From Candidatus Omnitrophota bacterium (GTDB lineage Bacteria; Omnitrophota; Gorgyraeia; Duberdicusellales; 4484-171): a stretch of 64,000 nucleotides of DNA. Location of the stretch: the NCBI GenBank assembly GCA_021735655.1, contig JAIPGM010000001.1:161728-225727 (forward strand). The letters are read 5' to 3'. Below the pieces are notes generated by a model. That model worked only from the letters and a program-made list of their open reading frames with translations. It had not been told where the DNA came from and ran no database searches. Both the position numbers and the translations under genes were made by a program. Below, piece by piece: positions 1 to 64,000 of the stretch (position 1 is its first letter; the number at the start of each line of letters is the position of its first letter).

Positions 1-1
1 C

Positions 2-1240
2 CGTCTTGATCCAGTACGGGATAAATTACTCTATGACTATCTTTTAAAGCGTTTAATGAGAGAGGGTATGATTGGAGCAGCAGTTGATTTTGAACAAATG
101 ATGCAGGCTAATTCCCTTTCGGTTAATCTTGCCCAAGTTGCGACTAGAAGATTGTTGGCCGATATAGCTATTTATCACACCGAAGAATTTGCTTTAGGAT
201 TACATCTCCAAACTAAAGGCGTGCCAACCTTTATTATGCCTCCGGCAATTAACCCTTTTAGTTATAAAAATATTCCCCTAGCTGATAATTTTATTCGGGC
301 AACTATGGTTAAATATGGTTTAGATCCCAATAAATTTACGGTTGTTGAAATATCACGTTTCGATCCTTTTAAGGGGCCGCTGGAGGCCATTCAGGCTTTT
401 GTGCGTTTATTTTTGGATAATCCGGGATTGCAGAATGATTTACAATTTGTTTATGCCGGAAATATGGCTGACGATAACCCTAAGGGAAAACGCGATTTTG
501 AAAAGATCGATGCCTATTCTCGCTATCTTAGAAAGAAATTTCCTAAACTTAGGAAAGCCTTGTTTTTGCTCGGTCTTGGGAATAAACCCGGGACAGTAGC
601 CTTAAATTGGGCCCAGAGACGCAGCTTGCGTGTTGGTGGTCAGTTTGCTCGGCCATTTTCTCGGAAAGAGATAGGTCGACTCAACGGTGTTGAGATAAAT
701 GCTCTTGAGGTTAATGCTTTACAGCAACAACTTGAGATGGAAAAAAGAGACGGTAGGTTAGTTATTTCTTTACCGCGTAAAATAGCAATACAGCCTTCAT
801 CAAAAGAAGGTTTTGGCTTAGTGGCGGCTGAGGCTACCGGAAAAGGTACTCTGGTTATCGCTTCTTTGATCGGTGGCCTTAAAGCGCAATTAAAGGATTT
901 GCTTGCGCAAGCTTCTTGGTTGGGCATTAACTATACGCCGGAGGAAATTAGTCAATCTTTAGAGGTGTATGACTCAATGGATTCTGATCAGCATAGAGGT
1001 GTTGTTTTCGATGTGGCTTATTTGGAAAGAATTAATTTATATCAACGGCTTAATCAACGAGAATTCGTTTTGGGTTTAGCTACCTCTCTGCGGGTGGCTT
1101 ACGAACTGGCTCATAAAAATCCAGATGTCTATCGAGAGCTCGGTTTAGCTGCACGTTGCCAGACTTTAGATAAGTTTATTACTCTAGCTAATGTTGAGAA
1201 CCGCTTAGCCGCCGCTTCCTTGATTGTTGATAATCAGCAG
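2..1240 (+). other. Polyprotein unit S0: C-terminal half of a GT4 glycosyltransferase, trehalose synthase (TreT)-like
   Basis: EISRFDPFKGPLEAIQAF, NMADDNPKGKRDFEKI and SSKEGFGLVAAEATGKGTLVIASLIGGLKAQL match the remembered TreT/GT4 C-terminal Rossmann motifs (SRFDPWKG; EGFGLxxxEAxxKGxPVI). The N-terminal GT domain is not in the window. Confidence 0.6.
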
Positions 1241-4200
1241 CCCTTGGATAATGGTAAGCCAGAAGTTCCGATGCCTTCTTCTTATTGGATCGATCATAGC
1301 CTTCTTCATGAAATTGATAATGTTTGGGCTAACTTGGATTGGATTAATCCCGGGCCAAGTTTAAGCATAGCTCGCCAGATTGAGAAAAATTTTAAGCCAG
1401 CACAAGAGCCAGGTTTTTTAAGAGTTAGCATAGATGCCTTTGGTCCGCTTAACGGATTTAAAAATCAAGTATTAGCTGAACATGAGCAGTATTTTGATTC
1501 CGAGGTTTATAAAGATTATCGAGCTGGCATAATTCATGCTATTGATAATCTTTGGCAACACGGCGGAAAGTACGGTGCCTTATTTTTGATGGCTCAGCTT
1601 AGAGGACGAACCGTACGCTTTACTTATTGTTTGCTAGATCGCGGTGATGGTTTTATTAATGACGATTACAACCATGTTCGTTTAGAAGAAGCCGTTCAGG
1701 CACATAGAACATTTAAACGAGCCGGCAAGAATGGTATGGGCCTTTATTATATGGCGATAAAGCCGGATTATTTTTCAATCACCGCGGTTAATTGCTACCG
1801 GGCTGTTGCCACAACTCAAGCTCACTATTGGGAAACTGGCTACACTAAAGAATGGCCGTTTTGCCCGCAACAAACTCCGGTTAACAAGGGGGTGCGGGTG
1901 ATTTCGGTAAAGGATGTAGCTTTAGGCCTTTTGCCATTTTCGAATATGCAGCCGTTAGATAATGGCCGTCGAACTGATGAAGAACGCCTGGATTTTATCG
2001 GATTTTTAGTTGAGTCATATTTAGAGGCTTTATTTACTTTCCGGAGGTTAAGAGCAAATAACAGCGAAGTAGCCGAGATGTATCTGCCAGCAATTTCCGA
2101 AACTGCCGTTAGAAAGAAACGAGCCAAATGGGTAGTTACAGCTGTTGAGGTTGCCCGTGAGGCATTTCAGGTTATGGCTCGAGCTGATTTTCGACATTCA
2201 TCCGGCTTAACCATTCGTTCAATCTTTGATTCAATTTTGGCTTCTGGCGGTCGCAACCAAGCAGCTAATGATCTAGGAGTCGATCGCGCTAGCCTTACTC
2301 GCTGGATGCATAGCTTACCTAATGATTTATTAGGTGGGTTAGATCCAGAATTAGCAGTCTTCAAACAAAGAATCCTTGATTTATTTGATGAAAACAATAC
2401 TCGACCCCTAGACAACGGTAAAGAAAATATAGATTTATTAGCGGTTACAGCAGTTAAAAGAGAGGACACCTCACCGTGGCTGGCGGGCCCTCTCTCTGCT
2501 GTAGCCCCTATATATATAGGTAAACAGCAGGGGCCGCTAGATAACGGCCGAGCGCCTTTGGATAATGGCCAGCCAGCTAACTTTTGGAAAGTTTTGCATT
2601 CTGGTATATACGTACTTCCGATATATTACACTCGACTTTTCGATACAGCTAAAGACGCAGGAATTGGAAAATATACTTATGTAGTGCCGTTTGTTCGTGA
2701 TCATGTATTGTCTTTAGGCCATCAAGCGATACTTTTCTTACCGTTTTCTTTGCAGTTACCTTGGTCGCAATCTCCTTATGATGCGGCTGATTGGCGTTAT
2801 TTTAATACTGATTATATTGATTGGGGGCTTATCCCTGAGGCTCAACCTTTTCTAGGTAAGTTCGATTATTACGGTCATTCACAGCGTAGCGTTGATTTTC
2901 GATCAATCCGGCCACGTGAATTATTAATCGGAAAGGCCGCCTTTCTTAATCTCAGAGACAATCGAGAAAAACAATACCGCCAGCGCTGGGAAGATTTTCA
3001 AAGGTTTGTTAACAATCAGCGAAGTAGAGGGCCGGAGTGGGATTTAACCCATCTTGGTCATTACCGGGCCTTCAATGATGTCTTGGGTAATGATTTTGGT
3101 TTATGGGTTCATGAAGGGATGTATTGCCCTAGGCAGGATACCCATCCAGATGTTATCAAGTACAACGTTGCTGAGCAAAATAAAAATATGCAATATTCAG
3201 ATTTAATTCAGTTCTATCAATACCAGCAATGGATTGCTTTCGGCCAGGCTCGCGATATGCTTGAAGGTTTGCGCAATATTGGTGTCTTTTATCTTTTAGA
3301 TAATCCTTTCTTTCATGCTAAGGGTGGTATTAATTTTTGGACCCAAAACATCATTTCAAGAGATAGGCATTATGAATTTTTTGATCGTTCACCCGGTGTA
3401 CCCGGAATCGGTAGTGACCCTGAACAATTCTGGACATCTTTGGTTCCTTGGAATTGGCCTAGATTAAGAGAGTTGGACTATGAACCTTTCTTAAACCCTT
3501 ATCATTATTATTTAGGTGATTTGGGCGCTCAGGGAGTTCGGGCTGATGCTATTCATTTTCTTTTTCCTTGGATTCATTGGGAACGCGGTCCTTATGCTGC
3601 TAATTTTCAGAGTTGGGAGTCCCCGGGTCATGATTTACTTTGGAGATTAGACAACGTTTTTAATTCTTATGGAGCTTTCAGGCTTGGCGAGTTACTTGGC
3701 CCGGGTTTTGAAAGTATTCAGAGAATGGGCTTTGATAATTATCACTGGCATTTCTATCGGATGTGGAAATGGGGTGGCGGACCTGATTTAAATCCGGGTT
3801 GGAACGCAAAAGCTTTAGAGTTACATGATGGGCCGCGGGTTTGTGTTGACCATGAACACGGGTTCTATCCTTATGCCGGACACGCTTATTTACGGCATCG
3901 TTTGGAGGGCCCGGGCGGTCTAAAAGAATTAAATAGTCGTTTCCTTTTAGGCAGTTCGGATATAGCTATGGTTTATGCCGGAGATGAAGTAGCCGACAAC
4001 TGGTGGATAAATAACCCTAATCTGCCTGAGTGGATGATGGATCGTAATTGGGCCACTCGAATGCCAATGCAGGGCGATCAGGATTTTGATCTTTCAGTAG
4101 CCTTGTCCATGCTTGAGCATCGCCGTTGGATTGGCCAGCGTCTAATTGAGCGGACGCCTTTGGATAATGGTAAGCAAGAGTTTAATCATCTTAGCTTGGT

Positions 4201-7200
4201 TGAATCTAACGGTGAACAAAAGTTATACTCAGCCAGTAGTTTAGTAATATCTCAAAGGGGAGTCTATTTAAGCCCGACATCAACCGGGCCGAAAGAGGTA
4301 ATTTCTCAGATTCAACTTAGCCCAAGCGGAATTAAAGTTTCCGGGGAGTTAACTAGCCAGGAGCCAAAATCCCGGCCAATAGATTATCGTCACTCTTATG
4401 AAATTAACTTTTATTTTGAAAAATTAGCTAAAGCCTATGGCCGCGGTTTGTTTGTCGGTATCAATGACGTACAGCTTTGGATTCGTCTTAGCCAGGCTTT
4501 GGGTGATTTTTTATGGGGCGTTTTGCGTCTTGAAACAGGGATTTTTGATATTCCCGATAGAAAATTACGACGCCTGGTGATTCAGGAAGCGCTTTATCAT
4601 GAGGTGATGACTAGTGCCTTGGGGCTTTCAGTGGCTAATCGCGGCTTGCGTGAGTTTTTTGCAACCATTTTAAGTGTCAGCCATTTTTGCTATCTTAGCG
4701 AGATAGCTAAAGATCAGGATAAGCTTAATTATCGTTTAGGGATTCTGCAAGCTCTTGATCGGGGTTTAATCCAGATGAGTGATTCACTGGCTGGGCTATA
4801 CCGTCAAATTGCCGAGTCTGGCAGTTTACCTGATCCAGCAACCTTGGTAAAAGCAGTTATAACCCATATTAATGAAGAAGAACGATACCATAGTGACCGG
4901 CGTTCATTTAGGGATTATGTTCGAACTAAGTCCGAGAATTTTAGCGGACGCTTTACAGTCGGAAATCTTACCCAGGCGGTATTAAATGATTCAGCTTTAC
5001 AGTTAGAGTTACAGGCAGAGTGGACAAATTTCTTGGGATTTTTAGCTAATTCACAAACCGTAGCCCGTGCCTGGCAGCCGAAAATTAAATTTATAAGAGG
5101 TCCGCGGGGCATAAAGGTTATTAATCCCCAAGGCGTACCGGATCAAGGCGGCTATCAATTCCAGCTGCAAAGTTTCCGGGCAATTTTTGACTGTTTGGGT
5201 TTGCCTAATCCGCTTAGTGAGCCAGCTGCCCTAAATAGATATTTAGGTTTTCTGCCTGAGCCTCCTGAGTATGACTCCCAAGCCGTAAATTTACCGGAGT
5301 TAAACATCAGTCAAATTTTACCCGGAGTAGCTGTTGTTTATCCGGATAGTTTGGAAGCTAATCAATTAGCGGTAAGGCGAGCTTTGTATGAATTGATGAA
5401 TTTTCGGGTTTGGAAGTTAGCCGTTGAAATACGTGGCGCCTTAGGTACAGAAGATGCTTTGTTTTTTGATCAGCATTGTCAGGTACATTCCTTTGTTGAT
5501 GTAGCCCAAGGGTGGATGTTAGATTTAAATCCCCAAAGCCCGATAGTCTATGATGATGTTTTACCCGGCGGCCAAGCTTACGAAGCGCCGGAGCAGCCGG
5601 ATTTAGCCGAACATGAGCGATTGCATCAAAAGGCTCAGGCAGTTTTTTCAAAAGTTTGGGCAATCACTATGAACAGGTTCTTGCGGGATCAGCGGATGTT
5701 TGGCGGTGAAGCCGTGGGTTTAGTTGGCTTTACTACAACCGTACCAATATTATATCGTTACATACAGCAATGTAAGCATTCTGAGCCGGAATACTCACTA
5801 CAGCGACCTTTGAATAATGGCCTAGGCATACTTCAATATTTACAATCTTTACGTCGTAGCCAGGAAACCGAGGCTGCTAGAAGGGTTAGTCTAGACCAAG
5901 GCTTTGGGCAATTAAAAAGTTTATTAGTTGAAAAATTACAGTCGATTGATTCAACCACTTTAAGCATTGCAAATCTTGATCAGGCTTTGAATGAAGATAG
6001 CCAGGCGATATTTTTAACCTTAGAGCAATTAAGAGAGGCACGCTTTCAGGCTGAGAGCTTTCGTAATGGGCAGGTAAGTATGTGTGATCTTGCTAGCCTA
6101 GCTTTGGCCGCTGCCAGCGAAGAAGTTTTTGGCCAGAGACACTTAGTTAAAATAGTTGTTGGCTATTATCGGGTTGATGAGCAGCTATATAAAAAACATT
6201 ATTGGGTTGTGATTGATGAAACATTGTTGATTGATATAACTTATGGTCAGTTTGATCCGGACCATCTCAATCGTATTTTAGTTGCTACAGTAGATGATTA
6301 CTTGAGATTAAAATTAGAATATGGTACAGAGTTAGAGCCGCTTGATAATGGAAAACAAACTCAAGTTCAGCCTACTTGTTTAGAGGCTAGGTGGTGGAAT
6401 AATTATTATCCCGGGGTTATCGAAGGAACTGGAATAAGGCCGACTGCCCGCTCACTTAGCTTTGAGCAGATCGAAGAAGTGGTTTGTCTATTACTTCTCG
6501 ATCAAGCCGGCCAGGAATTGGTAGCTAAAATAATAAATAGAGAACTGCCCGATGTATATCCTTCGGTTCGAAGAACCGCTCTTAAAGCTATGGTCAGGTT
6601 CGATCATTACGAACTTTTTGGCCCGAAGATAATTACTTGTTTGCAGGATGTAGTCAGAGATGGAGCTGAGATGTATCAGCCTTTTGCTCTTTATGCTTTG
6701 GCTCAGACCCCGGCTTTTAATGGCCCGGTTGCCAATAGATTTGCCGAGGAAGCACTTAAGGGGACCCTTAAACCAAGCCCAAGAAAGCCTACCGCAGCCG
6801 AAAAAACTGCCTTACAGGAAGGGTTAGAGCCAAATACTCAAGCGATTAGATTTAAATCCCGGCTTGCTTCAGTTGAATATTTAAAAGGAGTTTTAGCTCA
6901 ACGTCAAGGTTGGGCTCGGGTTTGCCTCGGAACAGTACCACATTTTAGTCGGGTTAGCAATCGCGCTTTAATCAATAAATTTGCTGCTCAGGTATTAGCA
7001 GCTGATAAAAAGCTTTCTTCTAGTTCAGCTCAGCGACGCCAGAAAGATAAGTCAGAATTTTGGGGTCTTGAGCAAGCTGAGTTTATTCATCCAGCTACTG
7101 GCCATGAAGCTTTGGTTGAGCTGGCCAATGATCCGGAGTTATCATCTAGTGATGAAAGTCCTTTGGTTGATCAAATACTACATCAGATGGAGGAATTAGG

Positions 7201-10200
7201 TTATGTGCCGATATTGCGACCCAGTAAATTTCAGCTTACTGAGCCAGCTCAAGGTCAGGAAGCTGAAATTGATCGCGAGGCGCTTTGGACCAAGGATGCT
7301 GTTTTGATGATTTCTACTAAATTCGGAATAGTTCCGGTTTCTTCAGCATTAGCCAATCTTAAGGGCGGTGAGTTCGTCAGTGGCTATGGTAAGCGCGGCA
7401 GCTTTATGATTATTCCGGCAGCCGCTCTAAATTCAAAACAGCAGCTATCTGATATAATTCCCGAGGTTCCGATTCATGTATTTCCTTCGGGATTTTTGGT
7501 GATCAATGATCAGGGCGTAATTCGTTTAAGAGGAACCTCGCATATTGACACTTCTTTAGGAGCAATTCCGATTATGGCCCGGCCAGAATCAGGCCAGTTG
7601 ATGTTAATCGATCCTTTGTTGCATCAGGTTGCCCGTACACACCCTCGCTATCGCGATCACTATCAATCAGTAGTTCAAGAAGATGGAGTGCGTTTTATTG
7701 ATGTGCCCGAGCCTGAACGTCATTTAAATCCTGCTAATTTTGGTATTCTTCCCGGTGGAGAAATATTTATGCCTTATGCGCCGCGGACTAAACAAGTTTT
7801 AATTGAGGCTGGGGTTAATGAGCAGTATATAATAATGTTACCAAGTGAATTTAATAAGTATTTACCAACCCTTCATGTTTTGGCGGGGAGTATTGGCTGT
7901 TTAGTGGCCCAAGCTTTTCATCCGGTTGAGAAGCGAGAGCCGCTCGACAATGGCCATGAAAAAGAAAAACGGCAAACTAGATCCCGAGCAATAGATATAT
8001 CAACCAAAGGTGCTGAAGATTTATTGTTTACTGAGCTTCAAACAGGGAGTTTAGTTAGTTTAGTGGTTGATGGCCTTGAGTATTGGCTTAGCCTTGACCA
8101 GGGCGATGAAGTTTGGTTTGATTTATATCGGCCTAAAGATGATATCATTGGCTATATTTATTTTCGAAATGACGCAATGCCAGCCAGAAAAATAGCCAAT
8201 TTTGGCGGCCCGAGCATTGTTCCGGCTTACCGGGGCAGGCATTTGTCGCGAGTTCTTTATTTTGTTTATTTTCGTTATCTTTGGCGCAATAATTATATCC
8301 CTGAAGAAGACTGTTTGACTATCGATGATCGATTGGCCCTAAAGCTTTATCATGAAGCTAAAAAGTTTTATTACGATCAAGACCATACCTTTACTCCGTT
8401 TCAGATTATTCCCCGAGCCGAAAAGACTAAAGCTGCAAAACCTTTAGATAATGGCCACGATATGGTTCAAAAACAATTATTTGAGTTAATTAAGCGTAAG
8501 TCAGATTCGATTAAAACTTTCTTAGAGCCGTTTGAAGCTTGCCTTGCTTACAATGGAGTGTTAGCTTTGCTGATTCGAGGAAGGCCTGACTTGAGCGTTA
8601 AATTTTTGCTTAAGAAGATTGGCTCGGCTGAGCATTGGTTTTTACTGGCTGAAACTGTTTTAGGAAATCATCAGTTTGTGGTTGATATTTCGCCGCAAGG
8701 AAAGATGTTTACCGATATTGAGGTGCTGGTTGTAGATTGTGCTGAAGCCGGAAAAATAAATTATCTATATGAAGATTATACTGTAGTTAGCGATCAAGAA
8801 ACCGAAAACTTATTGCGAGCCTTAGCAAGACAAAAAGGGATGAATGAGTTCTTGCATTTAGTTCATCAATTACCAGAAGAAAAATGGATAGGTAGGTTAC
8901 CGGATAGTGACCAGTCGATGCCACTTGATAATGGTAAATTAATCAATGAAGGTTCAGAAAGTTCTTTTTCCGATATAACTAATTCGATGCGGGTGACTTT
9001 TGTTATGCCGATGTACAATGAACAGCAACGCTTACTTCCCAAGACTTCTGATAATCCCTATGGTGAAGATGCTTTAAGGGTTAAAGTAAGTCAATTTAGA
9101 GAACTCGAGCAAGAAAATCCTAATTTCCAGTGGCGGCTAATTGCCGTAGATGACGGAACTCCCGGGTTTGCTTCAGCCAAATGCCTTGAGCAGATTTTGG
9201 CTGAGATTGATGCCCAGAATCGGGAATTTAATATCTATTCTAAAGTTTTCGTAGTGGTGATAACTGAACAAGAAAAGAAACTCCTAGGCAGCCGAAAGGG
9301 TGGAGCGGTTTTGCGTGGCTTTCAAGAGGCCCTAAGCCACGGTTGGGCTGATTATATCGGGATTACTGATACTGATATTTCCAGTAATGTTAACCAAACT
9401 AAAGATTTGATTTTGGCTCTTCGCAAAGGTGCTGGAGTAGCCATTGGTTCACGCCGCCAAAGCGGGGCCGAAGCTCGCGGCATACCGCTTTTAGGGAGAG
9501 TTAGCACAGTTATTTATAATTGGTGCATTCGTTTGATTTTGTGGCCGCTTTTTTCAATTCGTGATACCCAGCGCGGTTTTAAACTTTTTCAAAAAGAAGT
9601 AATTGTCAGAATATTACCCTATGCTCGCGATCACCATCTTTCTTTTGATACTGAACTGTTACTTTTGTCGCGTTTAGCCGGATACCAAATAGCTGAGGTG
9701 CCGATTGTCTGGATTGATTCAGCTGAGGCAACTACTTTGGTTATGTCTAAAGATGCTCCAGCGATGCTCTGGCGAGTGATTAAACAAGCCCGCCATATTT
9801 TTAATAATCCTTTTCGCGGCCAAAAGCCGCTCGATAACGGCCGAAAAATAAATCTATCAGTTAGAATGCTCAGAAAAGCTAGATTAATTACTGTTCATGT
9901 TGATGCTGGAGATTGTCCAGCCGCCTTAGCTAGCGCGATTGATAAATTAGTTTCGGGTTTAGGGCAAATCCAAGTAAGCCGTAGTAATATTGTCTTAAAC
10001 ACCGCCCATCAGAATAGCCCTATGGATATTGTTTCGTCGGTAGGCTCTCTCTCAACTGAACAGATAACAACTTTATTTCCTGAAGCTGTTTTTCTGATTG
10101 CTGGCGGCAATGTGTTTAAATGCTTAAGAAATCTAGTTGAGTCATTGGCTGTCGGCTCAGTGAACAAGCGAACTGTTAGGATTTTTGTTCTTTACGATTA

Positions 10201-13200
10201 TACCTATGGCCAAGGCTCTAATTATAGCCCTGAGCAATTAGCCGGTGAATATTATGATTATTTTAGCGATATGCTTTCAGTCTATAGTGATAGGTTTAAT
10301 CTAGCTGTATTTTATCTTGCTCAGAATCAATTCGAGCAGGAAATTTACGGTAAAAATTTATCCGGGCCCAATTTATCTTTAGCAATTATTGAAAAAGAAG
10401 CTTTAGCTAGTCAAGTACCTTTAGATAATGGGCGTAGTCTTGGGGAGTTAACTGCCGAAGGCTACAACTTAAAGTTTCTAGCCCGCAGTTCTGATTTAAG
10501 AATGACTGCCCATTGCCGAAGAGATGTAAGTTTTAATAGTTATCTTTATGATTATCGCCTGGATCCAGAGCATACTTATCGTCAAGCCCAATTAGTTCCT
10601 TTAGTTGCTCGATCGGTTAAGGAAAATGCTTTTAGAAAGTCTTCTGATTGGCAATACTTGCCGCAGCATTTGAAAGATTTATACGATTCCGGTAAAGTTT
10701 TGATGATTGCTTCCCGAGCCCAAGCTAAAGCTAAGCCTAGCCGGTATTCAGCCTTAGTAATTTCTGGCAGGACTGAGGCTTTTAGCGGCCGGATGGGTAT
10801 TTTACTCTATGACAATCGGCCGATCATTGTTTCAATTTTAGATAAGCCTTTTTTCATTGAAGCTAAAGGAATCGGGGTTGCTCAAGGAGGTTTTAGCTCA
10901 GTGCATCGGCGCTCGGGCCATAGATATGAAGTTACCGGGGCTCAGCGTTGGCAAGCTTCCTTAAAAGAATTTACCAGTTTAGAGCTTGAGCGAAAAATCA
11001 GCCGATTTTTTGGAACAGCTGATACCCCACGCGCCTTAGCGGCGATAGTCTATAAATATCCTCAAATGGATCAGTTAATTAGTGATAGCCTAACTAGCCA
11101 GGCTGAGCGAAGAGAAGCTAAAGAGCAGTTAGGCGATAGTTTAGGGATAATGTTGCGGCTTTCGCCTTCGAGCCGCCGCTTTGCTTATAATTTAGAACAG
11201 CGTCACATTAGAATGCTTGGTGAAGCTTCAGCCCGCCTGCTTTGTTCTTATCTTCCCCGAGTGCATACTTCGCCGCATTTTGAAAATCTTCTGGAGTGGG
11301 CCGAAGGCAGTGAATTCTCTTGGTCAGACTATGGAGATATTGAAGTGTTATTTGCTCAAAGTAGTTATCACTGGTCAAGGTCACTGATTAATGCCCGTCG
11401 GATATTAATGTCTTATTTGGAAACTAGTATTAGCTGGAATGTAAATTTATTAAAAAAACTGGGAATAATCGAAACCGAAGCAGAATTTATCAGCGAATAC
11501 CTAGCTGGCTTTGTTGCTTATGCTGAAACTTTAGACTGGATAACTCCTGAGGCAATCGAACGTTTAGCCCGAGTCCGCTCGCCTAAGGAGTTTGTTGACG
11601 TAATGATTTTTGAAGTATTCGCTTTAAATGCTTACAACGTGTTTAAAAAACAAACTTATGAAACTATAGTTGAAGTTAATCAGAATAATTTAGTAGAAGA
11701 ACTTTTAAGCTCGGCTTTAACTATTGCCCAGCGGCAAGAGAAAGCTCAACTTGTTGCTGAGTTAAGTGGACATATTGAAGCAGCTAAACAAGGAGAGGCT
11801 TTTTTAGGTTGTCGAATAAAAAAATCTCAAGCTAATCAAGGGGTGCTTACGCCGGTAGCTCAGCCGGTTAAAAATAGTTCTTGGGCTAATCCCTTTTTTG
11901 ATCAATTCGCTTATGATTTATGGCATGCGCTACTTTTTGATGATCATAACCTTTATGATTATGTTCAGGCTAAATGGGATTATACTGTTGGTGAAGAAGG
12001 GGCTTTTAACGTGGCCGGATTTTATCTGCTTGATGCTCATTATCTTGGGTTGTTGCGTTCGCGCACCAGCATGCATAATATACCGGAAAAATTATATATG
12101 TGTTCAGCTGGATATGAAATGACTGCTAATATCAACAAATTATTGACTGCGATTAATCGAGTTAGTTTGTGCCCTCAGGAAAATACCTTGGTGCGTTCAA
12201 CCGTACGTAACACCTTACAACATGCGATTTCCCAGCGCCTAAGTAAGTGGCGCCTGGCTCGGGCTTTAATATTAGTCGTTGAATCTAACGGCGAAGTTCT
12301 TGCCGGAGACGACAGCACTTATGTTTATATTATGGATTCTGGTCCGGGCATGCCGATTGATGCGGTAATGCAAGGCGATTGGCGAAGACATAGTACGATG
12401 TTTGGTACGGATTTAAAAGGTTTTCGTGAATATAGGGACGTTGAATGGATTCTTGATTCTTGGTCAAGCAAAGCCGGCGGACCGCAACGTTGGGATGGTC
12501 TAAGAGGGGGGCTGGTTGAGGGAGCTTTAGTACCGGACAACATGCCTTTATTTGGTACTTTATTCGGTATGCGGCTTAAGCATGGCTTAGAATCGAGTAG
12601 CAAACCTTTAGACAACGGTAGAGATTCTCGGTCAAAAGGACAAAATCTTGGTAGTTTAGGAACGGCTAATAAGGCCCCTCCGGTAAAAACTTACAATGTC
12701 GAGAGTCCTTTTAATCGGTTTTCGCTGCGCCTTTTAGATTTAATTCTAACCTTATCTTTCTTGCCTCTGATTATTCTAGCTAGCCTACCCATAGCTATAT
12801 TTGTTAAATATCAGATTTTTAAACACAAGACTGGACAGTCAGTTATTTTTAAAGAGCAGAGATTCGGCTATAAGGGTAAACCGTTTATCATGTATAAATT
12901 TCGTACTTATATCGGCGATAAAGATAATCCTAAGGCAGTTTTACTGAGCTTGCGTTGTTTGGGGCTAGATGAGTTACCGCAGTGGTGGAATATCTTAAAG
13001 GGCGATCTTTCAATTTGGGGAGTGCGCCCTAAGTTACAAGATGATCCCAGCTCTGACAGTGATTTCCAAGCACACCTGGATCAGATCAATGATTTACGCA
13101 AGCCGGGAATAATTAGTTTAGCTACGGCTGATGTGCACGCTGAGATGGAGCATGTTTCTTTTTCAGCCGAGCATCGCGATCGTCAGATCGCCTTTGATCT

Positions 13201-16200
13201 TTATGAAGCAGAGTATTGGTCATTCTTTTTAGCTTTTAAAATTGTTGTTTTGAATATCTTTGCTCAATTTAAAGAAGCAGCCAGGATTGTATTCCGAAAT
13301 AAAATTTTAGTTATTGTTGCCGTGCATATTCCGCAAGCCGAGCAGCCAAAAGCCGGCCCAATTTTAAATATTTTAGAATACTTAAGCCAAAGATTCCCTT
13401 CGAAATATTATAGTGTCTTTGTTGGTTTTCCGGATTCAGGAAATCCCAATTTAAATTTAGATTTAGCTATTCCTCAAGGCTTAACCATTGGCTTAGGTGA
13501 AGGCGATGAATACAACATAGTTAATTCTCAAGGCCTTAAACTTAAATTTAGCTGGCAGTTTGAGGGGCCAGACGATTTAAGCCAAAGAACTTTAAAAATT
13601 GGACGCCACAAGTTATTAATGCCATTGTGCGCTGAAAGTTCTCTTCCGGTATTTTCCGGAGCTAAGAAAAAAATTCCCCATAAGGCTATCTTCATTCCCT
13701 TTATTGCTTTTCGTCCATGTATTGTTACCTGTATGAATGATTTAATATTTCTCAATCTTCCGATAATTGGATTAGATACCGCTAATGGCATATTTTTGTT
13801 TGTTCCCGGCTCAACCCAGATTGATATAGTCGGTACAAACAAGCTTCTGGCCGTAGCAATTAATCATTCCGGCAGGGTGATGGGCAGTTCATTTAAAGAT
13901 TTGGACCAAGTCGTTCCTTTAGATAATGGACGTCAAACCATTTCCCACTTCCGAAGTGGGGAAGGTCAGAGCCGGACCGGCCCGACATCCCGTAATTTCC
14001 CCCTGGATAACGGCGGCCGGAATAATGAAGCTATCGAAAACAATCGGTTTTCATTCGCTAATCGTCTAGGAAAAGTTTTAGTTGCTACTGTTATCGGTGG
14101 AATTTCTTTAGGGTTATTGTATTTATTCGGCGGCCTTGATTGGTATACAAATATAAAAAATAGTATTCCTTTAGGGGCAGTGATTTTCTGGCCGGGGGCT
14201 TTCCTGGATATGGTTACCGGTGTTTTGATCTGGTTAATTTCCGATATCGTCGGTCAATATCTTAATCAGGGTAGAAGCATTCGCTATCGGCAAAGTTTTA
14301 AAGTTGGTGCTTGGGGAGTATTTCAAGGGTTGGCTACTCACATTTTGTATAATTTAGTTGAACTGCTTCCGGTTGTGCCTTTACCTTTAGCGCAAGCAAT
14401 GTTTCGAACTATTTTTACTCTTTTTGGCGGACTGACTATTAACATTTTCTATACCGTGGTTGTAGCCCGGGCTCGTAAAGCATCTAAGGCTGAAGGTTAT
14501 AGCGGCCTAAAGGAGCGCCACAAGGCTTATGATGTTATTTTTAGTAAGTTTATCGTCGCCCCAATCAAAACTTATTTTATAGTTAATCTATTACCTCCGG
14601 CAACGCGGGTTATTAGCGAGCAGGCTTGGGAATACTTAATGAAAGTTTTTGATGCTTATTTGATGAACCGTAAAGATTCACTTTTTTCTAGTTATATTCT
14701 AAATTTATTATCTAGAAAAAAACCTTTAGATAACGGCCGCTCCGGGCAGTCGGATGATCAAATAACTTTGGTTTCTGATAATCTGGTTGACTCATTTAGA
14801 AATGTTAGACAAAGGCTGGTAGTAACTGTTAGGCGCGCACAGATGTCTAGATTGGATTTTAAGCCGGGGATAGTGTCACTTCAGAATATGAGCCCAAAGG
14901 TAGATTATTTCTGCCTTTCTTCAATATCTGAACGCCAAGAAGATATCCAAGCCTATAGGCAAGTTCCTTTAGTACAGGATGGTGCTAGTTTTGGAGAAAG
15001 TTACAGTGAAAAATATCTTATTGCTCAGGAACCGGATACCTTAGTTTTAGTTGAGGGTGATGAAGGGTTGATTGCCAGTTTTGATTATTCGCTTTGTGGT
15101 TGTCTAGTCATTCGGGCTAGAAATCTTTTTGGCATGGCCCACTTAAGTCCATTTATAGATTTTTCGGATGAAGAGATGGAAATTGAAAATGATCGGATTT
15201 ATTATAAATATTTATCAGTTTTAGATTATTTCAAATTACAGGGATATAAAGATGTTCAAATTTTTCTCAGTTTGAATGAGCTGCTTCAGGGATTTAAAAC
15301 TTTAAAAGCTAGGCTTTGGTCGGCTGGTGATAGCGATGCGACTAATCGTCAGAGAGTGGTAGATCTTCTTGGGATTGAGGCTAGGCAACGCGGCATAGCT
15401 GTTGTTGATCGCCGCCTTCGACAAAAGTCTGAGGTTCTAGATGTCCTGGGTTTTCCGAGAAAAATGATTAGCCGTCAATGGCTTAATCGCGGCACAAAAC
15501 CCGAAAGTTTTGAAATAATATTTATTGAGACTAGAGATGAGTTGCCAGTAGCCATAAACTCAGAGACTCAACAACCCGAGATTGAATACTTTCAATTCGC
15601 TTGGCCTGTTGTGATACCTCTCGATAATGGCCGCCGGAAACTACCAAATGATGACTGGATTTGGGTTAATGGAGAGAGTTTGCAATTTGTTGGCCGGGAC
15701 GGTTTATTGATAACAGGAATGGAGGGCCGGGGTAAAAGTTTTTTGGCCAGAAAAATATACGATAGCGATGATAGATGGAAAGTCGTATCCTGCGGAGCTA
15801 CTCATGTATGTATAAGGAATGAATTAGCAGAAAGAGCGCTTTTAGGCAGACGTTTATCCGAAAATAATCTTTTATATTCCCGGCTGTCAGGAACAATCCC
15901 GGTAGAACTATCGTTAGATGTAGTTGTTAGGTTGAACTGGGTTATGGCCTTAGACGATCTATACCGAGAAATTTTAGGGGGATTGTTGGCCGATGCCGGG
16001 CAAAGAGAGTCTTTGGGCCTCAAAATTATAGATATGAGCGATCTAGACGTAACTCGGCAATGGCCGAAAGTGTTGAAGTTCATCAATGCGTCTATTGTGA
16101 AACCAGAGACTTACGATAAAGGAAATAGTTTATTTCAAGTCCCTCTTGATAATGGTAGACGAGCTCAAGTTGAACAGGAACGGGAATTTTTGATCCAGAC

Positions 16201-19200
16201 AATCATAAATGTTTTTAGCCAAGGTGAAGGATTATGCCTGGAGCCGGCGCAGATAGAGGCAGCTATTGCTGTAGATACATCATTTGATGAATACAGGATA
16301 GCTAGAAACTTGCCGATAGTTATTGGCCTAAAGGGTAATATTTATGAAAATTGTCCTTTGGCTAGCAAGCCTCTTCTTCTTGTGTTTACCGGCAGAGGAA
16401 GCATAACTAAACCAGAGCTTATCTTCAATGCCTACACCCAGCAAGGTTTAGTCAGAGAAGCAAGCCGTTTAAGTCGTTCGATGGAAACTAAAAATGCAAT
16501 TTGGGAGATACCTTATCATGGCAAGAAGACGGCTTTCATATTGGAAGATAAAAATAACTGGATTGCTTTGGCGGCAGTTTATGGTCCTGAAGATATTTAC
16601 CAACAAGGACTATTGATCTGTAAGGGTGGAGATAGGATAACCAGGTTAGGTACAGAAATTTCTCAAGCCGCTGGTGAGGCAGATGAGGAAGCTATATTTT
16701 CTGATTATTCCCGGGCCTTAGTGGTTGCTCGTCTTTTAGGATTTTCTATCCTTGATGGTCCAGATATGATGCGCCGGGTTAACCGGCGGATGAGCGCTAT
16801 GATCGCGGCAGCAAAAGAGACTGTGGCCGATATCAATGAGTTTGCTAAGGCATACCCTGGTTATGAGGCTGTTGATACACATCACATACTTAAACCTACT
16901 ACCAGTAATCCGGTGGAAGAGGGAGGTTTCCCGCACACTGAATGGATGGTGACTAGTCGAGGGGTTGTTCAGGGGACGGTTACTGCTTTGCGTTGGCTTA
17001 GACAGGTTCTTGACGTTGGAGAGAATAGGTACCCTGAGGAAGTGGTAAGATTTGTTAAAAATTTGAATATATTTGGAAGTCCGATGAGCTATATTGTCCA
17101 AGGCTTTGGTGATGTTGGCAGCGGCATCACTAAGCTTTTTTTGACTATTTTTAAGATTTTTGGGTTTCAGGCCAGGGGTTTTAATAACCGTTACTTTGCA
17201 ATTTATCGCCGCGAAGGATTACCTAAACCATTTTTAGTTGAGGCGCGGGAGATCGTTGAAGTTTCTCCTGATGCTTTAGATCTAGGGAGATTACTGGCAA
17301 TGAAGAGTTTTGATGACCAATTACAGGGGGCGGTGGTTTGGATAGCTAATCCAATTAACCCGAAAACTAAAGAGCCAGTATTTGGTCCTGCTGATGTGGA
17401 CAGAGTAAATCAAGCTCTTGCTGAAAGAGGTGTTACTGCTATTTGGGGTGATCAGACAGTAGTAAATGAACTAATTTATCAAAAGGCAACCGTGCTTTTT
17501 CTGGCTGCAACCGCTAATGTTATTAGTGAACTTTCTCAGGTTGAAAGATTGCAGGTTAAGATTATTTCTGAGGGAGCTAATAATGCAGTTAAACCTGAGT
17601 TAAGAGAGCCTTTAAGAAAAGCTAATGTATTTTATATTCCTGGTGAGCTTCTTAACGGCGGGGGCATATATGCTTCTAAGGAAGATATTCGGCATAACCA
17701 TACCGATGGATCAGAATTAATAAGGCAACATCGGCAATACTATTATATACATGTAACTGATGAGATCGACACATTGGCTCTTCACCGAATGATTTCTTTC
17801 CTTGAGATTTGGGCTGAGTCAGCAGGAAATTTTTCTTTTGATTTAACCGTCCATGTAGAAAAAGTTGCCGGCCGGATTTTTGAAGCAGCTGATAATTTGG
17901 TAAGAACCAATAATACACGTTTGAGAAAATTTACCCAAATTGATCAAAAGAGAACCTTTGATCATCAAGCCGGCCGGCCGACTTTGCCTTGGCGTCATAG
18001 TCTTTATGAAATTGCCATTGAAATGGCACCAATGGGAATACTTTATCATTTGCGGGATGTCGGTAGACACTTATCTTTACTTAATAGATTTAAGGTTGCA
18101 ATAAAGGAAGATGGTCAGATAGATAATTATCATATATGTCGTCTGCGTTTTGCTTTATTTGAGTTGACCAAGCTAGGCTATTATTTAAAAAGTAACCAGC
18201 GCAGAAGGTTAATCGGCCTTCTTCCTGGAATAATTACCGATGAAAAGTGTGATGGCCTATTAAGGAAAGATGCCATGTTTTGTTTGGCAATGGCAATTAG
18301 GTGGCAGGAAGAAGAATCCTGTAAATCTGAGGTAGATCGGGCAAGAAAATTATATTTAGGCATATTACAAAATCCCCTTGAAAGTGCTCAGCTGCATACC
18401 TGGGCTCAGCATTGTCTCTATAGGATTTTCGGAGAAAATTACTTCCGGCGGATAAGCGCTGATTTTGATCGCTTAAACGGAGTTAACTTACCCAAGCCGC
18501 TTGATAACGGTCGGGATAGTTCGGTCGGGATTACCTCAGAACCGTTAAGAATTTTAGCCGAGCTAATTTCGAATAGTTATCGGACTAAGGCTTTAGTAGA
18601 ATTTTTGCAGCCTTTCTTAGATTGTGAATCTGTTAATTATTTACAAGAAGAGATAGCAAAGCATTGCCAGCTACCGGCCTGGGGTGTTGTTTCTTCTAGC
18701 CATTATCTTGATGAAGGGTATTTCTATTATGGTTTAAAATCCGGTATTGATCGCTGTCTCGAAAGAGGAGTTATGGTTGAGAATGACGGTAACAGATTAT
18801 ACGTTACTAAAGATTCAGAGGATACCGTAAAATATAGCGGCCTTGACGAAACTCAAGAAAACCAGTGGGGAATTTTTATTTTTCCAAGCGAGTATTTCAA
18901 TCAGGCTATCAATTGCGGTTATGCCGAGGCCGGCTTAAGGCTTTCACATAACCGCTTAGGCATAACTACTTATCCATACTTCAAAAGTTCTTTATCGCTT
19001 GCGCCGGCACGCTTTCTGATAATTGATAGATCTAAGGCAGATGAACATAGGCACCTGGAAGGCCAGCCGAAGCTAAAAGATAAACTTCAAGCCTTGACCG
19101 AAGCAGGATTGAAGGTTCTATGGTTGCCGGATTCTTCCGGCCCATTCTTTGACCCTGATTTCCAATATGCTTTCGGGGAGTTGTTGTTTAGTAATGATAT

Positions 19201-22200
19201 TCCGGAAACCAATCGCTTTCTTTTTTATCCGTCCGCAGATACTCAAGATCTTACAAAAATCATCTGGTGGGTTTTACAGTCGTTAAGAATGAGTAGTATA
19301 AAAAATCGGCTATTACATAATATGGAGTTAGCTCGGCAATTTAAAAAAATCGGCCCCTTTGATAATGGGCGAGCTGATTTTACAACAGCAGACGAACAGA
19401 TCGGTAATCTTTTTGCTGAGGCAGTTATTACAGGAGATAATGTTTTAATTGAGACTCATTGGGATGCTGTAGCGGCTAAGAGAGGCGGCAGTTTGAATAT
19501 TTTAGAACATGCTGGCTTAAGGATTACAAGAAGTTTAGCTTTAGGAATTGTACCGCGGGCTGGTGAATGGCCGGATAGGGTTGAAACCGATCAAATCATT
19601 CTGAGTTCATCTCGCTATGGTTGGATCGATTCTGAAAGAGATATTGAGCATTTGTTAAGCGGCTTTGATCAAGCCAGATTGCTTAATTCGTTTAATCTTG
19701 GCCATTATTATCAGGGTTGTCACTATCGAAGTTTCCTAAGCTGGCTAGCGGTTTTAAAGAGTAGTCATTTCCCGGCAGTTATTTTTCATTTCATAGGTGA
19801 GCTAATTAATTCTTGGGGTATTAAGCCAGCTGCTAAGAGTGATTTTCCAGTTTTGGCCAGTCGAAGGGATATCTTTTCTTTCGTTAGCGTGCCTTATGTT
19901 TCAGATATAGAAAAATTAGATTTGCCAGTTGCAGTGTTTTTTGATGGTAAGCTTAGTTCGCTTAGGCGTGGCGATAGCCGGAAACAGCCAACTTTAATAT
20001 TAGCTTATTGGCAAGCTTTGAATGGTTTTATTGGTTTTAAAGAACAGATAGCTAGGGAAACAGCAGAATTTCAGAATACCCCTTTAGATAATGGCCGCAA
20101 AGAGCATGACATCTCTGATAGTACGGTAATCCAATGGCCGCTTAATGTAATTGTTAAAGATATGCGCGGTTTATCCAAAGGCGAGATATTAGCTGTTGTT
20201 AAAACCGGTAAAATATTTTGGGGAAGGGAAATAGTAGGAGCTATTTTTTCTGACCGCAATATTGTTTTTGGTAAAGTGGTCGATGATAAGTTTATAGTAT
20301 TTGATGATTGGTTAATTGAAAGAATTCCTGGAGGATTGTTAGAGGGGTTGCGGAGAAGCATTTTATTTTTGCCTTATTTAGGAAGTATTTTAAGAAACAA
20401 GACATCGTCAATAAATAAACCCCTGGATAATGGCAAGAAATATAATTATCGGCAAGTCCTAGAGATGGTTGACTGTTTTGATAGTGCAAGGTTAGAGGCT
20501 CACTTATTTAGAGCTCTTGGCAGAGTTGAGACTGAAGCCGTATCTATAGCTGGTGATATTATTAGGGCGGCTAGAAAATTTGAACGGATAACTAAAGCAG
20601 TAAAATCTCTTTATAGGAAAACTTACGGCAAGCTACCTAATTTTACTCTTGCTTTCGATCCTTCCGGTCAAGGTATGTATGGGGCGTATCAGGAGGATGA
20701 TACAGCCGGATTTTTTGATCATATTGGCGTAGCTCCAGAAGATGTGCTGCTTGAGGTAGGCAGCGGCGATGGAAGCATTTCGGATTTCATGGCCCATATG
20801 TTTGGGATTAAGGCAACTGGGATTGAGGTTTGGGAGCCATATTATCATTACGCAGTTTTCTTAAGAGATGAAGCAGTAAGAAGAAGATTCATTCCAGAAG
20901 GTAAAGTAGATTTTTTAAATAATAATTTAGTAGATGTTGATTTTTCAAAGTATTCTTTAGTGTACTACGCTGCTCTTGGCACAAGAAGAAAAAGTGAGCT
21001 GGCTGCTAGATTGCTTGGGGTAAGAGAAAAATCCAGGATATTAATTCGGGGTTCACCTGATGAGTTAGTGGAAGGGATTATCGCATCACATCCTGATTTT
21101 AGCTTAAGGAAGCTTGAGATAGAAGTTAATGAAAACCTTACTGGAATTAAGGCAAGGGTTTATACTCGAGAGACAATTACCAGTTACCAGCCGGTTCTCG
21201 ACGTTCCTCTAGATAATGGCCGAAAAAATAACCCTCAGATGGTCAGAGCGCGCTTAGCCGCATTTGAAAAATCAATCGAGGGCATCGTGCCTAGGGCAGA
21301 TCCGCTTTATGACCATTTAATTCGTTTTTATCAATATCCTTTGAATAATTTGGGTGAACCTGACGAAGAGACCTATGTAAGGAATAATACCAAGGAGCAG
21401 GAGCGGGAGCTTCTTAGATTCTGGGCCGGCCATTTCGGCCTTCCTAAAAATTACGGCGGTCATGTGACTATCGGAATCGGTCAGGCTGAATATTATGCCA
21501 TGTACGTGGCTAGCAATCGATTTCCCAAGGCTATATTTTATATTTCTAATCAGGTCGATAGCCTTCTTTATGATACTTTACAGGTGTTGGGCATTGATCA
21601 AGGAAGAATAAAGTTAATTAGGTCTTTAGAGAATGGCGAGATCGACTATGGTGATTTAAAGAGAAAGATTAGGGAGAATTCATCATGGCCGGCGGTGGTC
21701 TGCTTGACTGCTGGCAGATTCCTGGGGGCGGTTGATGATTTAGGAAAAGTGGAAGGAATTTTAGGGAGCCTGGGCCTAAAGCATAAACATATTCATTGCA
21801 GCATGTCACCGTTAAGTATAGGCCAGTCGTTTTTGGAAGATGCGGCAAAGATAGATTTTCAACATGGCTTAGATAGCATGAGTCTACCGTTGTATCATTT
21901 TGTAAGGTGTCCGATGCCAGGAGTCATCGTTCTTACCAGAAGGAAATACCTTCAGAACATTGCTTGTAGTCAAAAAGCAGCTGAGTATGTTAACTCTAAC
22001 GACACCACTAATTCTGGATCACGTAGTGGTCATGCTCCGCTTTATCTTTGGTTTGCTACAAAAGTTATTGGGACTAAAGGATTTAAGGCTCAGGCTGAGC
22101 GGGCCAGGGAAGTTTGTGTTTCTATTAAAGCTCTATTTGACCGTTACGGTTATCCTTGCCGGTTCACCGCGCAAAAAAATACAATAATCTTTGAGCCACC

Positions 22201-25200
22201 ATTTTATGAGTTGCGTCAAAAATGGGGCTTATTATCACACGGGCAATGGTCCTGTTTTGAGATTGTACCTTATTTGACCCCGGTTGAGATAGCCGAATTT
22301 GTAAGTGATCTTTTAGGTGATCATTCTCAAGCGGTAGCCGCCCCGGTAGAAACCGTATTTCCGGAACGGATTGTCTATGAACCGTCTCCGGAAGTCTTAG
22401 ATGTTTTGGATCAATTAGAAGCAAGGATCCAAATTTTGATGGAAAGATTTTTAGGATTTCCGGCAAATATCGCCGGCAATGAGACATCTTTTGCTGCCTT
22501 GAGCAGCTTGTTTAAATACACCTTGAGAAAAAAGGATGTGGAAGGTTTTCGACACGAAGCCTTGAAATTTTTTACTGATCTTTACGGTTTAAGGTACGAA
22601 GATTTTTACTGCGGCATAACTGCTGGAGGAACCTGGGGAAATCGGGTTGGCCTATTAGTTGGCCGGGAAAATTTTCCCGGCGGGATACTTTATTACAGTC
22701 AGGATTCGCACTACTCGATTGATAAAGTGGCCAGGAGCCTTAACATGGAAGTAAGAAAGGTCGCCTCTTTGTCTAACGGCCAAATTGATTATGATGAATT
22801 AGCCGAAGCCATAGAGGAAAATCGTGGCCGCCCGGTAATTGTAAATCTTAACATCGGCACAACTATGAAAGGCGCTATCGATAATCCCCAAAGAGTTATT
22901 GAAATATTAAGAGAACAGGATGTTACTGATTACTATATCCATTGTGATGCCGCGCTTTTTGGTATGATTTTACCGTTTCTCGAGGCTGCGCCAAAAATTG
23001 ATCTGGCTAACGGCGTCCATAGTATTGCCATATCCGGACATAAATTTCTCGGCCTACCGATGCCTTCGGGCATATTCATGGTTCGGAAAAATTGTGCTAG
23101 GGATAGATTGATAACTATTTCGGATCGATTATTGACTGCCCAAACTGGCCATGTCATTTTGTATTTTTGGCAGGCTGTTGCTAGCCGAGGGTATGAGGGT
23201 TGCAGAGAAGAAGCTATGGCTTGTGTGGATAATGCCCAATATCTTTATTACAGATTACAGGAAAGGGGATTGCCTTCGGAGGTAAACCCTTTTTCCAATA
23301 TAACAATGTTTTCCCGGCCATCGGGTAGCCTAATTGACACTTGGCAGTTAGCGCCTTGCGGGGACCGCGTCCACGTAGTGGCCATGCAGCATGTTACCAG
23401 AGATAAGATTGATGCTTTTGTCCAAGAGTTAACTAGGGATATGCAGCAAGGGCAGATAGAACTAGCTAGTTCTATGCAGCCTCTTGATAATGGTAGACGG
23501 CGCAAAGCATCGCTAGTGCCAGAGGTAGGCCTTGATGAATTAGTTGAAAAACATTTAGGAAACTTGAAGTTGATATCTTCTGAGTATGGAAAAAGCGTAG
23601 GCATGTTATCTACTATTTTAAGACGACCAGACAATGAGAGCCTTCAACAAAGAGCAGAGGAGTTGAGGAAGATTGGTCCTGGCCGTCTGGCCTTAGCAGC
23701 TGACTTAGGCGAATTCGGAGTAGATAGTTTGAAAATTGGTCAGAAGTATGGCGTTGGCCGAAGAACAGCGGCTAGTTGGCTTGTTAATAATGGATTTGGC
23801 GATAGGGTTAATAGCGCTAGATATAGTCGAAGTAGAACATTAAGACGTCAAAAAATAGCTCAGGAATATGAGCCGATTGCTCGCTTATTAGATGGTGAAG
23901 GCAATCTTTTACAGACATTTTATACCCATATTTCTTGGAAAGAGGTATCTGCTTATCCTTTCGCTGTTTTAGATGAATTAGAAATCCAAGCTACCGAAGT
24001 TTTAAGTTATGGTGGTAAGCAATGGGGTCAGTTTAAGGGGCATGCTGGCCATAGAGCTCGGATAACATTGGAGTGGGGCTATCCAATAGAAGTTGCTATG
24101 TCTAGCAAAAGAGGAGTTGATCAAGGTAGCTATAGAGCCATGCAGCTTAGGACCTATCAGTCAACTCTTTTTGATAGAGAGGGGGAACTCTTAGATACTG
24201 CTTTTTTCGTTTTTGGTTACGATGAAGATTTATGTCGGGGAACAACAAAAGTTGTTAACTATCAATTAACCAAGGCTGGAAGAATTAGTATTTTTGGTGA
24301 TGAACAAATACAGCTAATAAAACATAAACAAGCCTGGGCTAATTTAGTTGCAGTGGATGGAAAGGTGGTCAGGGCTACCATTCTTGATAGAGAGGGCGGG
24401 AATGAGGTTATTACTTATAATTTTTCTCGAGTGTATGATGAAAACAACCGAGTAATTTACACTTTTACTGGAGGTTTAGAGTTTAAGCAAAGCAGTGTGC
24501 CGCCTGCGTTGTTGAAATCTTTAGCTAGAGGAAGAATTGAAGGTATTTACCTAAAAGGTGGTCGTGGCAACTTAACTATTGGCGGCAGAACTTGGGTTGT
24601 TTTAAGTGACTATAAAAATTATCCATGTAGGGCTTATATTGAAGAAGGGCTTGTGGTCAGAGTAGAGGTTTTAGGTGAAGAAGGAGAGGCTGTTTTTACC
24701 AAGCATTCTCACCGCCTTTATGATAGAGAAGATAACTTTGTCGAAGTATTTTATGATTCTATTTCACCAGAGCGACTTAACCAGGTTGGTTTGTGTCGTA
24801 GCAGTCCACTTATTGTGACTCCTTCAGGAGAGTTATGCTTATCTGGAAATCGTTATACTTTTGAAAATGAAGGCGGCTCTAAGGCTATTGTTTGGATTGA
24901 ACCCGGAGTTAAGTTCACCAGAAATAGAAAGCCGGATGGTAAAGCAGTTAGAATTGATTTTTATGATCAATATATGCATTATAAGCATACCCGTTATGCA
25001 GTCAGAATCTATGAAGATGAAGGAGTTTTAATTGATACTTTTTTTGGTCCAGGATATGCTGAGAAGCTAAAGATTTTTGGTGATGTAATTGGCTTTGCTC
25101 AACTCGATACGTTAGGTTCTCTTAATATTGGCTACACAACCCATACCTTTACTAAATATGGTGACCCTCGACATTTTGTTAGATTTAGTCTACACCAGGC

Positions 25201-28200
25201 TCAAGTTCTGGATGTAGATGTTCTTGGCCATGACTATTGTCATATCGATAGAGTTGGCTTTGACGCTTGGCCTGATATGGCTATCGATCACTTTGAAATG
25301 GCCCGAATTGTTGATGAGCAGGATCAGCTATTACACACTTTTTGGTACGGTGTTTATTCAGAACGGATTCCCAATAGAGGTAGAGCTAGAATTTTAGGGG
25401 CGACTTTTACTGCCGGAGGTCACCTGCGACTTGGTAACGAAGATGTTTATCATGATGCGAACTTTCCCGAAGCTAGAGTAAATGTTACTTATATTGACGG
25501 AGAAGTAAGTGAGATATTAATTTATCAGGATGCTCAAGGCAACTCAGTAAATTATCATTATACTAAAAAGCAGATAGATAATTATAAGCGCAGAGTGCAA
25601 TATTATAATCTGCGCGGTCATGTATTCGAGCATGCTTTAAGAGTTGCCTTACCTTTTTTAAGCGACTGCCCTTTTGATTATCAAAAGCGCATTGGTGGTG
25701 AAGTTGATGGGTGGGTTGATGGTGAAGCTGAACCAAAGCCAGCTGATTCCAGATCACTTAAACGTCCAGATTTTACTAGTCCTTTTAGCTGGGCAATGAG
25801 TGAAGGGGTATTGTGCTATATTGATGCTAAATTCAATCTTAGAATTAAGTTTTTAATAGAATATCTAGAGGCAATTAAAGAGACTTTAAGAACTGATTAT
25901 TTTACTGATTGTGATGCCCCAGTTGAAACACATTTTGTAGGAAGAGTTATATTTGAGATAGTTTATTTAGGCAGAGTAAGTGAAGCTAATGTAGAGGCAA
26001 AGTTAGCTGGTCATCAGAGAAATTTTTCAGCTACCAATTCTGAGATGCTCACCTTGAAACCAGTTAGCTTTCTTGATGAGTACGGAGATAGGCTTAAGAC
26101 CGCTGGTCAGGATACTTTAGTAAGGTTTCTGAGACATCTGAGAGTTTTTCATTATAAGCCAGGTCGCAAGAAAGCCTTAGATAGCTATTTAGCCCAATTA
26201 GAACAGGATAAAATTCCCGAGATAGCCGATGAGCAGACTAATCTTTTTTCAAGGCCGCTGGATAATGGCCGAGAAAGATTATTGGTTAGTAGCGGTAATA
26301 GTCATTTAAAAAGTTTTCGTGAGGCGAAAGGTTTATTAGCAAAATTAAAATGTACAGACATTTTTGGGGTTGTCATGGGTTATCGCGCTGCCTTAGCTGA
26401 TAGAGATAATTATCAGAGAGTATTTGCTCGTGATTCTGTTTGGATGGGGTTAGCCGAAATGCTTTCCGGCTGTAAAGGTAGTTTAGCTTTAACATTAAGC
26501 GTATTAAAACATCATCAATGTCGGTACGGACAGAGACGCGGGGCTATTCCGAGTAACATTTCAAGGTATCATCGGGTAAGTTATGGGACAACTAGCCCAA
26601 GAATTGATCCAACCCTTCTTTATATTGTTAGTTCTGGCCAATATTATCGGTCCAGACCAGCCTATTTTCAAAAACAGTTTCTCGTTGAAAATTTATCGCC
26701 GCTACAAAAAGCTATAGCATATTTAGAAAGACAATGGGTTATGGATAACGGTTTATTGTTTATTCCGATTGCCGGAGATTGGGCTGATGAATATTTTCAA
26801 CAAGGCCTTGTTTTGTATGATGAAGTTTTATGGTATATGGCACTTTCAGAGTATGCCTACCTTTTAGCTGAAGATAATAATTCTAATTCAGAAGTTTATC
26901 AAGCTAAGGCTGCTTGGGTAAAGAATATAGTCAGATCCAAATTTTGGATAAATAAAAATCCCGGTCAAGGCAATTTGGGGCATTTCCGTCATTTTTTCAA
27001 TCAATTACAAAGCCCGAATCAGGCAGCGACATTTGGCTGTCCCTATGATAGCTTTGATGCTTTTGGTAATATTTTGGCAATTCTTTCCGGCGTGGCTACA
27101 GAGGAGCAAACTGCTCAGATAATTAAATATATTGATGTAATTTCAGAAAATAATCAGCCATTACTGGTGCCGGCACATTATCCGGCAGAAGAAGTTGAAC
27201 ATTTTGTTCACACAGGTGCTCCGTATCGGTATCAATTTAAGAATAATCCCGGGTGTTATCATAATGCTGGTTTATGGTCATGGTATACAGGTTTATATGT
27301 TGCGGCATTAGTGAAAGCCGGCCGATTAGACCGGGCGGCTAAATTTTTAGAAGGGGTACAGCTAGCCAATGAAGCTAAGGACTCAAATGGCCGGGGGTAT
27401 CATGAGTACCATACTAATATTCCCGGTCAATTGAGTAGGCCGGGTGGAGTTAGCAATTTAGGTGTCAGCGCTGCTGGTTATATAATAGCTCACCAAGCAT
27501 TTTTTAAAAATAAGATTGTTTTTGGTCAGAATCATCCTTTAGACAACGGCCGTCAGATGCCTGATTATTTTTCTCCGGTTGGAGACGTCAATGTAACTCT
27601 TAATAGTTCTTCAGAAAAAGCCCCCCTTGATAACGGAAGAAATTATTCCAGTTCGCCAATATTTCAAGAGACAACCTTTACCTATTGGTTAAGAGTGAGT
27701 TTATATTTATTAAGATTTTTGCTTAGTGCACCTTATTATTTTATTATTACTTTAGTTGTATCAAGAATGATGAAAGGAAAAAACATTTTATTTGTATCTT
27801 ACCGTATTAATGAATTTGCTTTAGATGGAGTATCTTTAGAAATAAAAGAGTGGCGAAATCTTTTATATCGATTGGGCGCACATATTTTTCTATTTTCTGG
27901 TCATAGCAAAATTGTTCAGGATGGAAGTATCACCGGTCAGGCTCCGGATTGCATTGAGAGTGATTTTCTTGCTGAACAGGCAACAAAAATAAGAGAGAAG
28001 ATTGAAAGAGAGGGAAAGCTAGATGCTGAAGATTTTGAATTAATTCATAGAGCAAAAGAGATAATTAAACGCAATCTGCGTAAGTGTATCTTGGAAAATA
28101 ATATTCACTACATTGTTTCGGAAAATGTATTTTGTCTACCGGGAAACCTCGCTCTTGCCGAGGCACTTATAGAACTTGCCGAAGAGTTTCCTCGGTTAGG

Positions 28201-29311
28201 TTTTATTTCTCATAACCATGATTTTTGGTGGGAACGATCCCGCTATTCAAAACATATTCGCACTGATTGTGCTAGTTACTTAGATAACCTTCATAATCGA
28301 ATCCGTCGCCAAACAGTCGTTGTTATAAATCAAGGCCAGTTGAGAAATATTTCAGATCATCTCGATGCTGGTTTGCACAAAGTATTTATTGTTCCGAACG
28401 TAAGAGATTTTTCCCGAAAGCCAAAAGTAGATCATTCGTGCGTAGCTAGGCTTAAGACTTATCTAAGACAGAGGCACGGGATTACTGAAGATTGCCATGT
28501 ATTTTTAGCACCGGTAAGGCCCGTTTATCGAAAGAATTTAGAACATGCTATTGATGGTTTGGCTAAAGTTCAGGAAGAAATGGGGGAACCTTTGCTATTT
28601 GTTGTAAGCCATAGCGCCCAAGATTCTCAACCAGGTTACGTTGACCAACTAAGAGCTCGGGCTGAAAGCCAGGGTCTTAAATTTGTTTATCTGGGTGAAG
28701 AAGTGCTTTCCGGTCAGTTTAGCTTAGAGACGATATATGCTTTTTGTGATATGGTCATTGTTACTTCTACCTGGGAGGGTTGGGGTAATGCCACGCTTGA
28801 AGCATTTTATTACCAGAGACCAGTTATTGTCTGGCCGTACCAGGCTTACCAAACCGAGATAAAGCCTGTAGGGCTAAGTTGCTTAGAGGCGCCTGAATTT
28901 TCTTCTGAGGTCATTACTTCGATAATTACGGTTTTACGATTTACTTGGTTGAGAAAAAGAATTGCTAGAGGGAATTATTGGTTAGCTAAATTACATTTTT
29001 CTTACCGAAGGCTTACAAGAGTATTTTTTAAAGTATTTAATAATTTAGAATCTGCCGAAACCAAAACACAACAATTTCCGCTTGATAATGGTAAAAAGGG
29101 TGAGGGTTCTAAACCAAAACAAAAATTATCTCCTTTCGAGAGATTTAAACAAGACATAGACGAGCTTCTTAGCAATCCCCAAATCAGGCAAGTAAGCGTA
29201 GACAGTATTCTTCAATTTTACGGCCCACGGCTGAAACGCGATGTTGTTGAGGCCCATCTTAAAAGTAAGGGTTTCCAACGCCGGGATAGAGACACCTATT
29301 TAATTCCCTGA
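2..29311 (+). CDS. Giant multi-enzyme polyprotein-like ORF (5' end open at window edge; at least 9,769 codons)
   Basis: Frame 2 has no stop codon from nt 2 to TGA at 29309-29311. The ORF track starts at the first ATG (nt 56), but codons 2-55 (RLDPVRDKLLYDYLLKRL) are also open and read as part of the same GT4-like domain. All overlapping other-frame and antisense ORFs are under 130 aa. It contains at least 15 recognisable, mutually unrelated folds separated by a recurring PLDNG peptide. Confidence 0.9.
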   Translation, partial: RLDPVRDKLLYDYLLKRLMREGMIGAAVDFEQMMQANSLSVNLAQVATRRLLADIAIYHTEEFALGLHLQTKGVPTFIMPPAINPFSYKNIPLADNFIRATMVKYGLDPNKFTVVEISRFDPFKGPLEAIQAFVRLFLDNPGLQNDLQFVYAGNMADDNPKGKRDFEKIDAYSRYLRKKFPKLRKALFLLGLGNKPGTVALNWAQRRSLRVGGQFARPFSRKEIGRLNGVEINALEVNALQQQLEMEKRDGRLVISLPRKIAIQPSSKEGFGLVAAEATGKGTLVIASLIGGLKAQLKDLLAQASWLGINYTPEEISQSLEVYDSMDSDQHRGVVFDVAYLERINLYQRLNQREFVLGLATSLRVAYELAHKNPDVYRELGLAARCQTLDKFITLANVENRLAAASLIVDNQQPLDNGKPEVPMPSSYWIDHSLLHEIDNVWANLDWINPGPSLSIARQIEKNFKPAQEPGFLRVSIDAFGPLNGFKNQVLAEHEQYFDSEVYKDYRAGIIHAIDNLWQHGGKYGALFLMAQLRGRTVRFTYCLLDRGDGFINDDYNHVRLEEAVQAHRTFKRAGKNGMGLYYMAIKPDYFSITAVNCYRAVATTQAHYWETGYTKEWPFCPQQTPVNKGVRVISVKDVALGLLPFSNMQPLDNGRRTDEERLDFIGFLVESYLEALFTFRRLRANNSEVAEMYLPAISETAVRKKRAKWVVTAVEVAREAFQVMARADFRHSSGLTIRSIFDSILASGGRNQAANDLGVDRASLTRWMHSLPNDLLGGLDPELAVFKQRILDLFDENNTRPLDNGKENIDLLAVTAVKREDTSPWLAGPLSAVAPIYIGKQQGPLDNGRAPLDNGQPANFWKVLHSGIYVLPIYYTRLFDTAKDAGIGKYTYVVPFVRDHVLSLGHQAILFLPFSLQLPWSQSPYDAADWRYFNTDYIDWGLIPEAQPFLGKFDYYGHSQRSVDFRSIRPRELLIGKAAFLNLRDNREKQYRQRWEDFQRFVNNQRSRGPEWDLTHLGHYRAFNDVLGNDFGLWVHEGMYCPRQDTHPDVIKYNVAEQNKNMQYSDLIQFYQYQQWIAFGQARDMLEGLRNIGVFYLLDNPFFHAKGGINFWTQNIISRDRHYEFFDRSPGVPGIGSDPEQFWTSLVPWNWPRLRELDYEPFLNPYHYYLGDLGAQGVRADAIHFLFPWIHWERGPYAANFQSWESPGHDLLWRLDNVFNSYGAFRLGELLGPGFESIQRMGFDNYHWHFYRMWKWGGGPDLNPGWNAKALELHDGPRVCVDHEHGFYPYAGHAYLRHRLEGPGGLKELNSRFLLGSSDIAMVYAGDEVADNWWINNPNLPEWMMDRNWATRMPMQGDQDFDLSVALSMLEHRRWIGQRLIERTPLDNGKQEFNHLSLVESNGEQKLYSASSLVISQRGVYLSPTSTGPKEVISQIQLSPSGIKVSGELTSQEPKSRPIDYRHSYEINFYFEKLAKAYGRGLFVGINDVQLWIRLSQALGDFLWGVLRLETGIFDIPDRKLRRLVIQEALYHEVMTSALGLSVANRGLREFFATILSVSHFCYLSEIAKDQDKLNYRLGILQALDRGLIQMSDSLAGLYRQIAESGSLPDPATLVKAVITHINEEERYHSDRRSFRDYVRTKSENFSGRFTVGNLTQAVLNDSALQLELQAEWTNFLGFLANSQTVARAWQPKIKFIRGPRGIKVINPQGVPDQGGYQFQLQSFRAIFDCLGLPNPLSEPAALNRYLGFLPEPPEYDSQAVNLPELNISQILPGVAVVYPDSLEANQLAVRRALYELMNFRVWKLAVEIRGALGTEDALFFDQHCQVHSFVDVAQGWMLDLNPQSPIVYDDVLPGGQAYEAPEQPDLAEHERLHQKAQAVFSKVWAITMNRFLRDQRMFGGEAVGLVGFTTTVPILYRYIQQCKHSEPEYSLQRPLNNGLGILQYLQSLRRSQETEAARRVSLDQGFGQLKSLLVEKLQSIDSTTLSIANLDQALNEDSQAIFLTLEQLREARFQAESFRNGQVSMCDLASLALAAASEEVFGQRHLVKIVVGYYRVDEQLYKKHYWVVIDETLLIDITYGQFDPDHLNRILVATVDDYLRLKLEYGTELEPLDNGKQTQVQPTCLEARWWNNYYPGVIEGTGIRPTARSLSFEQIEEVVCLLLLDQAGQELVAKIINRELPDVYPSVRRTALKAMVRFDHYELFGPKIITCLQDVVRDGAEMYQPFALYALAQTPAFNGPVANRFAEEALKGTLKPSPRKPTAAEKTALQEGLEPNTQAIRFKSRLASVEYLKGVLAQRQGWARVCLGTVPHFSRVSNRALINKFAAQVLAADKKLSSSSAQRRQKDKSEFWGLEQAEFIHPATGHEALVELANDPELSSSDESPLVDQILHQMEELGYVPILRPSKFQLTEPAQGQEAEIDREALWTKDAVLMISTKFGIVPVSSALANLKGGEFVSGYGKRGSFMIIPAAALNSKQQLSDIIPEVPIHVFPSGFLVINDQGVIRLRGTSHIDTSLGAIPIMARPESGQLMLIDPLLHQVARTHPRYRDHYQSVVQEDGVRFIDVPEPERHLNPANFGILPGGEIFMPYAPRTKQVLIEAGVNEQYIIMLPSEFNKYLPTLHVLAGSIGCLVAQAFHPVEKREPLDNGHEKEKRQTRSRAIDISTKGAEDLLFTELQTGSLVSLVVDGLEYWLSLDQGDEVWFDLYRPKDDIIGYIYFRNDAMPARKIANFGGPSIVPAYRGRHLSRVLYFVYFRYLWRNNYIPEEDCLTIDDRLALKLYHEAKKFYYDQDHTFTPFQIIPRAEKTKAAKPLDNGHDMVQKQLFELIKRKSDSIKTFLEPFEACLAYNGVLALLIRGRPDLSVKFLLKKIGSAEHWFLLAETVLGNHQFVVDISPQGKMFTDIEVLVVDCAEAGKINYLYEDYTVVSDQETENLLRALARQKGMNEFLHLVHQLPEEKWIGRLPDSDQSMPLDNGKLINEGSESSFSDITNSMRVTFVMPMYNEQQRLLPKTSDNPYGEDALRVKVSQFRELEQENPNFQWRLIAVDDGTPGFASAKCLEQILAEIDAQNREFNIYSKVFVVVITEQEKKLLGSRKGGAVLRGFQEALSHGWADYIGITDTDISSNVNQTKDLILALRKGAGVAIGSRRQSGAEARGIPLLGRVSTVIYNWCIRLILWPLFSIRDTQRGFKLFQKEVIVRILPYARDHHLSFDTELLLLSRLAGYQIAEVPIVWIDSAEATTLVMSKDAPAMLWRVIKQARHIFNNPFRGQKPLDNGRKINLSVRMLRKARLITVHVDAGDCPAALASAIDKLVSGLGQIQVSRSNIVLNTAHQNSPMDIVSSVGSLSTEQITTLFPEAVFLIAGGNVFKCLRNLVESLAVGSVNKRTVRIFVLYDYTYGQGSNYSPEQLAGEYYDYFSDMLSVYSDRFNLAVFYLAQNQFEQEIYGKNLSGPNLSLAIIEKEALASQVPLDNGRSLGELTAEGYNLKFLARSSDLRMTAHCRRDVSFNSYLYDYRLDPEHTYRQAQLVPLVARSVKENAFRKSSDWQYLPQHLKDLYDSGKVLMIASRAQAKAKPSRYSALVISGRTEAFSGRMGILLYDNRPIIVSILDKPFFIEAKGIGVAQGGFSSVHRRSGHRYEVTGAQRWQASLKEFTSLELERKISRFFGTADTPRALAAIVYKYPQMDQLISDSLTSQAERREAKEQLGDSLGIMLRLSPSSRRFAYNLEQRHIRMLGEASARLLCSYLPRVHTSPHFENLLEWAEGSEFSWSDYGDIEVLFAQSSYHWSRSLINARRILMSYLETSISWNVNLLKKLGIIETEAEFISEYLAGFVAYAETLDWITPEAIERLARVRSPKEFVDVMIFEVFALNAYNVFKKQTYETIVEVNQNNLVEELLSSALTIAQRQEKAQLVAELSGHIEAAKQGEAFLGCRIKKSQANQGVLTPVAQPVKNSSWANPFFDQFAYDLWHALLFDDHNLYDYVQAKWDYTVGEEGAFNVAGFYLLDAHYLGLLRSRTSMHNIPEKLYMCSAGYEMTANINKLLTAINRVSLCPQENTLVRSTVRNTLQHAISQRLSKWRLARALILVVESNGEVLAGDDSTYVYIMDSGPGMPIDAVMQGDWRRHSTMFGTDLKGFREYRDVEWILDSWSSKAGGPQRWDGLRGGLVEGALVPDNMPLFGTLFGMRLKHGLESSSKPLDNGRDSRSKGQNLGSLGTANKAPPVKTYNVESPFNRFSLRLLDLILTLSFLPLIILASLPIAIFVKYQIFKHKTGQSVIFKEQRFGYKGKPFIMYKFRTYIGDKDNPKAVLLSLRCLGLDELPQWWNILKGDLSIWGVRPKLQDDPSSDSDFQAHLDQINDLRKPGIISLATADVHAEMEHVSFSAEHRDRQIAFDLYEAEYWSFFLAFKIVVLNIFAQFKEAARIVFRNKILVIVAVHIPQAEQPKAGPILNILEYLSQRFPSKYYSVFVGFPDSGNPNLNLDLAIPQGLTIGLGEGDEYNIVNSQGLKLKFSWQFEGPDDLSQRTLKIGRHKLLMPLCAESSLPVFSGAKKKIPHKAIFIPFIAFRPCIVTCMNDLIFLNLPIIGLDTANGIFLFVPGSTQIDIVGTNKLLAVAINHSGRVMGSSFKDLDQVVPLDNGRQTISHFRSGEGQSRTGPTSRNFPLDNGGRNNEAIENNRFSFANRLGKVLVATVIGGISLGLLYLFGGLDWYTNIKNSIPLGAVIFWPGAFLDMVTGVLIWLISDIVGQYLNQGRSIRYRQSFKVGAWGVFQGLATHILYNLVELLPVVPLPLAQAMFRTIFTLFGGLTINIFYTVVVARARKASKAEGYSGLKERHKAYDVIFSKFIVAPIKTYFIVNLLPPATRVISEQAWEYLMKVFDAYLMNRKDSLFSSYILNLLSRKKPLDNGRSGQSDDQITLVSDNLVDSFRNVRQRLVVTVRRAQMSRLDFKPGIVSLQNMSPKVDYFCLSSISERQEDIQAYRQVPLVQDGASFGESYSEKYLIAQEPDTLVLVEGDEGLIASFDYSLCGCLVIRARNLFGMAHLSPFIDFSDEEMEIENDRIYYKYLSVLDYFKLQGYKDVQIFLSLNELLQGFKTLKARLWSAGDSDATNRQRVVDLLGIEARQRGIAVVDRRLRQKSEVLDVLGFPRKMISRQWLNRGTKPESFEIIFIETRDELPVAINSETQQPEIEYFQFAWPVVIPLDNGRRKLPNDDWIWVNGESLQFVGRDGLLITGMEGRGKSFLARKIYDSDDRWKVVSCGATHVCIRNELAERALLGRRLSENNLLYSRLSGTIPVELSLDVVVRLNWVMALDDLYREILGGLLADAGQRESLGLKIIDMSDLDVTRQWPKVLKFINASIVKPETYDKGNSLFQVPLDNGRRAQVEQEREFLIQTIINVFSQGEGLCLEPAQIEAAIAVDTSFDEYRIARNLPIVIGLKGNIYENCPLASKPLLLVFTGRGSITKPELIFNAYTQQGLVREASRLSRSMETKNAIWEIPYHGKKTAFILEDKNNWIALAAVYGPEDIYQQGLLICKGGDRITRLGTEISQAAGEADEEAIFSDYSRALVVARLLGFSILDGPDMMRRVNRRMSAMIAAAKETVADINEFAKAYPGYEAVDTHHILKPTTSNPVEEGGFPHTEWMVTSRGVVQGTVTALRWLRQVLDVGENRYPEEVVRFVKNLNIFGSPMSYIVQGFGDVGSGITKLFLTIFKIFGFQARGFNNRYFAIYRREGLPKPFLVEAREIVEVSPDALDLGRLLAMKSFDDQLQGAVVWIANPINPKTKEPVFGPADVDRVNQALAERGVTAIWGDQTVVNELIYQKATVLFLAATANVISELSQVERLQVKIISEGANNAVKPELREPLRKANVFYIPGELLNGGGIYASKEDIRHNHTDGSELIRQHRQYYYIHVTDEIDTLALHRMISFLEIWAESAGNFSFDLTVHVEKVAGRIFEAADNLVRTNNTRLRKFTQIDQKRTFDHQAGRPTLPWRHSLYEIAIEMAPMGILYHLRDVGRHLSLLNRFKVAIKEDGQIDNYHICRLRFALFELTKLGYYLKSNQRRRLIGLLPGIITDEKCDGLLRKDAMFCLAMAIRWQEEESCKSEVDRARKLYLGILQNPLESAQLHTWAQHCLYRIFGENYFRRISADFDRLNGVNLPKPLDNGRDSSVGITSEPLRILAELISNSYRTKALVEFLQPFLDCESVNYLQEEIAKHCQLPAWGVVSSSHYLDEGYFYYGLKSGIDRCLERGVMVENDGNRLYVTKDSEDTVKYSGLDETQENQWGIFIFPSEYFNQAINCGYAEAGLRLSHNRLGITTYPYFKSSLSLAPARFLIIDRSKADEHRHLEGQPKLKDKLQALTEAGLKVLWLPDSSGPFFDPDFQYAFGELLFSNDIPETNRFLFYPSADTQDLTKIIWWVLQSLRMSSIKNRLLHNMELARQFKKIGPFDNGRADFTTADEQIGNLFAEAVITGDNVLIETHWDAVAAKRGGSLNILEHAGLRITRSLALGIVPRAGEWPDRVETDQIILSSSRYGWIDSERDIEHLLSGFDQARLLNSFNLGHYYQGCHYRSFLSWLAVLKSSHFPAVIFHFIGELINSWGIKPAAKSDFPVLASRRDIFSFVSVPYVSDIEKLDLPVAVFFDGKLSSLRRGDSRKQPTLILAYWQALNGFIGFKEQIARETAEFQNTPLDNGRKEHDISDSTVIQWPLNVIVKDMRGLSKGEILAVVKTGKIFWGREIVGAIFSDRNIVFGKVVDDKFIVFDDWLIERIPGGLLEGLRRSILFLPYLGSILRNKTSSINKPLDNGKKYNYRQVLEMVDCFDSARLEAHLFRALGRVETEAVSIAGDIIRAARKFERITKAVKSLYRKTYGKLPNFTLAFDPSGQGMYGAYQEDDTAGFFDHIGVAPEDVLLEVGSGDGSISDFMAHMFGIKATGIEVWEPYYHYAVFLRDEAVRRRFIPEGKVDFLNNNLVDVDFSKYSLVYYAALGTRRKSELAARLLGVREKSRILIRGSPDELVEGIIASHPDFSLRKLEIEVNENLTGIKARVYTRETITSYQPVLDVPLDNGRKNNPQMVRARLAAFEKSIEGIVPRADPLYDHLIRFYQYPLNNLGEPDEETYVRNNTKEQERELLRFWAGHFGLPKNYGGHVTIGIGQAEYYAMYVASNRFPKAIFYISNQVDSLLYDTLQVLGIDQGRIKLIRSLENGEIDYGDLKRKIRENSSWPAVVCLTAGRFLGAVDDLGKVEGILGSLGLKHKHIHCSMSPLSIGQSFLEDAAKIDFQHGLDSMSLPLYHFVRCPMPGVIVLTRRKYLQNIACSQKAAEYVNSNDTTNSGSRSGHAPLYLWFATKVIGTKGFKAQAERAREVCVSIKALFDRYGYPCRFTAQKNTIIFEPPFYELRQKWGLLSHGQWSCFEIVPYLTPVEIAEFVSDLLGDHSQAVAAPVETVFPERIVYEPSPEVLDVLDQLEARIQILMERFLGFPANIAGNETSFAALSSLFKYTLRKKDVEGFRHEALKFFTDLYGLRYEDFYCGITAGGTWGNRVGLLVGRENFPGGILYYSQDSHYSIDKVARSLNMEVRKVASLSNGQIDYDELAEAIEENRGRPVIVNLNIGTTMKGAIDNPQRVIEILREQDVTDYYIHCDAALFGMILPFLEAAPKIDLANGVHSIAISGHKFLGLPMPSGIFMVRKNCARDRLITISDRLLTAQTGHVILYFWQAVASRGYEGCREEAMACVDNAQYLYYRLQERGLPSEVNPFSNITMFSRPSGSLIDTWQLAPCGDRVHVVAMQHVTRDKIDAFVQELTRDMQQGQIELASSMQPLDNGRRRKASLVPEVGLDELVEKHLGNLKLISSEYGKSVGMLSTILRRPDNESLQQRAEELRKIGPGRLALAADLGEFGVDSLKIGQKYGVGRRTAASWLVNNGFGDRVNSARYSRSRTLRRQKIAQEYEPIARLLDGEGNLLQTFYTHISWKEVSAYPFAVLDELEIQATEVLSYGGKQWGQFKGHAGHRARITLEWGYPIEVAMSSKRGVDQGSYRAMQLRTYQSTLFDREGELLDTAFFVFGYDEDLCRGTTKVVNYQLTKAGRISIFGDEQIQLIKHKQAWANLVAVDGKVVRATILDREGGNEVITYNFSRVYDENNRVIYTFTGGLEFKQSSVPPALLKSLARGRIEGIYLKGGRGNLTIGGRTWVVLSDYKNYPCRAYIEEGLVVRVEVLGEEGEAVFTKHSHRLYDREDNFVEVFYDSISPERLNQVGLCRSSPLIVTPSGELCLSGNRYTFENEGGSKAIVWIEPGVKFTRNRKPDGKAVRIDFYDQYMHYKHTRYAVRIYEDEGVLIDTFFGPGYAEKLKIFGDVIGFAQLDTLGSLNIGYTTHTFTKYGDPRHFVRFSLHQAQVLDVDVLGHDYCHIDRVGFDAWPDMAIDHFEMARIVDEQDQLLHTFWYGVYSERIPNRGRARILGATFTAGGHLRLGNEDVYHDANFPEARVNVTYIDGEVSEILIYQDAQGNSVNYHYTKKQIDNYKRRVQYYNLRGHVFEHALRVALPFLSDCPFDYQKRIGGEVDGWVDGEAEPKPADSRSLKRPDFTSPFSWAMSEGVLCYIDAKFNLRIKFLIEYLEAIKETLRTDYFTDCDAPVETHFVGRVIFEIVYLGRVSEANVEAKLAGHQRNFSATNSEMLTLKPVSFLDEYGDRLKTAGQDTLVRFLRHLRVFHYKPGRKKALDSYLAQLEQDKIPEIADEQTNLFSRPLDNGRERLLVSSGNSHLKSFREAKGLLAKLKCTDIFGVVMGYRAALADRDNYQRVFARDSVWMGLAEMLSGCKGSLALTLSVLKHHQCRYGQRRGAIPSNISRYHRVSYGTTSPRIDPTLLYIVSSGQYYRSRPAYFQKQFLVENLSPLQKAIAYLERQWVMDNGLLFIPIAGDWADEYFQQGLVLYDEVLWYMALSEYAYLLAEDNNSNSEVYQAKAAWVKNIVRSKFWINKNPGQGNLGHFRHFFNQLQSPNQAATFGCPYDSFDAFGNILAILSGVATEEQTAQIIKYIDVISENNQPLLVPAHYPAEEVEHFVHTGAPYRYQFKNNPGCYHNAGLWSWYTGLYVAALVKAGRLDRAAKFLEGVQLANEAKDSNGRGYHEYHTNIPGQLSRPGGVSNLGVSAAGYIIAHQAFFKNKIVFGQNHPLDNGRQMPDYFSPVGDVNVTLNSSSEKAPLDNGRNYSSSPIFQETTFTYWLRVSLYLLRFLLSAPYYFIITLVVSRMMKGKNILFVSYRINEFALDGVSLEIKEWRNLLYRLGAHIFLFSGHSKIVQDGSITGQAPDCIESDFLAEQATKIREKIEREGKLDAEDFELIHRAKEIIKRNLRKCILENNIHYIVSENVFCLPGNLALAEALIELAEEFPRLGFISHNHDFWWERSRYSKHIRTDCASYLDNLHNRIRRQTVVVINQGQLRNISDHLDAGLHKVFIVPNVRDFSRKPKVDHSCVARLKTYLRQRHGITEDCHVFLAPVRPVYRKNLEHAIDGLAKVQEEMGEPLLFVVSHSAQDSQPGYVDQLRARAESQGLKFVYLGEEVLSGQFSLETIYAFCDMVIVTSTWEGWGNATLEAFYYQRPVIVWPYQAYQTEIKPVGLSCLEAPEFSSEVITSIITVLRFTWLRKRIARGNYWLAKLHFSYRRLTRVFFKVFNNLESAETKTQQFPLDNGKKGEGSKPKQKLSPFERFKQDIDELLSNPQIRQVSVDSILQFYGPRLKRDVVEAHLKSKGFQRRDRDTYLIP
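1256..1951 (+). other. Polyprotein unit S1 (232 aa): GHKL/Bergerat ATPase-like (anti-sigma-factor kinase-like)
   Basis: IIHAIDNLWQHGGKYG resembles an N-box and LLDRGDGF resembles a DxGxG G1 box. Confidence 0.35.
1967..2404 (+). other. Polyprotein unit S2 (146 aa): small helix-turn-helix protein
   Basis: GGRNQAANDLGVDRASLTRWMHSL resembles the Fis/NtrC-type C-terminal HTH. Confidence 0.4.
2420..2533 (+). other. Polyprotein unit S3: 38-aa inter-junction peptide, followed by a tandem junction (PLDNG-RA-PLDNG, 2534-2569)
   Basis: KENIDLLAVTAVKREDTSPWLAGPLSAVAPIYIGKQQG lies between sites 2405-2419 and 2534-2548. Confidence 0.6.
2570..4156 (+). other. Polyprotein unit S4 (529 aa): GH77 4-alpha-glucanotransferase (amylomaltase)-like
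   Basis: Four stretches follow the remembered MalQ order. GIGKYTYVVPFVRDHVLSLGHQAILFLPF...SQSPYDAADWRYFNTDYI matches GIGdfg...LP...SPY..S.f..Np. YQQWIAFGQARDMLEGLRNIGVFYLLDNPF matches fQW.f..Qw...GI.ligDlp. GVRADAIHFLF matches lRiDH. LGELLGPG and LHDGP follow. Confidence 0.55.
4172..5806 (+). other. Polyprotein unit S5 (545 aa): unknown function
   Basis: Bounded by site 4157-4171 and the degenerate PLNNG site 5807-5821. I recognise no family motif. Confidence 0.3.
5822..6337 (+). other. Polyprotein unit S6 (172 aa): transglutaminase/papain-like Cys-His-Asp module (candidate cysteine peptidase)
   Basis: GQVSMCDLASLALAAA (Cys codon 6083-6085), VVGYY, HYWVVIDE (His 6197-6199) and LLIDIT (Asp 6233-6235). 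This matches the remembered transglutaminase-like core G.C..fA ... GY ... HaW.ev ... W...D.t. Confidence 0.4.
6353..7939 (+). other. Polyprotein unit S7 (529 aa): HEAT-like N-terminal region plus guanidino-modifying-enzyme fold (amidinotransferase/arginine deiminase/DDAH-like)
   Basis: The N-terminal part (PSVRRTALKAMVRF...) is helical-repeat-like. The C-terminal part has GTSHIDT, NPANFGILPGGEIFMP and a terminal HVLAGSIGCLVAQ that resembles the catalytic Cys motif of this superfamily. Confidence 0.4.
7955..8440 (+). other. Polyprotein unit S8 (162 aa): GNAT acetyltransferase-like
   Basis: IGYIYFRND...IVPAYRGRHLSRVLYFVYF resembles GNAT motif A (V.P.yRG.G....L); the size is typical. Confidence 0.35.
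8456..8920 (+). other. Polyprotein unit S9 (155 aa): second Cys-His-Asp papain/transglutaminase-like module
   Basis: FEACLAYNGVLALL (Cys 8540-8542), AEHWFLLAE (His 8633-8635) and FVVDIS (Asp 8684-8686). The order and spacing match S6. Confidence 0.35.
8936..9826 (+). other. Polyprotein unit S10 (297 aa): GT2 polyprenyl-phosphate glycosyltransferase (DPM1/ALG5/GtrB-like)
   Basis: Carries VTFVMPMYNE, LIAVDDGTPG, RKGGAVLRGF, ITDTDIS, RDTQRGFKLF and SFDTELLLL, the classic GT-A GT2 motif series. An internal Met (MRVTFVMP) sits where a free-standing gene would start. Confidence 0.8.
9842..10417 (+). other. Polyprotein unit S11 (192 aa): unknown function
   Basis: Bounded by junction sites 9827-9841 and 10418-10432; no motif recognised. 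Confidence 0.3.
10433..12604 (+). other. Polyprotein unit S12 (724 aa): unknown, C-terminal GHKL-like ATPase motif
   Basis: The C-terminal VVESNGEVLAGDDSTYVYIMDSGPGMP resembles a D.G.G ATP-lid region. The rest is unrecognised. Confidence 0.25.
12620..13915 (+). other. Polyprotein unit S13 (432 aa): bacterial sugar transferase (phosphoglycosyl transferase, WbaP/PglC-type) plus unknown C-terminal domain
   Basis: A hydrophobic re-entrant helix (LLDLILTLSFLPLIILASLPIAIFV) is followed by FKEQRFGYKGKPFIMYKFRT and LRCLGLDELPQWWNILKGDLSIWGVRP. This is the hallmark KFRTM...DELPQ..NVL.G.MS.VGPRP series. Confidence 0.8.
13931..13999 (+). other. Polyprotein unit S14: 23-aa inter-junction peptide
   Basis: RQTISHFRSGEGQSRTGPTSRNF lies between sites 13916-13930 and 14000-14014. 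Confidence 0.6.
14015..14722 (+). other. Polyprotein unit S15 (236 aa): polytopic integral membrane protein (possibly Mpv17/PMP22-like)
   Basis: At least four long hydrophobic stretches: VLVATVIGGISLGLLYLFGGL, GAVIFWPGAFLDMVTGVLIWLI, AWGVFQGLATHILYNLVELL and IFTLFGGLTINIFYTVVVA. Confidence 0.6.
14738..15616 (+). other. Polyprotein unit S16 (293 aa): unknown, with a CheD-like Cys/His motif
   Basis: DYSLCGCLVIRARNLFGMAHLSPF (about 15080-15150) resembles the CheD deamidase motif LGSCV.v...D....gG.aH.mLP. Confidence 0.25.
15632..16141 (+). other. Polyprotein unit S17 (170 aa): P-loop NTPase, HPr kinase C-terminal-like
   Basis: LQFVGRDGLLITGMEGRGKSFLARKI contains a Walker A (GxxGxGKS) in an HprK-like context. 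Confidence 0.4.
16157..18496 (+). other. Polyprotein unit S18 (780 aa): Glu/Leu/Phe/Val dehydrogenase-like core flanked by unknown and helical-repeat regions
   Basis: LLICKGGDRI is a K-G-G catalytic-Lys-like motif and TSRGVVQGT follows it. YIVQGFGDVGSGITKLF matches QGFGNVG, ISEGANNAVKPE matches ANgP.t, and GGGIYASKEDIRHN is also present. Confidence 0.5.
18512..20419 (+). other. Polyprotein units S19 (281 aa, 18512-19354), S20 (237 aa, 19370-20080), S21 (108 aa, 20096-20419): unknown functions
   Basis: Delimited by junction sites 18497-18511, 19355-19369 (PFDNG), 20081-20095 and 20420-20434. No family motif recognised. Confidence 0.3.
20435..21205 (+). other. Polyprotein unit S22 (257 aa): class I SAM-dependent methyltransferase
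   Basis: Motif I VLLEVGSGDGSISDF, then ATGIE, and an acidic post-II region (FLNNNLVDVDFSKYSLVYY). Confidence 0.65.
21221..23479 (+). other. Polyprotein unit S23 (753 aa): tandem group II PLP decarboxylase (histidine decarboxylase-like); N-terminal copy lacks the PLP lysine
   Basis: Copy B (about 22330-23479) has YYSQDSHYSIDK, NIGTTMKGAIDN, HCDAALFG and HSIAISGHKFLGLPMPSGIFMVRK (Lys codon 23042-23044). Copy A (21221 to about 22320) aligns, but has DSMSLPLYHFVRCPMPGVIVLTRR at the equivalent place. Confidence 0.75.
23495..26254 (+). other. Polyprotein unit S24 (920 aa): HTH-like N-terminus, six ~95-100-aa internal repeats, C-terminal PD-(D/E)xK nuclease-like motif
   Basis: The repeats occupy about 23880-25600 and open with RLLDGEGNLLQTFY, TLFDREGELLDTAFF, RVYDENNRVIYTF, RLYDREDNFVEVFY, RIYEDEGVLIDTFF and RIVDEQDQLLHTFW. 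The C-terminal motif is LKRPDF...17 aa...YIDAKF. The N-terminal YGVGRRTAASWLVNNG is HTH-like. Confidence 0.4.
26270..27535 (+). other. Polyprotein unit S25 (422 aa): (alpha/alpha)6-barrel glycoside hydrolase, GH100 neutral invertase / glycogen-debranching GDE_C-like
   Basis: NYQRVFARDSVWMGLA, RGAIPSNIS, LYDEVLWYMAL and YHNAGLWSWYTGLYVAALVKAGRLDRAAKFLE match remembered neutral invertase/GDE_C motifs (dY.qvFiRD; YHNGG.WP...W....A.iK.gR). Confidence 0.6.
27551..27622 (+). other. Polyprotein unit S26: 24-aa inter-junction peptide
   Basis: RQMPDYFSPVGDVNVTLNSSSEKA lies between sites 27536-27550 and 27623-27637. Confidence 0.6.
27638..29077 (+). other. Polyprotein unit S27 (480 aa): membrane-anchored GT4 glycosyltransferase
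   Basis: An N-terminal hydrophobic helix (WLRVSLYLLRFLLSAPYYFIITLVV) is followed by ILFVSYRINEFALDGVSLE and the E-x7-E region TSTWEGWGNATLEAFYYQRPVIV. Confidence 0.7.
29093..29311 (+). other. Polyprotein unit S28: 72-aa C-terminal tail unit and TGA stop
   Basis: KKGEGSKPKQKLSPFERFKQDIDELL...RDTYLIP follows the last junction (29078-29092). Function unknown. Confidence 0.4.
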
Positions 29312-29314
29312 AGG

Positions 29315-29343
29315 TTGCTTTAAGACAAGCCTTAAGGTATAAT
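29315..29343 (+). promoter_or_regulatory. Candidate sigma70-type promoter for the ABC importer operon (TTGCTT-17 nt-TATAAT), implying a near-leaderless transcript
   Basis: TTGCTT at 29315-29320, a 17-nt spacer, and a perfect TATAAT at 29338-29343, 8 nt before the ATG at 29352. Pattern match only. Confidence 0.3.
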
Positions 29344-29351
29344 TACTTTCA

Positions 29352-31070
29352 ATGAAGGCAATTAATGGTTTTTTTCTTGTGCTTTTATTACTTTTTCAAC
29401 CTTTCCTGACTTATGCCGAATGTCCCTGTGCAAAGAATAAGCCTAAGCATGGCGGAGATTTGGTGTTGTCTACGATAACTGACCCTAAATCATTTAATCC
29501 GATAGTTTCTAAAGAGGCTAATGTTGGGGCGGTTATGGGGTTAGTTTTTGAAGGGCTAACCCGTACTAATGGTGTGACAACTGAAGTTGAACCTAATCTT
29601 GCTTTGAACTGGGAAGTAGATGAAACCGGCAAAGTTTGGACCTTTAAGTTACGTGAAGATGTAAGCTGGGTAGATGGAGAACTATTTACTGCTGACGATG
29701 TTGTGTTTACCTTTAACCAGCTTATCTATAATCCGGATATCGATACCAGCGCTCGAGATATCTTTACTATTGAAGGGAAAATTTTTAAGGTTGAAAAAAT
29801 CGATAAATTTACCGTAAGATTTACTTTGCCGGTTAAGTTTGCTCCCTTTTTGCGTTCAATGGGCCATGAGATTATGCCAAAGCATCTCTTAGAAGATGTG
29901 GTTAAACAAGGAAAATTTAACTCTCATTGGGGCTTGGACGCTAAACTTGAAACTATTGTTGGGACCGGTCCCTATATGCTTTCAAAGTACTTACCTAGTG
30001 AGCGGATAATTTTAATTAGGAATCCCAACTACTGGCGAAAGGATAAACAGAAAAAAAGATTGCCCTATATTGAAAAAATAACTTACTTAATCGTTCAAAA
30101 TCAAGATGTAGCTCTCCTAAAGTTTCAGCAGGCTGAGATTGACTACTATGGCCTTCGTGGTCCTGATTATCCAATTTTAAAGCCTCAGGAGAAGGAAGGT
30201 AATTTTACGGTTTATAATACTGGACTGGGCTTTAGTACTAATTTTTTAGTTTTTAATCAAAATCCTGGAAAAAATCCAAAAACTAAACAGCCTTATCTTG
30301 CCCCGGATAAATTAAAATGGTTTAGTGATGTAAAGTTTAGAAGAGCGGTTGCACACGCTATTGATAAAGAGTCGATAGTTAATATTGTAATGAATGGCCT
30401 AGGCGCTCCTCAATATTCGGCGATGAGCCCATCAAGTGGATTTTTCCATAATCCTAATGTAGAAAAGTACGATTATAGCTTGGCGAAAGCCAAAGAGTTA
30501 CTTAAAGAAATCGGCATAGTAGACCGCGACGATGATGGTAAAGTTGAAGATTCAAAAGGTAATAAAATCCAGTTCAACCTCTTTACTAATGCCGAGAATA
30601 CTCAAAGGATAACAATAGCTAATATTATCAAAAAAGATCTTGAGCAGCTTGGCTTTATAATAAATTTTGTACCGCTTAGTTTCAATCAGCTAGCTAGTAA
30701 ATTTGATTCTACTTACGACTGGGATGCAATAATTTTAGGGTTTACCGGCGGAATCGAACCGCATTTTGGAAGTAATGTTTGGCAGTCAAGTGGGCATCTC
30801 CATGCTTGGTATCCAAAACAGAAAAAACCAGCTACAAAGTGGGAAGCTGAAATTGATGATATTTTTAATCAAGGGGTTCAGGAATTAGATCGGGAGAAAC
30901 GAAAAGTTTTTTATGATCGCTGGCAGGAAATAGTTGCCGAGGAGTTACCGTTGATCTATACAGTACTACCTTCAAGCATATTTGCCGTAAGAAATAAGTT
31001 TGGCAATTTAAATCCTACTCCTTATGGAGGAGCTTTTCATAACTTAGAAGAAATCTATATAAAAAAATAA
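29352..31070 (+). CDS. ABC transporter substrate-binding protein, family 5 (Opp/Dpp peptide/nickel type)
   Basis: 572 aa with the N-terminal signal peptide MKAINGFFLVLLLLFQPFLTYA. The length and sequence character are those of family-5 SBPs. It is followed by two permeases and two ATPases. Confidence 0.85.
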   Translation: MKAINGFFLVLLLLFQPFLTYAECPCAKNKPKHGGDLVLSTITDPKSFNPIVSKEANVGAVMGLVFEGLTRTNGVTTEVEPNLALNWEVDETGKVWTFKLREDVSWVDGELFTADDVVFTFNQLIYNPDIDTSARDIFTIEGKIFKVEKIDKFTVRFTLPVKFAPFLRSMGHEIMPKHLLEDVVKQGKFNSHWGLDAKLETIVGTGPYMLSKYLPSERIILIRNPNYWRKDKQKKRLPYIEKITYLIVQNQDVALLKFQQAEIDYYGLRGPDYPILKPQEKEGNFTVYNTGLGFSTNFLVFNQNPGKNPKTKQPYLAPDKLKWFSDVKFRRAVAHAIDKESIVNIVMNGLGAPQYSAMSPSSGFFHNPNVEKYDYSLAKAKELLKEIGIVDRDDDGKVEDSKGNKIQFNLFTNAENTQRITIANIIKKDLEQLGFIINFVPLSFNQLASKFDSTYDWDAIILGFTGGIEPHFGSNVWQSSGHLHAWYPKQKKPATKWEAEIDDIFNQGVQELDREKRKVFYDRWQEIVAEELPLIYTVLPSSIFAVRNKFGNLNPTPYGGAFHNLEEIYIKK

Positions 31071-32036
31071 ATGACTGCTTATATTATCCGTCGCCTGCTT
31101 CTATTTATCCCATTACTTTTAATAATTACCTTTATCGGCTTTGCTTGTATTAATCTTGCTCCCGGTAATTACTTTGATAGCTTAAAGCAAAATCCCCAAG
31201 TATCCGAAGATACAATTAAGCAGTATGAAGCTAAATATCATTTAGACAAGAATGTTTTTATTCAGTATTATTATTGGTTAGCTAATGTAGCTCGGCTTGA
31301 CTTTGGATACTCTTTTACTTATAAGATACCGGTTTTTAAGCTCTTGAAGCTACGGATGTTTAATACAATCATTTTGTCGCTCTCGGTGCTTATTTTCAGT
31401 TGGTTAATTGCTATACCTTTGGGAATTTATTGTGCGGTTAATCAATATAAGTTTAGCGATAAGTTTTTTTCTTTTCTTTCATTCATCGGTCTTTCAATTC
31501 CTAATTTTTTCTTTGCTCTCTTACTTTTATATCTAGCTTCGGTAACTGGAATATTACCTTCAGGCGGAATGCATTCCTTGGGTTATGAAAATCTAAGTCG
31601 CCTCGGAAAGATTTTTGATGTACTTAAACATTTAATTATTCCAACCTTAGTTATTGGTACGTCAAGTATTGCCGGACTGCAGCGTCTTATGCGGGGAAAT
31701 ATGCTCGAAGTCCTTAGAGCTCAGTATATTACAACAGCCAGAGCTAAAGGCTTGCCAGAGCGCAGAGTCATCTATGTCCATGCAGTAAGAAATGCTATTA
31801 ATCCGATGGTTACTATGTTTGGCGGAACTTTAGCCGGGCTTTTAAGCGGTGCAGCCTTAACCGAGATAATCTGCAGCTGGCCGGGGTTGGGTCAGTTGAT
31901 GCTTGAAGCAGTAAGGAGCCAGGATTTATTTTTATTCGTTGGGGATCTGTTGATGATTAGTTTTCTTTTGATTACTGGATATTTAATTGCCGATATATTA
32001 TTAGCCTGGGTAGATCCGCGAATTCAGTATCAATAG
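31071..32036 (+). CDS. ABC transporter permease (OppB/DppB-like)
   Basis: 321 aa and polytopic. The BPD-transporter EAA-like loop is ITTARAKGLPERRVIYVHAVRNA. The ATG directly abuts the upstream TAA. Confidence 0.85.
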   Translation: MTAYIIRRLLLFIPLLLIITFIGFACINLAPGNYFDSLKQNPQVSEDTIKQYEAKYHLDKNVFIQYYYWLANVARLDFGYSFTYKIPVFKLLKLRMFNTIILSLSVLIFSWLIAIPLGIYCAVNQYKFSDKFFSFLSFIGLSIPNFFFALLLLYLASVTGILPSGGMHSLGYENLSRLGKIFDVLKHLIIPTLVIGTSSIAGLQRLMRGNMLEVLRAQYITTARAKGLPERRVIYVHAVRNAINPMVTMFGGTLAGLLSGAALTEIICSWPGLGQLMLEAVRSQDLFLFVGDLLMISFLLITGYLIADILLAWVDPRIQYQ

Positions 32037-32064
32037 AACGATAAGTTAAGATTGAACAATAAAG

Positions 32065-33159
32065 ATGAAAAAAGAAAATTCCAGCAATTTAACTAAAGGA
32101 ATTCGCAAATTAAAAAGACACGGCTTGGCCATGGTTGCCTTTTGGACCATAGTGGCTTTATATCTATCGGCTGTCTTTGCCGGGTTTATTGCTCCTTATC
32201 ATTATGATAATGAGGAAAGAACTTTAAGCTATGCTCCGCCGGTAAAAATTCACATTATTGATCAAAGCGGTCGCTTGCAGAGACCGTTTGTCTATAAAAG
32301 AACTTTTGAGTTTGACGAGTTTTATAATCGTGTATATAAGGAAGATAGAGCTAAAATGTATCCGATTAAATTTTTTACCAAAGGAGATAAATATAGCATT
32401 CTTTGGTTAGTTAAGAGCAACCGGCATCTTTTTGGCGTTGAAAATGAGGCGAGAATTTATCTTTGGGGTGCTGATTCACGCGGTCGGGATATTTTTTCAC
32501 GCATATTCTACGGTGGACAAATCTCTCTTTCGATTGGTTTTGTCGGAGTGATCATCGCTTTATTATTGGGTTTGTTTTTTGGCGGAATTTCCGGTTACTT
32601 TAGGGGAAAGACCGATACGATTATCATGCGGGTCTGTGAAGTTATTATGATGATTCCGGGATTTTATTTGATGCTGTCTTTGCGGAGTATATTTTCCTAT
32701 TCTTTGACTTCTCTACAGATTTACTTTGCTTTGGTTTGCATAATGTCCTTTATCGGCTGGCCGGGCTTAGCCCGGGTTATCCGGGGGATGAGTCTTTCTC
32801 TGCGTGAGCGGGAGTTTGTTTTGGCGGCTAGGGCTTTGGGAGTTTCTGACTTGAAAATTATTTGGCGCCATATTATCCCGCATACCTTTTCTTATTTAGT
32901 AGTTGCAGTATCACTCTCAATACCAGGATATATTTTAGGTGAATCAGCGATAAGTTTATTAGGTTTGGGTATTCAAGATCCTTACGCCAGCTGGGGAAAT
33001 ATGTTAAGTGAGTCAATGGCTATTGCTCAGATTAAATTTCACCCTTGGATATTAATACCGGGTGTATTTATTTTTATTACCGTAATGGCCTTTAATCTTT
33101 TGGGTGATGGTTTGCGTGATGTTTTTGATCCGAAGATGACTATTGGTCGGAAATTTTAG
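32065..33159 (+). CDS. ABC transporter permease (OppC/DppC-like)
   Basis: 364 aa and polytopic, with GADSRGRDIFSRIFYG and VLAARALGVSDLKIIWRHIIPH, typical of OppC/DppC. Confidence 0.85.
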   Translation: MKKENSSNLTKGIRKLKRHGLAMVAFWTIVALYLSAVFAGFIAPYHYDNEERTLSYAPPVKIHIIDQSGRLQRPFVYKRTFEFDEFYNRVYKEDRAKMYPIKFFTKGDKYSILWLVKSNRHLFGVENEARIYLWGADSRGRDIFSRIFYGGQISLSIGFVGVIIALLLGLFFGGISGYFRGKTDTIIMRVCEVIMMIPGFYLMLSLRSIFSYSLTSLQIYFALVCIMSFIGWPGLARVIRGMSLSLREREFVLAARALGVSDLKIIWRHIIPHTFSYLVVAVSLSIPGYILGESAISLLGLGIQDPYASWGNMLSESMAIAQIKFHPWILIPGVFIFITVMAFNLLGDGLRDVFDPKMTIGRKF

Positions 33160-33174
33160 CTTTTTAATTTTAAT

Positions 33175-34140
33175 ATGGAAAATATATTAGAGATCAAGAA
33201 TCTGCACACTTATTTTTACACTGAAGACTCAGTCGTTAAGGCGGTAGAGGGGTTGAACCTTTCGGTGAAGAGGAACGAGGCTTTGGGCTTGGTCGGTGAA
33301 TCAGCCTGCGGAAAAAGTGTTACCGCTAGTTCAGTGATGCGCTTGATTCAGCCACCGGGTAAGAGTGTTAACGGCGAAATTATTTTTGAAGGGAACGATA
33401 TTCTAAAGCTATTTCAAAATCAGATGCAAAAAATTAGAGGTAAGGATATCGCGATTATCTTTCAAGAGCCGTTTATGGCATTGAATCCGGTATATCGAAT
33501 TGGTTTTCAAATTGGCGAGGCTATTGGCTTTCATCAAAAAGGGGTATCAAAGGAGACCAAAGAGAAAAAAGTTATTGATCTTTTGAACAAAGTTGGAATT
33601 CCTGATCCAAAGTCAAGGCTAAATGATTACCCGCATAATTTAAGTGGCGGCCAAGCTCAAAGAGTAGTAATCGCAATGAGCCTATCTTGTGAGCCTAAGT
33701 TAATTATTGCCGATGAACCAACTACCAGCCTAGATGTAACCATCCAGGCTCAAATAATGGAGCTTTTGCTTAAGTTAAAAAAAGAGAGTAATTTTACTTT
33801 TATTTTAATAACCCACAATCTAGCTCTTTGTTCAGAGGTAGTTGACCGGATAGCAATAATGTATGCTGGCCGGATAGTTGAATTGGCTAAAACAGAAGAA
33901 ATATTTAAAAATCCCTTACATCCTTACACTCAGGCTTTGTTTTCATCTATCCCCAGGGGTGATTGTATTAAAAAGAAACTAAAAGTTATTGAAGGTTCAG
34001 TGGCAGATCCGGCTAGTAAACCTTTAGGCTGTCATTTCAATCCGCGTTGTCCAAAGAAAAAAGATAATTGTCTAAGCCAGTATCCGGAATATAAAGAGAT
34101 TAGTCCAGGGCATTGGGTGAGTTGTCACTATGTGAAGTAG
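33175..34140 (+). CDS. ABC transporter ATP-binding protein (OppD/DppD-like)
   Basis: Walker A GESACGKS, signature LSGGQAQRVVIA, Walker B IIADEPTTSLD, and the C-terminal oligopeptide-type extension (HPYTQAL...C..C). Confidence 0.9.
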   Translation: MENILEIKNLHTYFYTEDSVVKAVEGLNLSVKRNEALGLVGESACGKSVTASSVMRLIQPPGKSVNGEIIFEGNDILKLFQNQMQKIRGKDIAIIFQEPFMALNPVYRIGFQIGEAIGFHQKGVSKETKEKKVIDLLNKVGIPDPKSRLNDYPHNLSGGQAQRVVIAMSLSCEPKLIIADEPTTSLDVTIQAQIMELLLKLKKESNFTFILITHNLALCSEVVDRIAIMYAGRIVELAKTEEIFKNPLHPYTQALFSSIPRGDCIKKKLKVIEGSVADPASKPLGCHFNPRCPKKKDNCLSQYPEYKEISPGHWVSCHYVK

Positions 34141-34146
34141 TAGACT

Positions 34147-35115
34147 ATGAGTGCAATATTAGAAGTTAAAAATTTAAAGAAATATTATCCGATCAAAAGA
34201 GGTTTGTTTTATAAGACGGTTGGTTGGCTGAAAGCAGTTGATCGGGTGAGTTTTTCTCTTGAGCGGGGGAAAACTTTAGCTTTAGTCGGTGAGTCTGGTT
34301 GTGGAAAAACCACTCTGGCTAGATCAATAGCTAAGCTAATTGAGCTGGACTCAGGCGAGATTAACTTTCTCGGTCATCAAATAACTAATATGACCGCAAG
34401 CCAGATGAGGCCGTTGCGTCGAGATTTGCAGATTATTTTTCAAGATCCGTTTAACTCTTTAGATCCCCGTTTTACGGTAGCTAAAATTATTCAGGAAGGG
34501 CTAGCTGCTTTACATAGCGTAAAATCAAAACAGGAGATACTTGATTTATCAAAGAAGATGCTTGATCGGGTGGGTTTACCAGAGAATTGTTTAACTCTTT
34601 ATCCGCATGAGTTTAGTGGCGGACAGCGCCAAAGAATTAGTATTGCCCGTTCATTAATTCTTAATCCGCAACTACTTATTCTTGATGAACCAGTTTCAAG
34701 TTTGGATGTTTCTATCCAGGCCCAGATCATTAATTTATTGCTAGAGTTACAGGAAAGGTTTAAACTTACTTATTTATTTATTGCCCATGATTTAAATGTA
34801 GTTAGGTGCGTCAGCGATGAGGTATGTGTGATGTATTTAGGAAAAATAGTTGAGCGAGCTCAGTCAAAAGAGTTGTTTGGGAATCCACTACATCCCTACA
34901 CTGAGACTTTGCTTGCGGCATCACCGCAGCTAGAGGTTAAGAAAATAAAAAGAGTTCATATTGCTAGTGACACTAAGGATCAGCCAAGGTCAAAAGGGTG
35001 CTCATTTTATTCTCGTTGCAGTTTTCGTTCTGATGGCTGTCGCAAAAAGCCACCGGAGTTAAGAGAGGTAAGTAGCGGCCATTGGCTTAGTTGTTTTAGG
35101 TCAAGCTTGCCATAA
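34147..35115 (+). CDS. ABC transporter ATP-binding protein (OppF/DppF-like)
   Basis: Walker A GESGCGKTT, signature FSGGQRQRISIA, Walker B LILDEPVSSLD, and C-terminal HPYTETL. Confidence 0.9.
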   Translation: MSAILEVKNLKKYYPIKRGLFYKTVGWLKAVDRVSFSLERGKTLALVGESGCGKTTLARSIAKLIELDSGEINFLGHQITNMTASQMRPLRRDLQIIFQDPFNSLDPRFTVAKIIQEGLAALHSVKSKQEILDLSKKMLDRVGLPENCLTLYPHEFSGGQRQRISIARSLILNPQLLILDEPVSSLDVSIQAQIINLLLELQERFKLTYLFIAHDLNVVRCVSDEVCVMYLGKIVERAQSKELFGNPLHPYTETLLAASPQLEVKKIKRVHIASDTKDQPRSKGCSFYSRCSFRSDGCRKKPPELREVSSGHWLSCFRSSLP

Positions 35116-35187
35116 AACCGCGCCTTTTTCAGGACTTTTCTTTTTATTCTATTGATTTTTTTCCTTCGCTATTGATTTGTAATTTGG

Positions 35188-35215
35188 TTGGAATTCATTG
35201 AATTTAATGTATAAT
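35188..35215 (+). promoter_or_regulatory. Candidate sigma70-type promoter (TTGGAA-16 nt-TATAAT) in the only sizeable intergenic gap
   Basis: TTGGAA at 35188-35193 and TATAAT at 35210-35215, inside the 143-nt AT-rich gap 35116-35258 upstream of the glycan/rSAM cluster. Pattern match only. Confidence 0.3.
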
Positions 35216-35258
35216 AATTAAGATAATATCAATAAGGCTTTCTAAAGGGGCCTTTGTC

Positions 35259-36566
35259 TTGAAATTACCAATGAAAAGAAAGAGAATCCTGATTGTCGGA
35301 GGCGGGTTAGCCGGCTTAAGTGCTGCCTATTTTTTGGGTAAGCAGGGCCAAGCGGTATCTGTCTTTGAAAGAGAGAAAGAATGTGGAGGATTGTGCCGTT
35401 CAATAAAAAAGAATGGCTTTACCTTTGATTTTGGAGGTCATCTTCTGCACTTCCGAAGAAAGGATATTTTTCTGCTGGTCAAGAGACTTCTTAAGGGCAA
35501 TTTGCTAAAACATAAAAGAAGTGCCTGGGTTGATACTCATCAACGTTTATTGCCTTATCCGTTTCAGGCTAATCTTTTCGGTCTGCCTAAAAATATAGCT
35601 GCAGAATGCCTTCAAAACTTTATTGAGGTTAATACTAATGGACAAAAAACTGCTAAAACCAATAATTTTCGGGATTGGATAGATAGCAATTTTGGTAAAG
35701 GGATTGCCAGGCATTTTATGGTTCCTTATAACCTTAAATTTTGGAAAATGCCCTTAGAAAACCTTTCTTATGAATGGGCAGAGCGATTCGTAGTTCTTCC
35801 TTCGCGTAAAGATGTTGTTGAGGGGGCCATTGGAAGCCGAAGTAATAATTTAGGGTATAATTCCTTTTTTTGGTACCCTAAGCAAGGCGGAATAGAAGAG
35901 TTGATAAAGTCTTTTTCCGGTAGGGTGGATGATATTTTTTTAAATTCCGAAGCAGCAGAAATCGACCTAAAGAATAAAGCAGTAAGGTTTAAGAATGGTT
36001 CCAAAGAGAAATTTGACATTTTAGTTTCTACCATACCTTTACCCGAGCTTGGCAAAATTATTAAAGGATTGCCAAAAGATATTTTATCTGAATTTAGAAG
36101 ATTAAACTGGCTATCTATTTATAATATAAATCTAGGGGTAAAAGGAAATATTAGGCCAGGACAACACTGGATTTACTTTCCGAGAAAAGATAGTTCCTTT
36201 TTTAGAGTCGGATTTTTTAATAACTTTTCATCGCAGCTTGCGCCACGAGGCATGAGCTCTTTATATGCCGAAGCTTCATATCTCGGTGGTTCTGCGATAA
36301 GTAAGTCAAGGCTTGCCACGGCGATAAAAAAAGATTTAGCCAGAGCCGGAATTCTCGGAAAGGATAATTCTACTTGTTGCGAATACACGAATGATATAGA
36401 TTACGCTTATCCGATTTATGATAAGAATTATAGGACAGCCAGGCATAGAATTTTTAAGTTTTTGTCGAAAAACAAGGTTGTTTCGGTCGGCCGTTATGGC
36501 GGTTGGCAATACCTATCTATGGAGGATGTTATTTTGGAGGCCCAAGCTACGGCTAGGAGTATATAA
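35259..36566 (+). CDS. FAD-dependent oxidoreductase (amine oxidase / UDP-galactopyranose mutase-like)
   Basis: Has the N-terminal dinucleotide fold ILIVGGGLAGLSAAYFL...FERE..CGG and a C-terminal VGRYGGWQYLSMEDVI. The track uses a TTG start at 35259; an ATG at 35271 is an alternative. Confidence 0.6.
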   Translation: MKLPMKRKRILIVGGGLAGLSAAYFLGKQGQAVSVFEREKECGGLCRSIKKNGFTFDFGGHLLHFRRKDIFLLVKRLLKGNLLKHKRSAWVDTHQRLLPYPFQANLFGLPKNIAAECLQNFIEVNTNGQKTAKTNNFRDWIDSNFGKGIARHFMVPYNLKFWKMPLENLSYEWAERFVVLPSRKDVVEGAIGSRSNNLGYNSFFWYPKQGGIEELIKSFSGRVDDIFLNSEAAEIDLKNKAVRFKNGSKEKFDILVSTIPLPELGKIIKGLPKDILSEFRRLNWLSIYNINLGVKGNIRPGQHWIYFPRKDSSFFRVGFFNNFSSQLAPRGMSSLYAEASYLGGSAISKSRLATAIKKDLARAGILGKDNSTCCEYTNDIDYAYPIYDKNYRTARHRIFKFLSKNKVVSVGRYGGWQYLSMEDVILEAQATARSI

Positions 36567-37349
36567 ATGAAGTTTAGAAAAAGAATAAAAAATGTATTTT
36601 TCCATAAATCCATTTTGTGGGAGATGTCGATTAAGCAGCTTAAGGCAAAGTATTCTGGTTCTATGTTGGGTATTTGGTGGGCAGTGGCGACCCCTCTTAT
36701 TCTGGCTGTAAGTATTAATTTTATTTTTACTAATGTATTTAAGGTGGGTATTGAAAATTTTACCTTTTTTGTTTTATCAGGGATAGTCCCTTGGCTATTG
36801 TTCTCTAATGCTATAAACGAAGCCGCCGGGTCTTTTATTGCCAATTTTTCGGTATTAAGGCAGGCCATTTTTCCTCGAGAGTTTGTTCCAATGACTTCGA
36901 TTATCTCTAATTTTTTAATTTTTCTGATCGGTTTATTGATTCTGCTTCCTTTTTTTATTGTTTCTAATCCGAGGGTAATTACGGTTTTGCCGTTTCTGTT
37001 GGTAGTTTTATTTTTTTATTTATTTTTTCTTGTCGGGCTTGCTATGATTTTTTCATCTTTAAATGTTTTCTTTCGTGATGTATCCCATCTTTTAGCTATC
37101 GGGTTAATGGTTTGGTTTTGGGTTACGCCTATTTTTTACTCTTTGGATATGTTACCGGCTTCATTTCGCTGGATCTGCTTAAGTAATCCAGTTACTTACT
37201 ATGTAGTTTCTTATAGATTAATTTTGTTTGAAGCGAAGCCGTTATCCCTTCCAATTTTGTTAACTTTATTTTTTATTTCCTTTACGTCATTCATCGTTGG
37301 TTATGCCTTTTTCCTTAAAAATGAAAATAGTTTATTAAAACGAGTATGA
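36567..37349 (+). CDS. ABC-2 type polysaccharide exporter permease (Wzm/TagG-like)
   Basis: 260 aa with six hydrophobic segments and an N-terminal LKAKYSGSMLGIWWAVATPL typical of ABC-2 permeases. It overlaps the next gene by ATGA. Confidence 0.75.
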   Translation: MKFRKRIKNVFFHKSILWEMSIKQLKAKYSGSMLGIWWAVATPLILAVSINFIFTNVFKVGIENFTFFVLSGIVPWLLFSNAINEAAGSFIANFSVLRQAIFPREFVPMTSIISNFLIFLIGLLILLPFFIVSNPRVITVLPFLLVVLFFYLFFLVGLAMIFSSLNVFFRDVSHLLAIGLMVWFWVTPIFYSLDMLPASFRWICLSNPVTYYVVSYRLILFEAKPLSLPILLTLFFISFTSFIVGYAFFLKNENSLLKRV

Positions 37350-40300
37350 GGATAATAGAATTTAATAATGTTTGGGAGAAGTACCGGATTAAATTTGTAA
37401 GGGACAGGAAAGTTTCTTGGGAAGAAATTTGGGCTTTAAGCAATATAGACTTTACAGTTAATAAGGGTGAAGTTATAGGAATAATTGGTGAAAATGGTGC
37501 CGGAAAAACTACTTTATTAAAATTAATCGCTGGCATGTTTGCTCCGGATAGAGGAGATATATCTGTTCGAGGAAAGGTATCGGTATTGATGGAGCTAGGG
37601 GCTGGTTTTAATCCTGAGTTTACCGGGAGGGAAAATGTTATTCTTAATGCCCGTATCTACGGGTTAGATACAGACATAGTTGAACAGCAAATGGAGAAAA
37701 TCGTCGAATTTGCTGATATTGGTAAATTTATCGATGCCCCGGTTAAATATTATTCACAGGGCATGTATACCCGTTTAGCATTTGCTTTGGCTATATTTGT
37801 AGAGCCGGATATTCTTTTAATTGATGATATTCTATCGGTAGGCGATGCTGACGCACAAAAGAAATGTATTGATAAAGTATTCAAGTTAAAGGAATCGGGA
37901 AAGACTATTATTTTAGTAAGTCATGACATGCATATGATAAGTAGGCTGTGCGATCGAGTTATCCTTTTGGATAAAGGTAAACTTATCGACAGAGGTAATC
38001 CCGCTGAGATTATCTATCATTACCTAGAGACTGTTGGGGATAAAAGTGGTATTGCAGTTTTAGAAAAGGATAAATTAAGATTAGTATTTAATAATGGGAG
38101 AATTACTTTTAGCTACGCAGGAGTGCCCCTTACTAAAGAATTTGGTGGTTATGTGGCTTATTTTGTTTCTTCCCTTGGTAGTTGGCTTTCTTCTTTTGAT
38201 TTATTCTGGAAGATAAGCCATTTTTCAGCTAATAAAATTGTTGCTGAGGGAGAATATAAAGGTAGAGGGCCTTCTCAGGTTTGGGTTTTGGAATTTTCTG
38301 AAAGCAGATTATGTTGGCAGGTGAAGATAAAAGACAAAGATGTAAGAGATCCGCATATAGATTTATTGCTTAACCCTCAATATAAAAAATGGTTAAATTT
38401 AGACCAAGGCGGGGGTTTTCCTTCCTTTATTTCTAAATCTACTTGGCAGAATTTGGGTTTAGCTAATTTTCCCCAAGCTATGGTCGGTTTAACCGCAGAC
38501 TTGGAAGTTAAGAGTTGTCCTTCTTTTGTTTTGACCGCAGAGGATAAGGATACTCAGATTAGACTTTTCAATACAGGTTATGACCAGGAAGGACGCATTA
38601 TTCAGTTGGATTTAAAGTTAGCCGGAGACAATCTATTTTTTCTTAAAATATTTCCTGAGAAAAATATATTTGAAGAGTATATTAAAAAAGAGAAAGATAT
38701 ATTTGAAGAGAGCATTAAAAAAGTAAACCAGCAACTAGCTTTAGAGAAAGAAGCGCAACAGGTCAGATTGCGGGATTTATCAACTTTTGCTTGGGGCAAT
38801 TTTAGTCTTTTTGCTGATAAGGAGGAAAAGTCTTTAAAGCTATACTTTAAGAATAAAGAAGTCACCAAAAAAGAAGGATTCCATATATCTTTTTTGATCA
38901 ATAATATCTGGTACGATACTACTTCTGCGGATTGGCAGATAACTAAAGAAAAGGAAGTTTTCATAATTAAACTATTTTGGAAAGTGTTTGATTTTAAACA
39001 AACTTGGAAATTTTCAGTTAAGAATGGGGGGCTTCTTTGGAATTTAAATTCCATCGTAAAGAAAACCTTCAATCCAGAGATTATGAAAATCGGTTTACTA
39101 TTAATAAGTGAGTACAAAACTTTCTTTTGCGGTTATCAGCAGGAAGATTTTCCAGATAAATTCAGCTCTTGGCAGGATATGTCTCTCAAAGACCCGAAAG
39201 CAAGATGTTTTGGTTTAAGAAAACAAACATCGTTACCGGCGATTGCTTTAGATAACAATGAAAGTTTTGATTGTATTGTACAGAACAGCGATGAAGAAAA
39301 TTCCTGTCGGGTACTACAGCTAAGCCTTCCCAGGCAAAGTTTTATTCAAAAAAATACATCTTTTGGTGTTCAACTTAGCCTGCTTGAAGAGGAAAGTCCC
39401 ATTGATCATTACCTTAAACAAGAAAGACAGGACCATTTACTTAGGCAACAAGAAGCAAAAAGATTGCTTAGCGCTAAAAGTACTATATCAAAAGATAATT
39501 TTCGTTTTTTTGTTGATAAGGAAGAAAAATCTTTAAGGATATACTTTAAGGACAAAGAGATTACTAAAGGGGCCGGTCTACATAGTTCATTATGCGTTTT
39601 CGGGAAGTGGTTTCATAGGGAGGAAACTAGGTGGCAGACAAAAAAGATTTCCGATGAAGAAGTAGTTTTAATTTTAAGTTATGACTCACTACCGCTTTTA
39701 CAAATTTTTTCTCTTAGTTTCAAAAGAAAGGGTATTCTAAGAGTTAAAGTCGAAATGGAAATAAGCGAGCAGATTCATTTGTCTGATCATCATCTGAAGC
39801 TTGAGCTTCAAGATGACTATAATAATTGGGATACTGGCTATGAGCAAGGCAATTTTTTTATTGATCGATATGTGGATGAGATCGGTCCGATTAGACTAAA
39901 AGATAATAGAATTTCGAATATACTATTGAGATCAAACAATGAAAGTAAAATTCCAAAAATGCTTTTGAAAATTATTTCCCAAATTGATAGACGAATTATA
40001 AACCTTTATAAGCGAAGAAGTGAAGATGGAGAATGCGTTGGCCTTTGCTCTCCTTTGATTGTATCTAAAAAAGAAGAACTGGTTAAACCTGGAAAGTATA
40101 CTTATTTCGAAGGAGAAATCATATTTGGAAAAGAAGCTAAATTAGAAAGAGAAGCTTCTAGGGTAGATATTGTCGAGCTTAAAAAAGATGATATAAGATT
40201 TGTTTTTGATCGTGGCAGAGTTAAAATTTTCTGGAAGGAAGAAGAGTTAACTTCGGAATTAGGAATTTATACCTCATTGCGTTCAAAAGGAATCTGGCAG

Positions 40301-40813
40301 GATTCTTACCAGGCAGCTTGGGAAATAGAGCATAAAGCTAAGGAAAAAATTGTGGCAACTGGAGGTTGGCCTTACCTTCCCATTTCTCAAACATGGAAAT
40401 TAGAGTTGCTCGGCAAGAATTCAATATCTTGGCAAGTTGACATGGAGATTTACGGTGAAGTTAATTTAGAGATAGAACAGGCTAGTGTAATGATTTCTTC
40501 TAAATACAGGAATTGGGAAATTCCCAGTTTTAACAGCGGTAAATTTCTTGATGTCTATGTTAAGAATCACGATATTCTACCTTTTAGATTTTGGTCTGGG
40601 GATGCAAACAAGATAGCTGCTGTTTCAGAATGTTTTCCCTCGATAATTTTTAAAAGCGAAAGACAAGATAAAGAAATGCAGGCGGTTATAGAAAATACAG
40701 GTATTTTATATAGGGCAAGGTTGTTGCAGTATCAAAGTACAAGTAATAATGCAATTTTGCCAGGTAAATATCCATACTTTAGGGGGATGATAGAAATTGA
40801 GACTAGGAAGTAA
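37346..40813 (+). CDS. ABC exporter ATP-binding protein (Wzt/TagH-like) with ~900-aa C-terminal extension of four repeated uncharacterised domains
   Basis: The N-terminal ~235 aa have Walker A GENGAGKTT, the Wzt-type signature YSQGMYTRLAFA and Walker B LLIDDILSVGD. The tail holds four paralogous ~200-235-aa modules. Confidence 0.8.
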   Translation: MRIIEFNNVWEKYRIKFVRDRKVSWEEIWALSNIDFTVNKGEVIGIIGENGAGKTTLLKLIAGMFAPDRGDISVRGKVSVLMELGAGFNPEFTGRENVILNARIYGLDTDIVEQQMEKIVEFADIGKFIDAPVKYYSQGMYTRLAFALAIFVEPDILLIDDILSVGDADAQKKCIDKVFKLKESGKTIILVSHDMHMISRLCDRVILLDKGKLIDRGNPAEIIYHYLETVGDKSGIAVLEKDKLRLVFNNGRITFSYAGVPLTKEFGGYVAYFVSSLGSWLSSFDLFWKISHFSANKIVAEGEYKGRGPSQVWVLEFSESRLCWQVKIKDKDVRDPHIDLLLNPQYKKWLNLDQGGGFPSFISKSTWQNLGLANFPQAMVGLTADLEVKSCPSFVLTAEDKDTQIRLFNTGYDQEGRIIQLDLKLAGDNLFFLKIFPEKNIFEEYIKKEKDIFEESIKKVNQQLALEKEAQQVRLRDLSTFAWGNFSLFADKEEKSLKLYFKNKEVTKKEGFHISFLINNIWYDTTSADWQITKEKEVFIIKLFWKVFDFKQTWKFSVKNGGLLWNLNSIVKKTFNPEIMKIGLLLISEYKTFFCGYQQEDFPDKFSSWQDMSLKDPKARCFGLRKQTSLPAIALDNNESFDCIVQNSDEENSCRVLQLSLPRQSFIQKNTSFGVQLSLLEEESPIDHYLKQERQDHLLRQQEAKRLLSAKSTISKDNFRFFVDKEEKSLRIYFKDKEITKGAGLHSSLCVFGKWFHREETRWQTKKISDEEVVLILSYDSLPLLQIFSLSFKRKGILRVKVEMEISEQIHLSDHHLKLELQDDYNNWDTGYEQGNFFIDRYVDEIGPIRLKDNRISNILLRSNNESKIPKMLLKIISQIDRRIINLYKRRSEDGECVGLCSPLIVSKKEELVKPGKYTYFEGEIIFGKEAKLEREASRVDIVELKKDDIRFVFDRGRVKIFWKEEELTSELGIYTSLRSKGIWQDSYQAAWEIEHKAKEKIVATGGWPYLPISQTWKLELLGKNSISWQVDMEIYGEVNLEIEQASVMISSKYRNWEIPSFNSGKFLDVYVKNHDILPFRFWSGDANKIAAVSECFPSIIFKSERQDKEMQAVIENTGILYRARLLQYQSTSNNAILPGKYPYFRGMIEIETRK
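38060..40810 (+). repeat. Four tandem copies of an uncharacterised ~200-aa protein domain (also at about 40935-41600 and 50265-50906 in two radical SAM genes)
   Basis: Copies start at about 38060, 38786, 39491 and 40178. The alignable cores are LRLVFNNGRITFSYAGVPLTKEFG..., LKLYFKNKEVTKKEGFHISF..W.DT..ADWQI...QTWKFSV..GGLLWNL, LRIYFKDKEITKGAGLHSSL and VKIFWKEEELTSELGIYTSL..W.DS..AAWEI...QTWKLEL...SISWQV. Confidence 0.75.
38657..38722 (+). repeat. In-frame tandem duplication of a 33-nt unit (EKNIFEEYIKK / EKDIFEESIKK)
   Basis: Unit 1 (38657-38689) and unit 2 (38690-38722) differ at 2 of 11 residues. They sit in the linker between domain copies 1 and 2. Confidence 0.8.
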
Positions 40814-43163
40814 TTATCAAAAGTTTCGAAATCATCTAAGCGCGGGGGGTTTGATTTATGCTGTCTATAGAGGTATAAAATATTTTATTTATTTGCCGCA
40901 GAGGAGAAATTGTAAGCGTAAACAAAAACAAATAATGCTTATTAACGGCAAGCTAAGAATAGATTATTTGGATAAAGGGATTGGCATGTCTTGGAATAAT
41001 TCCCCAATTACCGAAAATGTACACTTTAATGTCGGGCTTAATACTTTAGGATTATGGACAGATTCTTCAAAGGCTCATTGGCAAATTATGGATCAAGGAG
41101 AAGATTATCTCAAGGTCAAGGTAATTTTCCAGGAGTTACCTTTGAGCCAGAATTGGCTAATAAAGTTAGAGGGCGACCACCAAATATACTGGAAGATAGA
41201 TTTAGAAATAGAAGAGCATCTTCATATTGATGAATTCCGGATGGTTTGCGGAGTTAACCGTAAGTATAAAACTTGGATTAATAGCTTTCAGGAGAAAGTT
41301 TTTCCCCGGCTTAATCAATATTGGCAAGATTTATGTCTAGATAATGTTTTTACTTCTTTTGTGGGAGTAAGGTTTCCTACTGGAAACACTCTCTTGCCTT
41401 CATTGGTATTTGAATCTTGCGATGATAGCAGAGTTTTTTCCCCCCTTGTTCAAAATACCCCTTTAGATATTAATACCCATATTATAGGATTTAGAAAGAT
41501 TAATCACGAAGATGAAAGGGATTATCCGCCGGGTTGTTATCAGCTTTTTGCTGGCAGAATAAAATTATACGAAGACAATTATCTGTTAGATAAGAAAATA
41601 GAAGATGTGCGTCAAGATTACTTTAAGTCTACAATGAAACGAGTAAGTGCTATTTCCGAAGCCAAAGAATTAAAAGTTATGCTAGTAAATCTACCTTGGC
41701 AGAATAACGGGGTAGGGGGAGTAAGGGCTGGCTCTCGTTGGCCGCACATGAAAGATTTAAGCGAAGGAAATTACTTACCATTTCCTTTTTTTCTTGCTTA
41801 CGCCACCTCTCTTTTAGAAAAAAACGGTATCAAGGCTGACTTAGTTGATGCTATCGCAGAATGTTTATCCGAAGATAAGTTTATCGAGCGGCTTTTAGGA
41901 GCTAATTGTAATGTTTTAGTTGTTGAGACCTCTGTGCCTTCATTTTACCATGATCTGCAGCTATTAAGGAAGTTATCAAATTTTGGTTTTACAATAATTT
42001 TATGCGGTCCAAATTCTGAAATTTATAAATTTGAATTTTTAAAAGAAAATAGATTCATTAATTATGTTTTATTCGGAGAATATGAATTTACGCTTTTGGA
42101 ATTGACGAAGATTATTTCTAAGGGCAAAAAAGATCTTACTTTTGTAAAAGGCCTTATTTGGAGAGATGAAAAAGGTAATATTATTAAGAATCATCCTCGG
42201 GAGCCTTTTGATATAAATTGTTTACCTTGGCCTCACAGGGATAAGCTTCCGATGGAAAAATATTGGGATTTACCTGGTGATATTCCTCATCCTTCGGTTC
42301 AAATAGTTGCCTCGCGGGGTTGTCCTTTTGGTTGCAGTTTTTGCCTTTGGCCTCAGATTCTTTTTGGCGGAAAGACCTATAGAGTGAGGGACGTAACTGA
42401 TTGCATTGATGAAATGGAGTACTTAGTAAGAGAAAAAGGCTTTAAATCAGTCTATTTCGATGATGATACTTTTAATGTCGGAAAAGCTAGGATGCTTGAT
42501 TTTTGCAATGAGATTATAAAGAGAAAGCTAGATAATGTCCCCTGGGCAATTATGGCTAAAGCCGACCTTATGGATGAGGAGATTTTAGATAAGATGAAGG
42601 AGGCTGGGTTACATGCGGTAAAGTATGGAGTAGAGAGTGCTTCGCAAGAGTTAGTGGATAGGTGTGGAAAATGTCTAGACCTTAAAAAAGCAGAGCAGAT
42701 GATTAAATATAGCCAACATTTAGGCATAAAGGTTCATTTGACTTTTTCCTTTGGTCTTCCTGGAGAAACTAAGGAGACAATTAAAAAAACAGTTGATTAT
42801 GCTTTAAAATTAGATCCACAGTCAGTTCAATTTTCAATTATTACACCTTTTCCAGGCACAACTCTTTTTGAAGAGCTAGATAAAAAGGAAAAAATTCTTA
42901 CTAAGAATTGGTCTTTGTATGATGGTCATTATAGTTGTGTTTTCCAGCCGGATAACCTTTCTTTGGGAGATTTAGAAGAATCAAAACAACATGCTTACAG
43001 GTTGTGGCTAGATTATCAAAGGAAAAAAAGAGGATTGCTGGGTGATCTAAAAAGGTTCTATAATTATGCACAAAAAGATGGTTTAGGCAATGCAGTTAAG
43101 AAGACTAAAGATTACTTGAATTATTCTATTTTTCATAGAAAGAAGTTTATCGGTAAGATATGA
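40797..43163 (+). CDS. B12-binding-domain radical SAM enzyme (class B) with N-terminal copy of the Wzt-tail domain
   Basis: The radical SAM triad CPFGCSFC is at 42321-42344, preceded by a B12-binding-type Rossmann region (KVMLVNLPW...). The N-terminal domain (about 40935-41600) is LRIDYLDKGIGMSWNNSPITENVHFNVGL..W.DS..AHWQI...QNWLIKL...QIYWKI. The track start is a TTG at 40797; an ATG at 40935 is an alternative. Confidence 0.8.
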   Translation: MRLGSNYQKFRNHLSAGGLIYAVYRGIKYFIYLPQRRNCKRKQKQIMLINGKLRIDYLDKGIGMSWNNSPITENVHFNVGLNTLGLWTDSSKAHWQIMDQGEDYLKVKVIFQELPLSQNWLIKLEGDHQIYWKIDLEIEEHLHIDEFRMVCGVNRKYKTWINSFQEKVFPRLNQYWQDLCLDNVFTSFVGVRFPTGNTLLPSLVFESCDDSRVFSPLVQNTPLDINTHIIGFRKINHEDERDYPPGCYQLFAGRIKLYEDNYLLDKKIEDVRQDYFKSTMKRVSAISEAKELKVMLVNLPWQNNGVGGVRAGSRWPHMKDLSEGNYLPFPFFLAYATSLLEKNGIKADLVDAIAECLSEDKFIERLLGANCNVLVVETSVPSFYHDLQLLRKLSNFGFTIILCGPNSEIYKFEFLKENRFINYVLFGEYEFTLLELTKIISKGKKDLTFVKGLIWRDEKGNIIKNHPREPFDINCLPWPHRDKLPMEKYWDLPGDIPHPSVQIVASRGCPFGCSFCLWPQILFGGKTYRVRDVTDCIDEMEYLVREKGFKSVYFDDDTFNVGKARMLDFCNEIIKRKLDNVPWAIMAKADLMDEEILDKMKEAGLHAVKYGVESASQELVDRCGKCLDLKKAEQMIKYSQHLGIKVHLTFSFGLPGETKETIKKTVDYALKLDPQSVQFSIITPFPGTTLFEELDKKEKILTKNWSLYDGHYSCVFQPDNLSLGDLEESKQHAYRLWLDYQRKKRGLLGDLKRFYNYAQKDGLGNAVKKTKDYLNYSIFHRKKFIGKI

Positions 43164-46100
43164 AGAATTATCTAGTCACCTGGGATAAAATATGTAAGGG
43201 TATAACTAAGCAAAAGAAGATATTTTGTGGCCCACACACTGTCCAAATAGATTTAACCGACAAATGCAATAGTAGCTGCGTTGCTTGTTGGATTCACTCA
43301 CCTTTAGTTGAGGAAAAAAAATCATTTCCAGAAGGCAAAAAACAACTTTCTTTCGAATTAGTTAAAAGTTTGATTAATGATTTGTCTGATTTAGGAACTC
43401 AGGAGGTAATTTTATCCGGATCAGGGGAGCCATTTTTATATCCAGAAATAAAAGAGGTTATAAAAAATATAAAGTCAAAAAATATGTATCTAAATATAAT
43501 TACCAATGCTTCTCTTATCGATGAGGAAATGGCAGAGCTGTTAGTAAAATGCAAAGTCGATTTAATTACTGCCAGCATATGGGCCGGTGATGCTGAAACT
43601 TACAGCTTAACTCATCCAGGAAAAAGCGAAGCTGATTTCGAAAAAATAAAGAGTAACTTAAAGAAATTGGCTTTTTATAAGAAGCGGTATGGTTCATTGG
43701 AGCCGCATTTAAAATTATATAATGTAATTTGCAGTAAAAATTATAGAAATATTGAGGAAATGGTTGATTTTGCTAAATCAATGGATGCCGATTCTTTAGA
43801 GTTTCAGGTTGTTGATATAATTTCTGGGAAAACAGATCATTTGGCCCTGAAAGATGCCTATAAGAGCGAGATAGTAAATCAATTGGACAATATAAGAAAG
43901 CGAAAAGATTTAATATCTTTTAATACGCCTAAAGAAATGCCGATAGATAGTTTTATTGATGAGGAATTTTTTGATTTTGGAAAGATTTGGAAAAATTACA
44001 AAAACGGCTTTTGCGTTTCTCAGTGTAGCAGTTCTTTGGTTTGCAAAAAAGATCACGAGATAAAAGATAAGAGAATTATTGTTTCAGAGTCGACATCAAC
44101 CAGAGGGACTCGTCCGGTTGCATTTTGGTATAAATTTGAAAATAATATATGTAAAACTTGCGAGGAAAATATTGAGTGCGTTGACGATGAAAATGCAGTG
44201 AGCATAAAATTGTTGAATATGTTGGGTATTGGTTCATTTTTGAGGAGATTATTGCGCTCTGATTTAGAGAGAGGGATATATGAAAAGCAAATAAATAGCA
44301 TCCCATGTTATATAGGGTGGTATTATTCTCGTATTTTAGCTAATGGTGATGTTATCCCTTGTTGCAAGGCAGGTAAGTTATCTTTAGGTAATATTAAGAA
44401 AAGAACTTTTTCTAAAATTTGGCATTCCTATCGATATAAAAAGTTTCGGCTTAACGCTAAGAATTTAACTAAGCATCATAAGTATTTTTCTAACATCAAT
44501 TGCATCAAGAGTTGCGATAATTGGGGAGTAAATTTAGAAATCGACGGGAGATTGAAGGAATTTGAAAATAAAGAGAAAAAAAAGGAGCCTTACCTTTTAA
44601 CTATCAAGAATAGCATTATAAAGGGTAGGGTTGAGGATACGCTTGCAAAAATTACTCGTAATATTAAACCGAATAATTTAAAAAAGAGATATTCAGAAAT
44701 TTTAGGTGTATTTGATGGTGAACATGGTTATAAAGGTCCATTCCACGTTCAGATAGACTTGACTAATGATTGCAATAACACTTGCATTGCTTGTTGGTGC
44801 AATTCACCTCTTTTGAAAGAGAAACGATTATCGGCTGATAAAAAAAATCAATATTTACCTTTAGGAATGGTAAAGGAATTATTGGATGAGATTACTAATA
44901 TGGGTGCTACTGAGGTCTATTATTCAGGAAGTGGTGAACCATTTATGCATCCAGCGATTATGGAGATTCTCGATTATTCAAAAAAGAAAGGTTTAATCTG
45001 TCACGTAAATACTAATTTTACTCTTCTTAATCAAGAAAAGATAGATTGCTTAATCGATATGGAGGTTGACCATCTTACGGTGAGTGTTTGGGCGGCTACG
45101 GCCGAAACTTATGCAAAAACTCATCCTAATAAAACCGAGGCTGACTTTCAACGGATAAAAGAGAATTTACTATATCTGAACTTACGAAAGAAAAGTAAGC
45201 CCTGTATAAAAATTTATAACGTTATTTTTAACATGAATTACCTTGAAGTTGAGAAGATGCTTGATTTTGCCGTTGAGACTAAATCTGAATCTTTAGAATT
45301 TACCCTTGTAGATACTATGCCTGGGGCTACTGATATGCTTGCTTTAAATCAAGGACAGTTGGATGAGCTTAATGATTTATGCAGGAAAATAAAATTAAAA
45401 TTAGATAAAAATTACATAATTAGGAGTAAAAAGGTATTGCTTTTTCAGTTTGAGCAGTTTTTGAGAAGGATTTCTGTTTCTCAAGATGTCCAGGAGGCAA
45501 AATACGATAGAGGTGTTATTGATAGTATGCCTTGTTATATTGGTTGGCTTTTTGCACGAATAATTCCTAACGGGGAAGTTCATTCTTGTCTTAAGGCGCA
45601 TAGAATTCCGACCGGTTCTTTGTATAAAGATAGATTTTTCGAAATTTGGAATAGTGCTAAACAGGCACATTTTCGTAAAAAGACTTTAGTTTGCAGAAAA
45701 GATGATCCTTTCTTTAGGTTGATTGGCAACGATCCCAATACAAAGGAGGCCGGTTGTTACAAGAGTTGCGATGATATCGGGAGGAACACTTGGATGCATA
45801 ACAAGATGAATATGTTGACGCCACTGGGAAGGCTGACACTTAAGTACGTAGCTAAAGCCATGAAGCCTCTAAGGAGGCTTAGGTCCAAAAACGATAATTT
45901 TAAGAATTACCACAGTGACCCTTTAATTGCCGGGGTCATCCATGGCCGGAAGGCTTTTTTGGGACCCGAACAAGTAGTAATTGATCCGACCAATAAGTGT
46001 AATTTGCAATGCATTTCTTGTTGGATGTATTCGCCATTATTGAAAAAAAATAAACCAGCTTTGGATTTATTGAAACAAGAATTATCTAAAGAGGTACTTA

Positions 46101-47014
46101 TTAAATTAATCGATGATTTAGCTGATTTAGGAACAAAGCGTATTAGGTTCACTGGTGGCGGAGAGCCTTTTATGCATAAAGATTTGATGACAGTAATAGA
46201 GCATGCCCGAAAAAAGAATATTTTAGTTGCGGTAACTACGAACTTTGGTTTGGTCTCTAGACAGGATATTCTTAGATTGTGTGATTTGGGATTGGAGGAG
46301 TTATGCATAAGCATTTGGGGTTCTTCATCGAGAGTCTACAATTTGGTTCATCCTGGTACCGGTGAGGATTATTTTAAGAAATTAAAAGAAAATCTTTCTT
46401 ATTTGAAAGGGCTAAATAAGTATAAACCGCGGACTACCTTTGCTAATGTAATCATGAATAATAATTTCACTGATTTTGAAGCAATGTATGATTTTGCTTT
46501 AGATCATGGAGCTGATGCAGCCTATTTTACCTTGGTTGATATTATTTCCGGTCAAACCGATAAGTTCTTGTTGAATAAAGATGAACGAAGCGAATTGCTA
46601 AAGAGAGCTCTTATGGTTCAGCAACGAAATAAAGATAACAAGCTGCAGCTTGAATTTTTTGAGAATTTTCTAAAAAGAGTATCTAGTTTCCAAGGAGACT
46701 TTGAAAAAGGAGAATATGATAAATCGAGCATTGATCAATTGCCTTGTTATGCCGGCTGGATTTTTTCAAGAGTTTTGGCAGACGGAAGCGTTGCGCCCTG
46801 CTGCCGGGGGGTTAAAAAAATAATCGGCAACATCAAGACTAAATCTTTTAAAGATATTTGGTTTTCGCCCGAATACAATGAGTTTAGAGTTAAAGCAAAG
46901 TATTTATCGAAAAGCAACGCTTACTTTAAGGATATAGGCTGTATAAAAGAATGTGATAATTTGATGCATAATCAGGAGTTTCATAAAAGAATAAATCTAA
47001 AAGAAGGAGGTTGA
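43160..47014 (+). CDS. Triple-module radical SAM/SPASM-like fusion protein (1,284 aa)
   Basis: Three paralogous modules carry CNSSCVAC (43265-43288), CNNTCIAC (44771-44794) and CNLQCISC (45998-46021). Each is followed by SGSGEPF/TGGGEPF and a Cys-rich auxiliary-cluster region (PCYIGW...PCC...C.K.CDN). The start overlaps the upstream stop by ATGA. Confidence 0.8.
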   Translation: MKNYLVTWDKICKGITKQKKIFCGPHTVQIDLTDKCNSSCVACWIHSPLVEEKKSFPEGKKQLSFELVKSLINDLSDLGTQEVILSGSGEPFLYPEIKEVIKNIKSKNMYLNIITNASLIDEEMAELLVKCKVDLITASIWAGDAETYSLTHPGKSEADFEKIKSNLKKLAFYKKRYGSLEPHLKLYNVICSKNYRNIEEMVDFAKSMDADSLEFQVVDIISGKTDHLALKDAYKSEIVNQLDNIRKRKDLISFNTPKEMPIDSFIDEEFFDFGKIWKNYKNGFCVSQCSSSLVCKKDHEIKDKRIIVSESTSTRGTRPVAFWYKFENNICKTCEENIECVDDENAVSIKLLNMLGIGSFLRRLLRSDLERGIYEKQINSIPCYIGWYYSRILANGDVIPCCKAGKLSLGNIKKRTFSKIWHSYRYKKFRLNAKNLTKHHKYFSNINCIKSCDNWGVNLEIDGRLKEFENKEKKKEPYLLTIKNSIIKGRVEDTLAKITRNIKPNNLKKRYSEILGVFDGEHGYKGPFHVQIDLTNDCNNTCIACWCNSPLLKEKRLSADKKNQYLPLGMVKELLDEITNMGATEVYYSGSGEPFMHPAIMEILDYSKKKGLICHVNTNFTLLNQEKIDCLIDMEVDHLTVSVWAATAETYAKTHPNKTEADFQRIKENLLYLNLRKKSKPCIKIYNVIFNMNYLEVEKMLDFAVETKSESLEFTLVDTMPGATDMLALNQGQLDELNDLCRKIKLKLDKNYIIRSKKVLLFQFEQFLRRISVSQDVQEAKYDRGVIDSMPCYIGWLFARIIPNGEVHSCLKAHRIPTGSLYKDRFFEIWNSAKQAHFRKKTLVCRKDDPFFRLIGNDPNTKEAGCYKSCDDIGRNTWMHNKMNMLTPLGRLTLKYVAKAMKPLRRLRSKNDNFKNYHSDPLIAGVIHGRKAFLGPEQVVIDPTNKCNLQCISCWMYSPLLKKNKPALDLLKQELSKEVLIKLIDDLADLGTKRIRFTGGGEPFMHKDLMTVIEHARKKNILVAVTTNFGLVSRQDILRLCDLGLEELCISIWGSSSRVYNLVHPGTGEDYFKKLKENLSYLKGLNKYKPRTTFANVIMNNNFTDFEAMYDFALDHGADAAYFTLVDIISGQTDKFLLNKDERSELLKRALMVQQRNKDNKLQLEFFENFLKRVSSFQGDFEKGEYDKSSIDQLPCYAGWIFSRVLADGSVAPCCRGVKKIIGNIKTKSFKDIWFSPEYNEFRVKAKYLSKSNAYFKDIGCIKECDNLMHNQEFHKRINLKEGG

Positions 47015-47020
47015 AGTTAA

Positions 47021-47839
47021 TTGAATATGGCGGGTAAAGTGGGTGCTATCGATTTTCAATTATTTTTAAGAAAAATCAGCCTTGAGCGTTTTTTTCAAAG
47101 TTTTTATTATTTTAAATGGTTGGAATACCCTTTAGTCTACAATAACCTTGAACTAAAAGCAGGTGAACAGTATCTCGATATCGGTAGTGGAAAGTCCATT
47201 TTTCCTCTATTTGTCGTAGCGAAAAATAACTGTAACGTGCACGTATTTGATGATCAGTCCATTATAAAAGACAGTATTACTTATTATCAGAGCAATATTA
47301 GAAAGATGGGGTTATGCAATATTTCTGGAAAAAATTTCTTGATTCACGAAGCTACAGAGAAAGGACAGCTCGATTTTCCTGATAATTACTTTGATAGAGT
47401 TTCTTGTATTTCGGTATTAGAGCATATTAAGGGCAATGGTGATAGTGTAATGATGCAGGAAATATCAAGAATTTTAAAAAAAGGCGGGAGGGCTGTGATA
47501 ACTTTTCCGTTTAATGGCAAGGATTATATAGAAGAAGATAACCCAGAAGGGGTAGGATATTTCCAGCGGAAGTATAGTGTAGCGGCGATTAAAGAGCGGA
47601 TAATTGATCCAGCCAATTTAAAGGTTAAGAAGGTTATATATTTTGGAGAACGTTATATAAGTTTTGGGGAACAATACTTGCAGAATAAATTTAGAAAAAT
47701 AAATTGGCTCATACCTTTATTCGCGCCTATTTTATGGAGGGTGTGCCATTATTATGAAGGTGAATATCGCAATTTTTATGAGCGAGCAATAGATAAAAAA
47801 GGTACTGGCGTAGCGTGTATTGTTTTTGATAAGATTTGA
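47021..47839 (+). CDS. Class I SAM-dependent methyltransferase
   Basis: Motif I YLDIGSGKS, then ISVLEHI and LKKGGRAVITFP. The track start is a TTG at 47021; an ATG at 47027 is an alternative. Confidence 0.7.
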   Translation: MNMAGKVGAIDFQLFLRKISLERFFQSFYYFKWLEYPLVYNNLELKAGEQYLDIGSGKSIFPLFVVAKNNCNVHVFDDQSIIKDSITYYQSNIRKMGLCNISGKNFLIHEATEKGQLDFPDNYFDRVSCISVLEHIKGNGDSVMMQEISRILKKGGRAVITFPFNGKDYIEEDNPEGVGYFQRKYSVAAIKERIIDPANLKVKKVIYFGERYISFGEQYLQNKFRKINWLIPLFAPILWRVCHYYEGEYRNFYERAIDKKGTGVACIVFDKI

Positions 47840-47864
47840 ATAAGCAAAATTGTGAAAATTTAAG

Positions 47865-48737
47865 ATGCTGACTTTTCCTAAATATCTTTCAATCCAAACT
47901 ACTTCTCTATGCAATGCTTCTTGTGTATTTTGTCCCTATAAAGATATAAAAGATGTAAGGTTCAAGACAATAATGGATAGAGGCCTTTATGAAAAAGTTA
48001 TTAATGAATGCAGTAACCATAAAGATATTGAATGCATTATAGTTTACATGAATAACGAGCCCTTAACTGATCCTTGCATAGTTGAGAGAATAAATTATGC
48101 CAAAGATAAAGTTCCTTGGGCTAGTGTGCATATCTTGACCAATGGAGCCTTACTTAGCGATGACCTGGCTGATAAACTTATTGATTCTCGTCTAGACTGG
48201 ATCGGGGTAAGCTTTCATGGGATCAGAAAAGAAACTATAGAGCGGGCAATGGGCATTCCTTATGAGATCAGCTTGAAGAGAATAACCAATTTTATCGAAA
48301 AAGCAAAAGCGAAGAAAAATATAAAGAACTATTTTATGCTAACTTTTTTGCGCCATGTATATTTGACTCCTCAAGAGCGGGAAGAGGCTATTAGTTTTTG
48401 GAGAAAACTGGGGATAGAAAGAATAAGCTATTTTGACGGGCCCATATCTCGGGCCAGCAATGTAACTAATTTACCAAAAGTCTACCATCAAGGCAAGATC
48501 AGTGGATGTAATTCTATCTGGGCTGATGAGATGCTTCATGTGGTAGAGGATGGTAAGGTTATTTTGTGCTGCATGGATTGGCGAAGAGAAGTAATTTTAG
48601 GCGACCTAAACAAACAAAGCATCCATGAAATATGGAATGGCAAAAGAAGAAAGATTTGGGATATGATTCGTGGAACAGGAGAGGTTCCTGAAGGATTTTT
48701 GTGCCGCAGGTGCGAAGAGGCTAAGCAAGAGATTTAA
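47865..48737 (+). CDS. Radical SAM protein with C-terminal SPASM/twitch-like Cys cluster
   Basis: CNASCVFC at 47910-47933, and C-terminal CNSIW...LCCMDW...FLCRRCEEA. Confidence 0.75.
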   Translation: MLTFPKYLSIQTTSLCNASCVFCPYKDIKDVRFKTIMDRGLYEKVINECSNHKDIECIIVYMNNEPLTDPCIVERINYAKDKVPWASVHILTNGALLSDDLADKLIDSRLDWIGVSFHGIRKETIERAMGIPYEISLKRITNFIEKAKAKKNIKNYFMLTFLRHVYLTPQEREEAISFWRKLGIERISYFDGPISRASNVTNLPKVYHQGKISGCNSIWADEMLHVVEDGKVILCCMDWRREVILGDLNKQSIHEIWNGKRRKIWDMIRGTGEVPEGFLCRRCEEAKQEI

Positions 48738-48740
48738 AGG

Positions 48741-50909
48741 ATGCTCATGAAAAATGAAAATTGCGAATTAATTTTTGTAATGACTCCGCCTTGGCAGACA
48801 AAGATGCCGCCTTTAGGCTTGGCCTATTTAGCCAGTTTTTTGAAGTCAAACAATATTAACGTAGATGTCATAGATTTGAATGTGGATCTTTTTAATAATG
48901 CTCAAGAATGCCATAAATATTTTTGGGATATAGAAACAATAAGTAATTTTGGTTCGCTTCGGATTGCCCAAGATTTTATTAAGGCATTCAATAAAGAACT
49001 TGAAAATTTTGTTGATCGAATCTGTAGTCATCCTGCAAAGTTGGTCGGTTTTTCTACTACGGTAGCTAGTATAAATATCGCCACCTACCTTACTCATCGG
49101 ATAAAATCAAAAGATCCTTCGAAAATAATTATTTTAGGCGGGCCAGGATGTTTTTTGGATACTTGCAATATAGATCCTGAAAGGGTGGTAGATATTTTTG
49201 TCATTGGCGACGGAGAGCTGCCTTTATTGGATATAGTTAAAAGATTTAAAGATAAACAGTCTTTGTCTGATTTGTTGGAGGTTCCTGGGACAATAATTTG
49301 TCTAGATAAGAAATATCATGACTTTTCACCGGCGAATCCTGTTAAGCAGATAAACGATATTCCTTTTCCTACTTTTTCGGAGTTCGAGCTGGATGAATAC
49401 CATAAAGAACATGTTTACAAACCAATTCCAATTATTACCAGCAGAGGCTGTATAAATAAATGCAGTTTTTGCGTAGACCATAAGCTCAGTAATCCTTTTA
49501 GATTTCGAAATCCGCACAAAATATTTGAAGAGATAAAATACCATGTAGAAAATAATTGTAAAAAAGAGTTTGAGTATAACGATCTACTATGTAATGGAAA
49601 TTTAAAGCAATTGGAGCAGCTTTGCGACCTGATCATTGAAAGCGGCCTGTCTATAAAATGGACAAGCTATGCGGCCATAAGGAAAGGTATGAGTTTAGAG
49701 TTATTTCAGAAGATGCAGAAGGCGGGATGCAGATTTTTATGTTATGGTATGGAGTCAGCTTCAGATTTAGTTTTAGATAAGATGAATAAAAGATATAATT
49801 CTCATACGGCAGAGGATGTTATTAGAAAAACCCATTCCTCAGGTATCGAGACAGGAATCAACATTATAGTTGGCCACCCCGGTGAGTCGAATAAAGAATT
49901 TAACCAAACTTATAGATTTATCAAAAGAAACAAAGACTACATTGATCAAATCACAAACCTGTCTACTTGTTTTTTAATACCGACTTCGGATTTAGCTGAG
50001 AATATGAGCAATTTCGGTATTTATTTTTATTCTCCTTTGAAAAGGATGCCAAAATTCTTATTTCGAAATAAAGAGCTTGAGCCTAATTATGAAAATTTCT
50101 GCGCCTATCCTCATAATACTCCTGCGATTAGAGCAAAACGAGCCAGAAAAATTATAACTCTTGCTTCAAAGATAGCTATACCGATTACTATTTTGAACTA
50201 TCAAAAGCAGCACGATATGGGTATGGGGGATTTTCTAGTCCAAACTCAAGAAGCGGAAAAAGTTTTTCGTTGTAAGAAGTTAAAGATAGACTTTAGTCAA
50301 AAAGGAAGCGGTAGGTTATATTATGACAATAAGGCCTTAACTAAAGACGTAGGCCTAAATGCTTCCTTTCATGCCAATGGGCGATGGTTTGATTCTTCTT
50401 CGGCAAAGTGTCGGGTAGCCAGATCCAACAGAGGCTTGGAAATAAGAATGAGTTGGCCGGAGATTTCTTTGTTTCAATGCTGGACGATAAAAACAGAAGG
50501 TGATTCTTCTGTCGAATGGCGGGTAAAAACAGAGTTTAAAAGGTCTTTGGAGCTATCTCAATATAAGATCGGCATTATCTTGTCACAGGAATACGATAGT
50601 TGCCAAGTTAATGGTGAAGAACACCGATTCTCCGATAATTTTACCGAGAACTGGGAGGAAGCATTGTTTTTGAAGCTTGATTCGATAAGCATCGGCTCTA
50701 AGGGATTTTTACCGATGATGACCCTGAAGGAAGAATCCAAGGGTGGTGTGTTCGTGCAGGTCCATAATACCCCGCTTCACTTGCATACTCGAATGATTAA
50801 TTTTTGCCGTTTTGGCGAGAACCTTAAAGATGACCACAGCACTGAATCTTTATTGATCAAAAAAGGTGATGTTTGGAAAAATAAGCTAAAAATAAAATTA
50901 AAGGTTTAA
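48741..50909 (+). CDS. B12-binding-domain radical SAM enzyme (class B) with C-terminal copy of the Wzt-tail domain
   Basis: The N-terminal LIFVMTPPWQTKMPPLGLAYLASFL is B12-domain type. CINKCSFC is at 49449-49472. The C-terminal domain (about 50265-50906) is LKIDFSQKGSGRLYYDNKALTKDVGLNASF..W.DS...FQCWTIK...SVEWRV. Confidence 0.8.
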   Translation: MLMKNENCELIFVMTPPWQTKMPPLGLAYLASFLKSNNINVDVIDLNVDLFNNAQECHKYFWDIETISNFGSLRIAQDFIKAFNKELENFVDRICSHPAKLVGFSTTVASINIATYLTHRIKSKDPSKIIILGGPGCFLDTCNIDPERVVDIFVIGDGELPLLDIVKRFKDKQSLSDLLEVPGTIICLDKKYHDFSPANPVKQINDIPFPTFSEFELDEYHKEHVYKPIPIITSRGCINKCSFCVDHKLSNPFRFRNPHKIFEEIKYHVENNCKKEFEYNDLLCNGNLKQLEQLCDLIIESGLSIKWTSYAAIRKGMSLELFQKMQKAGCRFLCYGMESASDLVLDKMNKRYNSHTAEDVIRKTHSSGIETGINIIVGHPGESNKEFNQTYRFIKRNKDYIDQITNLSTCFLIPTSDLAENMSNFGIYFYSPLKRMPKFLFRNKELEPNYENFCAYPHNTPAIRAKRARKIITLASKIAIPITILNYQKQHDMGMGDFLVQTQEAEKVFRCKKLKIDFSQKGSGRLYYDNKALTKDVGLNASFHANGRWFDSSSAKCRVARSNRGLEIRMSWPEISLFQCWTIKTEGDSSVEWRVKTEFKRSLELSQYKIGIILSQEYDSCQVNGEEHRFSDNFTENWEEALFLKLDSISIGSKGFLPMMTLKEESKGGVFVQVHNTPLHLHTRMINFCRFGENLKDDHSTESLLIKKGDVWKNKLKIKLKV

Positions 50910-50919
50910 AAATTTACAT

Positions 50920-53900
50920 ATGAATCTAACAGATAAAATTTTATTAGTGGGTCTTGCTCCTTGGGGAGTAGATACGCCACCCCTAGCCTTAGCTTGTTTA
51001 AGTACCTCTTTGAGGAATGCAAATATTAGCACTGAAGTATTTGATATGAATATTGAGCTTTACAATGCCGTTAATGAGCAAAGTAAATATTTGTGGAGTA
51101 TGAATTATTCTCATTGGTGGCGAGAGCCAGAAAGATATTCTGATATTAGAAAGGAATTAGATGTTTACATAGAACCTTTAATAAAGAAAATTTTAAGTTT
51201 TAAGCATAAGATAGTTGGCTTTTCACTTTCTACTAATTGCTCTGACCTTTTGTTGGAGGAGATAGTAAAAAGAATAAAAACTAGCGATCCCGATAAGGTA
51301 ATAATTCTAGGTGGTGTTTCAATTTCAATAAATGAGCAGAGAAATGATTTAATTAGGAAGTTAAGGACGCAGATAGATTACTGTGTGATTGGAGAAGGAG
51401 AAGAGGTACTTGTCGAATTGGTAAAGAAAATAGCTAGCAATAAGCTAGAAGATATAGGTCGATTGCCAGGCATAATTAAGAAGGGTGAGTTTGAAGGAGT
51501 TAAACAGAGGGCAGAGATCAAAGATTTTAATTCGCTGCCATTTCCTACATTTGAAGAATTCAATTTAAAAAAATATAAAGCACCCGTGAGCTTACCTATG
51601 GAATTTTCTCGTGGCTGCGTAGGTAGTTGTCCTTTCTGCGATTTTAAAAGCGTTTCTTCTGCCTTTAAGTCAAAAGCACCTTATTATATTATAAGCCAGA
51701 TAAAATTCTATAAAGAAAAATACAATATTATTCATATGAGCCTATCTGACCCAGCAGTAAATGGAGATATTAGGGTTCTTGAGCAAATATGTGATTTATT
51801 AATCGAAGCTAACCTTTCTGTAAATATAAATTCTCTGGCAATTCCCCGCAAGGAAATGACCTTAGAACTATTAGAGAGAATGAAGAAAGCAGGTTTTTAT
51901 CGTTTGGAGTATGGTCTAGAGAGCGGTTCGAATAAGATTCTCAAAGCAATGAGGAAAATATTTACTGTCGAAATTGCCGAGAAAGTTATCCGAGATACTT
52001 ATCAAGCAGGGATAAAAACATATCTCTATTTAATTGTGGGTTATCCACAGGAGACAGAGGATGATCTCAATCAGACCAAAGATTTTTTGAATAGAAACCG
52101 TCAGTATATTTCCATGATAAAGTCTATCAACCCTCTTTATGTAATGGCCGGTTCAGAGATATTTTGCAATCCCGATAAATATCAAGTCACATTACCGGCT
52201 AAAGATAGTGACAAGAGATGGTTTATTGGTGATAAGAATACATATTCTTTGCGAAAAGCCCGGATATTTGAACTTAAAAAAGTAGTTGCTAGTTTAAATA
52301 TTCCCTTTACCGAAGAGGCGGAATCTTTAGAGTTTACTGGAAACTCTTTAAATAAACAACAAGGAATCGTTGTAGGTGGAGGCAATCCATACGATAAAGA
52401 TGAGTCAACTACAGAAAATAAAATTATGTCTAGAGGATATGCAGAACAAAAAACAGATAAATATAGAGATAGTTTTTTATTAATTAATTTGCCCCCTTGG
52501 GGTCAAGAAAATCCTCATATCGGAGTAGGCTATGTGTGTAGCTATCTTCGTCATAAAGGCTTTAAGCCATCGGTCTTAGACTTGAATAAGAAATTTTATT
52601 TGAGTCAGCCAAATTTTCAAATGCTCTGGCATGTAGAAAATAAAAACTTTTGGTCAAATCAAGATTCTTTTCCTTTGATTTTAAAATTATTTAAGAAGGA
52701 AATAGATAAGGCAATAAATGATATTTTGTCTTCAGGTTGCAGCCTATTAGGTTTCTCGGTAGTTGACCCTAAAGAAAAAATAACTATAGAGTTCATTAGG
52801 AGAATAAAACGTAGGGATAAAAGTAAAAAGATAATTTTAGGTGGTCCGGCAACTTCTACTTATGAGCAGAGAAAGATATTTTTGGATAATGTTGAGGAAG
52901 AGATAGATACTTTTGTGATCGGCGAAGGCGAGCAAACTTTGTTTAAGGTAGTAGACCGAATTTTAAAGAAAAAAGAGCTTAAAGGTATCGAGGGTTGTTG
53001 CAGCCGGGATAATGGTAAGTGGGTTTGTCGAGAAAGCGGTGAGATTGTTTCTTTAGATAAGATTCCTTTCCCGACCTATGAGGAATTTGATTTGAGTCTA
53101 TACGGTAAATCTTTCCTTGTTGAATGGTCAAGAGGCTGTAGGAGTAAATGCGCTTTTTGCAAAAATTATCGGCTTTTTTCTTCTTATCGGTCAAAGTCAG
53201 CTGAATCGGTTATGAAGGAATTGAGATATCATAAGCAAAAGTATAATGTAGATGAATTCACTGTAGTCGATAATATTTTGAATGGTGATCTAAATACCTT
53301 GAATGATATTTGCGACAGGATAATAAAGGAAAATCTTCAAATTAGATGGACTGGGCAAATTGCCCCCCGCAAAGATATGAATTTTGAATATTTCCAAAAA
53401 ATGAAGCAGGCCGGATGTTTTAAACTTCAAATTGGCCTTGAGTCTGGTTCGAACAAGGTGTTAAAGTTAATGCATAAGAGCTTTACGGCAGAGATTTCTG
53501 AAAAAAATATAATTTTTGCTAAGAAAGCAGGCATTGAGACAGAAATTTTTACAATGATTGGTTTTCCCGGGGAGGCTGAGAAAGATTTTCAAGAAACTTA
53601 CGATTTTATAAAAAGAAATGCAAAATATCTGGATACCATAAAATCGATAAACACCTTACATCTAATAGCCGGAACTGAAATCTATGAGCAGAGAGAGCGT
53701 TTTAAAATAAAGCCTTTACCTCAAGAAAACTGGCATTATTTATGGGAAACTTATGAGGGAAATACATACAAGGTACGGGAAGAAAGAGCTAAGCGTATTC
53801 TAGGGTTAGCTTGCGATCTTAAGATTAAAGTTATGGAGACTAATATTATAGAGGGAAAAGAGCAAAAAGTTTTGCTTGAAAATCTCGGCTTATTGGAAAA

Positions 53901-54078
53901 ATCCCTGAATTCTTTGCAAGAGTTACCAGAAAAAGAAGAATTTAAGCTAAAAAGAAGAAATATTAATAAATGGTTAATCCTGATTTTTGTTTCTTTTTAC
54001 ACATTTTTTTATATTATTTATTTTTGGGTATTTATGATTTTTAGAAATAAAGTTCTCTTGGGGGGAAGAAAAAAGTGA
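50920..54078 (+). CDS. Double-module B12-binding radical SAM fusion protein with C-terminal transmembrane helix
   Basis: Module 1 (50920 to about 52360) has CVGSCPFC at 51616-51639. Module 2 (about 52473-53900) has CRSKCAFC at 53137-53160. Both open with a B12-domain-like LxxPPWG...P.lG motif. The C-terminal WLILIFVSFYTFFYIIYFWVFMIF is a TM helix. Confidence 0.8.
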   Translation: MNLTDKILLVGLAPWGVDTPPLALACLSTSLRNANISTEVFDMNIELYNAVNEQSKYLWSMNYSHWWREPERYSDIRKELDVYIEPLIKKILSFKHKIVGFSLSTNCSDLLLEEIVKRIKTSDPDKVIILGGVSISINEQRNDLIRKLRTQIDYCVIGEGEEVLVELVKKIASNKLEDIGRLPGIIKKGEFEGVKQRAEIKDFNSLPFPTFEEFNLKKYKAPVSLPMEFSRGCVGSCPFCDFKSVSSAFKSKAPYYIISQIKFYKEKYNIIHMSLSDPAVNGDIRVLEQICDLLIEANLSVNINSLAIPRKEMTLELLERMKKAGFYRLEYGLESGSNKILKAMRKIFTVEIAEKVIRDTYQAGIKTYLYLIVGYPQETEDDLNQTKDFLNRNRQYISMIKSINPLYVMAGSEIFCNPDKYQVTLPAKDSDKRWFIGDKNTYSLRKARIFELKKVVASLNIPFTEEAESLEFTGNSLNKQQGIVVGGGNPYDKDESTTENKIMSRGYAEQKTDKYRDSFLLINLPPWGQENPHIGVGYVCSYLRHKGFKPSVLDLNKKFYLSQPNFQMLWHVENKNFWSNQDSFPLILKLFKKEIDKAINDILSSGCSLLGFSVVDPKEKITIEFIRRIKRRDKSKKIILGGPATSTYEQRKIFLDNVEEEIDTFVIGEGEQTLFKVVDRILKKKELKGIEGCCSRDNGKWVCRESGEIVSLDKIPFPTYEEFDLSLYGKSFLVEWSRGCRSKCAFCKNYRLFSSYRSKSAESVMKELRYHKQKYNVDEFTVVDNILNGDLNTLNDICDRIIKENLQIRWTGQIAPRKDMNFEYFQKMKQAGCFKLQIGLESGSNKVLKLMHKSFTAEISEKNIIFAKKAGIETEIFTMIGFPGEAEKDFQETYDFIKRNAKYLDTIKSINTLHLIAGTEIYEQRERFKIKPLPQENWHYLWETYEGNTYKVREERAKRILGLACDLKIKVMETNIIEGKEQKVLLENLGLLEKSLNSLQELPEKEEFKLKRRNINKWLILIFVSFYTFFYIIYFWVFMIFRNKVLLGGRKK

Positions 54079-55235
54079 AAATACTAATGGTGCACCCCCA
54101 TGATTTATTTGATCGGTCTGAACCTTGGACGATAAGAATTAAGAGTATAGCCAGAGAATTTGAGAAAAAGGATCACAAGGTTAAATTGTGTTATTTCCCT
54201 TTAACTATAAATGAAAAACATTATCCTAAAAATATGGGATCTATAGAACTGATCCCCTTAGATCGAACACCTTCTCCGAAAGCTTTTATTATAAATATAA
54301 TTAAACTTATAAAATTGTGTAAATGGGCGAATATCGTCCACTTGCAGAAATGTCATCATTACTCTTCAATCCCTACGGTAATTGCTGCCTATATTGCCGC
54401 TAAGCCTCTTCATTATGACTGGGATGATTGGGAGGAGAAAATTTGGTATGAATCCTGCGGTAGAGGTTTACATTCCCGTTTCATCGGTTTTTCATTTAAA
54501 GTATTAGAGAGATGGCTTCCGGTTTTAGCTGATTCAACTTCTTGTGCTAGCAAGTGTTTGAGAAACTTAACTTATAAGTTTGGAGTAAAAAAAGAATACA
54601 TATTTGATACTCCGGTAGGAGCTGATCTAGATAAATTTAAGCCTAGCCTAAATGGTCAATGGGTTAAGAAAAAATTCAATATTAGTTCAGATTTAGTTTT
54701 ATATATTGGTCAGTTACACGGAGCCCAATACGTAGATATATTTATAAAAGCGGCCAATATCCTTTCTTCTGAGCGGCCGGATGTCAAATTTATGATTGTT
54801 GGTGAAGGTTTTTCGGAACATTCATTGAAACAGCTTACTTATGATTTAGGCTTAAAAGATAAAGTTATTTTTACCGGGAGCATACCTTATGGTGATATTC
54901 CCGATTATGTTAATGCTGCATCAGTATGCGTGGCACCCTTTAAAGATACTGAGGTAACTCGTTGCAAGAGTCCTTTAAAAATTGCAGAGTATTTAGCCAG
55001 CGGTAAACCAATAGTGGCAAGTTTAGTAGGTGAAGTAAGAAATATGATCGGCGGCTGTGGAGTTTTAGTCAAGCCGGGGGATCATCATTCTTTAGCTGAA
55101 GGAATTCTGCGCCTAGTTGAAGATAAAGAATTAAGAGGTAAATTATCTAAGCATGCACGTAAGCGGGCTGAGAGAAAGTATAACTGGACCAACACGGCAG
55201 ATTCCTTAATTTGCGCCTACAAAAAGATACTGTAA
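54075..55235 (+). CDS. GT4 family glycosyltransferase
   Basis: 386 aa with a GT-B type C-terminal domain (YIGQLHG...VGEG...SPLKIAEYLASGKPIVAS). The GTG start overlaps the upstream TGA. Confidence 0.8.
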   Translation: MKILMVHPHDLFDRSEPWTIRIKSIAREFEKKDHKVKLCYFPLTINEKHYPKNMGSIELIPLDRTPSPKAFIINIIKLIKLCKWANIVHLQKCHHYSSIPTVIAAYIAAKPLHYDWDDWEEKIWYESCGRGLHSRFIGFSFKVLERWLPVLADSTSCASKCLRNLTYKFGVKKEYIFDTPVGADLDKFKPSLNGQWVKKKFNISSDLVLYIGQLHGAQYVDIFIKAANILSSERPDVKFMIVGEGFSEHSLKQLTYDLGLKDKVIFTGSIPYGDIPDYVNAASVCVAPFKDTEVTRCKSPLKIAEYLASGKPIVASLVGEVRNMIGGCGVLVKPGDHHSLAEGILRLVEDKELRGKLSKHARKRAERKYNWTNTADSLICAYKKIL

Positions 55236-56335
55236 TGAAGTTTGTATTTATAACTCGAGAAGGCCTTGAGAATCCGGGAGCCAGAACCCGTTGTTATAGT
55301 TTATCGGCTAAACTAAGGCAAAAAGGACTAAGGGCTGATGTTTTTTCTTTTTCCGATAGGTTGGGTGCTAAATCAGGAAAAGATGAAATTGATTTTACTT
55401 TTTTTGAGAAGTTTAAGCATATTTATAAGGGATTTAAGTTACTCTCAAAAGAAAAAGATAAGCCGATCTTTATCGTAAATCGCTTTAATTATCATACAAT
55501 TCCGGCATGGCTAGTTTCTAAGCTTAAAAAGATACCTTTGGTGTTTGATATGGATGATTGGGAGGCAAGAGAAGATATAGGGTATTATTTTGGACTATTC
55601 CCTAAGTCAAAAGCCGAATACCTTGCTGGTTTATTTGCAAAGAACAGCATGTTTTGTATTGCGGCTAGTAATTATTTAAGAGATTATCTTTTGCAGTTTA
55701 ACAAGAAGGTTTATTATCTGCCCACCGGAGTAGATACTGATAAATTTAAGTCCCTTGGTCGTAAAGACAAGAAAGATTTTATTTTTTCATGGCATGGTTC
55801 GGTGAATAGGATAGAGGTTTTAAAATATATAAAATTTATCATTGATTGCTTTTTGGCTATTCGTAAAAAATATCCTTTTATTAAGCTGGTTATTGCCGGA
55901 GACGGTATTTTCGGAAATGAATTGCGAAAATTAGTCAAAGCTTCGAGTTCTAACAGTATAATATATGCTGGGTGGATTAATTATCGGAGTATTCCCAGTC
56001 ATCTAGATAGTATTGATGTTGGATTGGTACCGCTTTTGGATAAGACCCGGTTTAATTTATCAAAAAGCCCGGTTAAATTATTTGAATATATGGCTATGGC
56101 CAAGCCAACCATCTCTAGTAATATCGGAGAAGCAGCCAGTATTATTGATAATGGCGAGAATGGATTTTTAGCTGGAACCGAGGAAGAATTTTTAGAAAGG
56201 ATGGAAGCTCTGATTAAAGATAAAGATTTGGGTAAAAAGATAGGGGATAATGCTCGTAAAACAGTAGAGAAGCAATACTCTTTAGATGTCGTTAGTGAAT
56301 CAGCCTATGAAATATTGGCTGGTATCAATGCTTAG
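55235..56335 (+). CDS. GT4 family glycosyltransferase
   Basis: MKFVFITREG...SWHGSVN...IAGDG...SPVKLFEYMAMAKPTISS. The track begins at a TTG (55211). The ATG at 55235 forms a TAATG overlap with the upstream stop and is the more likely start. Confidence 0.8.
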   Translation: MKFVFITREGLENPGARTRCYSLSAKLRQKGLRADVFSFSDRLGAKSGKDEIDFTFFEKFKHIYKGFKLLSKEKDKPIFIVNRFNYHTIPAWLVSKLKKIPLVFDMDDWEAREDIGYYFGLFPKSKAEYLAGLFAKNSMFCIAASNYLRDYLLQFNKKVYYLPTGVDTDKFKSLGRKDKKDFIFSWHGSVNRIEVLKYIKFIIDCFLAIRKKYPFIKLVIAGDGIFGNELRKLVKASSSNSIIYAGWINYRSIPSHLDSIDVGLVPLLDKTRFNLSKSPVKLFEYMAMAKPTISSNIGEAASIIDNGENGFLAGTEEEFLERMEALIKDKDLGKKIGDNARKTVEKQYSLDVVSESAYEILAGINA

Positions 56336-56380
56336 AATTTTCACAGTTGCTATAACTTAAGGAATAAAGGAGAATTTGAT

Positions 56381-57058
56381 TTGGGTTATCTTGTTGAGAC
56401 GCATCAACTAACTAAAATATTTAAGCCACACAAAGGCATTGGTGAGAAGCTTAGAGGCTCAGCAGCTCGAACCGAGGTAAAGGCTGTAGATAGAGTTAGT
56501 TTTTCTTTAGAAGCAGGTTCCACCATGGCTATTATGGGTCCTAATGCTGCCGGAAAAACAACTCTTTTAAAACTAATCGCTTCTTTAATTATTCCAACCA
56601 GTGGTCGGATTTCGGTTAAAGGTACAATTGGTTTGGTTACCGGGGAAGAGAGGAGTTTTTACTGGCGCTTGAGCGGTCAGCAGAATTTAGAGTTTTTTGC
56701 TGCTTTGTACGGTTTGGGAAAATCCGAAGCCAAGAGGCGAATCCAGCAGTTGGTTGAATTGCTGGGCATCGAGGATATGAGTGATGTTCTGGTTCAAGAG
56801 TATTCCTCGGGATACAAACAGAGGCTGGCTATTGCTAGAGGATTATTGCATGATCCGGATATCTTGCTTTTAGATGAACCCACTAAAAATTTGGATTCTT
56901 CTCACGCTGAACATTTAAGAATTTTTATAAGAGAAAACTTAGGTAAAGAAAGCAAAAAGACAGTTATTTTTACTAGTCATAACTTAGAGGAAGCTTCGTT
57001 TTTAGCGAATAAATTAGCAGTAATGGATAAGGGTTGCCTAAGGCAACAGGATAGTTGA
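56381..57058 (+). CDS. ABC transporter ATP-binding protein (ABC-2 subfamily)
   Basis: Walker A GPNAAGKTT, signature YSSGYKQRLAIA, Walker B LLLDEPTKNLD. The TTG start is preceded by AAAGGAG at 56366-56372. Confidence 0.85.
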   Translation: MGYLVETHQLTKIFKPHKGIGEKLRGSAARTEVKAVDRVSFSLEAGSTMAIMGPNAAGKTTLLKLIASLIIPTSGRISVKGTIGLVTGEERSFYWRLSGQQNLEFFAALYGLGKSEAKRRIQQLVELLGIEDMSDVLVQEYSSGYKQRLAIARGLLHDPDILLLDEPTKNLDSSHAEHLRIFIRENLGKESKKTVIFTSHNLEEASFLANKLAVMDKGCLRQQDS

Positions 57059-57059
57059 T

Positions 57060-57863
57060 ATGGGAAAAATTATAGCATTTATTAAGAAAGATTTTCAAAT
57101 TTTTTTAAGTTATAAGCTATTTTTCATGTTGCGTTGGGCGGGTATTGTTATACCGGTTGTTACTTTTTATTTTATATCTAAGTTTATCGACCAGCAGGGG
57201 AATATTGCCTTCAGCGAATATCGAGGAGGGTACTTCCCTTTTGTGGTTATAGGCTTGTCAGTATACGGCTATCTTCTTGTCTTGTTGCGTTCAGCTTCTG
57301 AAGGTATGCGGCAGGAGCAGATGTACGGAACTTTAGAGGTTATTTTTGCTACCCCGGTAAAAAGTAGTATCGTAGCAATTTCGGCAGGTTTGTGGAATAG
57401 TCTTATTGCTTTAGTTGCTATGGTGGTATGTTTGGTAACCGGAATTTTATTGTTTAAGGAGGGCATTGTTGCTTTGGATTGGTTTGCCTTATTTTTAACT
57501 TTAATTATGATTGTCGTTAATTTTTTAAGCATAGGTATATTGGCTGCTGCAGTAATAGTGGTTTGTAAAAGAGGTGATCCGATTGCTTGGTTTGCTAGTA
57601 CATTCTTTGCTTTTTTTGGCGGAGTTTATTATCCAGTGAGTGTTTTGCCTAAAGGGTTTCAGAAAATATCTCAGTTTTTACCGATCACTTATGCTGTCAG
57701 GGCTTTGCGTAAAGTTATACTTGCCGGGGCAACATCTGTCGAGATAACTAACGAGTTAGTTGTGTTGTTTATTTGTGCAGTATGTTTGTTGCCTTTATCT
57801 TTAATTATTTTTAGTTATGCTGTGCGGCGAGCTAAGATGAGCGGTAGCTTATCTTATTATTAG
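57060..57863 (+). CDS. ABC-2 type transporter permease
   Basis: 267 aa with six hydrophobic segments, immediately downstream of its ATPase. Confidence 0.75.
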   Translation: MGKIIAFIKKDFQIFLSYKLFFMLRWAGIVIPVVTFYFISKFIDQQGNIAFSEYRGGYFPFVVIGLSVYGYLLVLLRSASEGMRQEQMYGTLEVIFATPVKSSIVAISAGLWNSLIALVAMVVCLVTGILLFKEGIVALDWFALFLTLIMIVVNFLSIGILAAAVIVVCKRGDPIAWFASTFFAFFGGVYYPVSVLPKGFQKISQFLPITYAVRALRKVILAGATSVEITNELVVLFICAVCLLPLSLIIFSYAVRRAKMSGSLSYY

Positions 57864-57870
57864 GTAATGA

Positions 57871-59217
57871 TTATTCACTTAAATTGTTGGTAATATTTTG
57901 CTGGGCATAAACTTCATTAACATAAATTCCTAGCCCTTCTGGGGAGAATCGCTTTTTTGGAACAATGCGTATACACCCTTTATATTTTTCAATTACATCT
58001 TTTCGAATCATTTTTTTAAATGTTTTTAAACTTTTGTTGTAGTCGTGGCTCGGCCAGAAATTGTATTTTTTATTTAGGCGGGAGTAATTTAAAAAACGAT
58101 CCGGGTTAGATATTATTTTTTCCAGATCGCAGTTAAACCGGTCATTGAAATAATCTATATTTATTCCCTCGGGTAATAGAAGCTGTAGGTAGATAGCACG
58201 TAGAAGGCTCCAGTAAAATGGTTTGTCGTTAGAGAGAAGCGCTTTGGTTTGGCTGAGAGGATTTTTGATGTACTCTTTGATATTTATTGAATTCATGCCG
58301 TCCCAGCCTATGGCTCCGGCGCCAAGGCCCATAAAGGGAACGCAGAAAACAAAGATTAGTTCTGATAGAAACTCTTTTCCTTTTTTGGCAAAATAAGTAT
58401 GAAAATAATTAGGATATCCATTGTTAGATAAATAGTCGTAGGCATGGAGGATTAAATCTAAATTGCCCGCTATCAAGTTCATTCGGTATGGGTTGAATAT
58501 TTTTTTTTCGATTATGTTCGTTGATTTATCAAATAAGGGGCCAGGCACCGGGAGTAAGGTGGCATAAGACATGTGGTCTGGTTCCATGCTAACAGCAATT
58601 TTTAAGTCATCTTTGCATTCGGAAAACGTCTGGCCTGGAAAGTTGCATAGCAAGTCAAGGTTTACGTTTTTAAAACCAACCTTACGTATGCGATCGTAAC
58701 TAGAATAAATATCCTTTGCTCGGTGGTCGCGGTTTAAGCCTGAGAGGATTTTGTTATTAAAAGTTTGCACCCCGATACTTATTCGGTTAAACCCTATAGA
58801 TTTTAAGCCGCGGACTTTTTGGTCAGTTAAAGAATCAGGAGTTGCTTCTATGCTTATTTCTACGATGTCGCTTCTATTTTGTCCGGAGCAGGAAAGTATT
58901 GAAGAAATTATCTTATCCAGTTCTTTTACCGAGAGTAAAGACGGAGTTCCTCCGCCAAAATAAATTGCTTTTAGCTTTGTTTTTCGGTTTTTTTCGGAAC
59001 AAAAGCTTTTTACCGCGAGCTCTTTTAAGAGAGCTTTGATGTAAGGGGTTTTTAGTTCTTTTAAGGCTAGAAAATCATTATTATACCTGCGGCAGAAACA
59101 ACAGAAGTGACATTTGTATTTACAAAAAGGGATGTGGACATATACTAGTGATAAGTCATTGGATTGTCGTAACTGCGGTATGGTAAGAGTTGCTTTGGAT
59201 TTTTGTAGATTGCCCAT
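57871..59217 (-). CDS. Radical SAM protein, HemN/HemW (oxygen-independent coproporphyrinogen oxidase-like) family
   Basis: YVHIPFCKYKCHFCCF (CxxxCxxC), YFGGGTPS, and a HemN-like C-terminal domain. This is the only minus-strand gene, convergent with 57060-57863 across a 7-nt gap. Confidence 0.75.
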   Translation of the reverse strand: MGNLQKSKATLTIPQLRQSNDLSLVYVHIPFCKYKCHFCCFCRRYNNDFLALKELKTPYIKALLKELAVKSFCSEKNRKTKLKAIYFGGGTPSLLSVKELDKIISSILSCSGQNRSDIVEISIEATPDSLTDQKVRGLKSIGFNRISIGVQTFNNKILSGLNRDHRAKDIYSSYDRIRKVGFKNVNLDLLCNFPGQTFSECKDDLKIAVSMEPDHMSYATLLPVPGPLFDKSTNIIEKKIFNPYRMNLIAGNLDLILHAYDYLSNNGYPNYFHTYFAKKGKEFLSELIFVFCVPFMGLGAGAIGWDGMNSINIKEYIKNPLSQTKALLSNDKPFYWSLLRAIYLQLLLPEGINIDYFNDRFNCDLEKIISNPDRFLNYSRLNKKYNFWPSHDYNKSLKTFKKMIRKDVIEKYKGCIRIVPKKRFSPEGLGIYVNEVYAQQNITNNLSE

Positions 59218-59337
59218 GATTGGAAGTTATTATATCTCTTGTAACTAAACCGGGCAATGCTTTTCTTGGTGGTGTTTTACTGATTGGAAGCAAATTCGTG
59301 CGATAATTCATGATTTTAGATAATAAACAGCGTATAT

Positions 59338-60477
59338 ATGAGTTGGAAAAAGCTAAATCATAAGACGGTTCCCGGCAACAAAGACTTAAACCTGACAACA
59401 TGGAAATTTAGTCCGGTTTCGGGAGACAAACATGGGGTTATTTCTTTGGAGCGAATCAGAGATAAAGCAAGCACAAAGGCAAAATCTACTCTTCTTTATT
59501 TACCGGGAACCTGGGGAAATTCTACTTTAATTGATTATCGGGAGAACTACGAGTTTCGTATTTATCTTGCTCGGAACCAGGTAGACATTTTTAGCTTAGA
59601 TTATCGGACCCACAGTGCTGATATCCAAGACCAAGATAATTTATCGTTTATGGCCGATTGGACTTATGGGGTATTTTTGGAAGATATTAAAAAAAGCGTC
59701 GATTTTATCAAGAAAATTACCAAAACAGATAAAATATTTATTGCTGGGATGAGCAGAGGTGGGACTCTGGCTTATTATTATGCTTGTCGTAATTGGTTTA
59801 GCGATCTTGCCGGTTTGATTATCCTCGACGGCTCTCTTTGGTGGGATTATTTTTCCTTTGATCACAAAATTACCTTAAAAGAGGCCTTAGATTCTTTTCG
59901 TATTCAGGCAGCTTTTCAAGAAGAGACAGCTTCCCGAGAACAATTAATGAATGTTGGACGGTACTCTATTAATCTTAATTTTACTAAGCAGCTAATACAG
60001 CAAGCGATTGATAACCCCAATGCTCCTAGTCCAGTTGAGGGGCCTAAGAATTTAGCGGAATATATGGCCGAAAGGATACATAACAGTCGAGGGCCTTGCT
60101 GGGGGTCTAAAGGTATAGCTAATCTATTTGAAGGGTATAATAATATTGAAATTTTGCTAGCTTGGCTGCTGTCTAAGGATCCTTACTGGCCTATTGTTCA
60201 GATTGCTGAATCAATATCTTTGCACAGCCAAGGTATAGGGTCTTCTGAGATAACTTATGCAAATCAAATAAATGAGGTAGATGTGCCAGTAATTGCTTTT
60301 TTCTCTCAATGGTACTATTCTTTAGATGAAAAACTAAAGGCAACAAAATATATAGGCAGTCGCGATGTTACAACGCAGATATTAAATAACTGGGGGCATG
60401 CTGATATTCTTTTTGGTGAATATGCACATAAAAAAGTCTTTAAGCCAATGTGTAGATGGTTAAAAGAAAAGGTATAG
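59338..60477 (+). CDS. Alpha/beta hydrolase fold protein
   Basis: Nucleophile elbow IAGMSRGG (GxSxG) and C-terminal NWGHADILFG (His of the triad). Substrate unknown. Confidence 0.55.
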   Translation: MSWKKLNHKTVPGNKDLNLTTWKFSPVSGDKHGVISLERIRDKASTKAKSTLLYLPGTWGNSTLIDYRENYEFRIYLARNQVDIFSLDYRTHSADIQDQDNLSFMADWTYGVFLEDIKKSVDFIKKITKTDKIFIAGMSRGGTLAYYYACRNWFSDLAGLIILDGSLWWDYFSFDHKITLKEALDSFRIQAAFQEETASREQLMNVGRYSINLNFTKQLIQQAIDNPNAPSPVEGPKNLAEYMAERIHNSRGPCWGSKGIANLFEGYNNIEILLAWLLSKDPYWPIVQIAESISLHSQGIGSSEITYANQINEVDVPVIAFFSQWYYSLDEKLKATKYIGSRDVTTQILNNWGHADILFGEYAHKKVFKPMCRWLKEKV

Positions 60478-60544
60478 ATGTTAAACTGTATTCATGATAA
60501 AATAGTTTTCATTTTACTGGAAAGGAAGGGATTAAGGGCAAACA

Positions 60545-61783
60545 ATGAATATATGTATATTAGGTAAATATCCTCCGATACAAGGAGGGGTTTCAACTTG
60601 CAATTATTGGTTGAGCAAGGCTTTAGGGCAACGTGGACATAAGGTTTTTGTTGTAACCAATGCTGAAGAAGCTGGTTTTGAATATAGAGAGCAGATTTAT
60701 CCTTCTGATGCCCGTCAGCTTGAGCCAAAAAATGTAAGAGTATTCAGTACGCAGCCTTTGAGTAGGCGTTTTATCCCTCAGTATCAGCCGTTTATTGCTA
60801 AGCTTGCCAGCATGGCAATAGAAATTGTGAAAAAGAATAAAATAGATGTGCTTTACTCAAATTATCTGCTTCCTTATGGGGTTGCTGGTCTTTTGGTTAA
60901 GCAAGCTACGGGTGTGCCTTGGTTTTTAGATCATGCTGGCAGTGACATTACTAATTTATTTGATGAGCCAGAGCTTAGGCCTATTTTTCTTGAGCTGTTT
61001 AAAAATGCAGATTTGGTAGTTAATTCGCCCCAGGTCAAAAGCCGGTTGGTAGATTCAGGGGTTATCCCTGAAGATAAACTATCACCTTCTATTGGAAAGA
61101 TGTCTTACACTAGGGCTCTAGACGATAGTTTTCACCCTCAAGCAAAACCTTTTGATTTAAGTGATTATTTTGATCGGTTTAACAGACGCTTACCAGTTTT
61201 TACTTTTCTAGGAAAGATTTCTCCCCTCAAAAAAACTTTTGCCTTTGTTGAAGCTGCAGCTAAATTGCCTAAAGGTAAGTTTTATCTTTTGTTTGTTACC
61301 GAAAAAGGGCGGATGCGGATTCATTTGAGGAATTTAATAAGAGAAAAGGGTTTGTTGCCTTACACTTGCCTGTTGGATTTTAAGCCGCCTTGGCTGGTAC
61401 CTTCTATCATTACCGCTTCTACGGCAGTGGTTGCCCCAGAAAGCGAAGAGACTCCTTATTTGCCTGAAGGCACTCACGGATCCAAAATAGGTTTAGAGGC
61501 AATGCTTTGTGGGCGTTGTGCGGTAATCGGAAAAGGAATGAGTAAGAAAGCTTTTTATTATGGTTGTAAAGATAAAGAACACTTTTTGGTGGTTGATCCT
61601 CATAATATTAATACTTTTGCTAAAAAACTTAAGCTTATTGTAGATGATCCTGGTTTAGCTTATAAAATTGGAAAAAAAGCCAGGGCTGTTTGGACTGCCA
61701 GACGGAATTTTTTTGAGGCTTCCCTAGACTTGTTTGTTAAAAATTTCAAAATAGCTATCCTAAAGAATTCATGCCTAAGGTAA
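60545..61783 (+). CDS. GT4-like glycosyltransferase
   Basis: The N-terminal MNICILGKYPPIQGGVSTCNYWLSKALGQRGHKVFVVTN is typical of the GT-B GT4 N-domain. The C-terminal domain is divergent. Confidence 0.6.
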   Translation: MNICILGKYPPIQGGVSTCNYWLSKALGQRGHKVFVVTNAEEAGFEYREQIYPSDARQLEPKNVRVFSTQPLSRRFIPQYQPFIAKLASMAIEIVKKNKIDVLYSNYLLPYGVAGLLVKQATGVPWFLDHAGSDITNLFDEPELRPIFLELFKNADLVVNSPQVKSRLVDSGVIPEDKLSPSIGKMSYTRALDDSFHPQAKPFDLSDYFDRFNRRLPVFTFLGKISPLKKTFAFVEAAAKLPKGKFYLLFVTEKGRMRIHLRNLIREKGLLPYTCLLDFKPPWLVPSIITASTAVVAPESEETPYLPEGTHGSKIGLEAMLCGRCAVIGKGMSKKAFYYGCKDKEHFLVVDPHNINTFAKKLKLIVDDPGLAYKIGKKARAVWTARRNFFEASLDLFVKNFKIAILKNSCLR

Positions 61784-63264
61784 TACTTATAAGTATTGAT
61801 GGGGCTTGTTGGCCGGCAATGAATCACTTGTTTAAGAAAGGTGATTTACCGGTTTTAAGCCGCTTAGTAGACCAAGGGGTCAGCGGGACTCTTAATAATA
61901 TTAATATGCTTGAGGCTGATCTTTGGGAGATTTTTGATATATACCGAGAGTATATCAAGAAGATCCCTCGTTTAGGGAGCCATTCGGATTTATCGGATTG
62001 GTTGACTTCAATGACTGGTTTTTTACCTAAGGTTCATGGAGTTATTTCCTCAACCGAAAAAGATTCACGTGGCAGAGAAATACCAGCTTCTCGAAGGACC
62101 AGGAAACGTCCGGTAGCATGGGAGATCTTGGCAAATAAAGGCAAAACAATAGGGGTAATTGGCTGTATGGGTGATTGGCCCCCGATAGCTTTGCCTCATT
62201 ATAATGTATCTAGATTTTACAATGTTGATGATATTTATTTTCGCAAAGCTAATAAGGATGCTGACAGTGGCTGGAAGCTAAACTTAGATAATCTGCATTC
62301 CCGGTTAACTTACCCGGCTAACTTAGCAAAAGAGCTGCTTAAGTTTAAGCCGGATAGTCAAATAGAGTCATTCATTCAGAGAGGTAAGCCTTATATTAGA
62401 GGGGCTTTGTCTTATAAATTACGCTACGATAGTTTGTATTGCCAATGGGCTAAATATCTTCTTAAACGTTTTCCTCAGCCTGATTTTTTTGCCCTTTCTT
62501 TGCATGAAATACATTCCTTGTCACATCTTTTCTGGGATTGCCTGCCTCTGGCCAAGAAAAGATTTAAGGGCGCGGTTCATCGGCGTCGACAAAAAAAGTA
62601 TGGCGGGATAATTGAGGATTATTATCGTTACATTGATAAAAATATTGGCGAAGTATTGAAACTGAGCGATAGTGATTCTACGGTTATGATTCTTTCTCAC
62701 TACGGCATGGTCGATTCACGAATATTTAAGAAGTACATATTTATGGATAAAATTTATCATAAATTAAATTTTTTCTTTTATGATGACGGTATTGATTGGG
62801 ATCGAACCAGCGTGTATGATAATGTTAATCCTTGGGGTATATACGCTGTACGAAAGGGTTTTATCCGCGGACGCAACCCCCAAAAAATATTTTTATCTTT
62901 AAGCAGGAAAATGAAAAAGATAATCACCAATAAAGGTGAGCCTTTGTTTTTGGATATATCATTTGAAAAACAAGATAATTCATTTAAAGTAGTGCCGAAT
63001 TACAAGGCCATAAACTATTCGACAAAGATATTAATCAAGGGCGAGGAGATACCAGTAAAGGAGTTAGTAGATTTTAAACCGCATTATTCTATACATAATC
63101 CTGAAGGGGTTTTCATTGTCTCAAGTCGCAAGAGACAATCTTTAAAGGTTATCAAGGATAAAGTTGATTTTTTGGACATTTTGCCTACGATTTTTTCCTT
63201 TTATGGGATAAAAAAAGATCCTAAAATGTCCGGTGAGGTATTTGTAGACAGAAAAAGGAGGTAA
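61771..63264 (+). CDS. Alkaline phosphatase superfamily protein (type I phosphodiesterase/nucleotide pyrophosphatase-like)
   Basis: The N-terminal VILISIDGACWPAM resembles the metal-ligand/nucleophile region, and MILSHYGM resembles the SDHG region. Weak, motif-level only. Confidence 0.45.
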   Translation: MPKVILISIDGACWPAMNHLFKKGDLPVLSRLVDQGVSGTLNNINMLEADLWEIFDIYREYIKKIPRLGSHSDLSDWLTSMTGFLPKVHGVISSTEKDSRGREIPASRRTRKRPVAWEILANKGKTIGVIGCMGDWPPIALPHYNVSRFYNVDDIYFRKANKDADSGWKLNLDNLHSRLTYPANLAKELLKFKPDSQIESFIQRGKPYIRGALSYKLRYDSLYCQWAKYLLKRFPQPDFFALSLHEIHSLSHLFWDCLPLAKKRFKGAVHRRRQKKYGGIIEDYYRYIDKNIGEVLKLSDSDSTVMILSHYGMVDSRIFKKYIFMDKIYHKLNFFFYDDGIDWDRTSVYDNVNPWGIYAVRKGFIRGRNPQKIFLSLSRKMKKIITNKGEPLFLDISFEKQDNSFKVVPNYKAINYSTKILIKGEEIPVKELVDFKPHYSIHNPEGVFIVSSRKRQSLKVIKDKVDFLDILPTIFSFYGIKKDPKMSGEVFVDRKRR

Positions 63265-63267
63265 GTT

Positions 63268-63561
63268 ATGAAAGCCGACCAGTTAAAGGGCAAGTGCATG
63301 ACTATTAACGAAGAAATTATTTCTTGGCGAGAGATCGACAAAGAGGTAGTATTTCTTAATAAACAGGAAAAAAGTTTTTACGAATTAAACAAAACAGCTG
63401 AGATCATTTGGCGCCAGTTAGCCAAAGGCGGTAAACTGACTCAGGTAATTTCTCAGGTTCAAAAGAAATATAAGAAAGTAGGTAAGCAAGACATAGAAAG
63501 AGATGTAATTGCTTTTATTGCAGATGGAATTAAGAAAAAAATATTTATTGTTAATAAATAA
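63268..63561 (+). CDS. PqqD-family protein (RRE-type peptide-binding chaperone-like)
   Basis: 97 aa. VVFLNKQEKSFYELNKTAEIIWRQL...QDIERDVIAFIADGIKKKIF follows the PqqD pattern. It is TAATG-coupled to the downstream radical SAM gene. Confidence 0.6.
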   Translation: MKADQLKGKCMTINEEIISWREIDKEVVFLNKQEKSFYELNKTAEIIWRQLAKGGKLTQVISQVQKKYKKVGKQDIERDVIAFIADGIKKKIFIVNK

Positions 63562-64000
63562 TGGCTAAGAAAAAACATTTTCTTCAAAATCCATTTTTTA
63601 TTATCCAATGGCATATAACTGAACGCTGTAATTGGCAGTGTAAGCATTGCTATCAGGACAAGGCGCCGGTGCCTGAACTGCCTTTTGGCAAGCTAGAAGG
63701 GGTTCTTGGCCAATGTATGGAACTGTTTAAGACTCTAAACGTTCCCGCTAAGCAAGCTTACATGCATATAGGGGGAGGAGAGCCTTTCTTGCGGAAGGAT
63801 TTTTTTAAATTCTTAAAGTTGCTGAGCGTGCATAATGATTATTTAAGAATTCAGATAATGACTAACGGCTCATTACTTACGCAGTCGGTAGTTAAAGAAT
63901 TAAAAAGAATGAAGGTGAACGCAGTGCAGGTTAGCTTAGAAGGATTTGAGCAAACTAATGATCAAATAAGAGGTCCGGGAAGTTTTAATAAGGCTTTGCG
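63561..64000 (+). CDS. Radical SAM protein (PqqE/SPASM-maturase-like), 3'-truncated by window end
   Basis: An ATG at 63561 opens MAKKKHFLQNPFFIIQWHITERCNWQCKHCYQ (CxxxCxxC at 63627-63650), then GGGEPFL and MTNGSLL. The frame is open to nt 64000. It is not in the ORF track because no stop is reached. Confidence 0.8.
   Translation, partial: MAKKKHFLQNPFFIIQWHITERCNWQCKHCYQDKAPVPELPFGKLEGVLGQCMELFKTLNVPAKQAYMHIGGGEPFLRKDFFKFLKLLSVHNDYLRIQIMTNGSLLTQSVVKELKRMKVNAVQVSLEGFEQTNDQIRGPGSFNKAL

What the first reader, a model, noticed from the sequence alone, without database searches (positions are those of the whole stretch)
2..29311. Operon-in-a-gene: one reading frame of at least 9,769 codons strings together about 25 protein-sized, unrelated units
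Seen in sequence: frame 2 has no stop from nt 2 to 29309, although 3 of 64 codons are stops in unselected sequence. TAA, TAG and TGA all terminate the downstream genes normally. The product is not a repeat-built adhesin, an RTX/Ig-type surface protein or an NRPS/PKS. It is a chain of different folds that normally exist as free-standing proteins: TreT-like GT4, GHKL-like, HTH, GH77-like, two Cys-His-Asp modules, amidinotransferase fold, GNAT-like, GT2, phosphoglycosyl transferase, polytopic membrane protein, P-loop kinase-like, Glu/Leu dehydrogenase-like, methyltransferase, tandem PLP decarboxylase, PD-(D/E)xK-like, GH100/GDE-like and membrane-anchored GT4. Unit lengths between junction motifs are 108-920 aa, plus three peptides of 23-38 aa, which is the size range of ordinary bacterial gene products. 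Inference: a whole multi-gene locus is translated as one roughly 1-MDa polyprotein that has to be processed. This strategy is classic for RNA viruses, but to my knowledge it has not been described as the organisation of a bacterial metabolic locus.
Basis: partly seen in the sequence, partly recalled or inferred. Interest (0 to 1): 0.95.

Follow-up and report, generated by a model that had tools for sequence, protein, structure and literature searches.

The report
Giant multi-enzyme gene with punctuation motif
A single bacterial gene of at least 9,769 codons, probably from the phylum Omnitrophota, joins about 25 unrelated, protein-sized enzymes, and the same six-residue signal (Pro-Leu-Asp-Asn-Gly-Arg/Lys) sits at every joint, which is the first sequence-level hint of where such giant proteins might be cut into separate enzymes.

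Summary
Frame +2 has no stop codon from nt 2 to 29308 (9,769 codons, TGA at 29309), and the gene continues upstream of the window. An independent Logan assembly is identical over the 21.7 kb compared. The product is not repetitive. Twenty-nine copies of P-L-D-N-G-[R/K] (0.008 exact PLDNG expected) divide it into 30 segments. Twenty-five are at least 100 aa long (median 298 aa). They include TreT-like GT4, GH77, GT2, a PglC-like phosphoglycosyl transferase, a GDH-like unit, a tandem Ser/His decarboxylase, a GH100-like unit and two SseI-like Cys-His-Asp modules.

The motif is kept at the peptide level: 28 different 18-mers encode it. It lies in polar linkers, never inside a recognised domain, and exactly at homology boundaries with stand-alone relatives.

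The fused architecture itself is already described for Omnitrophota ("multi-enzyme metabolic clusters", 2026 preprint). Cleavage was speculated in 2023, without known cut sites. The punctuation motif is what is new. Other Omnitrophota giants carry different motifs of their own (R-S-E-L/I-R, A-G-L-E-E) at equivalent joints, and many carry none.

Processing into units is a strong inference but is not shown, and the enzyme responsible is not identified.

The parts
2..29311 (+). Giant ORF of at least 9,769 codons, open at the window's 5' edge, TGA stop at 29309-29311
   Evidence: identical in the Logan contig over the 21.7 kb compared
1241..1258 (+). junction motif PLDNGK (aa 414)
1952..1969 (+). 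junction motif PLDNGR (aa 651)
2405..2422 (+). junction motif PLDNGK (aa 802)
2534..2572 (+). double junction motif PLDNGR-A-PLDNGQ (aa 845 and 852)
4157..4174 (+). junction motif PLDNGK (aa 1386)
5807..5824 (+). degenerate motif PLNNGL (aa 1936); weakest copy, may not be a true junction
6338..6355 (+). junction motif PLDNGK (aa 2113)
7940..7957 (+). junction motif PLDNGH (aa 2647), 13 aa after the end of the amidinotransferase-like unit
8441..8458 (+). junction motif PLDNGH (aa 2814)
8921..8938 (+). junction motif PLDNGK (aa 2974)
9827..9844 (+). junction motif PLDNGR (aa 3276)
10418..10435 (+). junction motif PLDNGR (aa 3473)
12605..12622 (+). junction motif PLDNGR (aa 4202)
13916..14017 (+). 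two motifs (PLDNGR aa 4639, PLDNGG aa 4667) that bracket a 28-aa spacer peptide
14723..14740 (+). junction motif PLDNGR (aa 4908)
15617..15634 (+). junction motif PLDNGR (aa 5206)
16142..16159 (+). junction motif PLDNGR (aa 5381)
18497..18514 (+). junction motif PLDNGR (aa 6166)
19355..19372 (+). variant motif PFDNGR (aa 6452)
20081..20098 (+). junction motif PLDNGR (aa 6694)
20420..20437 (+). junction motif PLDNGK (aa 6807)
21206..21223 (+). junction motif PLDNGR (aa 7069), about 10 aa before homology with stand-alone decarboxylases begins
23480..23497 (+). junction motif PLDNGR (aa 7827), about 8 aa after that homology ends
26255..26272 (+). junction motif PLDNGR (aa 8752)
27536..27640 (+). 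two motifs (PLDNGR aa 9179 and aa 9208) that bracket a 29-aa spacer peptide
29078..29095 (+). junction motif PLDNGK (aa 9693), before the 77-aa C-terminal tail
2..1240 (+). Unit 1: C-terminal two thirds of a TreT-type GT4 glycosyltransferase (the N-terminal part lies upstream of the window)
   Evidence: Pfam Glycos_transf_1; PDB TreT E 1e-13; 51-57% identity to Omnitrophota homologues
2555..4156 (+). Unit 6: GH77 4-alpha-glucanotransferase-like, 534 aa
   Evidence: Pfam PF02446 E 1.6e-10
5807..6337 (+). Unit 8 (CHD1): helical N-terminal region plus a papain/transglutaminase-like core; Cys93 at a helix N-terminus
6338..7939 (+). Unit 9: amidinotransferase/deiminase-like (NPANF...C signature); no Pfam hit
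   Evidence: homologues in many Omnitrophota giants; the family assignment rests on the sequence signature only
8441..8920 (+). Unit 11 (CHD2): Cys34-His65-Asp82 module, SseI/PMT-C3/transglutaminase-like fold
8921..9826 (+). Unit 12: GT2 glycosyltransferase (DPM synthase-like catalytic domain)
   Evidence: Pfam PF00535; PDB 5mlz
12605..13915 (+). Unit 15: PglC-like phosphoglycosyl transferase with an N-terminal hydrophobic helix, plus an extra C-terminal region
   Evidence: Pfam Bac_transf E 1.6e-27; PDB 8g1n; TM segment at aa 4248-4266
14000..14722 (+). Unit 17: polytopic membrane unit (at least 3 hydrophobic helices)
16142..18496 (+). Unit 20: Glu/Leu/Phe/Val dehydrogenase-like unit plus about 200 extra aa
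   Evidence: Pfam PF00208 E 4e-12; PDB GDH
20420..21205 (+). Unit 24: probable SAM methyltransferase (weak)
   Evidence: Pfam DOT1 E 7e-4, below the curated cutoff
21206..23479 (+). Unit 25: tandem PLP-decarboxylase pseudo-dimer; the first half lacks the PLP lysine, the second half is Ser/His decarboxylase-like; no motif between the halves
   Evidence: PDB 8jg7 E 2e-70; halves 25% identical, E 6e-29; the tandem is conserved in P0044-46
26255..27535 (+). Unit 27: GH100 (alkaline/neutral invertase)/GDE-like
   Evidence: Pfam PF12899 E 4e-12; PDB 5z73
27623..29077 (+). Unit 29: GT4 glycosyltransferase with a hydrophobic N-terminus
   Evidence: Pfam Glycos_transf_1 and Glyco_trans_1_4

Best explanation
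The window holds the 3' 29.3 kb of a genuine giant gene of the Omnitrophota "multi-enzyme" type.

**Shown.**
- A mosaic of about 25 independently evolved enzyme and membrane modules is translated as one chain of at least 1.07 MDa (at least 9,769 residues at about 110 Da each). The recognisable modules act on alpha-glucan or trehalose, glycoconjugates and amines.
- Every module boundary carries the hexapeptide P-L-D-N-G-[R/K]. It is maintained by selection on the peptide, not on the DNA.

**Inferred.**
- The motif is a recognition code for a sequence-specific factor, most probably an endopeptidase. That enzyme would cut the chain co- or post-translationally into unit-sized proteins and release short spacer peptides of 7-43 aa, as in viral polyproteins.
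- Cutting between Asn and Gly would leave a stabilising N-terminal Gly, so that bond is my guess for the scissile bond.
- The enzyme is not identified. The two embedded SseI-like Cys-His-Asp modules are candidates. A protease encoded elsewhere, or in the unseen N-terminal part of the gene, is equally possible.
- One ORF would give fixed 1:1 stoichiometry and co-localisation of a whole pathway from one translation event.
For: **Real ORF.**

**Motif statistics.**
- There are 27 exact PLDNG copies against 0.008 expected. With one mismatch allowed there are 29 copies, against a maximum of 12 in shuffles.
- The motif occurs in no other frame or gene of the window.
- Conservation is sharply bounded: P 29/29, L 28, D 28, N 29, G 29, then R/K 24. 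Flanking positions carry less than 1 bit each.

**Peptide-level selection.** The 29 copies are encoded by 28 distinct 18-mers. All Leu, Pro, Gly and Arg codon families are used, roughly as in the rest of the ORF.

**Position.**
- No copy lies inside a Pfam- or PDB-aligned region (P about 0.003).
- Flanks are more polar than random windows (0.65 against 0.54, about 5.7 SD).

**Homology boundaries.**
- Homology to the stand-alone decarboxylase genes P0044 and P0045 begins about 10 aa after one motif and ends about 8 aa before the next.
- The TreT unit, the amidinotransferase-like unit and CHD2 also end 10-13 aa before a motif.
- A tandem pseudo-dimer is not split by a motif.

**Need for cleavage.** Eighteen of the 29 units have no Met within 30 residues after the motif. 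Internal initiation at ATG cannot produce them (GTG and TTG starts were not checked).

**Lineage-specific codes.**
- Other Omnitrophota giants carry their own motifs: R-S-E-L/I-R, 26 and 20 copies (one mismatch allowed) in P0036 and P0015, again with diverse codons, and A-G-L-E-E in P0021, P0026 and P0035.
- The same orthologous unit is followed by PLDNGH here and by AGLEE in P0021 and P0026.
- A code that is uniform within a protein but differs between lineages is what a co-evolving protease and its sites produce.

**Candidate enzymes.** CHD1 and CHD2 have a papain/transglutaminase-like fold with an invariant Cys-His-Asp triad.
Against: - There is no protein-level evidence that any junction is cut.
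- P0036 and P0015 have strong motifs but no CHD module.
- CHD modules also occur in giants without a clear motif (P0013, P0020, P0023, P0031).
- Nine to ten of the 16 multi-enzyme giants examined have no detectable punctuation motif. A motif is therefore not required for this architecture.
- No second PLDNG-bearing relative was found, so conservation of individual sites over time could not be tested.
- Asn-Gly is also the classic type I' beta-turn and the most deamidation-prone dipeptide. Structural or chemical roles are therefore conceivable.
Confidence: 0.55

Rival explanations
1. The chain stays intact as a membrane-tethered "metabolon on a string". PLDNG[R/K] is then a non-cleaved linker element, such as an Asn-Gly turn or hinge, or a short linear docking motif for a chaperone, scaffold or partner protein.
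For: - Asn-Gly strongly favours tight turns (established knowledge).
- Many related giants manage without any motif.
- The 2026 preprint reads such giants as membrane-anchored multi-domain proteins.
- No protease has been tied to the motif.
Against: - Functionally equivalent junctions in other lineages use R-S-E-L-R or A-G-L-E-E, which are not turn formers. The common denominator is recognition, not structure.
- Paired motifs bracket short, unconserved spacers of 7-43 aa. In P0036 the spacers even hold repeat-element insertions. This looks like excised material.
- A hinge would not need near-invariance at five positions.
Confidence: 0.28
2. The units are separated without a protease. One route is autocatalysis at Asn-Gly: succinimide formation as in asparagine peptide lyases, possibly triggered by the SseI-like deamidase-type modules. 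The other is 2A-like ribosomal skipping.
For: - Asn and Gly are invariant in all 29 copies.
- The best structural matches of CHD1 and CHD2 are deamidases.
- 2A sites also end in N-P-G (established knowledge).
Against: - Known Asn lyases need a folded catalytic context, not a 6-residue linker.
- A Gly after Asn favours deamidation over backbone cleavage.
- The 2A consensus D(V/I)ExNPG|P is not met, since the next residue is R/K and not P. 2A is not known to work on bacterial ribosomes.
- Lineage-specific motifs without Asn (RSELR, AGLEE) argue against a chemistry- or ribosome-based mechanism.
Confidence: 0.1
3. The open frame is an artefact: misassembly, consensus errors that remove stop codons, or a decayed non-coding stretch.
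For: It comes from a metagenomic assembly, and no reads are available here.
Against: - Chance probability is about e^-716.
- Codon periodicity is uniform over 29 kb.
- An independent assembly is identical over the 21.7 kb compared and carries the same open frame back to its contig end at window nt ~2497.
- Nine Pfam families are all in frame.
- Homologues are 58-62% identical over 750 aa.
- The same architecture occurs in many Omnitrophota MAGs and in complete nanopore genomes.
Confidence: 0.02

Closest known systems
Omnitrophota giant proteins, class 1 "multi-enzyme metabolic clusters" (bioRxiv 10.64898/2026.06.07.730766); giant genes of West-Roberts et al. 2023 (bioRxiv 10.1101/2023.11.21.568195)
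   Same: - One ORF of roughly 10 kAA or more is tiled by many different enzyme Pfams, with sugar metabolism, GT1, methyltransferase and GNAT content and scattered TM helices.
- The nearest homologues are Omnitrophota MAG proteins.
- Cleavage into products has been hypothesised for these proteins.
   Different: - Those papers report no junction motif and state that cleavage points are unknown.
- Here a near-invariant hexapeptide marks every boundary.
- No C39 or S8 peptidase domain, the domains proposed there as processing enzymes, is found in the part of the protein visible in this window.
Viral polyproteins (picornavirus 3C, potyvirus NIa, coronavirus Mpro/PLpro)
   Same: - One long ORF encodes several proteins.
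- A short linear consensus sits at each junction.
- The consensus is uniform within a genome but differs between lineages.
- A cysteine-protease-like module is embedded in the chain.
   Different: - This is a cellular DNA genome and the cargo is metabolic and membrane enzymes.
- The chain is 3-10 times longer.
- Cleavage is not demonstrated, and the candidate module belongs to the SseI/transglutaminase-like fold, not to the 3C or papain PLpro families.
Multi-core RiPP precursors (for example cyanobactin PatE) and fungal Kex2-processed repeat precursors
   Same: Repeated recognition sequences flank each cassette and are read by a dedicated protease. Spacer material is discarded.
   Different: The cassettes there are 6-20 aa peptides. 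Here they are whole enzymes of 110-925 aa.
Cleaved metabolic tandem proteins (mitochondrial Arg5,6 cut by MPP, PMC8734313) and uncleaved multi-enzymes (AROM, CAD, PKS/NRPS)
   Same: Several pathway enzymes are encoded in one ORF. Arg5,6 is cut internally into two enzymes.
   Different: - Those proteins join two to five enzymes, not about 25.
- They have no repeated site code.
- PKS and NRPS are built from repeated homologous modules, and none are found here.
SseI / Pasteurella toxin C3 / LapG-type Cys-His-Asp hydrolases (for units CHD1 and CHD2)
   Same: - The Cys sits at a helix N-terminus, with His and Asp on adjacent strands.
- Triad spacing is similar: C34-H65-D82 here against C178-H216-D231 in SseI (SseI numbering from memory).
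   Different: - Sequence identity is only 11-15%.
- There is no sequence-level hit to any Pfam or PDB family.
- The activity (protease, deamidase or transferase) is unknown.

Membership tests
Omnitrophota multi-enzyme giant protein (class 1 of the 2026 preprint) | Single ORF of at least 10 kAA | tested here: inconclusive
   9,769 codons are visible and the ORF runs off the window. At least about 340 more residues are implied by the truncated TreT domain. The true length is unknown.
Omnitrophota multi-enzyme giant protein (class 1 of the 2026 preprint) | Many distinct Pfam families tile the chain, and none dominates by copy number | tested here: met
   Nine or more distinct families, each present 1-2 times. 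There are no tandem repeats and no inter-unit similarity.
Omnitrophota multi-enzyme giant protein (class 1 of the 2026 preprint) | Encoded by a member of phylum Omnitrophota | tested here: inconclusive
   Nearly all named homologues are Ca. Omnitrophota MAG proteins. One MAG with a homologue is labelled Elusimicrobiota. No marker gene or rRNA is present in the window.
Proteolytically processed polyprotein (viral type) | Conserved short consensus at the boundaries between mature proteins | tested here: met
   29 copies of P-L-D-N-G-[R/K], all at module boundaries.
Proteolytically processed polyprotein (viral type) | A protease that recognises the consensus, encoded in cis or in trans | tested here: inconclusive
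   Two Cys-His-Asp modules of papain/transglutaminase-like fold are present. The fold is not specific for proteases, and other motif-bearing giants lack these modules.
Proteolytically processed polyprotein (viral type) | Mature unit-sized products exist | not testable with these tools
   Requires proteomics or N-terminomics.
Repeat-built adhesin, RTX or Ig-type giant surface protein | Tandem arrays of homologous repeats | tested here: not met
   TRF finds none, unit-against-unit BLASTP finds none, and there are no repeat Pfams.
NRPS/PKS megasynthase | Condensation, adenylation, KS, AT and carrier domains in repeated modules | tested here: not met
   No such Pfam hit was found. The recognised units were searched at E<=0.01 and the unassigned units at E<=5.
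2A / StopGo ribosome-skipping site | Consensus D(V/I)ExNPG followed by Pro | tested here: not met
   The motif is PLDNG followed by R, K, H, Q, G or L, and never by P.
Sortase or exosortase sorting signal | LPXTG or PEP motif followed by a TM helix and a basic tail at the C-terminus | tested here: not met
   The motif is internal, occurs 29 times and is not followed by TM helices.
Intein or Hint-type self-splicing element | Hint domain between exteins | tested here: not met
   No Hint or intein Pfam hit in the giant ORF.
Papain/transglutaminase-like Cys-His-Asp hydrolase superfamily (units CHD1 and CHD2) | Nucleophilic Cys at the N-terminus of a helix, packed against a beta-sheet that carries His and Asp, with the triad conserved among homologues | tested here: met

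The most novel reading that the evidence does not exclude
Some Omnitrophota express whole metabolic and envelope pathways the way RNA viruses express their proteomes. They make a megadalton polyprotein carrying a lineage-specific cleavage code: PLDNG[R/K] here, RSE[L/I]R and AGLEE in other lineages. A co-evolving dedicated endopeptidase reads that code. The punctuation motifs would then give the first predicted cut sites for bacterial giant proteins, and a route to finding the enzyme by phylogenetic co-occurrence.
Probability: 0.45. Interest if true: 0.9.

Novelty: new variant of a known kind. Interest (0 to 1): 0.75.

Why it matters
Giant genes of Omnitrophota (up to 147,155 codons) are a recently recognised puzzle. 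The open question stated in the literature is whether they act as one chain or are cut, and where.

A near-invariant, peptide-level hexapeptide at every module boundary turns that question into a testable one. Analogous but different motifs in other lineages add to this. Together they predict exact termini to look for in existing metaproteomes. They also allow the giants to be split sensibly for structure prediction, and they give a handle for identifying the cognate enzyme.

If processing is confirmed, it would be a cellular counterpart of the viral polyprotein strategy, applied to about 25 enzymes at once. It would also supply a natural set of orthogonal protease and site pairs for stoichiometric multi-enzyme expression.

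Tried and rejected
1. **Source contig and upstream region.** The GTDB representative genomes hold only relatives at 57% identity or less. The JGI metagenomes had no match for unit 1. The only exact contig, from Logan, ends inside the window. The 5' end of the gene therefore remains unseen.

2. **A second PLDNG-bearing protein.** Three word-indexed searches, one exhaustive HMMER search and two metagenome scans found none. The nearest thing is two junction-like LDNGG sites in L003.

3. **Profile or degenerate-DNA search for the bare motif.** I judged this infeasible and did not run it. A motif of about 22 bits is offset by HMMER's entry and position costs, and a degenerate 18-mer would give roughly 10^4-10^5 chance hits.

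4. **DNA-level explanations of the motif (recombination site, RNA signal, hidden stop/start).** Rejected, because 28 of the 29 copies are encoded by different 18-mers and synonymous usage tracks the background.

5. **Internal initiation as the source of units.** Rejected for most units, because there is no nearby Met (GTG and TTG starts were not checked).

6. **Sequence-level assignment of CHD1 and CHD2.** Pfam and PDB searches found nothing. Only the fold comparison worked.

7. **CHD modules as the universal processing enzyme.** Rejected, because they are absent from P0036 and P0015.

8. **P0003 ([S/N]SLG), P0029 (RSSSG) and P0013 (GGG[M/L]S).** These looked motif-like by eye but did not beat shuffles. 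In P0013 the motif cannot be separated from a repeated domain.

9. **RNA genes and tandem repeats.** Rfam, tRNA and tandem-repeat scans of the window were all empty.
Full report
**1. The observation**

Frame +2 of the window has no stop codon from nt 2 to nt 29308 (9,769 codons) and ends with TGA at 29309-11. The window is 38.5% GC, so about 7% of random codons would be stops, and the other five frames carry 1,236-2,008 stops each. Codon-position GC is constant along the 29 kb (about 0.50, 0.38 and 0.33). All three stop codons terminate the 21 downstream ORFs, so the genetic code is standard.

A Logan assembly of run SRR12088349 contains the same locus. It is 100% identical over the 21,719 nt compared, and its copy of the gene is simply cut by the contig end at window nt ~2497. 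The ORF also runs off the window. Its first residues align to position ~340 of a free-standing TreT-type glycosyltransferase (P0001), so the start codon lies upstream. Assembly artefact and chance are excluded for practical purposes.

**2. Anatomy**

The translation contains 27 exact PLDNG pentapeptides, against 0.008 expected from composition. Two one-substitution variants, PLNNG and PFDNG, bring the total to 29.

- The conserved block is sharply bounded: P 29/29, L 28, D 28, N 29, G 29, then R 17, K 7, H 2 and one each of Q, G and L. Every flanking position carries less than 1 bit.
- With one mismatch allowed the motif occurs 29 times. Shuffled sequences give at most 12 for their best 5-mer.
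- It occurs in no other frame and in no other gene of the window.

The 29 sites cut the chain into 30 segments. Twenty-five are at least 100 aa (113-925 aa, median 298, which is ordinary bacterial protein size). The rest are four short spacers (7, 28, 29 and 43 aa) and a 77-aa tail.

There are no tandem repeats and no BLASTP similarity between segments.

Recognisable units:
- TreT-type GT4
- GH77
- GT2 (DPM-synthase-like)
- a PglC-like phosphoglycosyl transferase with an N-terminal hydrophobic helix
- a polytopic membrane unit
- a Glu/Leu-dehydrogenase-like unit
- a weak methyltransferase
- a tandem PLP decarboxylase, whose second half matches serine and histidine decarboxylases at E 1e-70
- a GH100/GDE-like unit
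- a second GT4

About 18 segments have no Pfam hit even at E<=5.

**3. The motif is a peptide signal at true module boundaries**

- *Peptide, not DNA.* The 29 copies are encoded by 28 different 18-mers. All six Leu codons, four Pro, four Gly and five Arg codons are used, roughly in proportion to their use elsewhere in the ORF. The constraint therefore acts on the peptide, not on DNA or RNA.
- *Between domains.* No copy falls inside any Pfam- or PDB-aligned region (P about 0.003). The 10 residues on either side are markedly more polar and less hydrophobic than random windows (0.65 against 0.54, about 5.7 SD).
- *At homology edges.* The closest relatives of the tandem decarboxylase are 59-62% identical over both halves. 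They are ordinary genes of 923 and 1,213 codons with their own stops in Omnitrophota MAGs (P0044, P0045). Their homology with the window begins about 10 residues after one PLDNGR and ends about 8 residues before the next.
- *Other units.* The TreT unit, the amidinotransferase-like unit and CHD2 each end 10-13 residues before a motif.
- *Pseudo-dimer kept whole.* The two halves of the decarboxylase are paralogues (25% identity, E 6e-29). The first half has lost the PLP lysine. They are not separated by a motif, and the tandem is conserved in all relatives. The motif therefore delimits functional proteins, not domains.
- *No internal starts.* Eighteen of the 29 units have no Met within 30 residues of the motif, so internal initiation at ATG cannot produce them (GTG and TTG starts were not checked).

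**4. Relatives**

- *Unit 1.* Its homologues include a free-standing 1,136-codon ORF (L004). They also sit inside two other stop-free frames that span whole contigs: L002 (at least 5,024 aa) and L003 (at least 2,712 aa).
- *Decarboxylase module.* It also sits inside ORFs of 4,387-4,677 aa in JGI metagenomes (L010-12).
- *Units 8-11.* An exhaustive HMMER search returned 36 hits, 11 of them proteins of 1,564-7,652 aa. Where these are named, they come from Ca. Omnitrophota MAGs.

The modules are therefore shuffled cassettes, and the fused architecture is common in this phylum.

Several of these giants have punctuation motifs of their own:
- P0036 is a complete 6,720-aa gene in L006. It has 22 regex matches (26 with one mismatch) to R-[S/A]-E-x-[R/H], encoded by diverse codons.
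- P0015 has 20 copies (one mismatch allowed) of R-[S/A]-E-[I/M/V/L]-R.
- P0021, P0026 and P0035 have 8-10 copies of [A/G]-G-L-E-E.

The same orthologous amidinotransferase-like unit is followed within 10-25 residues by PLDNGH in the window and by AGLEE in P0021 and P0026. Paired motifs bracket short unconserved spacers in both the window and P0036. In P0036 some spacers hold copies of a repeat element (PLTLSLSPEGRGLGEG).

Nine to ten of the 16 giants examined show no significant motif, so punctuation is a feature of a subset. No second PLDNG-type protein was found. L003 has two junction-like LDNGG sites after its LMW-phosphatase and RidA units.

**5. Mechanism**

A code that is near-invariant within one protein, sits only at module boundaries, is selected at the peptide level and differs between lineages implies a sequence-specific reader that co-evolves with its sites. 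The best-known system with these properties is a polyprotein and its protease. I therefore consider endoproteolytic processing at PLDNG[R/K] the most likely function (about 0.55).

I guess the scissile bond is Asn-Gly, for two reasons. N and G are invariant while the sixth position is not. In addition, an N-terminal Gly is stabilising, whereas N-terminal Arg or Lys would be an N-degron in bacteria (inference from established N-end-rule knowledge).

Two embedded modules are candidate enzymes.
- CHD2 (aa 2814-2973) gives a confident AlphaFold model (pLDDT 85.5). Cys34 caps a helix, and His65 and Asp82 lie on adjacent strands. All three are invariant among four homologues.

The link between these modules and the motif is weak. 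The fold also houses deamidases and transferases. The RSE[L/I]R giants lack both modules. Giants without a clear motif carry them. The enzyme may equally lie upstream of the window or elsewhere in the genome.

Rival explanations:
- The chain is not cleaved and the motif is a linker or docking element (about 0.28).
- Separation happens without a protease, through Asn-Gly chemistry or ribosomal skipping (about 0.10). The non-Asn motifs in other lineages and the mismatch to the 2A consensus argue against this.
- The frame is an artefact (about 0.02).

**6. Relation to what is known**

West-Roberts et al. (2023 preprint) described Omnitrophota giant genes. They suggested autocatalytic cleavage by C39 or S8 domains and stated that cleavage points were unknown. 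A June 2026 preprint catalogued 5,761 proteins of at least 10 kAA and defined "multi-enzyme metabolic clusters" as one of three architectural classes. Its text contains no occurrence of the words polyprotein, cleavage, linker, motif or junction.

The window's gene fits that class. The punctuation code and its lineage-specific variants are what I could not find described. The string PLDNG appears in no relevant paper, and a search for bacterial polyproteins returned only viral and eukaryotic work.

**7. Verdict**

I classify it as a new variant of a known kind and score interest at 0.75.

Noticed in passing
L006:6195-26357 (P0036, Ca. Omnitrophota MAG GCA_016930235.1); P0015; P0021, P0026, P0035: Other Omnitrophota multi-enzyme giants carry their own over-represented junction-type motifs. 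R-[S/A]-E-x-R occurs in 20-26 copies with one mismatch allowed (22 by the stricter regex in P0036), encoded by diverse codons. [A/G]-G-L-E-E occurs in 8-10 copies. The same orthologous unit is followed by a different motif in each lineage.
   Followed up: partly
P0036 spacers (for example aa 983-1021, 3861-3922, about 4560-4619): Copies of a repeat element that translates as PLTLSLSPEGRG(L/M)GEG sit in frame inside short spacers flanked by RSELR motifs. The spacers seem to tolerate insertions as intergenic DNA does, while the reading frame stays open.
   Followed up: no
N-termini of P0036 (aa 1-510), P0015, P0003; start of P0013: A shared domain of about 450 aa follows a signal or anchor helix. 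It has conserved IQDAHDSLEAQ and GGFH motifs and no Pfam hit. From memory it resembles the two GxxH motifs of the ChaN/TraB/Tiki superfamily, which includes a metalloprotease. This was not tested. It could be a cis-acting processing enzyme, and it may lie upstream of this window.
   Followed up: partly
window 37346-63264 and 63268-64000: Downstream lies a dense radical-SAM cluster that includes multiply fused genes. One ORF (43160-47014) has 3 rSAM and 3 SPASM domains, and another (50920-54078) has two B12-rSAM units. The cluster also has a methyltransferase, two GT1 genes, ABC exporters and a PqqD-like small ORF (~63268-63561) followed by another rSAM gene. This looks like a RiPP-type maturation cluster. 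None of these fused genes carries the PLDNG motif.
   Followed up: partly
window 29352-35115: A complete Opp-type oligopeptide ABC importer (SBP_bac_5, two permeases, two ATPases) starts 40 nt after the giant gene's stop codon on the same strand. It is possibly co-transcribed.
   Followed up: no
window 21206-22360: The first half of the tandem decarboxylase has LYHF where the second half has the PLP-binding GHKF. It is probably a catalytically dead partner in a fused pseudo-dimer. The arrangement is conserved in P0044-P0046.
   Followed up: partly
L002:3-15074 (MAG labelled Elusimicrobiota, JBDRKX010000100.1): A multi-enzyme frame of at least 5,024 aa (GNAT, TreT-GT4, two deaminases, a Ser/Thr kinase, a helicase, MGS-like GTs) has no punctuation motif and has acidic Glu-rich linkers. 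The duplicated deaminase units are each preceded by IFDKEFI-GEVEEFPV-GPVFDLDGDG.
   Followed up: partly
L003:3-8138 (Omnitrophota MAG PXAH01000113.1): The frame is open across the whole contig (2,712 aa). Two LDNGG sites lie directly after the LMW-phosphatase unit and the RidA unit. This may be a diluted relative of the PLDNG code.
   Followed up: partly
L008:1231-5664: The 1,477-aa gene just upstream of the stand-alone decarboxylase P0044 has an Intein_splicing Pfam hit.
   Followed up: no
window 4775-6127, minus strand: A 1,353-nt open stretch lies antisense to the giant ORF and is the longest on the minus strand. It is probably a by-product of the sense strand's codon bias. I did not examine it.
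   Followed up: no

Follow-up and report, generated by a model that had tools for sequence, protein, structure and literature searches.

The 64,000 nt of Candidatus Omnitrophota DNA analysed here (the window) in all probability begin inside a very large protein-coding gene, the product of which would be at least about 9,950 aa long (9,769 visible plus about 180 inferred) and would fall into the multi-enzyme class of giant proteins of this phylum. The truncation of the gene is an ordinary edge effect; the novel part is a short peptide, PLDNG, that recurs 27 times along the chain and is, as a junction motif, unusual and undescribed. Tentatively, we propose that a block of unrelated housekeeping-type proteins (sugar and amino-acid enzymes, membrane transferases and regulators) is made here as a single precursor exceeding 9.9 kaa that is separated at PLDNG[R/K], with the junction peptides of sister lineages (SLDNGG[R/K], R[A/S]E[V/A]R and SSPV) co-evolving with a dedicated processing activity, an arrangement that would amount to a virus-like polyprotein strategy in bacteria.

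The giant ORF (nt 2..29311, + strand, its 5' end cut by the window) lies in frame +2 and is open from nt 2 to a TGA at 29309-29311, a run of 9,769 sense codons with no internal stop, in agreement with the preliminary description, which saw no stop in the codons from nt 2; the translation from nt 2 reads RLDPVRDKLLYDYLLKRLMREGM... Within the first 1,240 nt there are no stops in frame +2, as against 49 and 25 in the remaining two forward frames, and across the 29.3 kb there is one, as against 546-1,140 in each of the remaining five frames, where the longest open run is 160 codons. Given the base composition, a run without stops has a chance of about 1e-12 over 413 codons and of about 1e-284 over 9,769. 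The codon positions of the ORF differ in GC as GC1 0.52 > GC2 0.38 > GC3 0.33, the last being comparable to the 0.30-0.37 of neighbouring genes; a foreign origin of the ORF was rejected on the grounds that its GC3 equals that of its neighbours and that its higher overall GC stems from amino-acid composition. The ORF track takes as start the first ATG past the window edge (nt 56..58, + strand), which is the internal Met19. It is not the true start, since residues 1-18 before it align with homologues (P0001, P0009), and the earlier claim that the true gene exceeds the listed 9,751 aa is upheld by alignments that start at residue 1 against the interiors of homologues. The truncation is in this sense a bookkeeping matter: the window edge makes the listed 9,751 aa a minimum.

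The first module of the chain (nt 2..1240, + strand) is predicted to be a glycosyltransferase, and corresponds to the C-terminal ~410 aa of a TreT-like GT4 (GT-B) enzyme by comparison with the TreT structure 2x6q, with P0001 and P0009, and with PF00534. P0009 is its closest relative, with 51% identity (E 1e-133) between residues 1-408 of the module and P0009 residues 335-733, and its alignment with P0001, a stand-alone homologue of 629 aa, starts at P0001 residue 180; the other ends agree, P0001 stopping 16 aa past the end of the alignment and module 1 stopping 13 aa past the same point. Because residue 1 aligns with the interiors of homologues, about 180 codons of the module must lie upstream. 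The motifs quoted in the preliminary description were found, SRFDPFKG at aa 118-125 and EGFGLVAAE (E-x7-E) at aa 269-277, and with this E-x7-E motif and the basic phosphate-binding stretch the C-terminal Rossmann domain of a GT4/TreT-like GT-B enzyme is recognisable. Pfam Glycos_transf_1 (PF00534) matched only aa 260-318, which correspond to positions 94-150 of its 172-position profile, with 33.6 bits versus a cut-off of 26.4, and the match to TreT in the PDB (2x6q, E 1.3e-17) places query residue 75 at TreT residue 195 and the start of the window at about TreT residue 121. It follows from this match that the first unit, earlier described as only the C-terminal Rossmann half, does contain that whole half but also about 75 aa of the N-half (TreT ~121-194); likewise, the N-terminal part said to be missing is indeed upstream, but where at least ~200 aa was stated, comparison with P0001 and P0009 gives ~180 aa and comparison with TreT ~120 aa. 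The Gly-rich loop of the N-terminal Rossmann domain, GGGVAEM, which is the nucleotide-sugar loop in homologues, is absent from the window, and in P0001, P0009, P0010 and P0011 it lies 125-130 residues before the position aligning with window residue 1, so the gene must continue upstream.

Module 1 is TreT-like only; its score with the NCBIfam TreT equivalog NF041139 was 63.4 bits, below the cut-off of 775. The C-terminal Rossmann domain, the SRFDPFKG phosphate-binding stretch and the E-x7-E motif are common to module 1 and TreT, but the similarity is patchy and weak, module 1 carries an insertion of ~90 aa (aa ~169-259), and TreT is a free enzyme whereas module 1 is part of a putative polyprotein with its N-domain outside the window. 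An AlphaFold2 model of the module, built from a 3-sequence alignment, was unusable (mean pLDDT 42.7).

What lies upstream of the window could be just the remainder of module 1, or many more modules together with an N-terminal membrane leader. Scanning of GTDB genomes with the module 1 protein pattern gave zero relatives, and the exact 37-mer of nt 1-37 had no match in JGI metagenomes or IMG/VR. No copy of the source gene came from word-indexed protein searches, in which module 1 gave 2 distant matches and aa 419-1390 gave none, nor was one among the results of an exhaustive HMMER search. An independently assembled Logan contig, SRR12088349_9023, was found by an exact-protein look-up of the oppA of the window, and is 100% identical to the window over both stretches compared, 19352-41070 (21.7 kb) and 40920-64000 (23.1 kb). 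It ends inside the gene at window nt 2497, 37 nt upstream of a tandem junction, and adds no upstream sequence; its copy of the gene, of 8,937 aa, also runs off the contig end. Giant Omnitrophota ORFs are reported to be routinely broken at contig ends in short-read assemblies (Nielsen & Lui 2026, bioRxiv 10.64898/2026.06.07.730766), and it would take a better assembly to give the length, start, signal peptide or number of modules of this gene.

Two alternatives concern the extent and the reality of the frame. The supposition that only the remainder of module 1 is missing, with a start ~180-350 codons upstream, a total of ~10 kaa and no hidden modules, is a sub-case of the best explanation and no contradiction to it, and we regard it as a genuine prospect, albeit one that falls well short of being expected. 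It takes its support from P0013, which has an enzyme module at its very start and lacks a leader, its ATG overlapping the stop of a preceding gyrA-like ORF, and from P0009, which has just ~155-165 residues before its TreT-like domain, but no sign in the window points to a start close by, and P0010, P0011 and P0024 have ~300-690 residues before the module, the leader included. Moreover, multi-enzyme giants of up to 147 kaa have been reported in the phylum, with short-read contigs typically breaking inside them (Nielsen & Lui 2026). In indirect support of a continuation beyond module 1, extra residues (~155-690) precede the TreT-like module in 4 of the 4 relatives that carry this module type, and 3 of the 4 (P0010, P0011 and P0024) have a hydrophobic leader at their start. 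Conserved module order was rejected as a predictor of upstream content, the order being shuffled in relatives. It is scarcely credible that the frame is an artefact, whether of chimeric assembly, of a string of decayed pseudogenes staying open, or of a gene truly starting at the ATG at nt 56. The ORF track does give that start, and the divergence of many modules, with their weak Pfam E-values, could be read in the same way, but this is contradicted by the ~1e-284 chance of so many stop-free codons, the identical independent Logan assembly, the clear codon-position structure with a GC3 that fits the neighbours, the homology of residues 1-18 to relatives, and the good conservation of several modules, e.g., the decarboxylase (E 3.8e-149, and 62% identity to relatives).

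Within this frame PLDNG occurs 27 times, versus 0.008 copies expected from composition, and it has 0 copies in the remaining five frames of the 64 kb and 0 in the other genes of the window. The copies (all + strand) start at nt 1241, 1952, 2405, 2534, 2555, 4157, 6338, 7940, 8441, 8921, 9827, 10418, 12605, 13916, 14000, 14723, 15617, 16142, 18497, 20081, 20420, 21206, 23480, 26255, 27536, 27623 and 29078. The first of them (nt 1241-1255) forms a PLDNG-K junction at 1241..1258 on the + strand, and two (nt 2534 and 2555) form the tandem junction PLDNGRAPLDNG at 2534..2569, also on the + strand. The residue that follows is R at 16 sites, K at 7, H at 2, Q at 1 and G at 1; one-mismatch variants of the motif number only 2, and the 10 residues upstream of it are not conserved. 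As the codons vary synonymously, with 25 different 15-mers used at the 27 sites, the motif is conserved as a peptide. A repeat in the DNA or RNA was rejected as its origin on account of these 25 codon strings and of the codons varying also at the locus of a relative (L005, below), and internal translation starts after the junctions were rejected since there is no Met enrichment there and the GGNGGN within the LDNGG codons of the relative is not constantly GGAGG. All 27 PLDNG[R/K] fall between modules, which is the placement of the conserved boundary motifs of viral-type polyproteins. In a structure model of the decarboxylase with its junction and the next module, PLDNG was in coil (pLDDT <50), the model being confident in the PLP domain only and of poor overall quality. 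A literature search on PLDNG, LDNGG, RAEVR or RSEAR junctions, or on Omnitrophota polyproteins, found nothing relevant.

The 27 motifs divide the chain into 28 unrelated segments, namely 26 modules of 23-920 aa, one C-terminal module of 72 aa, and a segment of 2 aa that is the spacer between the two tandem junctions. Paralogous repeat units were rejected, as blastp between modules gave no matches. Every Pfam, NCBIfam or PDB match is confined to one module and none spans a PLDNG, and the larger modules each have the size and termini of stand-alone proteins. The contents of the chain include glycosyltransferases, a glucanotransferase, a decarboxylase, a dehydrogenase, a methyltransferase, and apparent GHKL and HTH regulators, with at least 10 different families across different modules and none dominating. 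Many modules are very divergent from known families, and their Pfam E-values are weak; modules 7, 8, 13, 17, 20 and 24 are among those with no assigned family.

The modules described here are all on the + strand. Module 2 (232 aa, 1256..1951), apparently a GHKL-type ATPase/kinase with its N-box and G1-box read by eye, corresponds end to end to the stand-alone P0014 (210 aa; 37% identity, E 2e-47), and module 3 (146 aa, 1967..2404) has an apparent helix-turn-helix (GGRNQAANDLGVDRASLTRW), read by eye only; Pfam gave no matches on either. Module 6 (529 aa, 2570..4156) is GH77 4-alpha-glucanotransferase-like (PF02446, E 3.4e-11; P0012, 43% identity, E 2e-120), module 11 (297 aa, 8936..9826) a GT2 glycosyltransferase (PF00535, E 9.4e-6; dolichol-phosphate mannose synthase in the PDB, E 1.2e-3), and module 14 (432 aa, 12620..13915) a polyprenyl-phosphate sugar-phosphate transferase (PF02397, E 1.6e-27; PglC in the PDB, 8g1n, E 8e-13). 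Module 19 (780 aa, 16157..18496) resembles Glu/Leu/Phe/Val dehydrogenases (PF00208, E 3.7e-12). Module 23 (753 aa, 21221..23479) is a tandem double histidine/serine-decarboxylase-like, PLP-dependent module with 2 stretches that match the NCBIfam histidine decarboxylase (E 3.8e-149), a match to serine decarboxylase in the PDB (8jg7, E 1.8e-70), and 59-62% identity to P0003, P0004 and P0005, all from Omnitrophota MAGs. Module 25 (422 aa, 26270..27535) is GH100 or six-hairpin glycosidase-like (PF12899, E 1.1e-13), module 27 (480 aa, 27638..29077) is a GT4 resembling mannosylglucosylglycerate synthase (NCBIfam NF041101, E 3e-41; PF00534), and the last, module 28 (72 aa, 29093..29308), has the stop codon directly after it and is 50% identical to residues 368-441 of P0013. 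Hydrophobic helices were seen in modules 14 (aa 4240), 16 and 27 (aa 9236, N-terminal). Soluble enzymes, modules with membrane helices, and apparent HTH and GHKL regulators are all on one chain, and such mixed contents argue for a separation of the modules.

The best homologues of the giant ORF come from Omnitrophota MAGs; at 59-62% identity, they bear the labels Candidatus Omnitrophota or Omnitrophica. The contig of one relative is labelled Planctomycetia, the window contains no marker gene, and ARAGORN found no tRNA in it. The scan for module 3 aligned with P0013 as query matched one GTDB locus (L005, the locus of P0013), and the same scan in metagenomes gave no match. Module 3 is 64-65% identical to residues 668-825 of P0013, and the two run into different junctions, with ...DLFDENNTR-PLDNG here versus ...DLFDENNTKDSASS-LDNGG in P0013. 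There are 12 LDNGG and 1 FDNGG junctions, with varying codons, in the 12.9 kb of L005 examined, and 13 LDNG and 14 DNGG in the whole P0013 protein. Its last module is a sigma-70 factor, and its counterpart of module 28, terminal in the window, is internal with LDNGG on both sides. Some relatives have other junction motifs, with R[A/S]E[V/L/A]R in 15 copies in P0040, RSE[A/V/L]R in 9 copies in P0077, and SSP[V/I/L] in 5 copies in each of P0047, P0076 and P0012. Since no over-represented motif was found in 26 of the 31 retrieved relatives of at least 1,500 aa, including P0039 (5,657 aa) and P0056 (4,816 aa), such proteins do not in general require a junction motif. The modules come in a different order from one relative to the next, and some of them are also stand-alone proteins.

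The likeliest reading is that the junctions are sites of proteolytic processing, though no protease was found in the gene or the window, and we consider a putative processing step there to be plausible, if somewhat short of probable. A sequence-specific protease, with its gene elsewhere, would most likely cut the precursor at PLDNG or right beside it; cutting would release soluble enzymes, membrane enzymes and regulators separately, and the junctions would act as gene boundaries at the protein level. Pfam, NCBIfam, PDB sequence and motif regex searches of the 9,769 aa gave no peptidase family or catalytic motif, and the rest of the window gave no convincing peptidase candidate, the sole peptidase-related match outside the ORF being a weak one of S33 aminopeptidase type (21.1 bits versus a cut-off of 27) to an alpha/beta hydrolase at 59338-60477. 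Many modules have no assignable fold, and a novel protease may be among them. Further points count against processing: five invariant residues are stricter than most protease sites, and a cut after Gly would leave Arg or Lys as the first residue of the products, where in many bacteria these residues are destabilising.

The junctions might instead remain uncut, the product being one membrane-anchored mega-enzyme with PLDNG[R/K] as a conserved element for linking or docking, e.g., a handle for an assembly partner or a spacing turn. We think this unlikely, even with the protease absent from the searched gene and window, the many long relatives that lack any junction motif, the few hydrophobic helices of the ORF that could anchor the product, and a reading of most giants as membrane-anchored, multi-domain proteins (Nielsen & Lui 2026). 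Passive linkers do not normally hold five invariant residues over 27 sites amid variable surroundings, nor would they readily explain unrelated motifs at equivalent boundaries in different lineages, modules that are shuffled among relatives and also found stand-alone, or a sigma factor and apparent HTH modules (the latter seen by eye) that would be hard to use while tethered to a chain of several kaa. The same strictness and the lack of a visible protease would also suit ribosome skipping, with PLDNG[R/K] as a peptide-level signal and bacterial analogue of the viral 2A 'StopGo': the motif is a short, strictly conserved peptide with Gly at its end, and its invariance would be accounted for by a single mechanism that operates on nascent chains. 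It is nevertheless very improbable, as PLDNG[R/K] departs from the 2A consensus D(V/I)ExNPG|P, having no NPGP and no Pro after the motif, and the RSEAR and SSPV of other lineages would each need a ribosome effect of their own. The 2A peptides need a longer nascent-chain context, but the 10 residues before PLDNG are not conserved, and 2A has been reported not to work on bacterial ribosomes.

Giant genes of Omnitrophota were described by West-Roberts et al. 2023 (bioRxiv 10.1101/2023.11.21.568195), and the 'multi-enzyme metabolic cluster' class of giant proteins was described in this phylum by Nielsen & Lui 2026, whose catalogue takes in giants of at least 10 kaa, while the ORF here is at least about 9,950 aa. 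The giant ORF is like the members of that class in having a frame of many kaa, broken at the contig or window edge, that is tiled by sugar metabolism, GT group 1, methyltransferase and regulator families, and so places many families on one polypeptide; its scattered TM helices also have counterparts in the multi-enzyme giants of the 2026 preprint. It is unlike the giants described in having an invariant PLDNG[R/K] at every module boundary. According to the 2023 preprint, information about cleavage points is missing, 'motif', 'junction' and 'cleav' are all absent from the text of the 2026 preprint, and a junction motif is described in the text of neither. From the archaeovorin or dockerin-type giants (West-Roberts et al. 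2023) it differs in that Pfam (E<=0.001, whole ORF) found no dockerin, C39 or SecA; S8 was likewise absent.

Outside the phylum, comparable systems include precursors that are cut. The viral polyproteins of picornaviruses (3C), potyviruses (NIa) and coronaviruses (Mpro/PLpro) likewise join many unrelated proteins through a short, lineage-specific boundary peptide, but the giant ORF, a putative polyprotein gene, is in a cellular genome with ordinary neighbours, has no identified protease module, and has a stricter motif of 5 residues. Precursors of the MARTX and polyubiquitin types also release units from one chain at short sites, as would putatively happen here; MARTX is cut after Leu by a cysteine protease domain and ubiquitin-type precursors after Gly-Gly, and the LDNGG of the relative superficially resembles LxGG. 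However, neither a cysteine protease domain nor RTX repeats nor a ubiquitin fold was detected in the giant ORF, and its modules are metabolic and regulatory, whereas the units of MARTX and polyubiquitin are toxin effectors or identical repeats.

The junction motif offers an easy means of dividing such giants into modules ahead of annotation or structure prediction. The two preprints on giant Omnitrophota genes leave it undecided whether the product works as one chain or is cut, and the junction motifs, which differ by lineage, are concrete and testable candidate cleavage sites. If processing at the junctions is true, these motifs would provide the missing cleavage points for the giant proteins of Omnitrophota.

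Translated from nt 2, frame +2 of the window begins RLDPVRDKLLYDYLLKRLMREGM... and stays free of stops for 9,769 codons, ending at the TGA at 29309-29311. Together with the translation, stop counts in all frames bore out the claim of the preliminary description that this frame is open from the window edge: within the first 1,240 nt it had no stops and the other two forward frames had 49 and 25, and over the whole 29.3 kb it had one and the other five frames had 546-1,140, their longest open run being 160 codons. Given the base composition, a run of 413 codons would lack a stop with a probability of ~1e-12. The ORF list gives 56..29311 because the ATG at nt 56, Met19 of the open frame, is the first one past the window edge. 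The motifs reported for the first unit were also found, SRFDPFKG as such and EGFGL...E as EGFGLVAAE (E-x7-E).

Three comparisons, made at the level of sequence, showed that the coding sequence extends upstream of the window. The closest relative found, P0009 (51% identity, E 1e-133), aligned over its residues 335-733 with window residues 1-408; the alignment of module 1 to a stand-alone homologue of 629 aa, P0001, began at residue 180 of the latter; and in archaeal TreT (PDB 2x6q, E 1.3e-17) residue 195 corresponded to query residue 75, so that window residue 1 falls near TreT residue 121. The Gly-rich loop GGGVAEM of the N-terminal Rossmann domain, which precedes the aligned start in P0001, P0009, P0010 and P0011, was absent from the window. 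From the alignments and the missing loop it follows that the window holds the whole C-terminal Rossmann half, preceded by the final ~75 aa of the N-terminal one. The earlier view that only the C-terminal half was present overlooked these residues. Its placing of at least ~200 aa upstream was soundly reasoned, but the figure was slightly high: module 1 lacks about 180 residues, or about 120 if judged from TreT, which is shorter. As homologues align from interior residues at window residue 1, the gene is indeed larger than the listed 9,751 aa, with a lower bound for its product of about 9,950 aa; the truncation at the window edge is correct and ordinary. Several smaller fused relatives (P0004, P0010 and P0011) open with a similar hydrophobic leader, ...F/LKxIAIALxxxFxxxDIxWAxS..., which suggests that proteins of this group share a membrane anchor or signal sequence; the DNA upstream of the window could encode such a leader too.

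No source of the upstream DNA was matched in GTDB species representatives, JGI metagenome contigs or IMG/VR. An exact-protein look-up of the downstream oppA led to Logan contig SRR12088349_9023 (129,842 bp), a separate assembly with 100% identity to the window over 21.7 kb and a further 23.1 kb. It terminates at window nt 2497, where its copy of the giant gene breaks off as a fragment of 8,937 aa, and thus two independent assemblies agree on the sequence and both lack the 5' end. The contig end lies 37 nt before the sole tandem junction (window 2534-2569; PLDNGRAPLDNG). Negative results of protein look-ups and searches for this genome are to be read with care: three genes within window 59338-63264 gave no exact-protein record, though identical genes of the same length are on the Logan contig, and the giant Logan fragment is missing from both protein search libraries.

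The giant ORF was shown to be a single ORF of unrelated, protein-sized, shufflable modules, with an invariant peptide-level junction, of which there are lineage-specific versions, at every module boundary. The giant frame contains 27 copies of the peptide PLDNG, against 0.008 expected from composition, and the rest of the 64 kb, all frames considered, contains none. The motif is followed by R (16 copies), K (7), H (2), Q (1) or G (1), and the ten residues preceding it show no conservation. With 25 distinct codon strings among the 27 sites, it is the peptide that is constrained, not the DNA or RNA. Only two one-mismatch variants were present, PLNNG at nt ~5807 (aa 1936) and PFDNGR at nt ~19355 (aa 6452); the latter lies in module 20 and may represent an alternative junction or one that has decayed. 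Two structure predictions were both too poor to show whether the junction forms an exposed linker.

PLDNG divides the ORF into 28 segments, namely 26 modules of 23-920 aa, a 72-aa C-terminal module and a 2-aa spacer between the tandem junctions. No similarity was detectable among the modules, and each family match was confined to one of them: a TreT-like GT4 (module 1), a GH77 glucanotransferase (6), a GT2 (11), a polyprenyl-phosphate sugar-phosphate transferase (14), a P-loop NTPase (18, weak), a Glu/Leu dehydrogenase-like protein (19), a methyltransferase (22, weak), a tandem histidine/serine decarboxylase (23; NCBIfam E 3.8e-149), a GH100-like protein (25) and a GT4 like mannosylglucosylglycerate synthase (27; E 3e-41). 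By eye, with no Pfam match in either, module 2 resembles a GHKL ATPase and an HTH-like stretch is seen in module 3. Hydrophobic helices are present in modules 14, 16 and 27. Three very short modules, each between two junctions, lie at 2420-2533 (38 aa), 13931-13999 (23 aa) and 27551-27622 (24 aa), with no similarity among them. Module 2 is spanned end to end by a free protein of 210 aa (P0014); past the end of their shared alignment P0001 stops after 16 aa and module 1 after 13 aa; and the last module (72 aa, then the stop) is internal in a relative of 5,131 aa, P0013, with that protein's junction motif on both flanks. By these comparisons module ends match the termini of natural proteins.

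An exhaustive HMMER search with aa 1-1200 returned 420 proteins at E<=0.001, many of them multi-kaa proteins with one of these modules at varying positions. Module order differs among relatives, and synteny is therefore no guide to content upstream of the window. The decarboxylase module has 59-62% identity to proteins of MAGs labelled Candidatus Omnitrophota or Omnitrophica, in which it is a separate gene of 923-1,213 aa; on two JGI contigs (L003 1231-5664, L004 1386-5819) a gene of 1,477 aa that matches an intein-splicing domain precedes and overlaps the free decarboxylase gene. P0013, a complete relative with SLDNGG[R/K] junctions (L005 463-12904, on GTDB contig CAZFML010000001.1, labelled Planctomycetia), contains 13 copies of LDNG (11 of them as SLDNG) and 14 of DNGG; its gene portion in L005 has 12 LDNGG junctions and one FDNGG, in codons that vary synonymously. 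Where module 3 ends, ...DLFDENNTR-PLDNG-K in the giant ORF compares with ...DLFDENNTKDSASS-LDNGG-Q in P0013. P0013 has no leader, and its ATG start overlaps the stop codon of a gyrA-like ORF; it also has a multi-pass membrane GT2-like module and ends in a sigma-70 factor. Other relatives carry R[A/S]E[V/L/A]R 15 times (P0040, 6,699 aa), RSE[A/V/L]R nine times (P0077, 7,335 aa) or SSP[V/I/L] five times each (P0047, P0076, P0012). An over-represented boundary motif was missing in 26 of the 31 relatives of at least 1,500 aa, so the junction trait is not universal.

The surrounding genes are of ordinary bacterial kinds (oppABCDF, an amine oxidase, ABC-2 transporters, many fused radical-SAM/SPASM/B12 proteins, glycosyltransferases) with the same GC3 as the giant ORF, whose higher overall GC is due to amino-acid composition. 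Downstream of the opp operon, a dense same-strand cluster occupies 35259-63561 and continues past the window end, with a 1,284-aa protein of three radical-SAM/SPASM units, B12-binding radical-SAM proteins of 722 and 1,052 aa, further radical-SAM genes, a methyltransferase, ABC and ABC-2 transporters, several GT4 genes, a PqqD-like 97-aa gene (63268-63561) and one more radical-SAM gene, cut by the window end. In appearance this is a cluster of fused enzymes for peptide modification (RiPP-type) or for glycans, and none of its genes contains PLDNG.

The likeliest reading, held tentatively at a little under even confidence, is that the junction stands in for a gene boundary and that the precursor is cut there. 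Cutting is favoured because the chain mixes membrane-helix modules, soluble enzymes and DNA-binding/regulatory proteins, because the same module may be terminal, internal or a free gene, and because purifying selection maintains each of two motif types. Against it count the strictness of PLDNG, which exceeds that of usual protease sites, and the peptidase, of which none was found in the giant ORF and no convincing candidate nearby. An uncleaved mega-enzyme, with the junctions as conserved linkers, we consider rather unlikely. Co-translational separation would need no protease, and is very improbable; PLDNG does not fit the 2A consensus. P0013 has an M23-peptidase-like module (27.2 bits, just under the 28.7 cut-off); M23 enzymes cleave Gly-Gly bonds, and the module may be suggestive in view of the ...NGG junction of that protein. 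Viral polyproteins are alike in layout, but a protease, as these have, was not found here.

Giant Omnitrophota genes were described by West-Roberts et al. 2023 (bioRxiv 10.1101/2023.11.21.568195), with cleavage suspected and its points unknown. A 2026 preprint (bioRxiv 10.64898/2026.06.07.730766) sets out a "multi-enzyme metabolic cluster" class, whose members reach 147,155 aa, and shows that in short-read MAGs such ORFs are broken where contigs end; "motif", "junction" and "cleav" do not occur in its text. Its architecture and the origin of its best homologues place the giant ORF in this multi-enzyme class as a new member; the dockerin, C39 and SecA features that mark the Archaeovorin type are absent from it. 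Nothing relevant to the motif strings turned up in literature searches, and as far as the literature consulted shows the motif-delimited architecture is an undescribed variant. Were the junctions cut, the 38-, 23- and 24-aa modules would become free peptides. Through this architecture the question of whether these giants are cut would become directly testable.

Follow-up and report, generated by a model that had tools for sequence, protein, structure and literature searches.

Comparison with described systems

The closest described counterparts of the gene reported here are the giant proteins of the Omnitrophota, in particular those of class 1, the "multi-enzyme metabolic clusters" (Nielsen & Lui 2026, bioRxiv 10.64898/2026.06.07.730766; West-Roberts et al. 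2023, bioRxiv 10.1101/2023.11.21.568195). In the multi-enzyme giants of the Omnitrophota, GT1, methyltransferase, HATPase_c and GNAT domains are abundant (bioRxiv 10.64898/2026.06.07.730766). The window analysed in this work, a stretch of 64,000 nucleotides from a Candidatus Omnitrophota bacterium, contains a very long ORF that is likewise tiled by many enzyme families, none of which dominates by copy number. It shares with class 1 the group 1 glycosyltransferases, a methyltransferase, sugar metabolism and possibly HATPase_c and GNAT domains, and also the presence of some transmembrane helices, much unannotated sequence and little conservation between genomes. The threshold for class 1 is 10,000 aa, whereas the visible part of the present protein has 9,769 residues, with the ORF continuing beyond the window. 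Recurrent junction motifs or cleavage points are described in neither paper, and in both of them "polyprotein", "motif" and "linker" either do not occur or are used in an irrelevant sense (bioRxiv 10.64898/2026.06.07.730766 and 10.1101/2023.11.21.568195). Here, in contrast, an invariant pentapeptide is found at each junction. For the Omnitrophota it is asked explicitly whether the products of such giant genes work as a single chain or are split, and the 28 junctions described below, together with the different but equally recurrent motifs of other lineages, are concrete candidate cleavage points.

Viral polyproteins are cut at defined sites by proteases such as the potyvirus NIa-Pro and the picornavirus 3C. 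They resemble the giant ORF in that many proteins of unrelated function are joined, with a short lineage-specific site at each junction. However, the giant ORF is a cellular DNA gene encoding metabolic enzymes, not replication or structural proteins. Its 28 sites with five invariant residues are more uniform than most viral sites, and no embedded protease was recognised in its units using Pfam, NCBIfam and PADLOC.

The MARTX toxins of Vibrio and its relatives are secreted, carry about 3-5 effectors and characteristic glycine-rich repeats, and have an inositol-hexakisphosphate-activated cysteine protease domain (CPD) that cuts after Leu at loosely defined sites. Like the giant ORF, they are encoded by large bacterial ORFs that are strain-variable, recombining mosaics of unrelated modules, and in MARTX the modules are released by site-specific proteolysis. 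Neither the CPD nor the repeats of MARTX were found in Pfam scans of the giant ORF, which has no tandem repeats.

A short invariant separator repeated along one chain is also found in the multi-copy precursors that are cut at repeated sites, namely polyubiquitin, Kex2/furin-processed precursors, nematode polyprotein allergens and the cyanobactin and cyclotide precursors. In the cyclotide precursors, Asn-Gly junctions are cut by asparaginyl endopeptidases. The multi-copy precursors release the same or similar small units, whereas the units here are large and mutually unrelated.

The giant frame

Bases 2-29311 of the + strand form a single stop-free frame of 9,770 codons, of which 9,769 are sense codons and the last is the stop at 29309-29311. 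The frame occupies almost half of the window and strings together about 25 unrelated proteins. Its first ATG is at 56, yet the frame is already open at base 2, and the gene therefore runs on upstream of the window. The visible 9.8 kaa (9,769 residues) are a lower bound for the length of the protein, the 5' part lying beyond the window and also beyond contig 9023 of the independent Logan assembly SRR12088349, in which the same sequence is found. The next gene encodes an opp-type substrate-binding protein and starts at 29352, without a terminator between it and the stop of the giant ORF.

It is hardly credible that the frame is an artefact that arose from misassembly, from the decay of a pseudogene array or from a genetic code that went unrecognised; only its sheer size speaks for this. 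The sequence is common to two independent assemblies, 9,770 stop-free codons at 41% GC are not attainable by chance, the genes downstream of the giant ORF end at standard stops, and no tandem DNA repeats are present. Furthermore, the motif that recurs along the frame is selected at the peptide level, as described in the following section.

The PLDNG separators

The giant frame contains 28 copies of P[LF]DNG, compared with 0.008 expected from its composition; in 500 shuffles the mean was 0.01 and the maximum 1. No copies were found in the remaining 34.7 kb of the window or in the other frames. The 28 separators divide the frame into 29 units, designated U0 to U28, and all 28 of the junctions carry the motif. 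The separators (15 nt each, + strand) start at 1241, 1952, 2405, 2534, 2555, 4157, 6338, 7940, 8441, 8921, 9827, 10418, 12605, 13916, 14000, 14723, 15617, 16142, 18497, 19355, 20081, 20420, 21206, 23480, 26255, 27536, 27623 and 29078. The P, D, N and G are invariant, and a single copy, at 19355, reads PFDNG. The consensus is x-P-L-D-N-G-[RK], the residue after PLDNG usually being Arg or Lys.

The codons of the separator are synonymous-variable, with every one of the four Pro and six Leu codons in use, showing that the signal reflects selection at the level of the peptide. An origin of the motif at the DNA level, as a recombination site or a relic of stop/start overlaps, is ruled out by these freely varying codons.

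The separators coincide with the edges of homology blocks. The alignments with relatives span residues 3-256 of 257 in U22, 8-750 of 753 in U23 and 3-272 of 281 in U19, and in U12 they extend up to residue 721 of 724. The sequence-only reading took the single frame for a chain of separate units of protein size, and the homology blocks that end at separators bear this out. No similarity was found among the units of the giant ORF.

A database search with a 42-residue profile built from the 28 junction windows retrieved no candidates. DNA patterns requiring two motifs gave 54 matches among the JGI metagenome contigs, which is the number expected by chance, those with multiple motifs being out-of-frame repeats, and gave 3 unrelated matches among the IMG/VR viral contigs. 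Because the databases searched hold just one other PLDNG-bearing sequence, the Omnitrophota protein P0001, the conservation of PLDNG rests on two lineages. Nothing relevant was found in the literature on "PLDNG" or on Omnitrophota polyproteins.

Composition of the units

About 24 of the units have at least 100 aa. They were annotated using Pfam (E up to 10), NCBIfam, PADLOC and a sequence search of the PDB. A recognisable family was found in 8-9 of these 24, and about two thirds of the units are without one. Seven distinct Pfam families exceed the cut-off in eight units (Glycos_transf_1 occurs twice), and one further match is borderline. The enzyme folds that had been called by eye for units S0, S4, S10 and S13 (TreT-like GT4, GH77, GT2 and phosphoglycosyl transferase) and S18, S23, S25 and S27 (ELFV dehydrogenase, PLP decarboxylase, GH100 and a second GT4) all lie above the Pfam cut-off, S4 presumably being U5 in the present numbering. 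The substrates (trehalose, sucrose, alpha-glucan) are to be taken as suggestions because all enzyme matches other than that of U23 are far below the family equivalog thresholds. All unit coordinates below refer to the + strand.

Four units could act on alpha-glucosides or glucans. U0 (2..1240), of which 413 aa are visible since its N-terminus is cut by the window edge, is a GT4 closest to TreT (Glycos_transf_1, 39.5 bits); its best NCBIfam match, TreT_Thcocales with 73 bits, is far below the cut-off of that model. U5 (2570..4156, 529 aa) resembles a divergent GH77 4-alpha-glucanotransferase (Glyco_hydro_77, 43 bits; malQ models, 25-34 bits). U25 (26270..27535, 422 aa) is an (alpha/alpha)6-barrel glycoside hydrolase of the GH100/GDE-like type (Glyco_hydro_100, 51 bits; GH94 and GDE_C weak). 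U27 (27638..29077, 480 aa) is a GT4 with an N-terminal hydrophobic helix (Glycos_transf_1, 38 bits) and is closest to mannosylglucosylglycerate synthase (NF041101, 149.6 bits, below the cut-off of 640).

U10 (8936..9826, 297 aa) is a GT2 (Glycos_transf_2, 26.1 bits) closest to the dolichyl/polyprenyl-phosphate hexose transferases of NCBIfam (DPhHxTase, 30 bits; AglJ, 24.5 bits). U13 (12620..13915, 432 aa) is a polyprenyl-phosphate phosphoglycosyl transferase (Bac_transf, 96.6 bits; EPS_sugtrans, 90 bits) in which a hydropathy scan placed a hydrophobic helix at unit residues 42-60. Three hydrophobic helices are found in U15 (14015..14722, 236 aa), a membrane unit without a family.

U18 (16157..18496, 780 aa) has an ELFV NAD(P)-binding dehydrogenase domain (ELFV_dehydrog, 46.9 bits; ScyB/GdhA, 25-29 bits). 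U22 (20435..21205, 257 aa) is SAM-methyltransferase-like. This call, made by eye earlier, is borderline, DOT1 scoring 22.4 bits against a cut-off of 23, and is accompanied by weak NCBIfam methyltransferase matches. U23 (21221..23479, 753 aa) is a tandem duplicated group-II PLP decarboxylase (Pyridoxal_deC, 90 bits) of the histidine-decarboxylase family, NCBIfam PRK02769 matching in 2 stretches with 505 bits. Self-alignment showed that copy 1 is without the PLP-binding lysine.

The remaining large units have no family, and nothing usable was obtained for them from the Pfam, NCBIfam, PADLOC and PDB sequence searches. In U1 (1256..1951, 232 aa) an N-box, DxGxG and GxxGxG fit a GHKL ATPase by eye. 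P0033 has a unit that is 36% identical to U1, and an AF2 model of U1 aligned with P0033 had a pLDDT of 39.5, too poor for a fold search. U2 (1967..2404, 146 aa) has a helix-turn-helix-like stretch by eye, its only PDB match being 2jn6 (E=0.8). The N-terminus of U24 (23495..26254, 920 aa) is also helix-turn-helix-like by eye, and within the unit a repeat of about 100 aa occurs at least 5 times. U7 (6353..7939, 529 aa) has "SHIDT" and a C-terminal "GSIGC" that fit, by eye only, a guanidino-modifying fold of the amidinotransferase/deiminase kind. U8 (7955..8440, 162 aa) had been called GNAT by eye. U17 (15632..16141, 170 aa) has only a P-loop (Walker A); AAA_16 (17.5 bits) and Sigma54_activat (16 bits) are both below the cut-off, RtcR matches weakly (17 bits), and the resemblance to the P-loop unit of P0033 is restricted to Walker A, with a score within the shuffled range.

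While the named enzyme families of the sequence-only reading are thus mostly present, seven of its calls, namely GHKL (U1, U12), HTH (U2, U24), HprK-like (U17), amidinotransferase (U7) and GNAT (U8), were not confirmed by the Pfam, NCBIfam, PADLOC or PDB searches. None of the seven is contradicted, and the signature motifs seen by eye are compatible with them.

U12 (10433..12604, 724 aa) has a 63%-identical homologue in P0001. U19 (18512..19354, 281 aa) has relatives in P0003 and P0013, which are probably fragments, their contigs being shorter than 2 kb. U20 (237 aa) and U21 (108 aa), which together with the separator dividing them occupy 19370..20419, are orphans, having zero relatives among 1.84 billion representative proteins. 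The other units without a family are U11 (9842..10417, 192 aa; DHFR_1 with 17 bits, below the cut-off), U16 (14738..15616, 293 aa) and the C-terminal tail U28 (29093..29308, 72 aa). U6 (4172..6337, 722 aa) has a Cys...His...Asp pattern in its C-terminal part, seen by eye only. In U9 (8456..8920, 155 aa) the Cys-His-Asp spacing resembles by eye a transglutaminase/papain-like core; its single-sequence AF2 model had a pLDDT of 36.7, too poor for a fold search, and its similarity to U6 is not significant.

Three units are spacer peptides of 23-38 aa. U3 (38 aa) is followed by a separator and by U4, which has only 2 aa ("RA"), the three together occupying 2420..2554; at this one place the separators stand in tandem, PLDNGRAPLDNG. 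U14 (13931..13999, 23 aa) lies between two separators, and U26 (27551..27622, 24 aa) precedes U27.

A reading as an NRPS/PKS megasynthase was ruled out, the diagnostic carrier, condensation, adenylation and ketosynthase domains being missing from the Pfam scans of all units.

Relatives and order of the units

The closest relatives of U1, U12, U22 and U23 (36-67% identity) are all found in Candidatus Omnitrophota/Omnitrophica MAGs. P0001, the only close relative, has "GKAPLDNGRE" at the homologous junction after its U12 homologue, and the unit that follows this PLDNG differs from the one in the window. When U12/P0001 was used as the query, no related loci were found among the genome contigs or metagenome contigs searched. 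In the MAG KKF80, a single ORF carries a U1-like and a U23-like unit separated by about 260 aa; a different methyltransferase comes after the U23-like unit there. The U22 homologue of L057 (67% identity) has a serine dehydratase on one side and a further methyltransferase on the other. P0001, P0031/P0033, L057 and P0002-P0016 each have one or two units in common with the window, in a different context. A U22-type unit recurs in many proteins of 1.3-6.9 kaa, several of them from Omnitrophota MAGs. In P0023, a distant relative of U22 (25% identity), precomputed Methyltransf_11 and weak DOT1 matches lie somewhere within the chain of 6,888 residues.

Unfused homologues of U23 also exist. P0030 (1,213 aa) and P0029 (923 aa) are ordinary genes without separators, and the units are therefore viable as free proteins. 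Their neighbours are MoxR/BatA-D, small hypotheticals, RluA, RNase T and TamB, among which tblastn found no relation to the units of the window.

It had been proposed that the content of the frame is coherent, as in a conventional operon or island of one physiology that was fused into one frame, the physiology being storage glycan, compatible solutes, amines and envelope glycosylation together with its own regulators. This is now improbable. The enzyme families are as called; the TreT-like and mannosylglucosylglycerate-synthase-like GT4s, the GH77 and the GH100/GDE-like unit could all work on glucans or alpha-glucoside solutes, polyprenyl phosphate is common to the GT2 and the phosphoglycosyl transferase, and the methyltransferase adjoins the decarboxylase. 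However, the matches are too divergent for substrate assignment, only 8-9 of the 24 larger units have a family, and two of the units without one, U20 and U21, are orphans. The glycan units (U0, U5, U10, U13, U25, U27) and the amine units (U18, U22, U23 and possibly U7) are interleaved. No unfused counterpart with the same order was found in the small sample of loci available, and the neighbours of U12, U22, U23 and U1 are conserved in no relative. By the synteny check of the sequence-only reading itself, the fused-operon proposal fails in this sample because the decarboxylase unit is also found as an ordinary gene with unrelated neighbours and because the unit order is not conserved. As far as these comparisons go, the content of the giant gene is best read as a shuffled, lineage-specific mosaic, not as a fused conserved pathway, and the domain list of the ORF should not be taken for a pathway.

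The junctions of the relatives have motifs of their own. At the homologous U23 junctions KKF80 has "SSSSPGASADNGVR" and "SVSSPSPS", where the window has PLDNGR. SSSP occurs 21 times in P0023 (0.12 expected) with varied codons and unit-like spacing, G.SLG occurs 11 times in P0022 (0.09 expected), also with unit-like spacing, and SSP occurs 16 times in L057 (1.3 expected). Such lineage-specific motifs are the pattern that would be expected if a site and its reader co-evolve. No recurrent separator was obvious in most of the long relatives (P0002, P0005-P0016), and the punctuation is therefore not universal in the class.

Proposed cleavage of the polyprotein

What the sequences show is an ORF, its recurrent motif, the boundaries of the modules, their mosaic arrangement and, indirectly through the closest relatives, an affinity to the Omnitrophota. 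We infer, with moderate confidence, that the 29.3 kb are the 3' part of a mosaic "multi-enzyme" giant gene of the Omnitrophota whose product is a polyprotein cut at or next to PLDNG. The gene is made up of independent protein-sized modules (about 24 of at least 100 aa) and short spacer peptides. The modules are evolutionarily mobile, turning up in other Omnitrophota in different company or as an ordinary gene. They contribute glycosyltransferases and hydrolases for glycans and compatible solutes, lipid-linked sugar transferases, an amino-acid dehydrogenase and a decarboxylase, a methyltransferase and many unknown units. The frame would be translated as one polyprotein, which would then be cut at or beside PLDNG by a sequence-specific endopeptidase. 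The gene for this putative enzyme would lie elsewhere, possibly within the 5' stretch of the giant gene beyond the window. Cutting would be expected to yield soluble enzymes together with small spacer peptides and a few units anchored in the membrane (U13, U15, U27); the tandem site PLDNGRAPLDNG and the spacers of 23-38 aa are as in processed polyproteins.

The products would be made at roughly equal rates, and only ribosome drop-off and the stability of the products would adjust their levels. Strictly equimolar synthesis, which the sequence-only reading had deduced from the single frame, would require that every ribosome finishes the frame and that all products are equally stable, and equimolarity would thus be an upper bound.

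Pfam, NCBIfam and PADLOC revealed no protease domain, either in the units or in the genes downstream. By eye, U9 and U6 are Cys/His/Asp candidates for a protease.

The empty protease search would also agree with a mega-protein that stays uncleaved and anchored in the membrane, as an "enzyme string" or metabolon tethered there. PLDNG would then serve as a structural turn or hinge, or as a short motif on which a partner protein docks. In the published view the Omnitrophota giants are single membrane-associated proteins, U13, U15 and U27 have hydrophobic helices that might anchor the chain, and the tandem duplicated decarboxylase could dimerise within one chain. P-x-D-N-G is turn-prone, and PLDNG may possibly be a conserved hinge because Asp-Asn-Gly is a strong turn former. 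However, linkers rarely hold five invariant residues over 28 junctions amid unconstrained flanks, and the equivalent junctions of relatives carry unrelated motifs. U23 works as a free gene, and the spacer peptides of 2-38 aa have no obvious role as tethers. An uncleaved chain is therefore regarded as unlikely, while retaining appreciable weight.

Cutting might also take place without a dedicated protease, either by self-cleavage at Asn-Gly (Asn cyclisation, asparagine-lyase chemistry) or by a 2A-like interruption of translation. With such a mechanism the negative protease search would be as expected; Asn-Gly is invariant and is preceded by Asp, and Asn-mediated self-cleavage is known from inteins, FlhB/YscU and some viral capsids. 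The known Asn-lyase cleavages need a folded catalytic context, however, whereas the flanking units here all differ, and free Asn-Gly mainly deamidates instead of cleaving. PLDNG does not conform to the 2A consensus D(V/I)ExNPGP, NPGP is absent from the junctions, and 2A activity is not known from bacterial ribosomes. Moreover, SSSP and G.SLG of the other lineages are without such chemistry. Protease-free cutting is considered very improbable.

If the polyprotein is cleaved at PLDNG, this would be a rare cellular use of polyprotein expression for metabolic enzymes. Gene calling would change, one "gene" standing for about 25 proteins, and the functional annotation of the Omnitrophota would be affected. 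Cleavage would also bear on the control of stoichiometry in tiny, host-dependent cells.

A wider proposal, to which we give slightly less than an even chance, is that in some Omnitrophota dozens of ordinary proteins, of cytoplasm and membrane alike, are made as true cellular polyproteins, punctuated by a motif that co-evolves with its protease. If true, this would be virus-like expression at a scale of at least 25 proteins per ORF in a free-standing bacterial genome. The marks would replace the stop and start signals, with PLDNG in the present lineage and SSSP[VIL] or G.SLG in others, and the modules would be shuffled between polyproteins. Composite LDNG...SSSP junctions belong to a third lineage in this proposal. 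In the window itself, the junction after U26 reads APLDNGRNYSSSPI, with PLDNG and SSSP together.

The giant open reading frame and its separators

Window positions 2-29311 (+) form one uninterrupted reading frame (9,770 codons), which ends at a TGA codon at 29309-29311. The first ATG, which is the listed start, is at position 56. The frame is already open from base 2, showing that the gene extends upstream, beyond the window. An independent Logan assembly (run SRR12088349) has the identical sequence. Its contig, which begins near window position 2,497, likewise lacks the 5' end of the giant gene. Searches for tandem DNA repeats, tRNAs and Rfam families gave no match.

The giant protein is punctuated by the separator pentapeptide P[LF]DNG, which is present in 28 copies (27 PLDNG and one PFDNG), compared with 0.008 copies expected from composition and a mean of 0.01 (maximum 1) in 500 shuffles. 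Only one DNG tripeptide of the protein lies outside the separator, and the separator is absent from every other frame and ORF of the window. All four Pro, all six Leu, both Asp and both Asn codons are in use. This synonymous variation indicates that it is the peptide, rather than the DNA, that is constrained. The residue following the separator is Arg at 17 of the 28 junctions, Lys at seven, His at two, and Gln and Gly at one each; the flanks are polar and otherwise without constraint.

The separators divide the giant ORF into 29 units (U0-U28), 24 of which have a length of 100-920 aa. The short pieces are a 72-aa tail, spacers of 23, 24 and 38 aa, and one 2-aa piece inside the tandem separator pair PLDNGRAPLDNG. 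No similarity was found between units, and hydrophobic helices are confined to U13, U15 and U27. The single ORF is real, and its reading as a string of separate proteins, made from the sequence alone, is supported.

Identity of the units

The units were annotated using Pfam cut-offs, followed by NCBIfam for refinement. This confirmed the enzyme families called in the sequence-only reading. U0 is a GT4 above the Pfam cut-off (best NCBIfam match trehalose synthase TreT, 73 bits) and the unit at 2570-4156 is a GH77 (Pfam, 43 bits, above cut-off). U10 is a GT2, likewise above the Pfam cut-off, with Dol-P hexose transferase and AglJ nearest in NCBIfam, and U13 is a polyprenyl-phosphate phosphoglycosyl transferase (Pfam Bac_transf, 97 bits). 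An ELFV dehydrogenase domain is present in U18 (Pfam, 47 bits), U23 is identified as a PLP decarboxylase by a histidine decarboxylase model (505 bits), U25 is GH100-like (Pfam, 51 bits; GDE_C and GH94 weak) and U27 is a GT4 nearest to mannosylglucosylglycerate synthase (150 bits). The methyltransferase assignment of U22 is borderline (DOT1, 22.4 bits against a cut-off of 23). The enzyme matches other than those of U23 and U13 are highly divergent, all of them far under equivalog thresholds, and the trehalose, sucrose and alpha-glucan substrates are therefore not established.

The regulatory calls, namely GHKL (U1, U12), HTH (U2, U24) and HprK-like (U17), and the amidinotransferase (U7) and GNAT (U8) calls were unconfirmed by every sequence method tried, with U17 having a Walker A motif only. 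Two AlphaFold attempts gave pLDDT <40, because deep alignments cannot be built. By eye, U1 has an N-box, DxGxG and GxxGxG, and U7 has 'SHIDT' and a C-terminal 'GSIGC'; these are plausible for a putative GHKL protein and a putative amidinotransferase, respectively, as leads only.

U23 (21221-23479) is an internal tandem duplication, in which copy 2 carries the PLP-lysine motif 'SGHKF' and copy 1 has 'SLPLYHF', so that only one half is predicted to be catalytic. The tandem form is common to the free-standing homologues P0029 and P0030, and a third homologue, P0032 (582 aa), is apparently a single copy. U24 (23495-26254) has no family match. Within it, a repeat of about 100 aa recurs at least five times (unit residues 133, 227, 410, 507 and 607); its signature is 'YD.EG.L[LI].TF'. 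The copies are reminiscent of YD-type repeats, but their spacing is much longer.

Relatives of the units

The nearest relatives of U1, U12, U22 and U23 are all annotated as Candidatus Omnitrophota/Omnitrophica MAGs. U12 is 63% identical to the protein P0001 and U1 is 36% identical to P0033. U23 is 59-62% identical to P0030 and P0031, and U22 is 67% identical to locus L057 (MAG ELA036), with two further Omnitrophota MAGs matching it at 34-37%.

The giant ORF had been proposed to be a coherent fused operon or island. Databases were searched for the window's gene set, giving a small sample of relatives. In P0001, the U12 homologue is followed by PLDNG and then by a unit not present in the window. 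In the MAG KKF80, of which P0033 and P0031 are fragments, U1-like, P-loop and U23-like units occur in succession, followed by a different methyltransferase. L057 has 6,922 stop-free codons and is open at both ends; its U22 homologue is flanked by L-serine dehydratase and another methyltransferase. With U19-U22 as queries, an exhaustive HMMER search detected U22-like methyltransferases as units of about 15 proteins (1.3-6.9 kaa), and in none of these was a second window unit present. U20 and U21 (19370-20419) have zero detectable relatives among 1.84 billion representative proteins.

U23 also occurs as a conventional gene. P0030 (1,213 aa) is situated among small hypothetical genes and a MoxR/BatA-D cluster, and P0029 (923 aa) adjoins a Hint-domain protein, RluA, RNase T and TamB. 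No other window units were found at either locus by tblastn. The Hint (Intein_splicing) protein preceding P0029 has 1,477 aa and overlaps it by 23 nt (L061 1231-5664; L062 1386-5819).

Thus unfused single units exist, but in this small sample there is no syntenic set and unit order is not kept, which argues against a coherent fused operon. The glycan and amine units are interleaved along the giant ORF and are not in blocks. Giant genes are a hallmark of the phylum Omnitrophota (bioRxiv 10.1101/2023.11.21.568195). A June 2026 preprint defined a class of giants termed 'multi-enzyme metabolic cluster', the commonest domains of which are methyltransferase, HATPase_c, GNAT, GT group 1 and other sugar-metabolism enzymes (bioRxiv 10.64898/2026.06.07.730766). 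The giant ORF fits this already known class, of which it is a punctuated mosaic member. Its content is provisionally regarded as a mosaic typical of the class rather than a coherent pathway, as few relatives were sampled.

Junctions in other lineages

Homology ends a few residues from the separators. The alignments with relatives cover residues 3-256 of 257 in U22, 8-750 of 753 in U23 and 3-272 of 281 in U19, and extend to residue 721 of 724 in U12, showing that the separators bound evolutionary modules. No separator is present in the free-standing U23 genes. KKF80 has 'SSSSPGASADNGVR' and 'SVSSPSPS' at the counterparts of the junctions flanking U23, and at other junctions it has 'CSLDNGDTSSSPV' and 'ASLDNDGGRASSPAS'. 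'SSSSPGASADNGVR', 'CSLDNGDTSSSPV' and 'ASLDNDGGRASSPAS' are composites of an xLDNG-like and an SSSP-like element. The window junction 'APLDNGRNYSSSPI' (27623-27670) has both elements as well. The two separator types may have descended from one longer junction.

Three other giant ORFs have recurrent motifs of their own at unit-like spacing: SSSP[VIAL] in P0023 (locus L002, 89-20755; 21 copies, 0.12 expected), G.SLG in P0022 (11 copies, 0.09 expected) and SSP in L057 (2-20767; 16 copies, 1.3 expected). The Ser codons vary among the L002 copies, and the signal is thus at the peptide level there too. These three have only the U22-type methyltransferase in common with the giant ORF. Most other long relatives have no obvious recurrent junction motif.

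So far, neither the invariant peptide at the junctions nor its lineage-specific counterparts seem to have been described. Neither of the two preprints mentions junction motifs, and no literature was found on the separator motif or on 'polyprotein' with Omnitrophota.

Possible processing

The separator is found at every module boundary and is conserved in the one close relative; other lineages have other short motifs instead, and it is absent where the module is a free gene. It looks like a site for a sequence-specific reader. The simplest reader would be an endopeptidase, and the giant ORF would then encode a polyprotein. The chief alternative is a tethered chain that stays uncleaved, with PLDNG as a hinge or docking motif. 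Neither the visible units nor the 35 kb downstream contain a recognisable peptidase domain. Self-cleavage at Asn-Gly or 2A-like skipping would need no peptidase. Both are less likely, since the folds on either side vary from one junction to the next, no 2A consensus is present and the motifs of other lineages lack that chemistry.

If an endopeptidase is the reader, cleavage between Asn and Gly would give a Gly N-terminus, akin to asparaginyl-endopeptidase sites, and cleavage after Gly would expose Arg or Lys; both are speculative. The 'strictly equimolar' output suggested earlier would hold only with complete translation and equal product stability. The junction peptide and its counterparts make the processing question testable. 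Cys/His/Asp patterns were seen, by eye only, in U9 and at the C-terminus of U6.

Downstream genes

The giant ORF is followed, after about 40 nt (29312-29351), by genes of an Opp-type ABC importer. This gap is short and has no terminator-like structure, suggesting that the giant ORF and the importer genes are probably co-transcribed. After the importer there is a dense cluster (35259-64000) of an amine oxidase, ABC-2 exporters (two pairs), several radical-SAM enzymes (seven genes), methyltransferases, three GT4s, an alpha/beta hydrolase, a phosphodiesterase and PqqD (63268-63561). It includes a triple rSAM-SPASM fusion (1,284 aa; 43160-47014) and a double B12-rSAM fusion (1,052 aa; 50920-54078), neither of which contains PLDNG. 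The cluster looks like one for peptide (RiPP-type) or lipid modification. A role for the giant ORF's short spacer peptides as substrates of this cluster is purely speculative.

The ORF at 37346-40813 (1,155 aa) has an ABC ATPase domain limited to its first 160 residues, the remaining ~1,000 being without annotation. The G+C content is 0.39-0.43 along the giant ORF and 0.34-0.37 at 36-56 kb. The GC skew is positive all along the window (1-64000), and nearly every gene is on the + strand.
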